Source: Stylophora pistillata | Lineage: Eukaryota | Direction: 5' to 3' | DNA length: 64,000 nucleotides | Assembly (NCBI RefSeq): GCF_002571385.2 | Contig: NW_019217819.1 | Location: forward strand, 44,273-108,272 | Shown: positions 1-64,000 of the stretch, piece after piece | Layout: every line of letters starts with the position of its first letter | Position numbering within the stretch: the first letter of the stretch is position 1 | Notes under the pieces: generated by a model | Databases searched by the model: none | The model's input: the letters and a program-made list of their open reading frames with translations, nothing else | Told to the model about the DNA's origin: nothing | Position numbers and translations under genes: made by a program

Positions 1-3000
1 GACACATCAAGATGATAGACTTTCGCTAGAGTGTATACGGACGGGTTTGGTCTCAGCTGCTGGTGATCACCAATTAAAATCAAATGTTGGGTGTTCTTCG
101 TCAAGGACGTTATGATATGAGCTTCGAGGACTTCTGCTGCTTCTTCAACGACGACTAGTGTCGGTTTAATCTCTTCCAGCAGGGCGCGGTACTTTGCTGC
201 ACCAGTTGTGGTCATTCCAATCACTACAGCATCTTTCAAGGCGTGCAGTTCTCCTTGGATTTTAATCTCTGTTAAGCGTTTGCAGATGTTCTCGTACTGC
301 TTATTCTTCTTTGAAATTTCCTCTTGACAGTTGGATTGAAACAATCTGAGCCAAAACAAATACAGCTTCCAGCGGTCCTCGAAGGGGAGGATCCAAACAT
401 CATCAATCTTGGAAAGTTGGGTCACAGTGAGGGGTTGAAGCTTGGATTCTCCTGCAAGAACTTTCAAATGATCTCTCGAGAGATTGGTGGGGCACTGTTT
501 CTCTTGTCCAGTGTTGTCCTGGATTTTTAGGAGTTGGAACTGATTCTCACCAAGCAAGCGCTGGTTTTGAATAATTTCAGCTTCTCTGTCTACTTCGATG
601 CTACCTTCTATTGCTTCCTTCGCTTCTTCATTGGAACTACTTTGCTTGGCAACGGATTCAGCGGTCTGAGTCTCATTCAATGAACTCCTCATCGCCACAG
701 TGTTTTGTTCCAGACCAAGCCAGCTTTCAAGGACTGATTTTCCTTGCAAGTTTAAAATGCTCTCTTTTGCTTTAAATTGGTTGAGGTGTTTCTGGGCGAC
801 AGAGCTTTGCAGGTCTGTCAGGCTGAGGATGTTTCGCTTACTGCGCGCCAGTCTGTTACGTGCTCTTTGTATGGCCTCTTGACATTTAAACATTTCTTGC
901 TTGACCCAGCGCTTGCTGTCGGAAGGCTTTGTGTGTTCTTGTAAGTTGTAGGCTTTAAGTAACTCTGAAGAACTTCGACCTCCAACTCTTATCACTCCCG
1001 TTTGTTGAAATTTTAGTACCCCTTCTAGAAACTGGTCCAGGGCGTGGTTTGTGTAACAAACCATCAACATGGTGGACTTCTTCTCCTCGTCCCAGGCATG
1101 CCTATTGTCTAAAAGTGCTCTCACAACCTTTAAACCGACGTATGTCTTACCTAGAGGAAACAGGGTAAAGAAACAATTAAAAGATGAAAAAACAGAACTT
1201 AAATATAGAAGAAAATTACTAGATGTGCTATTGATCAGCGCCTTGACAGGTGGGTGACCAGCTGGTGAGCTTTGGCTGAGGTCACTATGTCATGCTGCTC
1301 TGAGGCACACTTTCACAGTGCTAGTTCCCCGAAGACAGATGAAGGAGTTTGAAGTATTTTAAAGTAACTCATAAGGAAAGTTATAGAAAAATAGATCACC
1401 ATTGTAATCACCATTATTGTTTAAACGATTCTTGCGGCTTTAAAAACTCCAGCATGTTTTAGGGAAACACGCGTGAGGTTGGTCTAAAATTTCCCTTCTT
1501 TAATAGTTTATAGAAGGATATTTTAGTGATCAAGTTGCTTCGTTGGCCAATACAGCTCAATAAGCCTCAATACAGGCCCTTTTGAGGCTTTTAGAAGTTA
1601 AGACACTATCTACTTTTTTCTTTTTTTGGAGTGGTAGAGATGGAATTGACTTTACCTGTGCCTGGAGGACCTTGAATGACTGAGAACTCTTCCGTTAGGG
1701 CACCCTTCAACGCTTGAAATTGAGAATCGTTGAGTTTCACATCATCGACGTCAGGCCATGTCTTAGAATCGCAAACGGCCACTTTGTCTGCACCCTCGTG
1801 CACACTGAGAGTCTCCCTCAGGTCGTACCATACTTGTTTTTCGGATTTGAGGTATTGAGGAGGCTTGACATCGGGGTTACAATGGACCAAGTACTCTTGA
1901 AATGGAAACGTGTCAGAGGTAATCTGCTTTAGCTGTTGCAGAATGGGTCGATAGGCTTCAAAATAAGCTGGCGATTCCACCATTACATACTTATCATACA
2001 TCCTATGTGTACCCTCGAGACCGTCGAAAAACCGAATGTCCAGCCTTCCCGTCCGGAGTTCTTCTGGTTTGCGATTAGCTACTGTCGCAAATAGCATGGT
2101 TTCAAAATTATCCTTTGATAAGCAGAGGAATGAACCATACAGCAAACGCTTTGAATGCTCCCATGGTATCTTTCTGAGGTTCTTCATCTCCAGACGAATT
2201 CTATGAACAATTCCAGCCATTGTACAAACGGTGGTCATAATTTCGACATTTTCGTAAATGTACAAGTCTTGCGATCCAGTTTTCTTCGGAACCTTCTTCC
2301 TTATTTCGTTGATTCCCTCGCGCAGCGGGGCGACAAAATCCTCGCGAAGAAGGCGAAATTGTACATCTAAGTAATCATCTAGGTCTTTGTACTTCGCCAT
2401 TTTAACAGTTTTGTTTTGTCGCAGAAAGGGCCTCTCCTCTGAATTGATTTCAGTCTCACTCGGATAGATGGATATTTCTCTAAAGTCATTTGGCGGGGGT
2501 GGCTCCACGTCTTGTTTAACTTTCGGCCATTTCGTTGCTTGTTCCATTTTTCGCTCCTTTCCGATTTGCTCGCGTCTTTTAAGAATAAGCGTTTCCACCT
2601 CTTTCTTGTAGTCTTCAACCTCTTTCAAATCAAATTCGTTTAGAGCTCCACTGAGTTTATCGATCGGAACGTCGTAACAGGAGTTGGGGAGTTTGGCAAG
2701 CCATTCCTTGAAAAAAGTTATCAAGCATTCCACTAGTACAGAAAATTGACCTGAATCCATCTCCTCTTGTATAAACGGGAGACTTAAGATGTAATTTGGC
2801 AAATGAGTGTGCATAAGGGCAGATCCCTTGCAGATAGACAACACTTCGATCAGATTCTGGATCATCATAGTGTTGCACATTTTGCCCAGGATTTCCACAA
2901 GCAGGGTCATCCAATCTTCTTGGATAACATCAGCGTTTACCAACAATTCAAAGCTGTCGCGACACTGTAGGAGGGCTACTGCCATCTCCGATGGTTCCAT

Positions 3001-4466
3001 AGACCTTATCTCTTTCAGTTTTCGATAACCAAGATGTGGACCTCTTTGCCTACCCCTGTGTGGTCTTTGTTGATGTCGATCTCCACCGAAAGAACCTTAG
3101 AGGTGATAATTAACAAAGAAAATTTTAGAATAAACCAGCTATTCTTTGGGAAAACGTTCCTTTCTGTTCTGATTGCTAATGCTTTTATGCATCCAAAAAA
3201 AAAATAATATTAACTATTTCAATGCTATGTTTGTGAACTGTATATCTCTTGGATAACAAAAATTTAAGAGGCTCTGCTTTTTGATTGTGCAAAGAGAATT
3301 TACAGCTCCAATTCTTGATACATTAATCAAAGTTAGCAACACTTGATGAAATAAATCAAGGTAAATGAACGTTGTTTTTATTCATGCCTGTAGAGTATTT
3401 CTCACTATGAGGTGAATTGAGATCACAGCTTTTTATTTAGTTGTGCATCAAATTCAATAACGTAACTGTCACGCAAGATATAAATTTCGAGCATGAGTTC
3501 TTTAAAGTTGAGATGTATTTTAAAAAAATTGAAGTACCTGACTCGTCTTGGGGTTTTTAGCAACTTATGAAGGACTATTTGTAATTTCAGAAGTCCCATA
3601 GTGAATCGAAATCACTGAGGCTGAAATTTGCGTATGTAATTTTAGTCCTCGTTCGTTAGACCACTGACCAAAGTAGAAATTGCAAAATATTTTTCCAGCA
3701 ACGACACCTCAGCTTTTAACCTTCCTTTTTCAATTGTGAATAGATACATGCAGAACATAGCGCACTTTATCGGTGTGCAATCTGTGTATTTGTTTGATTG
3801 CAAGATTCACCAAACACAAGTATGTTTACATGTAAATTCACATTTGAAATATCACAATATCAGACACAGACACGACCCATCCACTTCCTGTTTTTAGTCT
3901 CCTAATCAAAACAGCCACGCCAAATATAATATTTCTGCTGGAACCAAGGTCTCCTTGATTCAGGGCTGACATCGATTGATGCATGAGTTCCTAAAACTTT
4001 CTTTTAAGTAATATTGTCACATTAAATCAAACCGATTGGAAAGTTCCGTGATGAGCTTAACACGATATACCTTTTTTCTTCTTCTAAATGCTTACATCAA
4101 TAAAGAATTGTCGCATTAACATTTGAATCGACGATGAATGTAGCACGTGCAATATTCATTCTTGTTGGTATAAGCAAAACACATCTTAATCAGGAATCAA
4201 GGGAATAGCTTAGGATCAGTGGAGTAAATTTCTTAACAATTGCCCTCTGAAAACCCAAAAGGGATTTGTTGTCACGTAATCAAAAGTTCAGATCTACTGA
4301 ACAAGATATAATTATGTAGACTGGGCTAGTATGAGACGGAATTCTCCTCTTTAAAGCGAGTTATGATCCTACCTTCTCCTGCGTTTGGAGCTGTACCTCT
4401 TCCTCTGCCTCCTCTACCTCCTCTACCACCACGGCTTCCTCTTCCACCAAAACGACCTCTATCCAT
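1..4466 (-). CDS. ZNFX1: ZNFX1-like helicase, copy A (3'-partial). Exons 4466-4373, 3095-1656, 1150-<1
   Basis: The spliced frame is continuous through GT-AG phase-1 introns. It reads MDRGRFGGRGSRGGRGG..., PPNDFR..YLDVQFRLLREDF, Q-motif LNDSQ, Walker A GPPGT/GKT (split by intron 1151-1655), CYTNHALDQFLE, Walker B VEEAAE and LIGDHQQLRP, and is still open at position 1. Confidence 0.92.
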
Positions 4467-4549
4467 GACACGAGATATTCAATCTGTGGTACAAATTATA
4501 TCTCCTGTTGAAAGGCAACAATTTTTGGAAAGATCAGCATAGATTTACG

Positions 4550-4670
4550 ATTTCGAAAGCGAAATAAGTCGACAACAAAGTATGTCAGCTATGTTGTTTG
4601 TCGTTTCGCGGAAAAAGAGGAAGTGTTCGCAGGAATGGTTACCAATGCAGAACTTGGTGTGATTGGTCAA
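4550..4670. promoter_or_regulatory. Copy A 5' regulatory cluster: ISRE/IRF-like, GAS/STAT-like, ETS and CCAAT motifs
   Basis: GAAAGCGAAA at 4555-4564, TTCGCGGAA at 4605-4613, AAAGAGGAAGTG at ~4614-4625, TTCGCAGGAA at 4626-4635 and CCAAT on both strands, all 90-200 bp from the ATG at 4466. Motif matches only. Confidence 0.5.
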
Positions 4671-4836
4671 TGTTAACAAAGCTGTCTGGGTAAGCCTCGG
4701 TCGGATTTATCGCACGGGAATATATTTTTCAGGGGATTGACGGAATGGAAGAGAAAACAAACTTCGCCAAACAGAAGAAGATTCAGGGCTACATGCAGGC
4801 TATACAACAAGTGTGTATGGGCATATTTCTTGATAA

Positions 4837-4871
4837 AGTGGTAATACAGTGGTAATACAGTGGTAATACAG
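4837..4871. repeat. 11-bp tandem repeat (AGTGGTAATAC)x3
   Basis: Read directly from the sequence, in the A/B divergent intergenic region. Confidence 0.9.
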
Positions 4872-5269
4872 CCACACAAATTATCCGTCTTTCCTTACAG
4901 ACATGAAACAGTTCACAACTTTGGCTGAACTGTTTTGTGAGACCAAAATATCAATAGTTAACCTAAGAGGTGCAAAAGTAAACGTTTTCGTGGACCAGTC
5001 CGTCACTTGGTCCACGGGTCCGGTCCATAGCAGGGATCCACGAACAGGGAGCAGTATTATCCGGTCGTTCAGTCTTTCTTAGCTACCTCATAGAAGCCAT
5101 AACTCAGCCCAAATATAAAATCACTTTGTTCAAAGCATTTATATCAGTTTGACTTCTTACTTCCACTTGAAATGACTAAATGATGAAATTTGTTAAATTC
5201 ATCCATTTTGATCACCTTTTGACCAGATAATATCTTTTTTGTTCTCGAAAGAATGAAACAAGCGCATTC

Positions 5270-5570
5270 CTACAACGATCCGTTGTCCATTCCAGTTCTT
5301 TCATATAGCTTTTCCCAGAAAGATATGAATCTCATTAAGATCAGACCATTTTCCGAGAATTTAAGCAGCCAAGTTATTATCCGAGAAAGCAAACATTTCC
5401 TCGGCTGTTCTCTACTGGAAACCTTTGATATTTCCCCGTTTACCAGAATCTGAACAAGTGGAAATTAAAGCTGTCGTTCCCGGAAGTTAAATTTCAGATT
5501 TTAGCTGCGTACCTAAGTGAGGTAAGGGAATATTATCAACTTTAATTCTTCAGGTTTCACCGTTTGGCTT
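5270..5570 (+). promoter_or_regulatory. Copy B promoter block with three GAS/STAT sites and a probable non-coding first exon donor
   Basis: TTCCCAGAA at 5312-5320, TTCCGAGAA at 5351-5359, TTCCCGGAA at 5477-5485 and AG|GTAAGG at ~5521. The block aligns with 19860-20090 and 46300-46580. Confidence 0.65.
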
Positions 5571-6698
5571 AGAACTTCCGAATTTGCATTACGGAGAACA
5601 GCTGTGTCTGTGTCATGGAAAGGAGAAAAGTTCCCGATCATAGGTATCCTTACAATTTTCATCAAATGAATAAACATGATTTTCGATCAATAGGACGTAT
5701 TCCAGGTTGAAATTTTGCGTTTGTCGTCAACTCGCCCGTTCATCTACAAGTTAAGTGAGTTTGCCTTTAAAACGGATCAGCTGCAGTGATTGTTAGTTCT
5801 TCTAAAACTACATGCTCCATTATTTTTCTATAAATAAGCTGTTGTCTTTGTATTGTTTTTAACATTCAAATTAGCTTAAGTTCTGTTACGTAAATGATGT
5901 GCCAATGTATATCTCACTAGTCAGAACATAAAGGTGCCCTTGTGAATTTCGATTACAAACTGAGTATTTTACTCTGTATTTCCGTCTGTGTTTAGACAGA
6001 TCTTTCGTCGAGGGTTTTACTATCACACGATTTTCCAACTTTGAAAACACAGAATGTTTGTCTATACGCCACGCCACCTAAGCCGTCTAAATTTTATAGT
6101 GCTACGGAATGTGTGCACTGAATCACCTAAAAGCGGTGCTGGCACCTTCAGGCCCAGAAGATTCTATCATTTGGGCTCCTGAGATACCAGGGGTCACGTT
6201 TCAGATAAATTGATATAACTGTCGAAGCTGCATCTCTAAAGAACAGAGATAAACAGGTCTATGCTGCCTTACTAAGCACAAATTAAAATTCATCAAAAAA
6301 CTGGAATTGAGAACGTTGTTTAATCGACGAGCATACCTACGCAATTTCACGTGGGTTTCAAACATATTAGGCTGCAAATGTCGAGGATAATTTCACTCAG
6401 ACCAAATTTATTCGAAGCATTAAACAAGGAAAATCCTCGAGTATTATTCAAGAACGAACAGATCCTCATTTTAATCCCACAAAAAAAGAATTTGTAAAAG
6501 TGCACTTAATTAAGTTGTCAAGATCCAACCTATTCCCATATGGTCGAGTATTTGTAACTGATTCACTTTCATGTGTTTATTCAGATGACTTGAACATTAT
6601 TGTTTCATTCTAATACTTCTAATCCACGCTATTATTGTAAAAGTTTTTACAATAACTGCACGACTTTTAAAAATCGCTAATCTTTTCCCTTAGGCACC

Positions 6699-9600
6699 AT
6701 GCCATGGAAGAAAGGAAGGCGTAAGAAAGATTCCAAAGGTAACTGAACGCATGACTCTCTTACTAAATCTTCATAGAGAACACGTTGAATGAGCGCTATG
6801 GCCTTCAGAAAAGCAGAAGCAAACCCTGCTTTCACTTCTGGAACCATTTCCATTCCGTTAGCAAATAAATTAGTGACAGGTGGCAAAGAGCTGAAATTTG
6901 AATCACAGCCAAATCAACCAACATTAGTACTGCAAAGGATGACAAAAAATGGGAAAAGGATTTAACAAATGGACATGAATACGTTTTGCAATGTTTAATA
7001 TTTCAGTGGCGCGCGTGTAATTCCACATACATACATTTACATACATTTTTATTTTGTAGAATACCTTGAGACAAGTTACCATTGCTACACAAGTGGCATA
7101 TAACTAACTCTTCTTCCTGGAAAACTACATTTGTGTATAAAACAGTATATTTCTTTCGTAACGTACAAAACGTAACCGAGAGTAAATAAGAGAAGAGTGC
7201 AAATTAAAGTGGTAGCTCTTCGACCTACTCCTTTTTACAGGGGCTTACATTTGTCATCCAATCATATATGAATTGTTACCTGCAAGCTAAATTAGGCAAA
7301 CAAGAAACTAAAAATGGAAATTAGATCTTTACTCGTAGCCATAACGAGGTTAAACGTTTCTATGAATATCAGTTTAACTTCTTTACATATTTAGAGTCAG
7401 ACGAAACAGAACAAAGACCACCCTTACCTAAAACACCAGGAGCTCACCCCTCCGAACAAAGAGCAGGTGCAAGTGGAGCAACTGCTGATGAAATACCAGG
7501 TACACGGATGGTTTCCGTGGTATACAATTGCAATCAACCCTCTTAGGGTTACATAAGAATGTCGCAGTTTCTCGAGACAAATTTACCTACATCCAATTTG
7601 TTTTTTTTGTTGTTGTTGCCATGAGTTTATGAGTGCGTTCCGTTGATTTATTGATTTGTTTTTTTGCTGTTATTATTACTTGCTTTGACTGATGGGTACG
7701 GCAGAGTTCTTTAATATCTGCCGATAGCTTTACCTACTCAGGTTGTCCTTTACCAGCAGTCCGCTGTAATACTTTAAGTTTCAATTGATTGTGATCGTCT
7801 GATTTTAGATGGCAACTCGAGGAACTTTGGACGAGGTCACAGAGGGTGGAACAGATCAAAACCTTGGGAAAGTAAAAATGAAGGATTCAGGGTACCGTCT
7901 CGTGGAAGAGGAGGAGTTAATCAAGGTCAGTTAGGGGAGAGAGAGTTATGTGTTCCTAACCATAACGTGATGCCTCGAGCAAGTGGCGTCATAATTCTTT
8001 TGGTACTCGCGAAATCGATGTTTCTAAGCACCAAACTCGTCATAGTGTTTTAATTTTCGTTCTATTAAAACACGTTACCCCCTGCATTGCAAATGATGGG
8101 ATAACTGATACCTTTAACTTGCCGACATAATGCTTTTAAATTCCGACTTCTTACCAAACAGAGACGTTCAAAGTACAACGGCCAGGAAGAGTAACCCCTG
8201 TGAGAAGAGATCGAAAGCCCAGGGCACAACACTATACTCGTGGTAAGTTTCAAGCTGGACAATTTCATTTCCTGGAGCTGAAACCATTAAAGGACATGGA
8301 TTCCACTGAGGTGGTTAGCGTCTTAAATGAGAGTATGGCCCGTCTCAAATATTTTCTGAGGTCTGATGAGGAAGAGCACAACAGTGATGAGTTCATCATG
8401 GATCTCACCTACACACTAGCAAATGCTTGCAGCGCACCACCAAGTGAGAAAACAAACAAGATTCTATCCTCCCTTAAAGGCTCAGTCTTCTTTAGCTCCA
8501 AGATTCCACGTTTGTTAGATCGCATACAGGGGTCAACAACCTTGCACGATCAAGAATCTCGAAAACAACTTATTCAGTGGTTGATTGTAGTGTTTGGGAA
8601 GTATTTGAGGCACTTGCCGAGTTCCTATGCCGATCTGCCTTACGATCAATTGAAACGAGCTTTGGAACAGTCCAACATTGATGGAAAGGATAAACTCCAA
8701 AATGATTTGCAGGCTTTTAACCACGCTAGAGACGACATCATAAGGGCTGAAAGACAGAAGCATGGAAAACGCTACATCAACAAGGCAGGGCAAAAGCCAC
8801 CTAACGATTTCAGAGACATACCGGTTTGTCCCACTAGCAAAGAAATCAGAACTCAAGAACGACCCTTCCTGCGAAAGAATATCACTAAAGGGAGGTATGA
8901 CGATGCCGAGCACTACCTGGATGTGCAATTTCGACTTCTCAGGGAAGACTTCCTTGAGCCACTTAGAGAAGGCATACCCGAAATTGTCCAAAATGTACCA
9001 AGAAGACAGCGGAAACAGTTGATGAGAAGTTACCCGGGAGCAAGAATCGTCGACAAGACTTTTACGCCGTCTGGAATAACGTACAAAGTACAATTTGATA
9101 CCTCGAAATTCGATACCAGAAAGTGGGCACACTCAAAACGTCTTATTTTTGGCTCATTCCTTTGTCTTTCTAAAGATAACTTTGAGAACATGCTTTTCGC
9201 CACGGTCTGTAACCGAGAACCATGGGAACTGGTGAAAGGAAAAATTGAAATTCGCTTTATTGAGGGGCAAGATGTGTTTGGAATAGAAAATTGGAAATGT
9301 GATTATCAAATGGTTGAGTCACCCGCTTACTTTGAAGCGTACCGTCATGTTCTTACAGGTCTAAAGGAATTGGATGAAGTTACCATGCCCTTCAAGAAAT
9401 ATCTGGTCGAATGCAGTGAAGAAGTCAATCCACCAGAGTATCTGAGGCGCGAGGATACTCAACACTCGGTGTGTTATGATCTTCGTTTGGCTTTGGATGT
9501 ACCGGAGTTGGCAAACGTTAGTGCGGTGCCTATTCTGATGCCTGAAGCGTGGCCCTCAGTTGAGATGCTTCCCCTTAACGATTCACAGCTTGAAGCCTTG

Positions 9601-12600
9601 AAAACGGCTCTTACAACAGAGTTTTCGGTAATTCAAGGCCCGCCTGGAACGGGGAAGACGTATGTTGGAGCCAAAATTGTGCGATGTTTACTTGAAAACC
9701 GAGAAACTTGGGACCCCGAAAGAATTTCGCCAATGCTCATGGTGTGTTACACAAATCATGCTTTAGATCAGTTCCTCGAGAAAGTGTTGGAATTTCTCCC
9801 CAAGAAGGAAATCATTCGTGTCGGAGGAAGATGCAAAAGTCAACAACTTGAAGAGTGTAACCTGAAGCTATTTACTCGTAAATACAAGATGTATGCAAGA
9901 AGAGACGAGCTTAGAGAGATAATTGACAAGAAATATATCGAAAGGACCCAGTGGAGAGAATTGCTTGCAAAAGCTGACAAAGTCCTTTTAGAATTCGAAG
10001 ACTTGGAAGAATTACTGAACGCAGAGCACATAGAGCAGCTATACAATGCCGTTTTCCCCCACAATGCTGCAGGCGAATGCCGAACTCCGAGCAACACTTT
10101 CAAACTGTGGTTGTGCAATAACATGGAGATGAACTCATCCAATCAACAGTCAAAGAGCAAGGAAAGTGAGCTGAAAATCTCCGAAGAAATATTAGTCCTC
10201 CCAGACAACGACGGAGGAAAAGATGATAGCGCTTCTTGGGACTACACATCGTTGGCAACGTCACTGGATTTGGACCAAAGTAACAGCAACAATCAACTTA
10301 CAGTTGAGACTGGAAGCTCGACACTGTCCTCAGTATCTACCGCTGGAAACACCACACTAGAGAAACCTGATGAGACTGATGCATCAAACGTCTCAGTTGG
10401 TAATCCCAAGTTCAACAAAGACTTCAGTTCAGGCCTGAGAGAATTCATGGAAACGCCTCTTAAAGAAACCATACGAGAAGGCATTTCAGGTCAAAATAGC
10501 GGCACGTTGGCTGCATCAGGAGCTTTTCAAGCCATTTCAGACGCAAAGAATGTGCCAGCGTTAAAATCACCGAAGGAATCAAATGAAGGAGAAGACAACC
10601 CTCAGGTTGAGAATCGTCAAACTTTGACTGATAGCCATAAAGAAAGTGCCGAAGAAATAACAGACGTTTTTGAAGAGAAAATTGCAGTAGAGAAGGAAGC
10701 TGATTTGATTCAAGATCAAAGACGCATTCACGGAGAAGAAGAATTTCTGCAGGTAATGTCGCAAAAGGCAGGAGAACTTAGTCAAAACTGTGATGATAAA
10801 GGCGAAATTCCTGACCACGAAGAGGGATGGGAAGTGGTAACCTACAGAAAGAAAGGGAAAAAACTCTTTGCGTGGAAGCAGGCAGTGGATGCACATCCCA
10901 AAGAGGAGATGGAAAACGTTACAAATGCCGACGATACTAATCAAACAAAACCTTCAAGAAAAAAGAAAAGGAAAAAAAGAAACAAGAACAAGAAGAGCAC
11001 AGTCACAATAACAGCAGACATAGGATCAGTAAAAACGGATCTGGAAAAAGTATCGACGATGTCAAACGATGAAGCGATGACCATTGAGAACATCTGGTTG
11101 CTATCCCCATCAGATCGACTTCGACTGTACCTTTCGTGGGTAGAAAGCTACCGTGAACGCTACCGAGTAGAAGTCATCAGAAGCGAACAGGAATATGAAC
11201 AACTTTGCCAACAGTTCGAGGGAGTCAGATTTGAAGAGGAGAAAGAAGTCATGCGTCGGGCAACAGTTGTTGGTATGACAACCAGCGGCGCAGCGCGGTA
11301 TCACTCAGTGCTACAGAGAATTGCTCCCCAAATCGTTGTCATCGAAGAAGCAGCAGAGGTTATGGAAGCCCACATCATTACTTCTCTGTCGGCCAACACA
11401 AAGCATACGATTCTAATAGGAGACCATAAGCAACTCCGTCCGAAGGCAACAGTCTACGAACTAGCCCAAAAATACAATCTTGAGATATCACTGTTCGAAA
11501 GAATGGTCATGAACAGTATGGATTGTAAGCGTCTGGCCATACAACATCGTATGCGTCCTGAGATTGCCGAATTAACGAAGAGGATATATGATCACGAGAT
11601 TGTCGACCATAGATCAGTCTGCGAGTTTGAAGACATCGCTGGTGTAAAATGCAACCTGTTCTTTATTGATCATTGCGAGCCTGAAAAACTGGAAGGTGGG
11701 CTACAAAGTTACTCCAATTCGCACGAAGCTGACTTCTTGGTTGCCCTCTGCAAATACCTTATAATTCACGGATACCAGCGGAGCCAAATAACACTTCTAA
11801 CCATGTATACCGGCCAGTTGCTACTTCTTCAAGAAAAGATGCCGAAAAAAACTTTTGGAGGAATTAGGGTCTGTGCAGTGGACAATTTTCAAGGTGAAGA
11901 AAATGACATCATCCTCCTATCATTGGTGAGAAGCAATTCAGAACGTAAGATTGGTTTCCTGGGAGATTCAAACAGAATATGCGTTGCATTATCAAGAGCC
12001 CGAAAAGGATTTTACTGCATTGGAAATTTCAGCTTGTTGAAAGGCCAGTGTAAGCTGTGGAAGGAAATTTGTGATCATCTTCAAACAAAGAATGCTGTCG
12101 GGAAGTCACTGCCAATTGTTTGTAAGAAGCACAAACATGAGACCGAGGTTAGTTCTTCAAGTGACTTCGACATTCACGGAGGTTGCAAAATGCCCTGTGA
12201 CTACCGACTCAAATGTGGTCATGCCTGTGACAGACCATGCCATGCCTATGACATGGCTCATGAAAACTGTCAATGTACCAAGTTTTGCCTCACGTCGTGC
12301 CCAAACGAACACCAGTGTAAAGACAGGTGTCATTATCCCAGAAAATGTCGCCCATGCCATATCAAGGTGTTAAAGACAATTCCTCAATGTGGTCATGAAC
12401 AATCAGTTCCCTGCAGCACCGACCCGGTGACATTTTCTTGTAGAGAAAACTGCAAGAAGATTCTGCCTTGTGGACATGAAAAAACGCTTCTGTGTTATCA
12501 AGATCCTACTGTGTATAACTGGTGTGATACGATCTGCACTAAGGTTCTGAACTGTGGTCATTCTTGTTCCATGAGATGTATGGACCCCTGTCAATGTACC

Positions 12601-15600
12601 ACTGAGATTGAAGTTGTGCTTGAGTGTGGACATCGAAAAAAGCTTTTATGCCATATGAAGGACACCTCACCAAAATGTACTGAGAGGTGCAACAGAGTTT
12701 TGGATTGTGGACACACTTGCTCCAGTGTTTGTTTTGAGGACTGCAGAATAAGGCAATGTAGAACCATGGTTAACAAGTCTCTTCCTTGTGGTCACGAGAA
12801 AAAAGTCCCTTGCCCACAAGACCCAGCATCTGTTTTCTGCTACGCTCCTTGTCAACGACAGCTCGATTGCGGACATAAGTGTCCAACTGTGTGCGGGCGT
12901 CCCTGCCAAGAGGTTCAGTGTCAAGAATTGTGCCTAAAGAAGTGTGGTGGTGGTCATATTTGTCCAAAACCGTGCCATTATGGTATTTCTTGTGGGGATT
13001 GCATGAGAATGGTTCATGTGGAAATTCCAAAGTGCAAACACAGTACTTGGAAGCCTTGTCACGTAGATACAGCCACGCTTAACTGTGAAAGGCCATGTGA
13101 GAGGTTTAAAGCCTGTGGACATCCCTGTCTGGATATTTGTGGTGCAGACTGTGAAAACCAACCATGCAAGAAGAGGGTTGAAGTTCAACTGTCATGTGGA
13201 CATCAAAAGTCCCTGTTATGCAACGTTACAAGGAGTGGTACAGAGAATTTACAGTGCAACGAGATAGTCGAGAAAGAATTATCCTGCAAACATAGAAAAC
13301 AACTTCCTTGTCACAAATGTCCTGACGAGTACGAATGCAAAGAGAAAGTCAAAGTAAAATTATTGTGTGGACATACAAAGTCTCTTGTTTGCTCCGTTGC
13401 AACCGGCAACCTGCAAGGTATTTCCTGCATGGTGAAGATGGAACGAAAACTACCTTGCGGACATGAAGCAACGCTTCCGTGCTACAAAACGCCTGAAGAG
13501 TATCTCTGCGAGAAGGAAGTTGAGATTATTCTTTCCTGTTCCCACAGGAAGCTTGTGACATGTGCCAGGGCAAGAATTGAACCGGGAAACGAATCCTGTT
13601 ATACAACTGTAACGAGAAAACTAGCCTGTGGGCATGAAAAGGAGATGAAGTGCTCAGATAAACAGCAGGAGGCATTTTGTGAAGTTTCTTGTGAACGCTC
13701 TCTTCCATGCAAGCACCCTTGTCCCGGAAAATGTGGGGATAATTGCTCTGGTTTCAAATGTGCCGTCACAGTTTCAAAATTTCTGGCTTGCGGATTTCAT
13801 AAAATGAATTTCCTATGCTCTGAAGATGTGTCCAGGGTCATTTGTACAAAAAACTGCACAAAATATTTAGTTTGCGAACATAAATGTCCTGGTAAATGTT
13901 TCGAAGACTGCAATCAACACAAATGCCAAAAGAAGATACTCAAACATCTTCATTGTGCGGGTAACCACTCTCTGAAAATGGCTTGTAGCGACGACCCCAC
14001 AACTGTAACATGCCGAAAGCCATGCGAGAAAACTCTGGATTGCGGCCACCCATGTCCGGGGCTATGCTTTGAAGACTGTGAAAACATGCAGTGTATGAGA
14101 AGAATAGAAAAACGTTTTCCATGCAATCATGAAGAAGCAATTAGTTGCTGTAAAAGTAAGACTGCTACTTGCTCAGCACGCTGTGGGCGTCGAAAGAGCT
14201 CATGCAAACATATTTGTCAGGGAGTTTGCGGTCAAGACTGCTCCAAATACCCCTGTATGGTGGTTGTGGTAAAAAAACTTTCATGTGGTCATAACGTTAA
14301 GATGCCTTGTAGCCAGAATGCTGATGATGTAGAATGCCCTGCTCCATGTAAAGATTATTTGCCTTGTGGTCACCAGTGTTCAGGGAATTGTAGCGATTGT
14401 CATCAACGGGATTCACATGAAATGTGTCAATATTCATGCCGTCGATTGCTTGTTTGCTCACATCGATGTAAAGCCAAGTGCGGTGAGCCTTGTCCTCCAT
14501 GTGACAGAAAATGTGGCCGACGATGCCCTCATGCTAGATGTACAAATCACTGTTCGCAGCCGTGCAAGTCATGCAAACAACCCTGTACCTGGAGTTGTCC
14601 TCATTACCAGTGTAATAGCCTTTGTGGAGAAGAATGCGACCGACCTCGATGTGACGCTCCCTGCCCCAAAAAACTGTCTTGCCGCCACCCGTGCATTGGT
14701 TTATGTGGTGAGAACTGTCCTACTGTCTGTCCCGTTTGTCATCCTAAAAAGTTCTCCTCTTTGTTAGCTAATGGACGCGGTAAAAAAATGGAATCAACAA
14801 GATACTTGCAGCTATGGGATTGCAATCACATTGTAGAGGTCAAGGAGATGGACAAGTGGATGGACTCTCATTTGGATAATGACGCTCAACTCATAACAAG
14901 ATGTCCGAAATGCACTGTAGCAATAACATTCAGCTATCGTTACGCGAGAATTATCAAAAAGATGCTCACGAACATTGAAAATGTAAAGATACAAGTGCAA
15001 GAAGTTGAAAGGGAAGTAGGAAAGTCAATCAGCCTTATAGGAAAGGACCTACTGCGTCTAAATTATGTTGTTCCGAGAGTCCTGCTGTCTCCAAGAGAGG
15101 GCGCCCATCTACCACTATGCATTCCATGGAATTGGAACCCCCTTACTTTACCAGGAATGCCAGAGCGCCGCGTTTCTTTAATGTTCACATTTAAGAACCA
15201 TTTGATGATACTTAGGCAAGCACAGCAAGCTCATCCAGTGCTAGAAAACATTCGCAGACTTCAAGCAGAATCACAAAACCAGGTTGATGAGGGTAGGCTG
15301 TTAAAAGACATCGAAGCCTCCTTTGGACAAATCAAAGAATACCTTGAGAAACCACAACTGGATTTAAAAACACTCAGTCAAGTTCATCAACAAACCAAAA
15401 AGATCTTTCTTTTCTGTCATGTTTTAGAGGCCCAAAGCAAGGCTGTGCAGCAACGGATTCCTTTGTCCAGAATGGGTGAAACTCGGCTAAGATTGGCTCG
15501 CGAGCGGTTTGCTTTGTTCCTTCAAGGTGAAGATAATTCTCTGGATCTTGAATGGTTGGAAAAAATCGTCAATGTGTTAAGAACCGAGGTAAAACTTCCT

Positions 15601-15783
15601 ATTCTACAGGTTGAAGAAATTCTGAGCTTTGCAAATTTTCCAGGATATCAAAGAGACGTCTGGAACTTGTGTGGACAAGGTCACATGTACTACACGACTA
15701 GAATTGTGCGAGGTGGCAAAGACATTTCTGTAGGGGGTGAAGGTTGCACTCGGTGTGCGGATGGTCACAATGAAACAAGTTAA
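6699..15783 (+). CDS. ZNFX1: ZNFX1-like protein, copy B (~2627 aa). Exons 6699-6738, 7395-7499, 7809-7925, 8162-15783
   Basis: The 2527-aa ORF has all SF1 motifs (GPPGTGKT, IEEAAE, LIGDHKQLRP, QHRMRPEI, VDNFQGEE, NRICVALSRAR), ~31 LxCGH-type fingers, a CxH..CxxC RING-like segment and a degenerate RZ finger. Upstream exons were inferred from AG/GT sites, frame continuity (CACCATGCC start) and homology to exons of C and D. Confidence 0.93.
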
Positions 15784-16284
15784 CTGAGAGACTGATGTAG
15801 AATGATGTAAAACACATTCAGCAAATCTGAGTTCAGGTGTGCAATATAATACAGCGGTTTAAACACAATTACGCTTTAAACCGTCCTAAACAGTCTAGCG
15901 TGAAGAGAACATGAAAAATATGCAGAAGTCAGCGGAAGCGCAAGAACATTAACTTTCTTGTCACTGGTTGAAACACCGTCTTGATGGTGAAGGTAGTGTC
16001 GCACAATGTTTACAACTAATCTTGAACTTAAACGACCTCTATAACTTGCGGGAAAAAAGTTGGACAACATTGAACAATATTGAACTAGAGAATTTCCTTT
16101 GGCCAACTGACGTAGTGTGCGTGGTAAGGATAATTCTGATAACGCAGAGAGTGAGATATCCTTAATGAGAGGCCGAGAACGTATTGTAAGTGGACTGCTG
16201 CTTAAATCCGTTCCTTCAGCTTTCAAAGACGAGACTTGAAAAGACTAGTAGATACCTCTGTTGCCCGTACATAATTAAGACCCG

Positions 16285-16530
16285 TTTTCAGTCTCCACGA
16301 AAGAAACTGTTTGGGGCTGCGTCGGTGGGAGTAACGAAATAATTTGGATATATCAACAAAGTTGAAATGGTAAATTGGCCACCGTAATGATTACAAAAGC
16401 TGACGTTTCGAGCGTTAGCCCTTCGTCGGAGCGAATAGAGGAATTGTGGGTTGTGTGTGCTTTTAAAGGCAGAAAATGGAGCTACGTTATTGGTGGGAGC
16501 ATGGCAACGAGAAAAACATATAAACAAATA
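16285..16530 (-). mobile_element. Penelope-like element terminal-repeat fragment nested in the BEL relic
   Basis: Contains the hammerhead-like motif GCTCCGACGAAGGGCTAACGCTCGAAACGTCAGC and the tail CCCACCGACGCAGC, which I recognise from PLE ends. BEL-like coding resumes beyond it, with TTAACTAT/TTAATTAT as a possible target duplication. Confidence 0.7.
16399..16432 (-). ncRNA. Minimal type I hammerhead ribozyme-like motif (U4C core variant)
   Basis: Stem I GCU/AGC, core CCGACGA(A), stem II GGGC-UAAC-GCUC, GAAA, palindromic ACGU stem III and a GUC cleavage triplet. Confidence 0.6.
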
Positions 16531-17410
16531 GTTAACTGTTCCATAAGCGCTCTTTGATGCATCCACGAAGGTGTGAACGTTACTCGGTCTTTCTTCTTTT
16601 GACTCTCTCAAATTTCTAAGAATTGTGATTTCTTTCGGGATTTCTTCCCCTGAAAACCATTGTTGAGCTCGGATAGGGATCTCTTGAGTAACAGGATAAT
16701 CCCATTCTATACCCATTGCCCACAAATCTTGAATGAAAAACGACGAAAGCGCAGGAGGACTTCGAACAGATTTGCTTGAAGCTTGAGGTCTGGTAGAATT
16801 GGATCATTTAAAGATGTATCTTGAAACTTTTCGCTGGCATCAAACACGATCCTCGTCTTTGTAGTGGACCTCTCGAGACGGCATACGGGAAAGTGAGGGA
16901 GGTACCACAAACACTGCGGCTCGTTTTCGGCTTGAGGTACATTACGAATGTAACTTTTCTCGAGGTACTATGCGATAACGTTCTGATAATCCTCTCCCAA
17001 TGAGGGTTGGCGAGTCAAACGATTCTCCGTATTTCTAAGGCGGCTGAAGGCCATCTCATAGTTATTTGGTAACGCAGGACGTTCATGCTTCTAGGGTGTG
17101 ACAACTTGGTAACGCTTCCCATCGTGAACAACTGAGACTTGAACTTTATCAAGGGCTATTTTCTCCTCTCTTGTCATCGGTGTTGCGCAATTCTCCTGGA
17201 TGGCTAAGGCTTCAACTTTGCAGAACCGCTTCGTAGAATTGTTTAGTTCGTCAAATGCTTTCGATCTGCTTAAAAAGGTACAGATCTGTGAATCTTCGTT
17301 GACACTTTTCCTTCTGGACAGCCGATACACGACTACCCAACGGCCCTAACCTAGCCATTGGCTCACCTGGTTTTCCTCTGACGTCAGCTTTCGCGAAATG
17401 AAGATCAATN

Positions 17411-18482
17411 ATTGATCTTCATTTCGCGAAAGCTGACGTCAGAGGAAAACCAGGTGAGCCAATGGCTAGGTTAGGGCCGTTGGGTAGTCGTGTATCGGCT
17501 GTCCAGAAGGAAAAGTGTCAACGAAGATTCACAGATCTGTACCTTTTTAAGCAGATCGAAAGCATTTGACGAACTAAACAATTCTACGAAGCGGTTCTGC
17601 AAAGTTGAAGCCTTAGCCATCCAGGAGAATTGCGCAACACCGATGACAAGAGAGGAGAAAATAGCCCTTGATAAAGTTCAAGTCTCAGTTGTTCACGATG
17701 GGAAGCGTTACCAAGTTGTCACACCCTAGAAGCATGAACGTCCTGCGTTACCAAATAACTATGAGATGGCCTTCAGCCGCCTTAGAAATACGGAGAATCG
17801 TTTGACTCGCCAACCCTCATTGGGAGAGGATTATCAGAACGTTATCGCATAGTACCTCGAGAAAAGTTACATTCGTAATGTACCTCAAGCCGAAAACGAG
17901 CCGCAGTGTTTGTGGTACCTCCCTCACTTTCCCGTATGCCGTCTCGAGAGGTCCACTACAAAGACGAGGATCGTGTTTGATGCCAGCGAAAAGTTTCAAG
18001 ATACATCTTTAAATGATCCAATTCTACCAGACCTCAAGCTTCAAGCAAATCTGTTCGAAGTCCTCCTGCGCTTTCGTCGTTTTTCATTCAAGATTTGTGG
18101 GCAATGGGTATAGAATGGGATTATCCTGTTACTCAAGAGATCCCTATCCGAGCTCAACAATGGTTTTCAGGGGAAGAAATCCCGAAAGAAATCACAATTC
18201 TTAGAAATTTGAGAGAGTCAAAAGAAGAAAGACCGAGTAACGTTCACACCTTCGTGGATGCATCAAAGAGCGCTTATGGAACAGTTAACTATTTGTTTAT
18301 ATGTTTTTCTCGTTGCCATGCTCCCACCAATAACGTAGCTCCATTTTCTGCCTTTAAAAGCACACACAACCCACAATTCCTCTATTCGCTCCGACGAAGG
18401 GCTAACGCTCGAAACGTCAGCTTTTGTAATCATTACGGTGGCCAATTTACCATTTCATTTTTGTTGATATAACCAAATTATT
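17411..18482 (+). repeat. Mirror (inverted) copy of 16338-17409: BEL fragment plus Penelope end, with the hammerhead motif at 18388-18421
   Basis: ORF pairs are exactly symmetric about the single N at 17410. The arms look identical except for ~3 mismatches in the outermost 25 bp. Confidence 0.95.
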
Positions 18483-19859
18483 AGTTTAAGAGAGTTGACC
18501 AATGGCATGTTTTTAGCCATCACAGTGCACTGATGGATAAAAAATGATGACAGCAAAAGAAACATGTATGTGTACTATCGTAGTGAGTAAAGAATCCTAC
18601 AATCAGGAAACTTCATGACAAAGAAAATGGTTAGACGATCTCTCTTAACCCATCCAGTTCCAGGAGGGACTAAAGAACATTCAAGAATGTTTTCTCGCAA
18701 TTTCGATACATTTTTCCCACGGAAAGGCGATGAGAAAATAAAAATCTATCAACTGGGGACATTGCTTGACTCCACACCGGGGGCGGAGATTAAAATAAAT
18801 GTGTGGCGGAAAGTGTGAAAAATCGATTATTTACATCTTGCAATTGGGATTAAAAAGTTAGATTGGCAAATCGACGTTTATTATCTGTCGAGAAAGGAAA
18901 AAAAAGCGACAACAGCTTCTGAACAATCTTTATACCTATTACGCCTGCTTGTAGCGATTCCCAACGTTTAGTATCAACTCTTGTCAACTACGAAAAAAGC
19001 AAAATCTGATTTTAACCAAAACTTTTCGTATTTCGTCACTAGACTACAGTTTATGAACCTCTTTCAACTTCTTACCTGGAGAGAGCCACAGTACGTATTG
19101 TAGAAAGTTTGCTAGAATTTTTTTTATTATTTGCCAGAAGGACGAATATTTCAAAAAGGACAAAGATAGTGAAATATGATCTGAGCTATTTTTTATATTG
19201 GCGCCAAGAAAAGAAAAGCGTTAGGGTCTGGTCTGCAAAGTAAAGGTTTCAGGGGATCCTAAACTGGTACCTAGTGGTAACCAAGTGTCCCAGTTCCCGT
19301 TGATTCCGATAAGTTTCCCATGTCAGCTTTTACGAGATAACTTGAAAATGTTAATTTCTAAATTTCTTTTAAAATTAAGCATTTCTATAGCTACGAAAAC
19401 ACGAAGGTATCATTTCCGGGAAAACAGCTTCTCTTGACCTTTGTTTTGTCTTCACGTTTACATCTGGTTAGAGAGGGCATACTTGGGCAGTGGCCTGTTT
19501 AGAGTGTGTTACCGTATGTTTCTTGTGGAACAACGTCATTCTGAATTCGTCGTCATTGATCCAAAAAACCCACGCGGCGCTGCTCAATTGTTTATATTTG
19601 ATGTTTTGTTAAATGAAGTAAATTTGAAATTAGATCGTGGAAAACAGCAGTAAGCTATCTACCGAAGTGCTTAGAAGTCGTCGCTAGAAACTGTTTTACT
19701 ATCAAACGGGGACGCCACTTTTATCAATATTACAAGGATATGACAGGTAACACGGTTAAGTGGGACACGGGATGAGAAAAAAAAAAGAACTTCGAGGGAA
19801 GTGGGATAACCTGACTGGCTATGTAAGCCTTTTCAGGCAGATTATCTTTACCACGCAGA

Positions 19860-20110
19860 AGGCATTCCAATATTCAACATCTCTGACTCCAAAGTCCATT
19901 CCAATTTTAATTACTTTCCTTTTCCGAGAAAACGGTAATTGCTAGACGAAAAATTTTTTCTCAGAATCTTCCGGTTTCGCAAGTTTTCACTATATCATTT
20001 AAGATATTGGTTTCTGAGTTATATTGCTATGCCGAAACACCGTATTCCTGTGAAAGAAGCTGAAGCAGGGTTCTAGATTAGACTTGGAAAGGCTGGTGTA
20101 TTACTTGGTT
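19860..20110 (+). promoter_or_regulatory. Copy C homologue of the promoter block, with GAS/STAT sites
   Basis: GTCCATTCC at 19894, TTCCGAGAA at 19922-19930 and TTCTCAGAA at 19958-19966 occur in the same order and similar spacing as in copy B. A further TTCCGGGAA lies at 19414-19422. Confidence 0.55.
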
Positions 20111-21523
20111 AGTGAAAACAATGTCTTTTGTGCTCTTTAATGTTGCATTTCACACATTTCTGTGTAGATTACAAGAGAGGCAGTACCATTCGCAGGCCAC
20201 TGAAATTTTGATATCGCAATTACATAAAAATCAAACTAGTTTTATACGACTCGTTGTGTGGTTCACAACAAAAATACATTGTTTTAGCGATTATGATCCC
20301 ACAATGGCGGGCATGACGAATGCAAAATGTAAGTCATGAAGAGAAACATGATTAGCTCTTAATGACCAATCATTCACAACCATAGAACGTTTACGTACCA
20401 TAGTAAATTATAGAAAGTGCCTTCAAAACCGATCATAACACTCGAGAATCTTGAATGGTTAACCAGAAGTGAACCCAACAGACCCTCTATTACAAATCTA
20501 TTAAATCAAGTATTAGTCGAACCACAAGAGCGACTACTGTCGGTCGATTCATGTTTTCAATCCTTAAGCAAACGCTGTCGTCAAATCTGCTATAATTTCG
20601 ACTGTTTTTCATACTGAGTGAAGACAATCGGATCGCGAGAACTTCGATTAACTATCCATGGCTGTTGCGTCATATTGCACAACGGCCCACTAAGAACTTG
20701 CATACAAAAAGCAACATTTTTTAAATTTTTTTCTTCCACTGTGTTTCACAAATTAACTTGGAGCATCATGAGTTTCAAAACTTTCATTTATGCTCGAACT
20801 GATGCCTCAAAATCCCTCGCAAGAAAGTCATGGGTATTCTTCTATAGTTATTTCCGCTTAGCTGGACTATGCCCGAGAAAGAATAATAAACATGGGGTCA
20901 TACTTTTTATATCATTTATATCAGGATAAATATATATGCCGATAATAATGTTTTTACTTCAGATTACTAGAAAATCTTGGATTTCAAACTATAGAGATTG
21001 TAAATGCAAATTAAAACTTCGTACCAATTCCAGATGGATTTGAAAAATGCTTCGTATCGGCGAATTTAATAGCTATGAAGTAATTAAAATTCCTGCTTCA
21101 CAAGCTTAAAGTTGGAAGATGAAGTTAGCATTTCCTATTTTGCTAAATGGGCGCCACAAGTAGGCTGCTTTAGTTTGATAGGAACATTGTTATGTGAATT
21201 TTGAATGTTAAATTTTGATGCATTTCATAAATAGCGCTGCAAGTGAGTTCGTCGGAAAATGGCTATAGATACTAAGACAGCAAATTTGTGCTTGATGAAT
21301 GGGCGATTGTCTTCTCTTCCCGATTCCTTTCTTAATCAAAACCAACTGAATCTATGTATCGTGGTAAACCAGATCTTTGGGATAAAGGATGCAACACTGT
21401 GCAACTCTGAACATTGGGAGCTGACGGTCGTTTTGTTAAGAGCAATAAACCGAAGCAGCCCAATCAGCCAACGGTTGTTGACAACCTTGAAATCGCTCGA
21501 ACGATAAAACGTATTTGTATATG

Positions 21524-21879
21524 TGCACGATCCTTCGCAGTAAAGCACTATTTAAGCAATAGTGAAAATCAGACCTGAAAAGGAAAGGAGGAAAAGGAAC
21601 GAGGGTACGAAGGTAGGAAACGAGGAAAAGGAACGAGGGAACGAAGGTACGAGGAAAATCGTGAATCTTTTGACCTTAACGCTGCGAAGTTTGAAAGCGG
21701 AGCGATGCAATATTTTCGGGGGAAAAATCGCTCGGGCGCTTGAACCCTTTCAAAACAAGTTTTCCACACTTGTCCTTCTTTTATAAGTTACATTAACGAC
21801 GAACTCAAACTTATTCAAACTTATTCAGGTCTAATTTTCACTATTGCTTAAATAGTGCTTTACTGCGAAGGATCGTGCA
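21524..21879. repeat. 56-bp inverted-repeat pair enclosing a captured ~180-bp piece of the neighbouring foldback element
   Basis: 21524-21579 is the reverse complement of 21824-21879. 21645-21825 matches ~23220-23395. Confidence 0.85.
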
Positions 21880-22495
21880 AATATACGTTTCATAACCGCA
21901 GTTCATATATATGTATTTCATATGTTTGTTGTTTAAAACGTATTTGGTCAAATAAATTGCTTTCCACGCTCATCACGGAAACGAACCTTGATAGATTACA
22001 TAAATAAAATAACGGTCTGGCGATGAACGATGCAAAAAGTAATACACTGCATTATATTACTGCTTTTCAATTTTTTTACATCACCCTTGTTAACTCGTAC
22101 AATATTCGCTGTATCATTCAGTCAGTTGTCACATAATCCTTTATGTTTTCTGTTGAAAAACTTGTATAAATGGTTTCCGCTGAAACACCTTTCTAAGAAA
22201 GAAAAGAAAATCGTCATTATTTCATGGTTGATGCTTTGCCTATAATCAACCTTTCGTAAGTATACTCTAAAACTAAGATGGCGCCTGAAATTGAAGTAAG
22301 TCATGTGCTTAAATTCTGTGGGTCACCTACGACCGAAGAGACCACAAAACCAACATTTTTTTTAACGATGGCAAACTTGATAAGAAACTCAATGGTTGGA
22401 TAGAATCAAGCATTTAGCAATTGTTTTATCGATAAACTGCTTCACAGTTTCTGAAATTGCTATCTACACTGCCACATTGGCAAATGCAATTAGAC

Positions 22496-23587
22496 CACAG
22501 GGAGCCCATACAATATGTTTGTGTGCCGATTGTTATTTTATAGTAAATGTAACAGATTTACCGTTTGCCTCACCTATAGCGATATATTGCTGACTATTTA
22601 TGTAAATCAATGAGAAATGAACGTTGAATTACCATACCTGTGGTGTATAGTCGTCCTTTTGCCTCAAAAATGATTTTTTGAGCGATTTTGAACAAGTTTG
22701 AGTTCGTCGTTAATGTAACTTACAAAAGAAGGACAAGGGTGGAAACCTTGTTTTGAAAGGGTTCAAGCGCCCTAGCGATTTTTCCCCCGAAAATTGCATT
22801 GCTCCGCTGGCTTCGCAGCATTAAGGTCAAAAGATTCACGATTCTCCTCGTACTTTCCAATCGAAAATCCATCCAAACGGACCGCAGCTAGTCCTCGAAA
22901 AAAATCAAAATGCCACAGTATTAGAGCGTCTGGGATGCCTGGCAAGATTCTCATGTGCCAGCCAGAAACCGTCACGCTGATTGCCCTTTTCTGATTGGAC
23001 GGCGTTAAACGATGACCAATTCAAAATATCGAACGAGGGTGGGGAACCATTGGCGTTTAGTCATCGTTTAACGTTGTCCAATCAGAAAAGGGTAATCAGC
23101 GTGACGGTGTCTGGCTGGCACATGAGAATCTTGCTAGGCATCCCAGACGCTCTAATACCGTGGAATTTTGATTTTCTTCGAGGACTAGCTCCGGTCCGTT
23201 TGGATGCATTTTTGACTGGAAGGTACGAGGAAAATCGTGAATCTTTTGACCTTAACGCTGCGAAGTTTGAAAGCGGAGCGATGCAATATTTTCGGAGGAA
23301 AAATCGCTCGGGCGCTTGAACCCTCTCAAAACAAGTTTTCCACACTTGTCCTTCTGTTATGAGTTACATTAACGACGACCTCAAACTTATTCAAAATCGC
23401 TAAAAAAATAATTTTTGAGGCAAAAGGACGACTATACACCATAAGTAAGGTAATTCAACGTTTATTTCTCATTGATTTATGTACATAGTTAGCAATATAT
23501 CGCTATAGGTGAGGAAGACGGTAAATCTGGTATATTCACTATAAATTAACAATCGGCTACACAAACAGATTGTATGGGCTCCCTGTG
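22496..23587. mobile_element. Non-autonomous foldback DNA transposon, P-element/Galileo-like (1092 bp)
   Basis: Termini are CACAGGGAGCCCATACAAT...ATTGTATGGGCTCCCTGTG. The imperfect arms are ~520 bp with a ~45-bp spacer, and there is a perfect 7-bp TSD ATTAGAC (22489-22495 and 23588-23594). CANRG ends with a 7-bp TSD fit the P superfamily. Confidence 0.85.
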
Positions 23588-24184
23588 ATTAGACCGTGCC
23601 GTCACATCATGCCTCATAACTCGTTCCAGTTGGTCGCCCCCATCCTGCGAGCGTGGATTGTATTTATAATCACAATCTGCATAAGCGAAGGTTTTCTGGA
23701 AAAACGTCAAGGTAGTTAATTTAGAAATCGAAAGCTGCTTAATTTTTTCTTTTCTTTTTTTTTTTTTTTAATGTTCTTTCTTCATGCCGAAAGGCTTTGT
23801 AGGCTCCGCGGTCTGCCTATCCAGCTTTTCGTAACCCAATGAAAAAGTTCGTACCAGCAACAAAAGAACGACCTTCAAGGGTGAAACACTAGTACAATTT
23901 ATAAAATTTTGAAGACTTACGAAAACGCCCCCGCTTTGTTCAAGCTTCAAGTGACCATAATGACATTTCAGAGCTGTCTCGTGTTTTAAAACTCGACAAA
24001 TTGTTTTAGACTCGTCAGGTATTATCTATTTTCCACTAGTTTTACTCCACAGTTGAAACAGTTCAATGCGAATAGACTGCTCCTGCAACATGATGGGTAA
24101 GGTTTAGTTGTAGGGGTTAGCTTTGTAAATGTGGTGAGGTACTAAAACGGCTCAATTGTGATACATCACTCCTCTTTCAGCACC

Positions 24185-27100
24185 ATGCCCTCGAACAAAA
24201 AAAAATGGGCGAAAAACTTCGACAGACGAGAACGAAAGCGGGAAGAAACCGAAGGTATTATAAAATATTTCACACCATGACTGATGTAAATACCCGGCTT
24301 ATCATTATTGACCATTATTAAGTAGTTCATGGCCGGGGGTTTAAGCTTAAGGGGGAATCTCCGTTATTACTCATCCCCCGTAACATTTAATAATTCTGTG
24401 GATGTGTTTAATGTTGTCTCTTTACTATTTAGATTCACTACTTTTCTTTAACTACTCTTAAGAAAATTTTTTGGAGTTGTTATTTTATTTTTAGGGCGAT
24501 TAAAATAACAATTGAAAGTTCATTGGGTAAGACTGCATGGCATTGGCACCATTTAGAGGCATGTCCCTCGTTTTCTTTCTTTTTGTGTTCAGAACCGACC
24601 CACTCGCCGAGTTCGAACCTCCCGGCTCCCAACTCCTTCCTCCACCTATTTTCATAGTCCTTTTTACAGTTGTGGGCTTGGTGGCCAAGCCTTTGAACAG
24701 GAGTGAGGCTTAGGGTGAGCTTGTTATGATAGAGATGTTGCTGCTTTTCAAATGCAAATTACTTTGTGATCATGCTAACTAGATACAGGTGTCTATCACA
24801 ACAGGGTCACCCTTAGCCTCACTCCTGTTCAAAGGCTTGGCCACCAAGCCCACGACTGTAAAAGGGACTATTCAGATTTAGTTAAGTCTGGGTATCTTTT
24901 TCCTGTGCCCTCATCTTTGCTCAAGCTCATAAAATGAATTAATATTTCAGAAATTAATCATAACTATTACAATTCCATTTAATGTGATTAGTGAATTACC
25001 TCCTTTATTTTCTTAATACTATAATCAGACAGCGTAACCGTACAGTTGGCTGTAATCGGACAATTGTAATCGGACAGTTAAAGCAACCAATCATACTTAG
25101 TCCAATTAGCTAATCCACCAATCACAGAATTAATTAATATAACCATAGCAACAACTACTTATCCTAAAAGACTTAGGAACTTTCCAAATGAAGGAAGTTT
25201 CACTTTAATTATTGTCTCTACTAGATTTTCCCTAAACGTATTTTTTTTTTCTCGGAAATTGTAATGGTTATGATTGATTGGTAACAGAACTTCGTGTCGT
25301 CCAATTCGGTTTGTAATTATACTCGTGACTGACAAATCGAACTCCCGCTTCGAACCCGTCTTAGTTAGTCCCCTCTACTAACTATGATCACTCGTACGAT
25401 TAAAGTACGAATTGGACTCCACTCGGTCATATTACCATTATTAATAGAACTGTGTTAGACATAGCCCATTTATGTTTGGCTGGTTTTTACTGCTCTTTGC
25501 TAAAAGAAATTTATCTAACTATAATCTCGTAGTTGTATCTATTTCCGGCTGAAAAAGGAGAGATATAGGAACGTTTTAATAGTCCTCTGTACAACTTGGA
25601 TGCCCGTTTTTCATTTGTAATGACAAACAATTGAATTTCGTTGGAACGTGACTTGCTGCTTGCATTGCAGAATCTGATGCAACTTCAAAAAGAAGGGAAG
25701 AGGAACAAGCCAAATCTTCACCAGAGACAGAAGGTCCTCAGGTGTCTCAACTAGGCAGAGGTGCCTGTGGAACATCTGCTGATAAAGTACCAGGTATAGA
25801 AAGGCTTTTCCATCTTAAGAACAACTGATATCTCCCGGCTCGTATCATCTCAATGTCCGCTCTCAATTCTAAGAAACTATAGGAGTAGTGTTTGTTGCTC
25901 AAGAATCTTAAAGCACTAGCTTGATTATCTTTTACACTAGTTTACTTTAAAGACAGTAGATAGCATTTGCAATGTAATTAGGCAACTTATTAAGATTTTT
26001 TTAACGAAAATGTTCAAACAGAATTTCGGAAAGAAAATGTATGTTCCATTGGCTCATTTCCTGGTCATCTCGCTGTCGCTGACAACTTTCGGTTACTTAG
26101 CTTGCATACGGTCTAGTGCCTTTTGGTCGTTTTCACTTTCGTCTGATTAACTTGGGTTACATCTGAATCAGAAACTTGCTTTAAATTTGTACCTGCGAAA
26201 TAGGAACCCTTTGGTGTAATCTGCGTGATTCCAGTCTAACTCACCCTCGCTCCAAAGTCTCAGGGGAATCTTCAGATTAATTCCCTTTCTTGTAAGTTTA
26301 TCTCGTGGATAGTTTGGAATTTGTAATTAAAGTTGGCCGTCGCAATTCACAAGTAATATATGAATCAATCTGCAAGCATGATTTTTAGAAATTACCGGTG
26401 AAATGGAACATGCCCCTGTTCTGGAGATTTCTATTTGAGGTTCTGATGCGTCCTAATTAATACAACCGTCCACCACCACCAATTTTTATGATTGAATGCT
26501 GAAAAAACCAATGGTTCATCAGCAGAGACTTCTAAGGTTGTCGATTTAGTATTAAGTAACCAATAAGATGGTTAATGCATAAAGCTTTGTAAGTAGGTGT
26601 AATAGAATGCTCTGCTTACTCAAGGTGATAAAACTGCAGAAGACAAACAAGACCACAGAGGCCGCTTTAAAAGAAAGCATTGGGACGGTAGAAAGAATAA
26701 ACAACACAGACGACACCAGGGCAGAGAAAAAGCCTCTCAAGGTGAGTGGAAAATGTTCGCAGTACCAAAATAATACAATTTTGAGTTTCATCCGATTAAA
26801 AAGAAGTACTTCAAGTAAAATGCTACGGCAAGTTATTCACATGGTTGGCATTGAGAGGAAGCAACTCTTGGAAGGTGAGATGAAGATCGAGAGGAACCAC
26901 ACGCACGGTAAATAGTTATTAAATCAATCATTCTGCATGAGTGCAATGCAATTCGAGAAATGCAAATTCGTAGTGCCTCAATAGTTTAGTCCGAACATGG
27001 CGTTGCTCAAATTCTGTAAACAGATAAAAGTATCTACTGTGCTCACAAATTAGTAGTCGTTATCCACTTGGAAACCTGTTGGACCCCACAGATTTTAAGC

Positions 27101-30100
27101 TTCTCTTGCCATTTTTATTTGTCCATCTATCTTTCAATCAAGGACCCGATTGTGAAATTTATTGTTATTACTTAAGGGCCTGCTCACAAAATTTTTCAAG
27201 GAGTTCGCCTTTGTGATCTTTAATCAAACGCCCTTAAAAAAGAGTTTGATACGTTTGACTGACTACATGATATTTGATTTTTTTTATGTTAGCTGTTGTT
27301 TCTCCTATATGCTTGTTATTCCTCATGTCCAACATCTTAGTTGCATAGAACATTCTTAACACCTCAATAAGTCTAACATACAAGTTGCATAGACCATTCT
27401 TAACATCTTAATAAGTTTTAGACAATTTCTTAGTTAAATGGATTTTGGTCCTCCTGAGTTTTGTAGGCTTCAAGGACCATTTCCTTGAGATACTCAAATA
27501 AAGAGCTAAGTGAGCGATAATACCCTCAGGGTCTTCCAAAGTGCGTACTTTTAACTTGCTATGGATGCTCTGAAAAGAGCTTGACAGCCCCTGAGCTGGT
27601 TTCAAGGTTTAGAGACTCGTGTCATTTAACATCTCTGAAAACGAGTCACTCAGAAAGGGACTGTAATGATATCCTGTCAATATCTCACCGTAAGGATAAA
27701 TTTTGAATTTAACGGAATAATTTTAGATACTGAAGCTACGACTGAATCAAGTCAGACGGGTGCAGAGAAGAAAACAACACCGCAAGAAGAAAGGCCAGCC
27801 CCTCAAAAGGCAAGTGGAAGCTCAGTAGACAACGCACTGATTGAGCGCAATACTCGAGGTGAGTGGCCTCTCGAGATCTTTAGATATCAAGGTAATTAAG
27901 GGTACAAATCATTATATTAGTTATCATATTAGTCATTATCCATTCCCGTAGGAAAAAGGAGCAAGGGGAGAACGTACACCCCACCCGCCCCTCCCATTTC
28001 CAAATTCGTTCCTTAGGGTCTGTAATCAATCGCTAATGAACCAAACGAAGCGGCCATTTACTCCTGAACTTCGATGTCTTTAGTAGTGTTTAGTCCTCTA
28101 CGTTCGTGGGCAATTTCTACTACAAATATCAAATCTACTGGATAATTGTCTTTCTAAAACAACATTCTTTCGTAGATGACAACGTTAATAAACAAAGGAG
28201 ACAAGTTTACGGAGACTCATCACGGTGCGTGGTGTCACCATCATTTGACAACGGAAAACGTTCAGGTAATGGTTAAGTTGGAATTCTAGGCTATAATTAC
28301 TTGTTAAGGTTTTGATTTAAAAAAAAATTTAGATTGAACGCTTGCTCACATACTTTTAACCAAAGCTTGCAATACGATCCCATCGGCATTTGATAACTAT
28401 TTCCACTCCTATCCAGTACATGTCTTTGTCCCTCGAAGCTGCGCAGCAACGAGGGTTGTTGAGAGAAGGATTATTAAATAACCGGAGACAAAAATGCGCA
28501 CGATGTGCATCAAAAGGAGAAAGGAGAAAAATGTGTCGTAAAAAAATAAGCAAAGACCTTCTAACATGCTCTTTGAAACCTATTAGTATGATTAAGCTAC
28601 GTTTACAACATTAACTGTAAGCTTGTGCTGATTTCCGATAGAGTTACCCATTTCTCCGCTGATTTTGAGAAATTCAAACGCCCAACGATCAACTTATTTT
28701 GAAACACATTGCCTTGTAATACAGGTCAAACACGAGCGCAACAGGGAAGAACACCTTTTCCAGGAAATAAGACTGTCCTTTCCTCGTCACAGGAGAAAGC
28801 ACAGGCGCCTTTGAGAGGCGTTTTACCAGAGAAAAGTATTTTGAACTTGAAAATATTAAAAGAGAAGGAAGGTACCGATATCGTACAAATATTAAATGAG
28901 AGTATGCCTCGCTTTAAATATTTTCTACAGTCGGAAGAGGAGCAGCACAACAGAGATGAATTCATCTTTGATCTTACCTGCATATTAGAGAGAGTATGCC
29001 TAAAGCCAATTAACGAGAACGTGATCAAAATTTTCACGGCGCTTAAAGGTTCTATTTTTTTGAGATCAAAGATTCCATGCCTGCTAGATCGTATTCAAGA
29101 CTCAGAAACCTTAAATAACCAAGAATCCCGAAGAACACTTATTCAATACCTGATCAAAATATTCACACAGTTTTTGACGCCTTTCCCCAGTTCTTATGCT
29201 GACCTGCCCTATGAACAATTGAAACGAGCCTTAGATGAAACAAGCTTTGACAGAAAAGAGGAACTTGAGAAGGAGCTTGAGGTCTTTAAACAATACAGAG
29301 ATAATATCATTATAGCTGAGAGACAAAAGCGAGGACAACGTTACACAAACGTGATTGGACAAAAGCCGCCTAATGACTTCAGGGATTTGCCGATTTGTCC
29401 AACAAACAAAGAAATTACTTCTCAAGAGCGACCTTTCCTGCGTAAGAACATTTCAAAGGGAAGATATGACGATGTTGGACACTACCTCGATGTACAATTT
29501 CGGTTGCTAAGAGAGGATTTTCTCGAGCCGTTAAGGGAAGGAATTTATGAGATTACCCACAACGTCCCTAGAGGACGGCGCAATCAGTCAATGAAATGCT
29601 ACCAAGGAGTTCGCGTTGTTGGAAAGAATTTCACTCTCTCTGGCGTTATTTACAAAGTTCAACTTGAGAATTCCAAGTTTGCCAAGGCATTATTGGCTCA
29701 CTCAAAACGGCTCATTTTTGGTTCATTCGTTTGCCTTTCGAAAGACAACTTCCATACCATGCTCTTTGCCACGGTTGCCAATCGAGATCCAAAGGATGTG
29801 GATGAAGGTAAATTTGATATCCGATTCGTCGAAGATCAAAATGTTTTTGATATCGAAAAGCGTCAAGAGCGGTACCAGATGGCTGAGTCTCCTGCGTATT
29901 TTGAGGCGTATTATTATGTGCTCAAGGGACTTCAAGAACTAAACGAAAACAGCATGCCTTTTCCAAAGTACTTGGTTGGATGCAGTGCCGAGGTGGACCC
30001 ACCAAAGTATCTCAGACGCGATAGCAACCAGGATCCCGTATGTTACGATCTCACGAAAGCCCTTGCTGTAAGTCATGCAGTAGGGTTACAGAAGGTACCT

Positions 30101-33100
30101 GTGCTCGAGCCCGAAGCTTGGCCATCCGCTGAGAAACTTCCTCTTAACATTTCTCAGCTTGAAGCGCTAAGAGCAGGAGTTACTACCGAGTTCTCCGTAA
30201 TTCAAGGGCCTCCCGGAACAGGGAAGACCTATGTTGGAGCCAAGATCGCAAGATGCCTTCTTGAGAACCGGAAACAATGGGATCCTGAGAAAGCATCCCC
30301 GATGTTGATGGTCTGCTTCACCAATCACGCTCTGGATCAGTTCCTTGAAAAAGTGCTAGAATTTAACCGGGAGAAAGGCGCGATAATTCGAGTTGGGGGA
30401 AGATCCAAAAGCCAAAGTCTTGAAGGTTGCAATTTGAAACTATTCGTAAAGGATAACAGACGACGTGGCAAACGAGGCTTCATTCATTGGAAATTAAAAG
30501 ACAATTTAAGTGAAATGGAAAATGTCAAGAAAACAATTCGTAAAGCTGACATAGACCTTCTGGAGTTCAGAGTTTTGGAAGACGGCATGAACTCGCTTCA
30601 TGTGGACCAACTTTATGGCTCTTTGTTTCCACCAAACGCAACAATCGAGTGCCAAAATATTCGCAATACTTTTAAATTGTGGCTGTGCGATGACTCTCGG
30701 TTAAATAATATGAATCAGCCGTCAGATGGATCAACAAAGAACAACCATGCTGATGAAGTGGATGGATCAATTCTTCAAGAGAAGGATAAAAGTGTTGGTG
30801 ATCAAGTTCCTGATGATTTTCGAGCACCATTCGACATGTGCGTTACAGATAAACCCCCGCGACTGAAGGCAAGGAGTTCTGATGAAGTAAAAGTTGAAGA
30901 ACGACATGAAGGCCTTGAAGCCACAACCACTAGAGAAGATGAAGCAACGCGGATACAAAATCAAAGACGCCTAGTAGGCGAAGAAGAATGTATATCAGCA
31001 ATTCAACTACCCGACAAAGAAAACTGTCAAGTTGAAGATGACGAGAATGATAATGAAACTTGCGAAGGTTGGATAGAGGTCTCATATATGAAGCCGTCCA
31101 GACGAAAGAGGAATGAACAGAGGAAAGATCACAGTACTGAATTTAGAAGTAGCCTCGGCACACAGACGACCAGTAAAAAAAGAAAGAAAAAGAAAAAAGG
31201 AGCAGTCAAGATAGATCTTGGAGCAGACACAAGCAAAATAAACAAGAAGTTGCAAAAGCTAAAAATGATGTCGGATGAAGAAGCCATGAATGTGCCGGAT
31301 ATTTGGTCCCTATCAGAAGACGACAGACTCCGATTGTACCTTTACTGGGCGGAATGTTACCGTAATCGCCACAGAATGGAAGTCCAAGGATATGAACGAA
31401 AGCACGAGCAGCTTTGTGCGGAGTTAGAAGAGGTGAGAGCAGAAGAGGAGGAAGAAGTCATACGTAAAGCAACTGTTGTTGGAATGACAACTAGTGGTGC
31501 TGCAAGATACCACTCCATGCTCCAAAAAATAGGCCCCAAAATTGTTATTATCGAGGAGGCAGCCGAAGTTATGGAGGCGCACATCATCACTTCTTTATCA
31601 CGTGATACAAATCATGTTATACTCATCGGAGACCACAAGCAGTTACGCCCGAAAGCAACAGTCTATGAACTGGCCCAGAAATACAACCTAGAAATTTCCT
31701 TGTTCGAAAGAATGGTAGTGAACAGCATGGATTGCAAACAGCTGAACATACAGCATCGCATGCGCCCTGAGATTGCAGCACTGACTAAACGGTTTTACGA
31801 TCATGAGATACTGGATCACGAAACAGTGTGCAAATTCGAGGATATAGTTGGCGTATCGAAGAATATGTTCTTTGTTGATCACTGTCAACCCGAGAGCCTA
31901 AATGGGAATCTGCAGAGTTTCTCTAATCCTCACGAAGCCACCTTCTTGAAATCCCTATGTAAGTATCTTCTACAGCAAGGTTACAAACCTTACCAAATTA
32001 CAATTCTAACCATGTACATCGGCCAGCTACTTCTTCTTCAAGAAAAAATGCCACGTAATCAATTTGAAGGAATCAAAATTTGTGCAGTAGACAACTTCCA
32101 AGGAGAAGAAAATGACATAATTCTTCTGTCATTGGTGAGAAGCAATGCAGAGGGTCGAATAGGTTTCCTTAGTGAATCCAACAGAATTTGTGTTGCTTTG
32201 TCACGAGCACGCAAAGGATTTTACTGCATTGGAAACCTCAACATGCTAAGACGCCAGTGTCAAGTGTGGGAGGGGATATGCCATGATTTAGACACAAAAA
32301 GTGCAATTGGCGAAACCCTTGAACTTACTTGCCAGAGACACAAGAACGTGGAATTTGCGAGAGACTCAGAGGACTTTCCGAAGTATGGAGGATGCTGGAA
32401 GCCGTGTGGGGAACGTCTTGAATGTGGCCATGCTTGTGACAGGCCTTGCCATCCGTCAGACCTGTATCATTATGATCAATGTCGAAAAGTGTGTTTCAAA
32501 AGTTGCCCCAACGAACACCAGTGTGAAGACGTTTGTCATCACCCAAGACCCTGTCCTGATTGTTATCACGGTATGACCAAAACAGTACCTCAGTGTGGGC
32601 ACGAACAGTCCATACCATGTTGTGTTGCTCCTGCAAAGTTTTCTTGTCTAGTGAAATGCGAGAAGGTGCTTCAATGTGGACACAACTGCAGAAAAAAATG
32701 CGGGGAGGTTTGCACAGATAAATGCAAAGTCAAGTGTGTAAGAACTCTCCAGTGTGGGCACAATAAGGAGGTGGCATGTCACCTTGATCCAACTACTGTA
32801 GAATGTCATAATGACTGCAAGAAAGTTTTGGAATGTGGCCACCCTTGCACAAAAAGATGTAAAGACGAATGCCAGTGTAACGCGGAAATTATAGTTCAAC
32901 TACCGTGTAAGCATATGAAACGAGTTTTGTGCCACAAGAAAAATGAATCATTCGAGTGCATCGAGAGATGCAGACGAACTTTGGACTGTGGTCATGAGTG
33001 TCCTGGAATCTGTTATGAGGACTGTAGAGTGGATCTATGCCACGTAAGCGTGATTAAAGAACTTCCCTGTGGGCACCAACAAAGCGAACCTTGTAGTGTT

Positions 33101-36100
33101 GACCCCAGAAGTGCTTTTTGTTACAATCCTTGTCAGAGACGATTGGATTGCGGTCACAAATGCCCGTCAGTATGTGGCCGTCAATGCAAAGAAGTCAAAT
33201 GTGAGGAGTTGTGCCAAGCCAAGTGCGCAAGAGGTCACGCATGCCAAAAGGTGTGCCACTTTGGTCGTTCGTGTGATGCCTGCATGGTGGTAGTCAATAT
33301 GTCAATTCCCACATGTGGACACACAGTCGAGGTGCCCTGTCACTTAGATCCGAAATCAATCAGCTGTGGTAAACCATGCCAAAGATCAAGAGTATGTGGA
33401 CACCCTTGCTCAAGTATTTGTAGTAAGAAATGTGAAGCTCGGCCATGTACAGAGCTTGTGAGCAGAAAGTTACCGTGCGGTCACATGGTGGATTTACCTT
33501 GCCACAAAAATCCCTCAAAGCATAAATGCACGGAAAGAATTGAAATTGACTTGCCTTGTGGTCACAAAATGTACTGCGAGTGCTGTGTTGCGCAGGGAGC
33601 AGAAAAAAAACCATTGTGCAACGTGAAAGTAGAGAAAGAGCTCCCTTGTAAACACAAACTTACTCTTCCTTGTCACAAAGAAGCTGATGGTTGCAAATGC
33701 AAGAAGAAAGTTGATGTTGAACTATCATGTGGACATAAGAAGTCTCTCGTTTGCTTCTCTTTGAAAAAGGATTTGCAAAATGTTTCCTGCGTGGTTAAAA
33801 CGACAAGAAAACTACTATGGGGACACGAAACAATTCTCCCATGCTATTTCAATCCAGAGGAATACTCCTGTCAAAAAGAAGTTCAACTTACCCTTTCCTG
33901 TGGACATGAGCAGCTGACAACGTGCTCGAAAATGAAAACTAAATTGACAAAGGATGAATGTAACGAAATGGTAACGATGAAATTGCCTTGTGGTCATGAA
34001 AAGCAGTTAAGGTGCTCTGAACGACAAGAAGGAAACCTCTGTGATGCTCCAAGTGATCATTTACTTATGTGTGAAGAAGAAGTTCAACTTACCCTTTCCT
34101 GTGGACACAAGAAGCACACAACATGTTCTAAAATGAGAAATGGATTGGAAAAAGATGAATGTAACGAAAAGATTCCTATGAAATTGCCCTGTGGTCATGA
34201 AAAGAAGGTGAGGTGCTCTGAAGGACAAAACGGAAATATTTTCTGTAATGCCCGTTGTGAACGCTCTCTTCCGTGTGGACACCGTTGTCAGAAGAAATGC
34301 GGTGATGATTGCGCTTCTTCCAAATGCGCTGTGGAAGTTCAGAAGGATTTAGCCTGTGGAGTCCATAAAGTCAGCTGCCTCTGCTCTGAGAATGTGTCCC
34401 AAGTCGTTTGTACATATAAGTGCAAGCGGAAGTTACCCTGTGGTCACGTATGTCCTGGAAAATGTTCAGAGAAATGTAGTCAGTACAAATGCCGCAAGAA
34501 AATGTTCAAACAGCTCAACTGCGCAGGAGGCCACTCTCTCCAAATGAAGTGCAGTGACAATCCCAACGATGTCAAATGCGCGGAGAAATGCAGCAGAAAA
34601 CTTGGTTGTGGTCATCTGTGTCCGGGCCTTTGTAGCGAGGAGTGTGAAAATATGAGATGTATGCAGAGAATTGAAGATAAATTTCCCTGTGGTCACAAAA
34701 TGGACAATGTTCGATGTTTTGAACGAAGAACTGCTACTTGCACCGCTCCTTGTCAGCGACAGAAGAGTTCGTGCAAACATCGCTGTAAAGGAGTTTGTGG
34801 AAAAGACTGCTCTAATTATCCTTGTGATGAGGTTGTGAAGAAAGTCCTGTCTTGTGGCCATAATATCGAGATGCTTTGCCGGCAGTCTATCCATGAAGTG
34901 CAGTGCCCAGCTGAATGTAAAGCAAAGTTGCCATGCGGTCACTATTGTTCGGGAACATGTTACGATTGTCAGGAGAGAGGTTCACATGAATTTTGTCAAC
35001 ATCAATGCGGGCGATTACTTATTTGTTTACATCGTTGCAAAGGTGTTTGTGGCGAGCCTTGTCCTCCCTGTAACCAGAGTTGTGCCAAAAGTTGTCCCCA
35101 TGGAAAATGTAAAAAGCCTTGTTCACAGCTTTGTGATTCTTGCACTGAATTGTGCACATGGAGTTGTCCACATTATCAGTGCAAGAATCTTTGTGGAGAA
35201 GAATGCGACCGCCCGCCATGTAATGCTCCCTGTCCCAAGAAGCTCCCTTGTCAGCACCCATGTATTGGCTTGTGTGGGGAAAACTGTCCAAAGCTGTGTG
35301 CCATATGTGATGCCAAAAAGCTCTCCTCCACATTAGCTGCTGGAGGTTATGCTAAAACGGAAGACGTGAGGTGTCTTCAACTTCTTGAATGTGGTCACAT
35401 CATGAGTGTTGAAGCGATGGATGCGTGGATGGTGCGTAAACTGGGTGACGATCTACAACTTCTACGATGCCCCAAGTGCTCAAGGTCGATAACATTCAGC
35501 TATCGTTACGGAAATATTGTCAGAAGGACTCTGAAAAACGTTGAAAACGTGAAGACACAAATACAAAAACTTGAAGCAGAGGTTAACAACGCTGTCATTC
35601 TTTTAGCAAAGGACATCGATGCAACTCAGAAGCATGGTGTGAGATACAGAAAGAAGTTTGGACAAACAGACTTTGCCTGTGCACGTTCTATCCCGTGGAA
35701 GTGGAATCCTTTCAATTTGCCGCGTAGAAATCGCACTATTGTTTTCAAATGTACGTTTAAAAATCATTTGATGATCCTTCAACAAGTGAGGAAGACAGAA
35801 ACCGTCCTGGAAAACATCCAGGCATGCCGGGAGGTAAGCGAACAATCGAATGGAATCAAAGATGCCTTGAAAAACATTGAACAGGATCTTGAAAACCCAG
35901 AGCTTGATTTGGAAACATTAAGTCAGATTCACGAGCAGACCAAAAAGTTCTTCCTATTTTCTCAAGCTTTACAGGCCCAGGTCATTACTCTGATGCCTCA
36001 GATTTCCTTATCAAGCAGTGGTGTAGAGCGATTGTGGCTGGCACACGTACGGCTTAAGAAATTTCTCCAAGGGAACGATGACACTCTAGATATTGACTGG

Positions 36101-36319
36101 CTGGAAACAATCGTCAATTTGCTTAGAAAAGAGGTGAAACTTGCACCACTGCCGAAAGAAGCTCCAGACTTCACAAATTTTCCTGGTTACCAAAGAGGTA
36201 TGTGGAAATTATGCGAGAAAGACCACGCATTCTACATCGGGTGCATTGTGCGAAGAGGGAAAACCATCCCCGTTGGCAGCGAGGGCTGCACGTTGTGTGC
36301 GCTTGAAGAAAACGACTAA
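24185..36319 (+). CDS. ZNFX1: ZNFX1-like protein, copy C (~2708 aa). Exons 24185-24254, 25671-25793, 26625-26741, 27727-27858, 28176-28265, 28725-36319
   Basis: The 2536-aa ORF has intact helicase motifs and ~35 fingers. The start context CACCATGCC matches copy B. All mini-exons are open, phase 1-1 and bounded by AG/GT. Confidence 0.93.
24654..24871. mobile_element. MITE (~218 bp, ~75-bp TIRs) in a copy C intron
   Basis: ATAGTCCTTTTTACAGTTGTGGGCTTGGTGGCCAAGCCTTTGAACAGGAGTGAGGCT and its reverse complement mark the two ends. No coding capacity. Confidence 0.85.
25255..25443. repeat. Interspersed repeat relic with internal TCCAATTCG/CGAATTGGA inversion, possibly a non-autonomous Crypton-type family
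   Basis: The internal inverted motifs are visible. The family assignment rests on recollection of coral repeats only. Confidence 0.4.
33869..34270 (+). repeat. In-frame 201-bp tandem duplication of two zinc-finger units in copy C
   Basis: AGAAGTTCAACTTACCCTTTCCTGTGGACA occurs at 33877 and 34078. The peptide EVQLTLSCGH...KDECNE...MKLPCGHEK..RCSE occurs twice. Confidence 0.92.
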
Positions 36320-37014
36320 ACATCCCAAGTACGTTTATATCCCAACTGGTTTGTGTACGAATTTAGCCGAGACGCCATTTCTGAAGGTCAAGGAAGTGGC
36401 CAGCAAAACTATTGAGGACACAAAATAACTTACCAGAGGGTTCCAAATGCAATATGCAAGACTTAAAAAATACAAATGAAAACTACGATGGACTCCTCGA
36501 CAATAAAAATGAAAAACCTCATAAATGAAGCAAGCTGAATGATGAACATCTTTCCCTATTAAAGTAAAGAGTGAAAAGAACATCGGTGCGAATAGACCAC
36601 ATCAGAAAAAACATTACAACCAACTTTAGAAAACGACCTTAATGGAATGAAAGAAGGATTGGTAAGAGGGTTTATCACAAGTTCTCAAGGTTTATCCTCA
36701 AATTTTTAGCAAAACATCTGTATCGTGATTCTCCTTGAAACGGAATAGAATAGTCGATGAACAAAATTTGAATGTCCTTTTGTTCGCCAAGCAACTAACT
36801 TTCAGTGAAATAATTTTTAAGAAAACTTATTTGAATTTCAAAATTAATGAAAGATGGTACACAAAACCAATCATAGATGGTAAATAAAGAAATTCAAACT
36901 TTTCATGAGATAACTCGTACATTTTTATGAACAAGAAAAATGAATAGCCAAATAGCCTACTCAGTAGGAGATTGACATGATTGCCTCAAATAAGCAATTT
37001 TTTTCAGAAAGAGT

Positions 37015-37545
37015 ATATATATTTATTATCCAACTACACTCCGTAGAGTACAAATAACGCCATAGACGGGAACAAGTATCACGCGGTATTTGTACTCCAG
37101 AGAACCGGTTGGACAGGTTTTCTCGCATCGCGCAAGCATAGAATTGGATTGAAGTTACGAAAATAAAAATGGCGCACAATTTGAATCATATTTCTGACGA
37201 CGAAGAGGCGGAATGGCTGGCAAAAATATATCCAAGTTTATTAAATGAATCAAACGAAGAAAAACAGCTAGACAACTAGGATATTTCTTCATTTATTGTA
37301 GAAAATAGAAACAGTAACACGACAACGCACCACTTCCGTTCCGCTTCGCATACTTCTGTCACGCACTCCTCGTAAATAAATATCCGCGAAATTTGGCGTG
37401 TTGGATAATAAATAACTTATTAGACGTTTTGCTGTGTAGTATCGCTGAGTATTTTTACTCGTTATTTGTATTTTGACTCGCCCTACGGTACAACTCGTAA
37501 AAATACTCAGTGATACTACACAACAAAACGTCCAATGAGATATAT
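37015..37545 (+). mobile_element. Non-autonomous Crypton-like relic
   Basis: TATTTATTATCCAAC (~37020) is inverted as GTTGGATAATAAATA (~37400), and there is a terminal ~45-bp hairpin at 37420-37535. The remnant peptide DISSFIVENRNSNTT resembles the F..NxNT N-terminus of Crypton/DUF3504 recombinases. Confidence 0.5.
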
Positions 37546-38299
37546 ATTTTTTCTTGATAACGCAGTTTCATTTATGATGCAATAAATAGTTCTCATAAAG
37601 GGATTAGTGTGATGTCCCCCTCTTTGTCCTGAGTTTTCTTTTAGGCAATCACTTTTCCTTGTACCAAAAAGGGTTCCCTTGAATAAGAGAGTTGTAACAG
37701 CATTTATAACAACACGACGAATGTTCCATAACACGTGAAGTTTTTGCCGCCAAAAGGAACAGAAGAAACTTCACAATTGAATTACTGACTAATCACGGTA
37801 AAAATCGATTAATGGTTCTGTTTTGTCCATTCGTCATCTGATGATCAACTTCATCGAAACCCTCAAGGGTCCTTGAGTGCTTAAACGCAAGAAAGTGGGT
37901 GCGACCCAATCTCTCTCCGTTAGTAGGTTAACTAATCTATAGATGCTCACATGCGAAGCTACGTGACAAGCTAGAGGCTAGGGGGGGTGGGATGGCAAGA
38001 TTTTGAGTGAGACTAAACAAATATCCTGATCCTGCTCTACAAGAATTAAAATTGTCAGGACCCCTCCAGTTGTAATTGCAAAAATAGCTAGCCCCTCCTC
38101 CCCTAGGACTATCAAGGCAGCTAGGTTAAAAGAAGTGAAAAATATCTTTCAAATATTTCATTTTATTGCAAAAATACCTTAACAATGCAGTTCTAGAGTT
38201 TAAAATCTAAAGATGCTTAACAAATGGTAAACACCACAGCGTACACTATTGAGTTATGGATGCACGCGGGAGGTTGCTAAGCACGAAAGAAGTGTAAGA

Positions 38300-38517
38300 A
38301 TTTAGCTTCCATTTATTCGGGATGAATCAATGGAGGTCCCGTCTCCTGCAAGGTTAGGGGCAGGAGACGTTAATTTCCCACGCACGAGATTACTGTGTGA
38401 TGGATGTCCTCCCCTGGACTCGGATCGGTGAGTTTACAGGGCCCGCATTAATTGCCGCAAGCTGTTGCGGTGTCCCTGCCTGTCGGCGAAGCTAGTAAAA
38501 ATAAAAATAAAATAAAA
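38300..38517 (+). mobile_element. SINE-like 3' segment with structured body and (AAAAT)n tail
   Basis: A GC-rich island with hairpins CGTCTCCTGC/GCAGGAGACG and CCGCAA/TTGCGG and complementary ends TAGCTTC/GAAGCTA, followed by an A-rich tail. Confidence 0.45.
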
Positions 38518-40521
38518 CAATCATAGCTTGCAAACCCTAACCCTATCGTGCCAAAAACTCATGGCTAGTCTATATAATTTAATTGTAAATAGCTTAGAAC
38601 TTAAAACATCTCATCATTGTCATCCTTTTTGTTAGCTTTTTTATTGTTAATACTTTTGTAAATATTACACTCAGCTCGCCTTCACTGCAATCTTGTAATA
38701 TCGTTTTTGAAATAAACATTATTATAGCTTGAAGAAGAATAGCTTTCCAGTCTATGCAAAGTTAGCTACTGTTCCCTATATCTTGTATGGCGGGTAGTAG
38801 AAACGTTCTACAAACTCAAACCCACATTTGTAGATGAGATGTAACAAGAAAGAGCTTTTGACCCCCCTACAGTATTCCCAACTATTTCAATACTGAGCCC
38901 TCCCTCCGCCATAAATAATGAAGGCTCCGTGAGGTTATTTTAACTTTGTTCTCCCCGAATCGGATCCTCTTTCCTGGAAATCGTCACAAAATTTCTGAGG
39001 AAAATATTCGCCGCTCAATTTGAGCAGCGAAAATTATAACGGTCAACTAACAAAGGCAACAAGGTGGAAATTTTGAATCAGCGTAGGAGCCCGTTGTTGT
39101 TGTCACGCATGTCACGCAATATCAAGGAGGAAAACTGGTGTTTTTGAGAAATAGAGAATAGCCATTCAGCAGCCTAAGTATTCCTTGTGTCTCTTGACCA
39201 ACGCAGAGGGAAACTCGTCATACGCATGAAAAATTGAATATTGTGATGTTGCTCTCCAGATGACCAACGAAGCAAGCGGAGGAGACGATTTATGGAAGAT
39301 TCATTTCTCATTTACTGGATCCAATACAAGTGCTCTCCAAAGAAGTAACGGAAACCCTTCGAATATTTACTTCTGGGAGAGTACTTCAATGGAGGAATTT
39401 TTTTTACATTTACATTTTTAAAAAAGTATTCCTCTGGAAAGACATCGAAACTTTACGAAGCATTGTACCGGATCCAGAAGAAATTAATACGATTGTAAAA
39501 CAGACAGGAACAGCTCTTGAAAAGTCGTCATAAATATGAGGGCCCGAGAAAGTCGAACTATTAAAAGAAATTAGGAAAATCCCAGATGTGAAATATAATG
39601 CTATCGAAGGAAAATGTTTTACGGTGGAGCTAATTCGAATAACGGATCAAATTGACCCAGACCATAGTTTGAGGCGCTTGTCAAGAGATTTGCGAACTTA
39701 CCCTAAACTTTAACTAAGACTATCACCCGGCAGTCTGAAAGTAAAGAGAAGCAATCAACACCAGGAACGAAAACGAAATTAAGGAAAGTTTCAAATGGGA
39801 AATTTTGAAAATGAGACTAAGAACTACTTATTTTCCAAAAGAACCCTGGAGAACCGAGGAAAAGCAAAAGGCTAAAAAAGAGCTACAAGGGAATGGAAAT
39901 TGCTCTATTTAGATAGATGTCGACTCTGACTTTTTCACCCCAGGTCGTGGAAAATGAGCTTCGGACAATTAATGTCCACGATAGAGAACAATATTCGGTA
40001 ATACACGATTCGTTCTTAGAGAAACCGACCGTTTGTTGTTGTTGAGAAAACAGAGACAACCAGGGTGGCAACAGAAGTGGCGGATGTAGGTGATACGGAT
40101 GTTTGCGTGACATAGAGCTATCAAGCGGAAAAGGGTCACGCGATCATCTTGTATCCGAAAAACAGAAACTGAAAAAGAGCCCCACGAGTAAAAAAAAAAA
40201 TGAATTGTAGCAAGAGCTGTAAAAATGGGACTCTTGCTGACGCTGTTGCAACCGATAAAGTTACTGACACTGAAGAAAATCCAAATAGACATCATGTTGA
40301 GTTGGATGTAGCTATCAGAAAGGAGACAAAAGAATGGTGCGGTGGGGAAACCTTTTTGACGCAAGAAAGTTCGCCAAAATTTGGAATGGTCACAGAACAG
40401 GATAACAGAAAAAACCTGGTGACAAACTGCACCAAAGGTACAATCATCCTAATAACCATAGTGATAATGATAATGACAATGATGATTTTGCAAATTTGTG
40501 CAACAAAAAGTCAAGTGAATC

Positions 40522-41060
40522 AAGATATAAATGTCCTCATTCATGACAGTGATGAGGAATCTGCTTCTGATGAGAATGATTACTCGATTGCATCAAAAAA
40601 TCAAGCAAATTTAGAAATAAATGTCTTTTCTCTGACAGTGAGGAATCAGAAAGTGACAGAAATAATCGTACACATAATAGCCAGAAACAATCAAGTAAAG
40701 TTAAATGTAAACGTGTCAGAACTTATAATGGTGATGAGGTGTCTGAGGGTGACATTAAGGTGTATTTTGCTTTATCAACAAACATAAAAGATATAAATGT
40801 GTCTTTACTGATGAGAGTGATGAGGAATGTGGTAGTGACAAGAATGATTATTCAATTCATTGCATCAAAAGATCAAGCAAATTTAGAAATACATGTGTTC
40901 TCTCTGACAGGGAGGAATCAGATGGTGGCAGAGATTATCATACACATAATAGCAAAAAACAATCAAGTAAGGTTAGAGATAAACATGGTAGAACTTATGA
41001 CAGTGATGCGAGGTGTCTGATGGTGACATAAATGCACTTTCTTAACAAAAAATTAAGTAA
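40522..41060 (+). repeat. Diverged ~266-bp tandem duplication built of ~85-bp sub-repeats; frameshifted coding relic
   Basis: AAGATATAAATGT...GTGATGAGGAAT...TTGCATCAAAA.ATCAAGCAAATTTAGAAATA occurs at ~40522 and ~40788. The sub-repeats encode KKSSKFRNKCLFSDSEESESD-like units. Confidence 0.75.
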
Positions 41061-41474
41061 ATTTGGGTCAAAACATACCTACATTTAATTTGAAAGTAAT
41101 GAATGTGTGAAAGACTTATACTGTACATGTCTACCTTTACACAGTATGCTTAAGTCTGATAGATATTTTAAGTTACAGCAAAAATATCTTACGAGTAAAG
41201 ATAGAAATATGCCTGACAAAAAGAAATATGCCTGCAAAGATAGATAATACAATGAATTTAAACATGGACAGGGGTGGAACTCAGATGGAAAATGTTTACG
41301 AATCAGAGGGGGAAATATTAGATAATTCATAGTCTGAAAGAATGCATTGCAAAAAGAAAAAGCACACTTATAAAAACAGTAATGACTTCATAAAAAGTAT
41401 TTCTTAATTTATATCACAATCCTTGGCTTTCACTGAAAATCTTTACATTTTAGATTAAATCCTTTTGACACAAT

Positions 41475-41920
41475 ATATATGCGTTATTATCCAAGCTTGT
41501 GCAGTCAAGAGAGTTAGACGTTAGCCTCAATCTTTTTTTCGCATTTTAATGGACTGAGACAAAGTTGAGCTACATAAAAAGGGTTTATTATATTGCAAAA
41601 AGATTCACTTTTTGAGAATCAAGAATGACTTCTTTACTTTGAGAGGCAGGAAAGAAAGCCAACTGTTTTTATAGCACAATAAAATCACAGGAGTCATTCA
41701 TGTTTCCTTTGTCTTGACTGTCTTCTGCCACTTTTTGTGTCTGAATTGCTGACATAGTCCAAGAATTACAAATTATAAAATTAAATTAAATTTTTTTTTA
41801 AGAGCAGGATTGTAGTGGGCAATTCTGAACAGGCAAGATGGACCCATCTTGCCCACTTGGGTAGCCAATCAAAAAACAAGATTCGCTTCTTATTGCCCAA
41901 GGGCACTGCCAACGATAAAA
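41475..41920. repeat. Degenerate non-autonomous interspersed repeat
   Basis: A GGCAAGATGG.CCCATCTTGCC hairpin followed by GGGTAGCCAATCA. It resembles an abundant coral repeat family (from recollection, unverified). Confidence 0.45.
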
Positions 41921-43902
41921 TATGTTGAAATACTTTTAAAGAAGTTTGAGCTGCCTCTCTTTTTGACCAAAACAGACTTCAGCTGTTTTTGTAATGGAAG
42001 AACTGTTAGCATTTTCACTGATCAGTTTTATCATGCAGTTCATTTCCTCTGCTTAGAACCTGTGAGTGGTATGGAGAATTCAAGAACAAGCCACTGATTA
42101 AGTTTTTATTTAAACACATGGTACGTCCCTTTGGTAGATTGACATTGCAACAGGAGGTGCAACATCTACCTATAGTCAACATTTAAGATATGTCCACAGA
42201 ACCAACTGATAAACTTCAAAGAGGCCAACTTTTACTCATTGCCACTAACAAGTGGTTTATTCCTGGCCCATTTAAGTACTCTGTTAGCCAGTCATACACT
42301 ATATTTATTTAGTAGTGTCAAAAGAGAATTGAGGATGTTTTTTTTTTTTTCTTGTCTATTATCCAAAACTTTTTTCTTCAAAGTTGTCTTGTTTTCTGCA
42401 GGACACAATGAACCAATACTCCCAACTCCAGTTCAAATATAAAGGACCAAGAGTCACCAGATAGAAGTCCATCCAATTTAAAATTTTAAGCTGTTTCCTG
42501 AAACATTATCGATATCTTGACAGACAATCCCCCCTTTCCACTATAACCACAGTTAAAGCTGTATGGAATTGTCAGTCCACTTTCACAAGTTAACAAATTG
42601 CCTTTTTCAGCCCCATTCACTGTTCCTTGTCATGACCTTGATCTTCAGCGTAGGGTGCACTGTTAAAGTGAATCAGAATCAAGCCCATGATAATGAAGGA
42701 TGTACCTAACCACCATCTCATGGACAGCATCTTGCCAAACAACAAGAAACCAAGCAGTGCCATTTATTCCTGTAAGAGACAAACCCTGCATCAGTGTTTG
42801 GAGACTCAACTTACGTTCAAATTATTGACTCCCACACTCCCTGTTGGTCTGAGTGAAGCTGCACTGAGTCCAAATCCTCAATGATGCTCCCAATCTAATA
42901 AAAGTTATCCCCTGCCACACCAATCTTGCACAACACAACAAACAAACAAGACAGGGAATATAATGGTTGGGCATCTTTAATGAGGAAACAAAATATCCCT
43001 GGGGGCTCAAGGAAAGTCTCTCCCTTCCTCTGGGGAAGGGAGGACACAGAAACAACTGGAACAGTCAAACAAACAATATGAAGTGATCATACTTCAACCA
43101 AATGTCAGTCAACAGCTTGCTAAGCACAGTATGTAGGCCTTGGGCTAATTAAGTTATTCTCCTAGGAATATGAACCCCTGTACAGGCTGTGTTGGCCAAG
43201 AATCTTAATTCAAATATTGGTAATACTCATTCTTGAAACAAGCCTGCAAAGTAGCCTTGATATATTCATGAACCTATTCCATAACAGTTCTTCTTCTGCA
43301 GTTTTAAGGGGCTACTGCATGAATGATTAGCCAGGTTTGCCTGACTAGTTTGAAAATAAAAGGAGCCTGTAAACACAAAGTCAGTAACAACCTTGAAACC
43401 AACTCATCAGTAAGATGACATGCAGTTTCCTTAATATGTTAGCTGTTTATCAATCATACTAAATGTGGAGCTATGTAGGGATAAGAAAGTGTTGCTTGCT
43501 CTTTTGCTATTCTCTCCAAAACAAGAGCCATTACTAAATGGTTTCTGGTAAGGTCCAGATTTTTAGAGAAACCTTAAAGATCTAAGCCAGGGCCTTTCTA
43601 CCCAGAGCTTCATGATCTCTGCAGAAAGGTTGACGATTTTGAAAAGATCTTGACCATCTTTGAGACACTCCCAGTGTCTTGGTAAGATCATGTAGTCCCT
43701 CAGTTGGTGTAGAATAATCAAAAGACGACAATCCTTAACAATCTCAGTTAAGGTATACATTCACCTTGTCATGTCAGTCTTAAAAGTTTATTAAAAAAGA
43801 GGGGATCAACAACTTCAAGAAATTCAAATATATATTAAAAATGACCAAAGCCTTCTTCTAAAATGGACATTTATCTTATTTAAAGAGCTGGTTATTAGAA
43901 TT

Positions 43903-44048
43903 NNNNNNNNNNNNNNNNNNNNNNNNNNNNNNNNNNNNNNNNNNNNNNNNNNNNNNNNNNNNNNNNNNNNNNNNNNNNNNNNNNNNNNNNNNNNNNNNNN
44001 NNNNNNNNNNNNNNNNNNNNNNNNNNNNNNNNNNNNNNNNNNNNNNNN
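43903..44048. other. Assembly gap (N run)
   Basis: Run of N. Confidence 1.
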
Positions 44049-45373
44049 TAAATTATTATATTATGAAACAAACAATGAATTGCAGGTTTGTCATCTTTGC
44101 TTGCAATGGTCCTCAACAGTGATTGGCACAATTACTGTGCATCATTGCTCATTTCCTAAAATGTGATTGATTTATTTTGTTCAAATGACCTTGGTAATAG
44201 GAGTGGCAAAATTTAAAACAATCACACAGCTCTTTTAGGACAACAAGACAAATACTTACAGTACAAATAAAATTTGAGGCTGTGTTAGTAACTGTTGTTG
44301 TGCCTGAAGAAGAAGATGCTCTAAGATACTTCACATTCAAGGTCCACATCAATGCATAATCAGCATTGAACAAGAAAACCAGAAGAAATGAAGAAGCTTG
44401 TGCAAGATAAACCACCTAAAAATCAGTTGGATATTTTTTTCAGATAATGCAATCCTAGTTTCGTGACACTACTCATATAACTTTAACTAGTAACACTCGT
44501 AACACACTTAGAACACCTATTGGGTTTAGCCTTTTACACCCAAGCATTCGTATTCACCATCCCCATAATCACGAAATATGTTTTTCACAGTGCAGTTTCT
44601 CCACGAGACATCGAAGATATGTTACATCACGTAATTTAAAGTTCATATCGAGTGAAAATGGTAAAACTATATGGACTAAGCCTGTAGGGGACGGACTTTT
44701 ACTCTTAAAGCTAGCAAAGCGTACAGCACACACCTTCTTGAGTATTTCTGTTTTTCCAAACCATTACGGCCTCTTCTGTTGGAAGAATGATCGTGATCCA
44801 TGACACTAGATACTCCCTTCGAAGCGAAGATTACATTTCCGGTTTAAAAGCAATGGAAAGCATTGTTTCATGGAAATATCATCATAGCATCACGATTAAG
44901 CGCGCTAAATCGTCAGAGAAGTCTATCAGCCGTAATGTTTACCGTTTCTCAGAAAAGAAGGAAGGGTTCTAAGGAGCCGTCACTGTTGCAGAACGTGATG
45001 TGATTGGCCAATTTCAACATAGGCGTCTGGAAAGGGTCTGCTGGATTGATTAGAATGGAAGGGATTACCTCGATGGATTGACGGAATATTGGAAAAATAA
45101 AAACACTTAAACGAAACACAAAGTGTACAAATCGCGCAATATGTGAAGAAATATTTCTCGATTACGTCTTCATTAGACATACGAGTATCATTTTTTTTTT
45201 CACCGGACAGAAACCATATCATAATTGTTATTGGACTGTTTTGTGGGACGAGAATGAGCAGTCTATCAAAGCAGCCGCCAAGTTGAATAAATATAGTATT
45301 TCTATTGGTTTTGTTTGATATTGAAAAATTAATATCTCGTAAGCGATTCCAGTGAAGTAGCTTGTGGCCCTAG

Positions 45374-46073
45374 NNNNNNNNNNNNNNNNNNNNNNNNNNN
45401 NNNNNNNNNNNNNNNNNNNNNNNNNNNNNNNNNNNNNNNNNNNNNNNNNNNNNNNNNNNNNNNNNNNNNNNNNNNNNNNNNNNNNNNNNNNNNNNNNNNN
45501 NNNNNNNNNNNNNNNNNNNNNNNNNNNNNNNNNNNNNNNNNNNNNNNNNNNNNNNNNNNNNNNNNNNNNNNNNNNNNNNNNNNNNNNNNNNNNNNNNNNN
45601 NNNNNNNNNNNNNNNNNNNNNNNNNNNNNNNNNNNNNNNNNNNNNNNNNNNNNNNNNNNNNNNNNNNNNNNNNNNNNNNNNNNNNNNNNNNNNNNNNNNN
45701 NNNNNNNNNNNNNNNNNNNNNNNNNNNNNNNNNNNNNNNNNNNNNNNNNNNNNNNNNNNNNNNNNNNNNNNNNNNNNNNNNNNNNNNNNNNNNNNNNNNN
45801 NNNNNNNNNNNNNNNNNNNNNNNNNNNNNNNNNNNNNNNNNNNNNNNNNNNNNNNNNNNNNNNNNNNNNNNNNNNNNNNNNNNNNNNNNNNNNNNNNNNN
45901 NNNNNNNNNNNNNNNNNNNNNNNNNNNNNNNNNNNNNNNNNNNNNNNNNNNNNNNNNNNNNNNNNNNNNNNNNNNNNNNNNNNNNNNNNNNNNNNNNNNN
46001 NNNNNNNNNNNNNNNNNNNNNNNNNNNNNNNNNNNNNNNNNNNNNNNNNNNNNNNNNNNNNNNNNNNNNNNNN
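45374..46073. other. Assembly gap (N run)
   Basis: Run of N. Confidence 1.
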
Positions 46074-46299
46074 GTCATCGTCATCCTAAGGACGACCCTT
46101 TTTCAACTTCTTCGAGGAACCCCTAAGATTGAATAAGGAAATTAATTTGATCATTCTATTCAAATAACTTTCATTTTTTCAGTCCGCTTTTAATAATGTA
46201 AAGGTGTTCAATCCAAAAGTTCCAAAGTCATCTATTTCGTTCATTTCAAATGTATGTTTTATTAATGCTGTGAATAGGAATGGACCCGTGCTTGTGTCG

Positions 46300-46580
46300 C
46301 TCCGTTGTCCATTCCTTCCTTTCCAAAACGTTTTTCTTTGGAATATATTTATCTCACCATAAGTATACGAATTTCCGAGAATCATAGCAACAAGTTAATT
46401 ACTTGAGAAAGCAAACACCTTGAAGACCGCTACAGTATTGGAAACCTTTAAAATAATTCGTTTTACAAGAATCTAAACAGGTTTAGGATAAGACTAGCCC
46501 TCTCGGAAGTCAAATGCGTCAATGTGTTAAAGGTAAGGGAAGTATATTCGTCTTGAACTCCTCCGGCTTTACCGTTTAGC
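46300..46580 (+). promoter_or_regulatory. Copy D homologue of the promoter block
   Basis: CCGTTGTCCATTCC, TTCCGAGAA (46373-46381), GAGAAAGCAAACA, GGAAACCTTT, CGGAAGT and AGGTAAGGGAA occur in the same order as at 5280-5530. Confidence 0.65.
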
Positions 46581-48325
46581 TATGGGCTTGAGAATTTACA
46601 TGCAAGAAGACATTCATTTTCTCTGCGGCAGAGAAGGATCCACAAGCAGTGACTACGCTCAATTCTCACTGACCGGCAGTAACCATGGATCAACAAATTT
46701 CCCGGCTGAATGGGAAGTCATCCGTTAGGGAATTTCAGAATAGTTCTGTCTAAAATCTAGCTTCGTCTACTGCTTGTTAACCAAAAAGGCATCTGGTCTA
46801 ATACAAAGATGTCGCTTCGTCACAAATATTCTCCGCCTTGCTCTAACATAGACTGCAGCATTCAGCCTGAAAGCATTCCCCCACTGAACTCATCCAAGCA
46901 CGACTTTTTCGTTGCGCAACCAAAATGGCCATTTTAATCGCCTAATTCACAGAACATAGCTCATATTCTGAGCATTTTACACTTTTTCTCTATTGATATC
47001 GAGCTAGATCACCACATAGCCGCTTCTATTGCTCGTGTATGAGTATGTGTCGGTCCTTAGTTTTCAGCGGAAGCTAGCCGCACATGATGTTTCAATTTTT
47101 ATGTCGTCGATTGTTCTGGATCGTACCACTTTATTACAGACTCGGAATTTCAATAATGAACGAAGTGTCAGTCTTAGTGCCTGAACAGCAAACCCAATAT
47201 TTTCTTTCATCCGTACTCCAGAGCTACTCAAGCGACTTTCAAACGAGCGATCAAAAATGAATTGCACCTTGAAACAGAGACGGTAACATTTAAGCATGGC
47301 ATTATTCATAAATATGATGACGCGAAAGTAAATATAGTCTTGGAATTGAGCATACAATTTGCAGTTAAACCTACAACGTACAAACTGGGCTCGAACCCCC
47401 TCCTATTAGCACTGTTTGTTTAATCTTTTCAAACAATAAGTGCTGTTTCTCATCAATGTTTCTTTGAATGTTTGCAATTGTGAACATTTCATTGCGTTCA
47501 ACAGAGTAGATCTGGATTTAAAGATACTTTTCCAGGGGGATTTTGTTTCCAATTTTAGTCATAACGGTCTCTCGAATATGCCAGTGACATACGTTCCCAC
47601 ACAATATTTAGACGGAGTCTGAAATGTCAAACATTCTAATCTTGTTCATAGGTGGCTTGACACGCTTTGGGCGCGTTTAGTGCGTACGTATTATTTTTTA
47701 TTCTGGCCTCCCAAATTTTCGGCTATCTTTTGTAGCTATATTGTTTCCCTCTCGACTTCCACTTCTAAATAAGGTTGTGGTTAATTATAGACTGTGCATA
47801 TCACACAATTTTACTCCAACGTATTTCAGTTTCTTCCGACAAAAATAGCAAGAAAGAAAACAATGCGTATCAAGAAATGGTCTATTGTTCCGGCTCAATT
47901 TGATCACATCTGAACAGGTAGCCGAATTTTCCAAAAGTCCATCACTTCACATTTTCGTTTCTTGAACGATTCTAAGGTGGTTGCATATTTGTTCCGCTGT
48001 ATTACTCGGTAAGTGTTTGAATCCACCCACTCTAAACAAGGGGGGAAATTCAGACCCCAAAGCTGTGGCCAAAAAGCTCAGTGCCTCAGTGCTTTCCTCA
48101 GGAACCATACATTGCCNAAAATTTCATAAGATAATGTTCGTGTAAATCGCATACTTGCTCAGCCATTACAGAGGACGAATACAAATCTTTCACCAACGGA
48201 AGAGTGTTGGACTAGAGTTAAAATTCCAAAACGTGTACGGTAAAACCCTTTTGTTCAACCTGGCCATATTAGTCACGCACTTCTAAAAATAGCTGGTTGA
48301 CAATTAAATCTGTCCACACCTTTAG

Positions 48326-51300
48326 AATCGGAGGGAAAAAAAGGAAGGAAAGAGCCGGGAACAGAAGAACCTACTTCGTCTGAGCCAAAAGGAGGCGCAT
48401 GTGGAACGTGTGCTGATGAAGTAGGAGGTAAAGTAACGATAACAGGAAAATTCCTTGGTAGACTTAACGATACCGCAGTCCACTCATTTGAACTGATAGT
48501 TAGCTTACTTATGTGTTCATAGGGCAGGAAACCTTGAACTGCTTAGGAAGATGCTCCTTTTGTCTTGTATCCAAAGAGGATAATATTGAACCTTGTACCT
48601 TGAATCTTATTCACAAACACACCGCAACTTTTGCGTCATGCTCATGAATTTTCATTTGAGAAGAACTTTCAATCGGACAAATGATTGTATCTTTAGCTTT
48701 TTCAGTTGCATTGCGGGTCAAATATGGAGCTCCTTCCCCTTGGATGTTCGCTTTTTCCTTACATTAAATGTATGAGAACCTAGAGCATAGAGCCTTTTAA
48801 TATGAAAGCAACTATATTTTTTACAAATTATATCAATAACATGTAGTTTTACTTTTATTATCTTGTTCTTACATTTGTTAGATTACCTAAGGTTTCTTTA
48901 TCAACGGCTGTTTAAGATGATATTTTACAGTAAAATATCGATAGGAAAAAAATTCTTCGAACAATTCTATTACATTAGTGAAGGTGAATCTGTTCTCATT
49001 CTTTCCCCCTCTATTTTATCTATTATTTTTTTATTTTCTTATCGTATCGCATTTTCTAGATAACGAATGTTTGTAATTAGATTTAAGGAGACTGCCCCCC
49101 CTAGATTACGATAAGCCATACGCGGGCCATGACAATTGCCTCTGTGTAAATAAAAGTAGATTGTTGTTGTTGTTTTTGGTAAGGTCACAGGTGGATTAAT
49201 ATCTGTCTCGTATAGGGTTTGATTTTACCCCTTTACAGGTCATCCTTATGACTAGTTAGTTTTACATCACTTTCTCATTAATTTGTGCCATTAAGTGTAA
49301 TAAAGAAATGAATTAATCAATAAATAGACCGCTGTAGTTTAACTCTTGCTAGCTTTATTTCATTCAAATTTACCAATTTTCCATTTATTTGTTTATTTAT
49401 CGCTTTTATGATGGTGTGAGCATACCTGCTGATCTTATCAGCGGTTTGCCTCCAGGTTTAAAAAATGTTTTGAATTTCCTTTAATTATTTTTGTTCGGTT
49501 CAGCTTGGTTTTTGTTCGTTCAAGTGTGAGTCATCCAGGCATGAAGTTAGTTTTGTTTCTTGATTTCAGATGGCAATTCAAAGAGCACCGTCAAGCGAGA
49601 CCAGAGAGGTCGAATCAGAACAAAACATTGGAGAGACAAGAAAGAAGGATTAAAGGGTCCATTTCGCTGCAAAGAAGGGGCTGGCGAAGGTATGTTCATA
49701 TGTTTAATCAAACTGCTAGTTAAGACCTAGAAAGTTAAGACCTAGAAAGTTAAGACCTAGAAAGTTTAGCCCTTGACACGAATTTATTGCAAAAGCCAGG
49801 ACTTGATCATAGACCAGCCCTATTATTAAGCAAGTTAGATAAAAGTATTCAGCTAACTTTTGGACCATCAACATGTAACAATATGAATAAGTATCTAACA
49901 ATAGCTTGTTTGTTAAGAGAGGAAAATTTGAATTAGCATATCTGGGTGTTGACTACTGAATCTTGAATACGTTTTTGTAGACACCACCGCTCATCAAGGA
50001 GGGGCACGAAAGAAAACAGGATCTGGAAAGCAGTTTTCGTCTCCAATTGGAGCGACTGGTACGTCAATCGATACAATACTGCCAAAACATCCAAAAGGTA
50101 GGGGACTTATCGAAGATGTTTGGTCTGCATCTCACTGAATAAATCTCTTTAAAGGAAAAAAAAATAGTTTCGACGTTTCCTTTTGTCTTTGGACTGTCCG
50201 CGACGAAAAAGACATGATAAAATTACACAGACAAATTAATGGCAGCTGAAATCAGTGACTGTTTATTGCGTTTTCAACATCATTATGTGTGTTTACCTTC
50301 AGTACGTTTATACTATGAGAAATGTTAGACTAATGCCCAATACATTGATGAAATAAAAACCAACGGCTTTTTTCAGATCAAACTTTGAATAATCAACAAA
50401 AGAAAAGTCAAAGCGGACGCGAAAGAGGCACTTCTAAAGAACATCAGGCGGAGTCATCGCATAGGAAAGGGAAACGTTCAGGTGAATATATCGAAGATTT
50501 TAAAATGGGATCGCATGTGTGAAAGACATTTTCGATAAGACAATAGCAAATGGCTTAAGTTTGAAATTCCCAATTATTGACAAATTATAATGTGACTTGA
50601 GCTTACGGAGGTCGTAAGGAGGGTAAACCTTGTTTACTTCTTTAACCGTATTTCTTACACCTGAATTCAAAAGTTTTGTGAGGATAAAACCATATGAACT
50701 CCAAAGAAAAATATATTTACAACGTGACGTTTGTTAAGTAACATTTTCCACTTCAATGAACCGTTTGAAGAGTACTTATTCCAAAGAATGAAAGGAATTA
50801 AGTTTGGATGGTCTGAGGAAAAAGCCTACTGTTCTTAAGTTCGCGAGGATTGTCATGATAATTCTTCCATTCCACTACATTTTGCACGCTACATAACACA
50901 GTTTTCGACCGTGATAGTCGCTTTGCTACAGGAAACATGTGAATCAAGCAAGATCGATGTACATGAAATTTCTGGCTTCGGTCTTGAGCATTTTAAGAGG
51001 AAATTGATGTTATTTTCAGTCGATAAATATTACAAATGCTAGTCTAAAACATAAACAAGTTGAATTTCACCGCAATTAAGTTACGAAAAACTACGAAAGG
51101 TTTATTCAAATTGCTAGGTATGACCCTTACCTTAATCTTGCAAACAGAGTCATGCTTAAAACTCACTCCTTGCAATACAGATAGAAACCAAGCACAACAA
51201 CAATGGAGACCACAATCCATGAAAAGCGATCCCTGCTTAGTACCAAATCCTACAACACAGTCACATCTACGTGGAATGTTCCCCGGAAAATGTTTTTCAC

Positions 51301-54300
51301 TAGATCTAAAAGCATTGAAAAAGATGGATTCAATTGAGGTGGTGAATGCGTTAAATCAGAATATGCCTGGTCTTAAGTTTTTTCTAAGATCAACAGATGA
51401 AGAGCACAGTAGTGATGAATTCATCATGGATCTCACTTGTACTCTGGCAAATGCTTGTAAAGCACCGCCAGGTGAGGATACTAACAGGATTTTAACTGCG
51501 CTGAGGGGTTCAGTATTCTTAACCTCAAAGATTCCACGGTTGTTAGATCGCCTGGCTTTGAATGATCAAGACGTCCATGGACGACTTTTTCACTGGCTTA
51601 TAACAGTGTTCATGAATTATCTGAGACACCTGCCTAGTTCCTATGCTTACCTACCTTACGATCAATTAAAAAGAACATTGGATCAGTCCAACAGCGTAGG
51701 TAAAGAGGAGCTACAGAGGAAATTACAGGCTTTTAAACAAGCCAGAGATGACATCGTAAGAGCCAACAGGCAAAAGCATGGAAAACACTACATCAACAAT
51801 GGGGGACAAAAGCCCCCAAACAATTTTAGAAACCTACCGGTTTGCCCTACTACTAAAGAAATCAGAACCCAAGAACGCCCTTTCCTGCGAAAGAACATAA
51901 CTAAGGGGAGGTATGAAGATGCCGAGCACTATCTCGATGTACAGTTTCGATTGCTTAGAGAAGATTTTCTTGAGCCTCTAAGAGAAGGAATTCACGAAAT
52001 TATCCAAAACGTGCCGAGAAAAATGCGCAATCAATTAATGAGATATTATCCGGGGGCACGAATCGTCGGAAAGACGTGCACGCCGTCTGGAATTTCTTAT
52101 AAAGTACAATTTGATATCTCCAGATTCAATACCCGGAGGTGGGCACACTCGAAACGGCTCATCTTTGGTTCCTTCCTTTGCCTTTCTAAAGACAACTTTG
52201 AGACCATGCTTTTCGCCACGGTTTGTAACAGAATTCCAGAGGAACTCATAACCGGAAAAATTGACATTCGATTCCTAGAAGAACAGGACACCTTTGGGAT
52301 CGAAAACCGGAACTTCGATTATCAAATGGTTGAATCGCCTGCTTATTATGAAGCATATTGTCATGTTCTTAAAGGGCTGAAGGAATTAGATGAAACAACC
52401 CTGCCTTTCAAGAAATACCTAGTTGAGTGCAGCGAGGAAGTTGATCCACCAGAGTACCTGAGACGCGAGGATACCCAAGAGCCTGTGTGTTACGATCTTA
52501 CTCAGGCCCTGAATGTCCCAGATGCAACGGAAGCAAAGAGAGTTCCGATCCTTCAACTTGACGCGTGGCCGCCTGTTGAGACACTTCCTCTTAACGAGTC
52601 TCAGCTCGAAGCCTTAAAAATGGCACTTTCAACTGAGTTTTCAGTAATTCAGGGTCCTCCAGGAACTGGAAAGACGTATGTCGGGGCAAAAATTGTGCGA
52701 TGCCTACTTGAGAACCGAGAGGCTTGGGACCCAAATGAAGTTTCGCCAATGCTTATGGTCTGTTACACTAACCACGCGTTGGATCAGTTTTTAGTGAAAG
52801 CATTGGAGTTCCTTCCTAAGGAAGAGATCATACGTGTCGGGGGGAGATGCAAAAGTAAGCAACTAGAGGAGTGTAACCTGAAGCTTTTCACCAGCCAATA
52901 CAGGAGGAACGACAGGCGAGGGGAGGTCAGAGCATTGATGGCAGACAACGTATCAGCGATGAAACATTGTAAAGAATTGCTTGCCGAAGCGGACGGTCGA
53001 TTGTTAGCTTTGGACGACTTGGAAGACTTGCTGTGTCCCGAACATGTTGAACAACTGTATAATGCCATCTTCCCTCACAACGCCGCAAGAGAATCCCGAC
53101 ATTCAGGGAACACTTTCACACTTTGGTTATGTAGCAACGAGCTGATTAACTCCTGTAATCGGAGAACAAAGAGCACAGAGGAAGGCTCGCAAAATGAACT
53201 TGTTTTTCCAAAGAATGAAGCAGGCGAAGACGAGGGAATATTTCATGATTCTACGTTGTTAATGGCACCATTTATTGCCGATGAAGTCGGATATGATGCT
53301 GAAATGGAGGGTGCAAGTGGTCAGAGGAAAGTTTCCTTTGCCGTAACGCCGACCTCCAATGACATCGAATCAAGCCGTCCTCCAGCGGAAGAGCAGCCAT
53401 CAAAACTACCAAAACATCATCCTAAACCGATGAAAAACCTTCTCTCTGATCAAAGAGATTTGCAGGCAACATCCCTCGCAAGTGCCACAAGAGAAGCACC
53501 GGAAAGTTTCGTAAGTCGAGACACCTCGCTAACAGCATCAATTGCTTTGGAAGCCAGTCCTCAAACACACTTTATAACTGAAAAGGATAACGACACTGAG
53601 ACTGTTGATGAAGTTTCAGCAATTTTTGAAGAGACCATTACAGTAGAAAAGGAAGCTGATTTGATACAGTATCAAAGATGTCTGCATGGAGACGGCGATT
53701 TCCTTCCTGTTACATCAAAGACGGAAACAGGAGACGAAAGAAGTCCAGAGCTAGAGGGAAAACACGAGGAAGAGGGATGGGAAATAGTGGTTTATAAGAA
53801 AAAAAAGAAGGGAAAAGTTCGTTTCCACATGAAACAAAAAATATCTGAGAGCTCTGAGGGTGCGTTACAGGAAGAGCAAGTATTCTATGTTCCAGACGAG
53901 GGTAATACTGACCCCAAGACTTCATCAAAGAAGAAGAAAAAGAAGCAAAAGAAGAAAATCAAAAAAATTCATCTCACAGCGAATATTGATGATTTAAGAA
54001 GGAAGTTAGAAAAAGAAACAACAATGACGTATGAAGAGGCAATGAGTGTCAAGGACATTTGGTTGTTATCGCCCTCCGAACGACTTCGATTATACCTTTT
54101 CTGGGTGGAGAGCTATCGTGAGCGGTATAGAGTTGAAATCCACAAATGTGAAAGGGAGTACGAACAACTTTGCCACGAGCTAGATGTTGTCAGATTTCAA
54201 GAAGAGGAAGAGGTAATACGTCGTGCAACTGTCATTGGCATGACTACCAGTGGTGCAGCAAGGTATCACTCAGTGCTTCAGAGAGTGGCCCCTAAAATAG

Positions 54301-57300
54301 TTATCATCGAAGAAGCAGCCGAGGTAATGGAAGCGCACATTATTACGTCTCTCTCACACAGCACAAAACACACTATTCTTATTGGAGATCACAAGCAACT
54401 CCGTCCAAAAGCAACAGTTTACGAATTGGCCCAAAAATATAATTTGGAAATCTCACTATTCGAAAGAATGGTAATGAACTGCATGGAATGCAAACGCTTA
54501 AGTATACAGCATCGCATGCGCCCAGAGATTGCCGCACTGACGAAAAGAATTTATGAACACGAGATCATTGACCACGAATCTGTATGCAGCTTTGAAAATA
54601 TCACAGGTGTATCCTGTAACCTCTTCTTCATCGATCATCGCCAACCTGAGAATTTAGAAGGTGGCTTACAGAGCTACTCCAACCCTCACGAAGCGGACTT
54701 TCTGGTAGCACTCTGCAACTACCTTTTGCTTCAAGGATACAAACAAAACCAAATTACAATTCTCACCATGTACACTGGCCAGTTGTTACTTCTTCAAGAG
54801 AAAATGCCAAGACGAATATTTGGGGGAATACGAGTATGTGCCGTTGACAATTTTCAAGGTGAAGAAAGCGACATAGTTCTACTGTCACTGGTGAGGAGCA
54901 ATTCAGAACACAAAATTGGTTTTCTGAGGGAGTCGAACAGAATCTGTGTTGCATTGTCAAGAGCACGCGAAGGATTTTACTGTATTGGAAATTTCCACCT
55001 ATTGAAAAGCCAGTGTAAGCTGTGGAGGGAGATATGTGATTATCTTCAAACGCAAAACTCAATCGGCGAGAATCTGCAGCTTGTTTGCAAGAGGCACAGT
55101 AATGTGTTTAATGTACAATCGGGAAGTGACTTTAACATACTTGGAGGATGCAAGAAGATTTGCGGAGACCGCCTTAATTGTGGGCATGCCTGTGAAAGCT
55201 TATGTCATGTTCACGACCCACGCCATCAGAACTTCAAGTGCTTGAAATCATGTTCCGAATCGTGTTCCAATGGACATCAGTGCCGACTTGTCTGTCATTC
55301 TCCTGTGGAATGTCCAAAATGTGTTGCACTTGTGACAAAGATAATCCCTGGATGTGGTCACGAACAACAAGTTCCTTGCGCTACTGACCCGTCAAAATGC
55401 TCTTGTCGAGCCCAATGCGAGAAACTCCTCCGATGTGGCCACAAATGCACGAATTCATGTGGAGCTATTCCATGTACTAAAAAATGTCTTGTTCAGTGCA
55501 AGAAAATCCTTCCATGCGGGCACGAAAGGTTGATGGCATGTTTTGAAAACCCCATGGAACATAGAAAATGCAACGCTAGCTGTCCAAAAGTTCTAGACTG
55601 TGGCCACCCATGTTCGATGAGATGCACCGATACCTGTCGATGTAACAGCAGCATTAAAGTTGAATTGGAGTGTGGACATCAAAAAATAATTTTATGTCGC
55701 GATAAAGAGCATCCTCAGCTATGCTCTGAGAGATGTGAAAGGGAACTGGACTGTGGACACATTTGTCAGGCTGAATGTCACGAGGATTGTGGAACGAAAC
55801 GATGCGAAAGTGCTGTCTCCAAGTGCCTTCCATGTGGCCACCAACAAATAGTTCCTTGCTACATGAACCCAAAAGAGGTTTCCTGTAACGCACCCTGTGA
55901 AAGGCAGCTGAAATGCGGTCACAAGTGCTCATCTGTTTGCGGCCGACAGTGCCAAGAGGTTCAATGCCAACATTTATGCGAAACGATCTGTAAGGGAGGT
56001 CATGCATGTCAAAAACCTTGCCACTTTAACAAGCCGTGTGGTGATTGCATGGAAATGGTTAATGTGACAATTCCATCATGTAAACACAGCATTGAAATCT
56101 ACTGTTACGTAGAACTAGCCACAGTGACGTGTAATAGACCTTGTGAAAGAGTACGAGCCTGTGGACATCCATGTCATGAAATTTGTGGTAAAGGATGCGA
56201 AACACGGCCGTGCAAGGAAATTGTAACCAGAACGTTACTATGTGGTCATGCAGTCCCCTTACCCTGTCGCAAGGACCCGGAAAGGTACAAATGCAAGGAA
56301 AAGATCGAGGTTTATTTATCCTGTGGACATAGTAAGGTCTTGGAGTGTTATGTTGCAAAGGCTGGAAAAGAAAAGATTTTGTGCAACGAAATCGTCCCAA
56401 AAGAACTACGCTGTAAACACGTGGTTTCTCTCCCCTGCCATAAAGGTCTCGAAGAGTACAACTGCAAGCAGAAAGTTAAAGTAGAGCTATCGTGCGGACA
56501 TGCCAAGACTGTTTTCTGCTTCGTTGCTACCGGTAGCTTGCAAAGTGTTAACTGTAAGGAGAAGGTGGAACGAAAACTACCGTGTGGACATAACGAGACC
56601 CTACCGTGTTATATAAATCCTGAAGATTATTGTTGTCAAAAGGAGGTTGAAATCACCCTTCCATGTTTACATAAGAAGCTGATAGCATGTGCCAAAGTGA
56701 GCCGTGGATTACGAGACGAACCATGTGATGAAATAATGACAAGGAAATTACCTTGCAATCATGAAAAGCAAATGAAGTGCTCATCGCAGACGGAGAAAGC
56801 GTTTTGTGATGCTCCTTGCGAACGACTTCTTCCATGTAACCACCCTTGCCCGGGAAAATGTGGCGATAAATGTGTAACTTTCAAATGCGCAGTCAAAGTT
56901 GAAAAGGTACTAGCATGCGGAAAACATTGGAAAAGTTGCCGTTGCTCGGAAGATGTGTCACAGAGTACTTGTTCGAACAGCTGCACCCTTACGTTGTCCT
57001 GCGGGCACAGATGCCCTGGTAAATGTTTTGAAGATTGCAATAATTACAAGTGTTCAGTGATGATGTGGAAGCAACTCGGTTGCGTAGGAAACCATTGGAA
57101 GAAAATGGCTTGTAGTGAGGACTCTAGGACTGCAAAATGCGAGAAACAATGCAACAGAACTCTTGTTTGTGGTCATCCGTGTCCGGGGCTATGCAGTCAA
57201 GACTGTGGCGGTATGAAGTGTATCCGAAGAGTAGAAAAACGTTTCCCTTGTGGTCATGAGGAACCACTTCAGTGTTACCAGAGTGAAGGTGCAACTTGTA

Positions 57301-58898
57301 TCAAACCCTGTCTGCGTCGAAAGAGTAGGTGCAAACATATGTGCAAAGGAGTGTGTGGTGACGACTGCTCCAAGTATCCTTGCGATGTAGTTGTGAATAA
57401 GACCCTTGCATGTGGCCATAAAATAAGGATGCTTTGTAGCCGGACTGCTGATGCCATTGAATGCCCCGTTCCGTGTGGGAAAAAACTACTCTGTGGTCAC
57501 CAATGTTCTGGGGCATGTAAAGATTGTCAACCGAGAGGCTCACATGAATTATGTCAATATACATGTGGCAAATTGCTCGTATGCCTCCACCGTTGTAAGG
57601 CTTTGTGTAGCGAGCCTTGTCCTCCATGTGACAGGAATTGCAGCCGAGGGTGCCCTCATGGAAAGTGGTCCGAAAAATGTTCTAAACCGTACGAGCCGTG
57701 TAAAAAACCATGCACCTGGAGTTGTCCTCACTATCAATGTAACAATCTCTGTGGTGAAGAATGCGATCGCCCTCGCTGTAATGCACCCTGTACCAAGAAG
57801 CTCCCATGTCGTCATCCGTGTATTGGGCTGTGTGGAGAAAATTGTCCCACTCTATGCGGCATTTGCCCCTCCAAAAAGCTTTCTTCCCTATTTGGTGATA
57901 GACGTGGTGAGAAAATGGAAGTTCCCAGATGCTTACAGTTATTTGACTGTGGTCATATTGTAAAGGTTGATGAAATGGATGCGTGGGTGTTGCTTGAGTT
58001 AGGTAATGACGTACACCTCTTGCGATGTCCGAAGTGCACTACATCAATAACATTTAGCTATCGCTATGCCAACATCATCAAAAGGGTACTGACCAACATT
58101 GAAGATGTTAAAAGACAACTGCAACAGGTTGAAAATGAAGTAACTAACTCAGCCATACAGCTTGGAAAAGATCTAATTATTGAGCGGCCAAAACATGACA
58201 GAAAGAAGAAGAAGAGGGTCCAGCAAACAAAATTAGACTGCGTTCAGGCAGTTCCATGGACTTGGAATCCTTTCAATCTGCCTGATGCAAATCAGAACAG
58301 TGTCCTTAAGTCGACGTTTAGAAATCATCTGATCATCTTTCAGCAGGTAAAGAGAGCAGAACAACTGCTAAAAGGTTTTAAAGTTGGATGCGAAGTCCAA
58401 CATAAGGTGGGGAATTTATCTAAAGCTACATTGGAAGATGCATTAGAAGATATCAAAGAGTACCTTGAAGACCCTCAACTGGATCTGAAATCACTCAGTC
58501 AAGTGTACGAACAAGCGAGGAAGTTCTTCCTATTTTCTAGTGTTTTAGAAGTCTATAACACTATTGTAAGGAAGAAAATCGCCCTGTCAAGTATTGGTGA
58601 AACTCGATTAAAGTTGGCATGCGATGGGTTTTCAGGGTTCATCCAGGGTGACGATGGTGCTTTAGATCTTGAACGGCTGGAAAAGATCGTTAACGCGTTA
58701 CGTGCAGAGGTAAAACTCGCTCCTTTACCGCCTGAGGAAGCAAAAGTCTTCTCGAACTTCCCTGGATACCAAAGTGACATTTGGAAGTTATGTGGACAAG
58801 GTCATGTTTACTACATGACATGGATTGTGCGAGGGGGCGAAGACATACCGATTGGAAGTAAAGGATGCACAAGATGTACAAGAAGTGAGACTGGATAA
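48326..58898 (+). CDS. ZNFX1: ZNFX1-like protein, copy D (start exon unresolved). Exons 48326-48427, 49570-49689, 49981-50097, 50377-50481, 51181-58898
   Basis: The 2612-aa ORF has intact helicase motifs and ~33 fingers. Four open phase 1-1 mini-exons are homologous to those of B and C. No clean ATG exon was found. Confidence 0.9.
49718..49766. repeat. 15-bp tandem repeat (AGTTAAGACCTAGAA)x3, intronic
   Basis: Read directly from the sequence. Confidence 0.9.
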
Positions 58899-61800
58899 AA
58901 TGAATAAGGTGAGTTAAACAGAAAAAAGGAAGAAATCAGCGTTGAATCAGACCGAGACCTGTCGAACTGGCGTGGGATATGTCAAAAATCAAGCTTTCGA
59001 AGCAAGGTGATTCCTCAGAAAAAAAGGTAATCGAACATTTTTCTTTTAACCTTTCCTTAAATGTTCCCTACCGATGTCTGTTTCGAAAAATGTAATTAAA
59101 AAATAATAGGTCACAATGCTTGTTAAAGAGGTATGATGGGCCAAACTTACCCTAGTTAAGCCTGTTCTGGCACTAATCTTGCGCATCATTTCATCGGTTT
59201 ATGGTACACTTGCGGTAGCTGGAAGCAAGGGTTTTCAAATTCACACTTGAAAAAAACTTGATAGGTAGAAATTCTCGAGCGTATGGATCAATTAGACCTA
59301 TAACTTGTGCGAAAATCACGCAAATTTAAACGGCATCGACTCAAAACGTTCCTAGATTTGTTGCTTTAAAGGTCATCATTTGCAACCTCAAGTAACTAAC
59401 TTCGTGCATGCTTTTAACTATATCTTTTTTTCTCTTCGATTAATTTTTTTTTTAATTTCTCCGATTCAAAGGGGATAATCGGTACACCAAAATGATGGAA
59501 GGAATAATCTTAATGCACCTTTGGATATTTGCAGGCAATTCTTGTTAATTGTTAATCGTAGTCCCTTATGTTCCCTCAGGTCTTTTAAAACATTGGAGAG
59601 TCCTGACTTTTGCTTGCCTACAGGGACTTTCCTGGAATCGAAACGTCCGGCTATCTACAGCTATCGACGACCCCATTCGAGAAACCAAAGAATTTGTCAC
59701 GGAAAGAGCTACATGAAGTGTGTGCGAGTTATCATAAAAGGCATGGAAGATTGCCTCAGAGAGCAGCTCAGAATATGCAGTGGCTTACGCGTGAGTGAAA
59801 CAGGAAAGAAACCTACTCTACCTGCTAAAAGAACTCATCCTTTCGCAGACGTATTTACTTATGCACAATTAGAAAGAACAGGATCTTTTGCGAATGAATG
59901 AGATGGCGAATAGCGAAAAACTGAATAATTAAGGGTGTGTGAATAGGTTAGCGAGTACAGATTTATCTGCGAACTTTTATTTATTAAAGTAATACGTACA
60001 ACGTAGCTTTTCATAAGGCAAAGTAAACGTACCAACCTAGATAAGATTAAGATATCTGCGCAGCCAGAAAAGAGCAATTGAACAAATGTTATGCAAACTC
60101 CATGCTGGCTGGAACATTTAAAGCGAAATCATTCCTTTTCGTAAATAATGTATAAAATGAGTTACAGTAGTCTACCAAATGGTATCTGATGCGCAAAGCG
60201 CCCGATGTTTTGTTGATCCAGCCAAAATTAACGTTTAATTTACAAAGCTTACTTTCACTTCAGCGTAATTGAAGGATAGGAAATTTGGTGTGTCTTTTGA
60301 GCCATTTATGTCGTTTTCAAAACTTAATATCATCTGTCAACTGCCATGATATAGCTAATTCCGCTTTCCGTTTTCCACTCTGCGATCTATTTTTACTTAA
60401 TTCCTATTTCCGAGAAAAGAAAAAAAAACCCGTTATCTAAACAGACATTGTTATCAAGTATCCAAATCTGTTTCTAACCCAGTATCAATTCACTGCGTGC
60501 ATATACTTGTCTACCGAAGCAACAAAGTCTTATCTCGTTATTTTCCGGTCCCTAACTTGTTGGTAGTTTGTGCTGTGAGCGAGTGTCTACACTTCCTTGT
60601 GATTGCTTGAGGGCGAGAACGGGTAAGGAAATGTTTATATTCACCTATTTCCTAATTCCTTCGCAATGGAGGCTTGCCGAAGTTGTGCTGATCTAATTAG
60701 TTGTTATTCAGTTGAAATACTTAGGAAAATTCGCTAAACTTAAAGGGGCCGGTCATTTAAAAAAGTTTGGCCGTTGTATAGCAAAACCGCATTCTAAACC
60801 ATCATGAATTTAACTAGATCATTAGTCTGAACATTTGTTTTTGTGGACAGTGTCAAGAGGGCCGACAGCTAGCAATGGAAGGACATTAATTAAATGAAAA
60901 CAACTCTCTTAAAGAGAATAAGTCAGGCCCTCTTCTTGCGTAGAACCGCGGTTTGGGTTAGACCTTGTGAAAATTACTACCCTAAACGGTTTAGGACTAA
61001 CAACAAGTCTTTACATAAGCATAAATTTAAAAAATAAAGATTTAAATAAATTATCCACAATTAATTTCCATGAATTTTTACGATCATGCGTGTAACGTCG
61101 ACAAGATGCGATAGAAAGTTCTTAATGGATACCTCTGACTGAAAATGTTTGAAGAAAGTAAGGTAGAACGCACAGTTCAGCGGATGCAATGTCGTACTCA
61201 AACAATATCAAAGCCGCCATGTTAGTGCTTCGACGGTTCCAGCAATTCGAAATTCAAAACAAACTTGAACTACAGACAATGACAAGAGGTCATTATTCAA
61301 AAAGAAAGTGGAATCTTCAGAGTCGTAGTTTTCGGAAAGTGAAGTACAGCTGTGAGTTTGATTAATTATAATTTTCAGATTGATGTTGTGCATATTGGTG
61401 GTTAAGGATGACTTACTAACGGAAATCTGAGAACGCTAAAACCTGTCGCATTTAGAGAACCGAATTAGGTTCTCTGCACATACCAATCAAATAAACTCAA
61501 ATCAATGAAGGGCGTTGTTAGCCTTCCTCACACAACAACGTATTTTCATTATGTTCGACAAGCCTTTCTCAATCGTCCGTTTTGGAATCTGACCCACACT
61601 GATTACTATTCAGTGACATTTTACAATGGGTTAATAACATGACTTGAGATTTGCAACGGCGGAGATAAATCAAAGGAAACTGTGAATAAGATGTGGATAT
61701 ATTACGTGTAAGTGGGTTTTGAAGATGATTAAATTCCTTTTTGCAAAAATATACATTCTACATGTGAAACATAGGCAGCCAATGGGTTAGTCTTGGATAG

Positions 61801-62474
61801 AGTTGAAACTACTTGGAAATGCTGGAGTGATGTTGGGTGAATGGTAAGCTGTTCACATTTTGGCTATCGGTCAGTATAAACAAAATATACCAGGGAACGG
61901 GCGAGGAATATCTTTTATTTATTTATTTTTTTTATTTGTTCTCACATTCATACTTGCTCTACGCAAAAAATTTACATAATTGAAAGAAATTATTAGAAAG
62001 AAATTTGAGTATTAGCAGCCTGGAATAACCATAGGGGCTAGCGGAGCCAGAATATTCCACAACAGTGAAACTGATCGTGGAAGATGATCGCGGGAAAACG
62101 ATTGTGTGACACTCTGTCCGTTGTATTAAAGTTGACATGTTATCAAGTACGCAGTTTCTGGAGTCCAGTTGCATTCTGCAGTGTGAAGTCTGTCTGTATT
62201 TGTATTGACCGGTTCAGAAAATTCGTCCATTGAAATCTCGAAGGTTCTCGATCTATTAAGATCAGCCCGCTTGATTGTCTTTAATCATTGATTATATGTT
62301 TAACTGGATGGAAACCCTGCGAGCAGAGGCTCTTCGATCTTCCTAGATTAGTCGGGAAGAGGAAGGTCCTGAGCAAGTTGTAACAATTATTAGAAAAAGT
62401 CTAAATATACGAAGTATGAGGGACAATTTGAAACTGGCTGTAGAGGGCAAACTCCAATGTTGGAAGACTGTCTT

Positions 62475-62503
62475 GTATGTGTGTATGTATGTATGTATGT
62501 ATG

Positions 62504-62532
<29 letters not shown>
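62475..62532. repeat. (TATG)n microsatellite, probably a retroposon 3' tail; a second short run lies at 62783-62807
   Basis: Read directly from the sequence. Confidence 0.9.
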
Positions 62533-62534
<2 letters not shown>

Positions 62535-62611
62535 CCAATTATTAGGCTGGAATGTTCCTTATCGACTCTCAAAGGGCTCAATTGTTGGACTAGAGCAGTA
62601 GATAATATTAT

Positions 62612-62776
62612 CGGCAACGAGTTGGGTTATTTGGTTCAAGACATTTAATTGCTTCTCAGAGTTTCATGCTTCATCAGAAGCAATCATTAGGAGTTGCCTG
62701 ATGATTGCTTCTGATGACCCATGAAAATCTGAGTAGCAATTAAATGTCTTGGACCAAATAACCCAACTCGTTGCTG
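62612..62776. mobile_element. 165-bp palindromic element made of two back-to-back hammerhead-like motifs
   Basis: Near-perfect hairpin flanked by ATAATATTAT on both sides. Confidence 0.75.
62692..62741 (+). ncRNA. Type I hammerhead ribozyme-like motif (partly decayed)
   Basis: Stem I AGUUGC/GCAAUU, CUGAUGA at 62698-62704, stem II region, GAAA at 62723-62726, stem III (A)UCUGAG and a GUA cleavage triplet at 62733-62735. Confidence 0.6.
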
Positions 62777-64000
62777 ATAATATTATGTATGTATGTGTGT
62801 ATGTATGCAGGAACCTCTGCGAGCCGCCTCGACTTTCTTTGAATTGCCGCTCATCCACCGAAGCGGATGAGTCAGTCCGGTTGGAAACCAGTTTTCCCTG
62901 TTTCGGCTCGGTGCGCATATGTGTTGTTAGAAATTGCTGACTAAATAGACGCCCACAGTTCATTGTTTACGCTCGTGAATTTCTCAAAGTCGTCAAATCT
63001 TCGTCCGCGTCATTAAAGTTTGACGATAAAAGCGACAATCCACCAGACCGGATTTTCTAGAGTGTCTGGGGCGATCGACTTGACTTTGTGAGACGCTTTA
63101 CGCTTACCATCTTGCGACAAGACGGAGAATATTTCGCTCGGAACATGCCGCATAACAAGCACACCAAATCTTTTCTTGAAGCACGAGCTTTGGACGTCAC
63201 CTTTTCCACTGGCGTTTCTGGAGAACCAAAAATATCAGACGATTCCATGATGGAATCGCCTGAATTAAAACTACAACACACTACACTACACTTTTTTAAA
63301 CGAATCATTCTTCGGTATTTGCCGTGTTTTCCTTGCAAGAAACTCGCGGGAAAATAGTTGCGACAAAATGAATAGTTAATTGCTGATGGACTCGAGGCTG
63401 AGCAAGGCTCGGTTACATTTGAATTTAACGCACACTCAATAGGTAAAGTCGAGGCGGCTCGCAGAGATTCCTTCCTCTTCCCGACTAATCTAGGAAGATT
63501 GAAGGACCTCTGCTCGCAGGGTTCTGGAGGGAATGTCTACAGAATAATTGATAAAACAAACGGTTTCTATTTTCTCTAAGAAACAACTCTTCTAAGCATA
63601 TTAATTATTTAAAATTTAAGTGAAAATTCACTCACTGTAGTTCATGACTGTGAAGAGATAAACTTGTGAATAGTCTCAGATTTTAGTCAGAATCTGTACA
63701 TCAAATGATTATTGTCGTAGTCAGTACAGTGAGTAAATGACAAGATTTTTTCGTGAACTGTGGCTATTCAAAGTTATTATCCAGTTACTAATCTACCCTA
63801 GACCAAAATCCTGGTCACATTCTAAAATGCATGCCCTCAAGTAGCCTTCTCCCATTACGGAGTAAACCAGATTAGCCACTGACAGTTTTCCATCCCTTGC
63901 ACGTTCTACGCGCTTAGCAAAGTAACTTATTTAACTCCAGGAGTTGAGTACCCCTACTGACATGAGTAACCACCTCTGCCGATGATGACCGTGATACATT

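What the first reader, a model, noticed from the sequence alone, without database searches (positions are those of the whole stretch)
1..58898. Diversified four-gene ZNFX1 array: a candidate expanded innate RNA-sensing locus
Seen: four divergent paralogues in 59 kb, all with intact ATPase/helicase motifs. They differ in N-terminal exons, helicase insert, zinc-finger number and C-terminus. Known: ZNFX1 is a single-copy antiviral RNA helicase/E3 ligase in vertebrates and acts in heritable RNA silencing in nematodes. Inference: this is a birth-and-death immune receptor array in which the enzymatic core is conserved and the specificity or output modules vary.
Basis: partly seen in the sequence, partly recalled or inferred. 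Interest (0 to 1): 0.8.

Follow-up and report, generated by a model that had tools for sequence, protein, structure and literature searches.

The report
Conserved coral ZNFX1-like helicase gene cluster
The window holds part of a real, expressed tandem cluster of ZNFX1-like RNA helicase genes in the coral Stylophora pistillata; the family's expansion in corals is already published, but these copies carry a tripled zinc-finger stalk and lack the ubiquitin-ligase catalytic residues of human ZNFX1.

Summary
Three giant-exon ZNFX1-like genes lie on the + strand: B 8200-15783, C 28709-36319 and D 51060-58898. The 5' half of a fourth, divergent copy (A, 3-3096) lies on the - strand. The N gaps fall between C and D and touch no coding exon. 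The genome is Stylophora pistillata; D is RefSeq XP_022780981.1.

The array is larger than reported: six loci on this scaffold and at least 21 ZNFX1-domain loci genome-wide. Cunning et al. 2018 already reported this family as expanded in stony corals (25 genes in S. pistillata).

B, C, D and F each have a Pocillopora orthologue, and the orders B-C and D-F are conserved. dN/dS is about 0.25 overall and 0.09-0.23 across the helicase segments. C is spliced in polyA RNA. So this is an old, constrained cluster, not a fast birth-and-death array.

The helicase motifs and the auto-inhibitory plug helix are conserved. The zinc-finger stalk has 28-33 units against 9-10 in canonical relatives. The RZ finger lacks the catalytic Cys/His pair, and the Miz linchpin is replaced.

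An immune role is inferred and was not tested.

The parts
3..3096 (-). Copy A, 5' half only. Exon 3096-1609 holds the ARM region, the ZNFX1 domain and the first part of Walker A. Exon about 1150-3 holds the rest of Walker A, a short 1C insert with the plug motif EAEIIQNQR, motif II VVVEEAAEV and motif III GDHQQLRP. It runs off the start of the window.
   Evidence: the continuation in L001 lies behind 1698 unread letters
4272..5589 (.). Region between A and B (head to head). It has blocks conserved with the region upstream of D: 4272-4360, 4461-4689 and 5276-5589 match 44627-44714, 44796-45030 and 46298-46601. It holds one conserved GAS-like site, TTCCGAGAA, at 5351 and 46373, and a conserved donor-like AGGTAAGGGAA.
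7349..7918 (+). Putative small 5' coding exons of B (about 7349-7495 and 7790-7918), placed by similarity to the N-termini of annotated coral homologues only.
8200..15783 (+). Gene B, giant exon (2527-aa open frame). Features: ZNFX1 domain 9010-9321; Walker A 9637-9660; variable 1C insert 10117-11067 with plug-helix motif EADLIQDQR at 10696-10722; motif II 11332-11361; motif VI 11983-12003; zinc-finger stalk 12070-14820 (28 CxH units); Miz-like C-x-H...CxxC 14821-14916; RZ-like tail 15661-15756.
16288..18469 (.). Two Pao/BEL retrotransposon peptidase fragments in opposite orientation (16288-16722 on -, 18095-18469 on +) between B and C.
25669..28262 (+). Four small 5' exons of C seen in RNA contigs: 25669-25791, 26623-26739, 27725-27856, 28174-28262. 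All are joined by GT..AG introns. At least one more exon lies upstream of 25669 (loose ends there).
28709..36319 (+). Gene C, giant exon (open frame from 28709; the RNA joint enters at about 28722). Features: Walker A 30206-30229; 1C insert 30689-31276 with plug motif EATRIQNQR at 30941-30967; motif II 31541-31570; motif VI 32192-32212; zinc-finger stalk 32423-35389 (33 units); Miz-like 35390-35482; RZ-like tail 36203-36298.
43903..46073 (.). Two assembly gaps (43903-44048, 45374-46073) in the region upstream of D. They lie outside all mapped coding exons and were not filled.
48325..50480 (+). Small 5' coding exons of D, mapped with RefSeq protein XP_022780981.1: about 48325-48465, 49563-49688, 49980-50102, 50373-50480.
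51060..58898 (+). Gene D, giant exon (open frame from 51060; the match to XP_022780981.1 starts at about 51177). Features: Walker A 52653-52676; 1C insert 53133-54032 with plug motif EADLIQYQR at 53652-53678; motif II 54297-54326; motif VI 54948-54968; zinc-finger stalk 55179-57947 (30 units); Miz-like 57948-58040; RZ-like tail 58782-58877.

Best explanation
The window covers part of a conserved tandem cluster of ZNFX1-family genes in the stony coral Stylophora pistillata.

Shown:
- B, C and D are intact genes. C is shown spliced in RNA, B is held in polyA RNA runs, and D rests on its RefSeq model. Each has a few small 5' exons and one exon of about 7.6 kb.
- They belong to a 'long-stalk' subfamily (2,500-2,700 aa) found in many stony corals. 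A is a member of a shorter, more canonical subfamily.
- Each of B, C, D and the next gene F has its own orthologue in Pocillopora, in the same order. All evolve under purifying selection.

Inferred from homology to human ZNFX1:
- Each protein is a UPF1-like SF1 RNA helicase.
- It is held inactive by an acidic plug helix in the 1C insertion. Single-stranded RNA displaces the plug and switches on ATP hydrolysis.
- The rigid zinc-finger stalk, here about three times longer than usual, spaces the motor from the C-terminal module and may drive self-assembly.

Inferred from residue loss:
- The C-terminal module keeps its zinc ligands. It has lost the RZ nucleophile Cys, the base His and the Miz linchpin.
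- These copies therefore probably do not ubiquitinate the way human ZNFX1 does. They may act through RNA binding and clustering, or together with RZ-competent paralogues.

Inferred only: a role in cytoplasmic RNA surveillance or antiviral defence is the most likely biology. It has not been demonstrated in corals.
For: Identity and species:
- D is 99.96% identical over 2573 aa to XP_022780981.1 / PFX31406.1 of S. pistillata, and the scaffold length matches.

Family:
- PF25396, AAA_11 and AAA_12; 9q9z at E 9e-241.
- ATP- and RNA-contact residues are conserved (residue roles).
- The plug helix of human residues 828-836 aligns with EADLIQDQR in B, and the motif is kept in A, C and D.

Extent:
- At least 21 PF25396 loci in the genome; six on this scaffold; a second giant-type cluster on C776.

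Age and constraint:
- The tree places B/G and D as sister clades, with an Oculina clade outside them, and places C/H and F in other old clades.
- Pocillopora contigs keep the orders B-C and D-F.
- dN/dS is 0.248 (B), 0.247 (D), 0.239 (C, first 592 aa) and 0.261 (F, first 830 aa). Helicase segments give 0.09-0.23, the 1C insert 0.47-0.52 and the stalk 0.27-0.30.

Expression:
-.

Stalk:
- 28-33 CxH units with a 27-aa period, against 9 in the Tubulanus and Ruditapes ZNFX1-like proteins and a median of 10 in RZ-bearing representatives.
- Canonical-size relatives align only to the distal fingers plus the Miz region.

E3 module:
- The Miz zinc ligands and the RZ-like Cys ligands are invariant in 36 sequences; the RZ-like His is not.
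- The canonical RZ pattern is found in 0 of 119 coral long-stalk proteins and in 37 of 108 representatives.
- PF20173 gives no hit in B-D. It gives 21 hits elsewhere in the genome and none in the window.
- The linchpin position is S, T or V instead of K or Q.
- The Atlas feature search puts the module next to RZ-type clusters.
Against: - No functional or expression-response data for these genes were examined. The immune role rests on human, fish and mollusc work and on a passing mention of Znfx1 among immune modulators in a Stylophora single-cell atlas.
- From my memory of the abstract of Blasi et al. 2022 (not held), no ZNFX1 induction was seen in virus-infected corals.
- Loss of E3 activity is inferred from motif spacing, not assayed. 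Paralogue C has a Cys one residue off the canonical nucleophile position. A Leu at the E2-contact position could still bind an E2.
- The model of the C-terminal module has low confidence in the Miz region (pLDDT about 50-60) and found no fold match.
- dN/dS is a pairwise Nei-Gojobori estimate and cannot detect site-specific positive selection.
- The 5' exons of B are placed by homology only.
Confidence: 0.6

Rival explanations
1. One reading: a rapidly turning-over birth-and-death array of innate immune RNA receptors. The enzymatic core stays fixed while specificity and output modules diversify under pathogen pressure.
For: - Tandem paralogues with variable 1C insert, stalk length and tail.
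- A truncated young duplicate, E.
- Mosaic dS between C and H, which suggests gene conversion.
- The family is significantly larger in stony corals than in other anthozoans.
- The highest dN/dS values are in the insert and the proximal stalk, with one 60-codon window in B at 1.56.
Against: - One-to-one orthologues and conserved gene order in Pocillopora.
- The paralogue subfamilies are older than the split from the Oculina lineage.
- Every domain has dN/dS below 0.55.
- The E3 'core' is not conserved.
- No induction data were examined.
Confidence: 0.2
2. The genes act mainly in small-RNA or transposon silencing and germ-granule biology, like C. elegans ZNFX-1 and S. pombe Hrr1, rather than in antiviral sensing. 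The expansion would then track the transposon load of coral genomes.
For: - The 1C insertion's closest sequence relative is reported to be Hrr1, and ZNFX1 acts in RNAi in C. elegans.
- The RZ/E3 catalytic residues used for antiviral RNA entrapment in humans are lost.
- The inserts carry poly-Lys stretches that could be nuclear localisation signals.
- Retrotransposon fragments lie in the cluster.
Against: - No expression-site or small-RNA data were examined.
- The Stylophora single-cell preprint lists Znfx1 with immune modulators in alga-hosting cells, not germline.
- Mollusc and crustacean ZNFX1-like genes respond to virus or dsRNA.
Confidence: 0.18
3. The copies are artefacts (haplotigs, a mis-assembled repeat) or decaying pseudogenes.
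For: - The draft assembly has gaps.
- E and F are 100% identical over about 550 aa, which could be an assembly duplication.
- No RefSeq protein for B or C appeared among the hits.
Against: - The copies are only 44-60% identical to each other.
- The open frames are intact over 7.6 kb.
- dN/dS is about 0.25.
- Spliced RNA exists.
- Independent Pocillopora contigs carry the same genes in the same order.
Confidence: 0.02

Closest known systems
Human ZNFX1 (PDB 9q9z; Squair et al. 2025, bioRxiv 10.1101/2025.09.05.674436; bioRxiv 10.1101/2025.10.14.682297, 2025; He et al. 2026, PMC13710534)
   Same: ARM plus ZNFX1 domain. UPF1-like helicase with Walker A, the deviant EEAA Walker B and motif VI Arg. 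RNA-contact Phe and Arg. A large 1C insertion with a conserved acidic plug helix (EADLIQ..R). NFX1-type zinc-finger stalk. Miz/Z-RING zinc ligands C-x-H...C-x2-C. A helical region and a terminal C-x3-H...CxxC zinc knuckle.
   Different: The stalk has 28-33 units, against the 12 zinc fingers He et al. number in human ZNFX1 and the 9-10 CxH units of invertebrate canonical relatives. Total length is 2,500-2,700 aa against 1,918. The RZ nucleophile (C1860) and base (H1881) are absent at canonical spacing, and the protein ends 6-8 residues after the CxxC. The linchpin Q1623 is replaced by S or T. At the position of the E2-contact F1575, fixed-offset numbering gives Gly in B and Arg in D; with an inferred small insertion the equivalent residue is Leu in B and C and Phe in D. 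There are many copies instead of one, and most of the coding sequence is one giant exon.
Scleractinian ZNFX1 orthogroup expansion (Cunning et al. 2018, PMC6208414, Table S1, ORTHOMCL36)
   Same: The same gene family in the same species. They report 16, 25, 31 and 24 genes in four stony corals (25 in S. pistillata if the table follows the paper's species order) against 11, 8, 7 and 6 in other cnidarians, and interpret this as immune-gene diversification. My count of at least 21 loci agrees.
   Different: That paper gives counts only. It does not describe the tandem clusters, the three architectural classes, the long stalk, the loss of RZ residues, orthology with Pocillopora or selection.
Metazoan multi-copy ZNFX1 survey (Blasi et al. 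2022, Fish Shellfish Immunol 121:456; not held here, content from my memory of the abstract)
   Same: Invertebrate ZNFX1 genes occur in several copies, with few exons and one very large one. The helicase is conserved and there are variable disordered regions.
   Different: As I recall it, induction was seen in virus-infected molluscs but not in corals. I could not check whether the long-stalk, RZ-less architecture is described there.
Canonical invertebrate ZNFX1-like proteins (Tubulanus polymorphus XP_074653872.1, Ruditapes philippinarum XP_060589825.1) and the A-type paralogues of Stylophora on scaffolds C283 and C920
   Same: The same overall domain order. The distal fingers plus the Miz region align at 36-42% identity.
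   Different: These keep Phe at -16 of the Miz Cys, a Lys linchpin and the full RZ pattern C-x3-H-x6-C-x8-C-x2-C-x8-H. Their stalk has 9-11 units.
C. elegans ZNFX-1 / S. pombe Hrr1
   Same: The same helicase family, with a role in RNA-guided silencing. The 1C insertion is reported as related to Hrr1.
   Different: No sequence of either was compared here. The relation is taken from the literature and from my own knowledge.

Membership tests
[quoted passage not shown] | N-terminal ARM region followed by the ZNFX1 domain (Pfam PF25396) | tested here: met
   PF25396 at 102-114 bits, against a cut-off of 27, in A, B, C and D. 9q9z matches at E 9e-241.
[quoted passage not shown] | UPF1-like SF1 helicase core with Walker A, deviant Walker B EEAA, motif III, motif VI Arg and the RNA-contact Phe and Arg | tested here: met
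   B-D. The residues aligned to human K625/T626, H1073/R1074, F1210, R1216 and R1223 are identical in B. For A, only motifs I-III are visible in the window.
[quoted passage not shown] | Large 1C regulatory insertion containing a conserved acidic plug helix (human residues 828-836) | tested here: met
   Human EADLIQADR aligns with B's EADLIQDQR (residue range). D has EADLIQYQR, C has EATRIQNQR and A has EAEIIQNQR. Docking into the RNA groove was not tested.
[quoted passage not shown] | NFX1-type zinc-finger stalk after the helicase | tested here: met
   CxH units with a 27-aa period, 28-33 per protein. The distal units align with canonical ZNFX1-like proteins. Pfam's zf-NF-X1 model gave no hit, so this rests on pattern and homology.
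[quoted passage not shown] | Miz/Z-RING E2-binding domain: zinc ligands C1591, H1593, C1619, C1622; E2-contact F1575; linchpin Q1623 | tested here: inconclusive
   The zinc ligands are invariant in 36 sequences, with spacing C-x-H-x24-C-x2-C. The linchpin is T (B, D) or S (C) instead of Q or K. The residue exactly 16 before the Miz Cys is Gly in B and Arg in D; allowing a small insertion, the equivalent residue is Leu in B and C and Phe in D. E2 binding was not assayed.
[quoted passage not shown] | RZ finger with metal ligands plus nucleophile Cys (C1860) and general base His (H1881): C-x3-H-x6-C-x8-C-x2-C-x8-H | tested here: not met
   B-D have C-x3-H-x20-C-x2-C and then stop after 6-8 residues. 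There is no Cys at H+7 (C has one at H+6) and no His at +9. There are 0 of 119 canonical patterns in coral long-stalk proteins. PF20173 gives no hit.
Birth-and-death immune receptor array | Tandem duplicates with pseudogenised or fragmentary members | tested here: met
   Six loci on scaffold C36, including the truncated E fragment just downstream of the window.
Birth-and-death immune receptor array | Rapid lineage-specific gain and loss (no stable one-to-one orthologues between related genera) | tested here: not met
   B, C, D and F each have a roughly 85%-identical Pocillopora orthologue, in conserved order. The subfamilies are shared with other stony corals.
Birth-and-death immune receptor array | Positive selection on recognition surfaces | tested here: inconclusive
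   Pairwise dN/dS is below 0.55 in every domain. One window of 82 in B exceeds 1. Site models were not run.
Birth-and-death immune receptor array | Expression induced by pathogens or nucleic-acid mimics | not tested
   Only presence and splicing in RNA runs were examined. There is one conserved GAS-like site upstream of B and D.

The most novel reading that the evidence does not exclude
The long-stalk, RZ-less ZNFX1-like genes could be a functionally distinct class. They would be RNA-activated helicases that have given up their own ubiquitin-transfer chemistry and work as sensors or scaffolds for RZ-competent paralogues, as in sensor/helper pairs. Paralogue-specific 1C insertions and stalk length would set which RNAs are caught and how the assemblies are built.

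Among the representatives examined, long stalks go with absence of the canonical RZ pattern: a median of 16 units without RZ against 10 with it. This hints that the same trade has happened repeatedly in invertebrates.
Probability: 0.15. Interest if true: 0.7.

Novelty: new member of a known kind. Interest (0 to 1): 0.35.

Why it matters
ZNFX1 has only recently been shown to be an RNA-activated helicase and E3 ligase that traps viral RNA in humans. Corals are threatened by disease and lack interferon, and they carry 20-30 relatives of this single human gene.

The window shows how part of that repertoire is organised. It is an old, syntenic, constrained cluster of long-stalk genes that keep the motor and its auto-inhibitory plug but have shed the ligase catalytic residues.

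This gives natural separation-of-function variants for testing which ZNFX1 activities need ubiquitination. It also gives paralogue-resolved targets for coral immune and symbiosis transcriptomics.

As a discovery it is modest. The expansion is published and the genes are annotated.

Tried and rejected
- Pfam on the C-terminal halves, on the last 80 aa and on 200-aa pieces of the stalk gave only chance-level hits. It found neither zf-NF-X1 nor ZnF_RZ-type.
- phmmer of the last 427 aa of B against PDB sequences found nothing meaningful. There was only a weak PML RING similarity at E about 1, and no RNF213 hit.
- AlphaFold2 of the 398-aa C-terminal module with 36 sequences gave mean pLDDT 71. The helical bundle is confident and the Miz region is poor. 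Foldseek against the PDB found no match at E <= 0.001. I did not run the VIA searches, because the confident part is a generic helical bundle.
- Haplotig or artefact reading: rejected (see rivals).
- Pseudogene reading: rejected by open frames, dN/dS and RNA.
- Rfam at gathering threshold and ARAGORN found nothing in the window.
- Intergenic ORFs of at least 93 aa: only two Pao retrotransposon peptidase fragments had a family.
- One broad literature search was wasted on unspecific terms. Blasi et al. 2022 is not held.
- I could not obtain the human C-terminal sequence through the tools. The E3-module comparison therefore uses residue numbers from the papers and the natural Tubulanus and Ruditapes sequences.
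- Spliced models were never joined. All searches used single exons by reference, and frame continuity for C was checked by arithmetic on the RNA joints and tblastn frames only.

Full report
**1. What is in the window**

The window is 64,000 bases at 40% G+C. It has N runs at 43903-44048 and 45374-46073 and single Ns at 17410 and 48117.

Three open frames of 2527, 2536 and 2612 aa lie on the + strand: B at 8200-15783, C at 28709-36319 and D at 51060-58898. A 464-aa frame lies on the - strand at 1606-3000.

All four carry the Pfam ZNFX1 domain. B-D also carry AAA_11 and AAA_12. tblastn shows no other ZNFX1-like piece in the window. It also shows that copy A continues on the - strand to base 3, where the window cuts it.

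The gaps were checked first.
- They lie between the stop codon of C and the first mapped coding exon of D, so no ZNFX1 frame crosses them.
- The two 'ORFs' at 45329-46089 are translations of N.
- Conserved non-coding blocks stand on both sides of the 700-N gap, in the same order as upstream of B. That fits continuity but does not prove it.
- I filled no gap.
- 1698 unread letters lie directly upstream of the window, in the middle of gene A. I left them alone too.

**2. Organism and annotation**

[quoted passage not shown] That protein is encoded on a 1,176,468-bp scaffold, which is the length of the window's scaffold.
- The RefSeq model adds about 140 N-terminal residues from small exons at about 48325-50480.
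- No RefSeq protein for B or C was among the hits.

**3. The array is bigger than four genes**

A six-frame search of the whole genome with PF25396 gives at least 21 loci. I fetched them and mapped them with B. They fall into three classes.
- **Giant-exon, long-stalk genes.** B, C, D and F, plus a truncated fragment E, lie on this scaffold. G, H and I lie on scaffold C776. I is XP_022807780.1.
- **A-type genes.** These have exons of 500-900 aa and about 10 finger units. They are A here, four on C283 and two on C920.
- **Multi-exon genes.** These lie on C1156, C60 and C52.

Pairwise identity among the giant genes is 44-68%. The exceptions are C/H at 83% and E/F at 96%, with E/F identical over about 550 aa.

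**4. Age, synteny and selection**

A FastTree phylogeny of 123 full-length long-stalk proteins gives these placements, all with local support of 100:
- B groups with P0001, then G, then P0002.
- D groups with P0017 and P0005, as the sister clade to the B group.
- A clade containing an Oculina patagonica protein lies outside both.
- C/H, F and I sit in other deep clades, each with members from other corals.

P0017's 90% cluster holds Pocillopora verrucosa XP_058944209.1 and a P. damicornis protein. The Tara Pacific contigs that encode P0001 and P0017 each carry a second ZNFX1-like gene 7.5-8.2 kb downstream. These downstream genes are the orthologues of C and F, each at 85% identity. The orders B-C and D-F therefore predate the Stylophora-Pocillopora split. 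Fragment E has no counterpart in the Pocillopora contig.

Nei-Gojobori estimates against these orthologues:

| Gene | dN/dS | dS |
|---|---|---|
| B | 0.248 | 0.31 |
| D | 0.247 | 0.31 |
| C (first 592 aa) | 0.239 | 0.31 |
| F (first 830 aa) | 0.261 | 0.28 |

By domain, for B and D:

| Domain | dN/dS |
|---|---|
| ZNFX1 domain | 0.04-0.11 |
| Helicase lobes | 0.09-0.23 |
| 1C insert | 0.47-0.52 |
| Finger stalk | 0.27-0.30 |
| C-terminal module | 0.16-0.27 |

Only one 60-codon window in B exceeds 1.

Between C and H, dS is 0.03-0.08 over the first 340 codons but 0.4-0.5 in the helicase. That pattern suggests 5' gene conversion.

**5. Transcription**

- Two polyA RNA-seq runs, each of about 0.2 Gb, hold 81% of the sampled 31-mers of 7300-15800 (gene B). 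Twelve further runs guessed to be RNA hold 76-81%. Runs of that size are below 1x of a 398-Mb genome, so DNA carry-over cannot explain contigs covering the gene.
- I laid four runs from four studies on 25600-31599. One polyA contig of 5,747 nt joins exons 25669-25791, 26623-26739, 27725-27856 and 28174-28262 to the giant exon from about 28722. All four introns are GT..AG. Two further runs show all four joints and the fourth run shows three.
- C is therefore a spliced, polyadenylated mRNA.
- For D, the evidence is the RefSeq model only.

**6. Protein anatomy compared with human ZNFX1**

Helicase core:
- Motifs I, II (EEAA), III and VI are intact.
- In the alignment to 9q9z, the chain index is the human residue number plus 87. 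The residues equivalent to H1073/R1074, F1210, R1216 and R1223 are identical in B (residue roles).

The 'helicase insert':
- It is 317, 196 and 300 aa long in B, C and D. It is rich in Ser, Glu and Lys and carries poly-Lys runs.
- It contains a motif that aligns with the human plug helix at residues 828-836. Human has EADLIQADR, B has EADLIQDQR, D has EADLIQYQR, C has EATRIQNQR and A has EAEIIQNQR.
- This is the helix that blocks the RNA groove until RNA displaces it.

Zinc-finger stalk:
- The stalk is a 27-aa-period array of CxH units, with 28 (B), 33 (C) and 30 (D) units over 946-1066 aa. The paralogues differ by indels the size of one or more repeat units.
- Canonical relatives with an RZ finger have a median of 10 units over 370 aa. 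The A-type genes have about 10-11.
- An exhaustive HMMER search with the stalk plus the C-terminal module found 2361 clusters (50% identity) at E <= 0.001. Most proteins of 1,700-2,300 aa align only to query positions of about 700-965, which are the distal fingers plus the Miz region.
- The proximal 700 aa of stalk is therefore the added part.

**7. The E3 module is remodelled**

What the papers define for human ZNFX1:
- The Miz/Z-RING domain has E2-contact F1575, zinc ligands C1591, H1593, C1619 and C1622, and linchpin Q1623.
- The RZ finger has metal ligands C1849, H1853, C1869 and C1872, nucleophile C1860 and base H1881.

What canonical invertebrate proteins show:
- The Tubulanus and Ruditapes proteins retrieved here have exactly that RZ spacing. 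They also have Phe at -16 of the Miz Cys and a Lys linchpin.

What B, C and D show:
- The Miz zinc ligands are kept, and are invariant in 36 sequences.
- The linchpin is T, S and T.
- At the Phe position, fixed-offset numbering gives Gly in B and Arg in D. Allowing a three-residue insertion, the equivalent residue is Leu in B and C and Phe in D.
- The tail reads C-x3-H-x20-C-x2-C and ends 6-8 residues later. There is no His at +9. There is no Cys at H+7, although C has one at H+6.

Wider counts:
- None of 119 coral long-stalk proteins has the canonical RZ pattern, against 37 of 108 representatives.
- Pfam ZnF_RZ-type finds 21 places in the genome. These include sites next to six A-type genes and two multi-exon genes. 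None lies in the window or elsewhere on this scaffold.
- The protein-language-model search still places the module next to RZ-type clusters, at 0.95. The module is therefore homologous but degenerate.
- The structure model and Foldseek added nothing.

**8. Literature**

- Cunning et al. 2018 list the orthogroup whose best hit is mouse ZNFX1 as significantly larger in stony corals. They report 16, 25, 31 and 24 genes against 11, 8, 7 and 6 (p = 3e-5), and name 'NFX1-type zinc finger protein' among coral-diversified, stress- and immune-responsive genes.
- Blasi et al. 2022 surveyed metazoan ZNFX1. The paper is not held. From memory, it reports that invertebrates have several copies with one very large exon.
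- Three ZNFX1 genes are reported in Aplysia.
- ZNFX1-like genes rise after OsHV-1 infection in oyster and after dsRNA in lobster.
- A Stylophora single-cell preprint lists Znfx1 among immune modulators of transitional alga-hosting cells.

**9. Verdict**

This is a diversified tandem family with a conserved motor. But it is an old, syntenic, constrained cluster. Its ligase part is not conserved, and its expansion is already in the literature.
- The mechanism I commit to is an auto-inhibited helicase, released by RNA and carried on an extra-long rigid stalk. Ubiquitin-transfer chemistry is lost or altered. The most likely role is RNA surveillance or antiviral defence. I put about 0.6 on the whole statement; the functional part is the weak link.
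- What is new relative to the literature I could search is the architecture and the cluster history, not the existence of the expansion.
I reached them independently before reading those notes and tested both.

Noticed in passing
L003:2776-4998 (scaffold C36:111048-113270, about 3 kb downstream of the window's end): Fragment E is a 741-aa open frame 96% identical to the 5' part of gene F, which starts about 2 kb further on. The two are 100% identical over about 550 aa, then E diverges and stops. It has no counterpart in the Pocillopora contig. It is either a very young partial tandem duplication or an assembly duplication.
   Followed up: partly
window 28709-29730 versus L007 (scaffold C776): Paralogues C and H are on different scaffolds. 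They have dS 0.03-0.08 over the first 340 codons but 0.4-0.5 in the helicase, a mosaic that suggests 5' gene conversion between clusters.
   Followed up: partly
window 5276-5589 and 46298-46601: A conserved upstream block is shared by B and D at 66% identity. It has one GAS-like palindrome, TTCCGAGAA, at homologous positions (5351 and 46373) and a conserved donor-like AGGTAAGGGAA, so it is probably promoter plus a first non-coding exon. TTCNNNGAA occurs 45 times in the window against about 20 expected from base composition, so the site alone is weak evidence for STAT control.
   Followed up: partly
window 16288-16722 (-) and 18095-18469 (+): Two Pao/BEL retrotransposon peptidase (PF05380) fragments in opposite orientation lie between B and C.
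   Followed up: no
window 62600-62783: A long hairpin or palindrome matches several generic miRNA-precursor models far below their gathering scores (best 84.6 bits against 500). No hammerhead family matched at E <= 1 and nothing reached gathering level.
   Followed up: partly
L001:8303-10000 (scaffold C36:42575-44272, directly upstream of the window): 1698 unread letters interrupt gene A between motif III and the RecA2 part. A's last exon (L001:5547-6731, - strand) keeps Phe at -16 and a Gln linchpin in the Miz domain. Its RZ region is shortened to C-x3-H-x7-C-x2-C and does not match PF20173.
   Followed up: partly
scaffolds C283 (four genes) and C920 (two genes): A-type ZNFX1 paralogues also sit in tandem clusters. 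Each has a strong canonical RZ-type finger exon (84-90 bits) a few kb downstream of its main exons. The genome therefore keeps RZ-competent and RZ-degenerate subfamilies side by side.
   Followed up: partly
representatives (for example the cluster of P0147, which holds Crassostrea virginica XP_022331472.2): Among ZNFX1-like representatives of at least 1500 aa, those without a canonical RZ pattern have longer stalks (median 16 units, up to 31) than those with it (median 10). Stalk expansion with RZ loss may therefore recur outside corals. Truncated gene models could inflate this.
   Followed up: no
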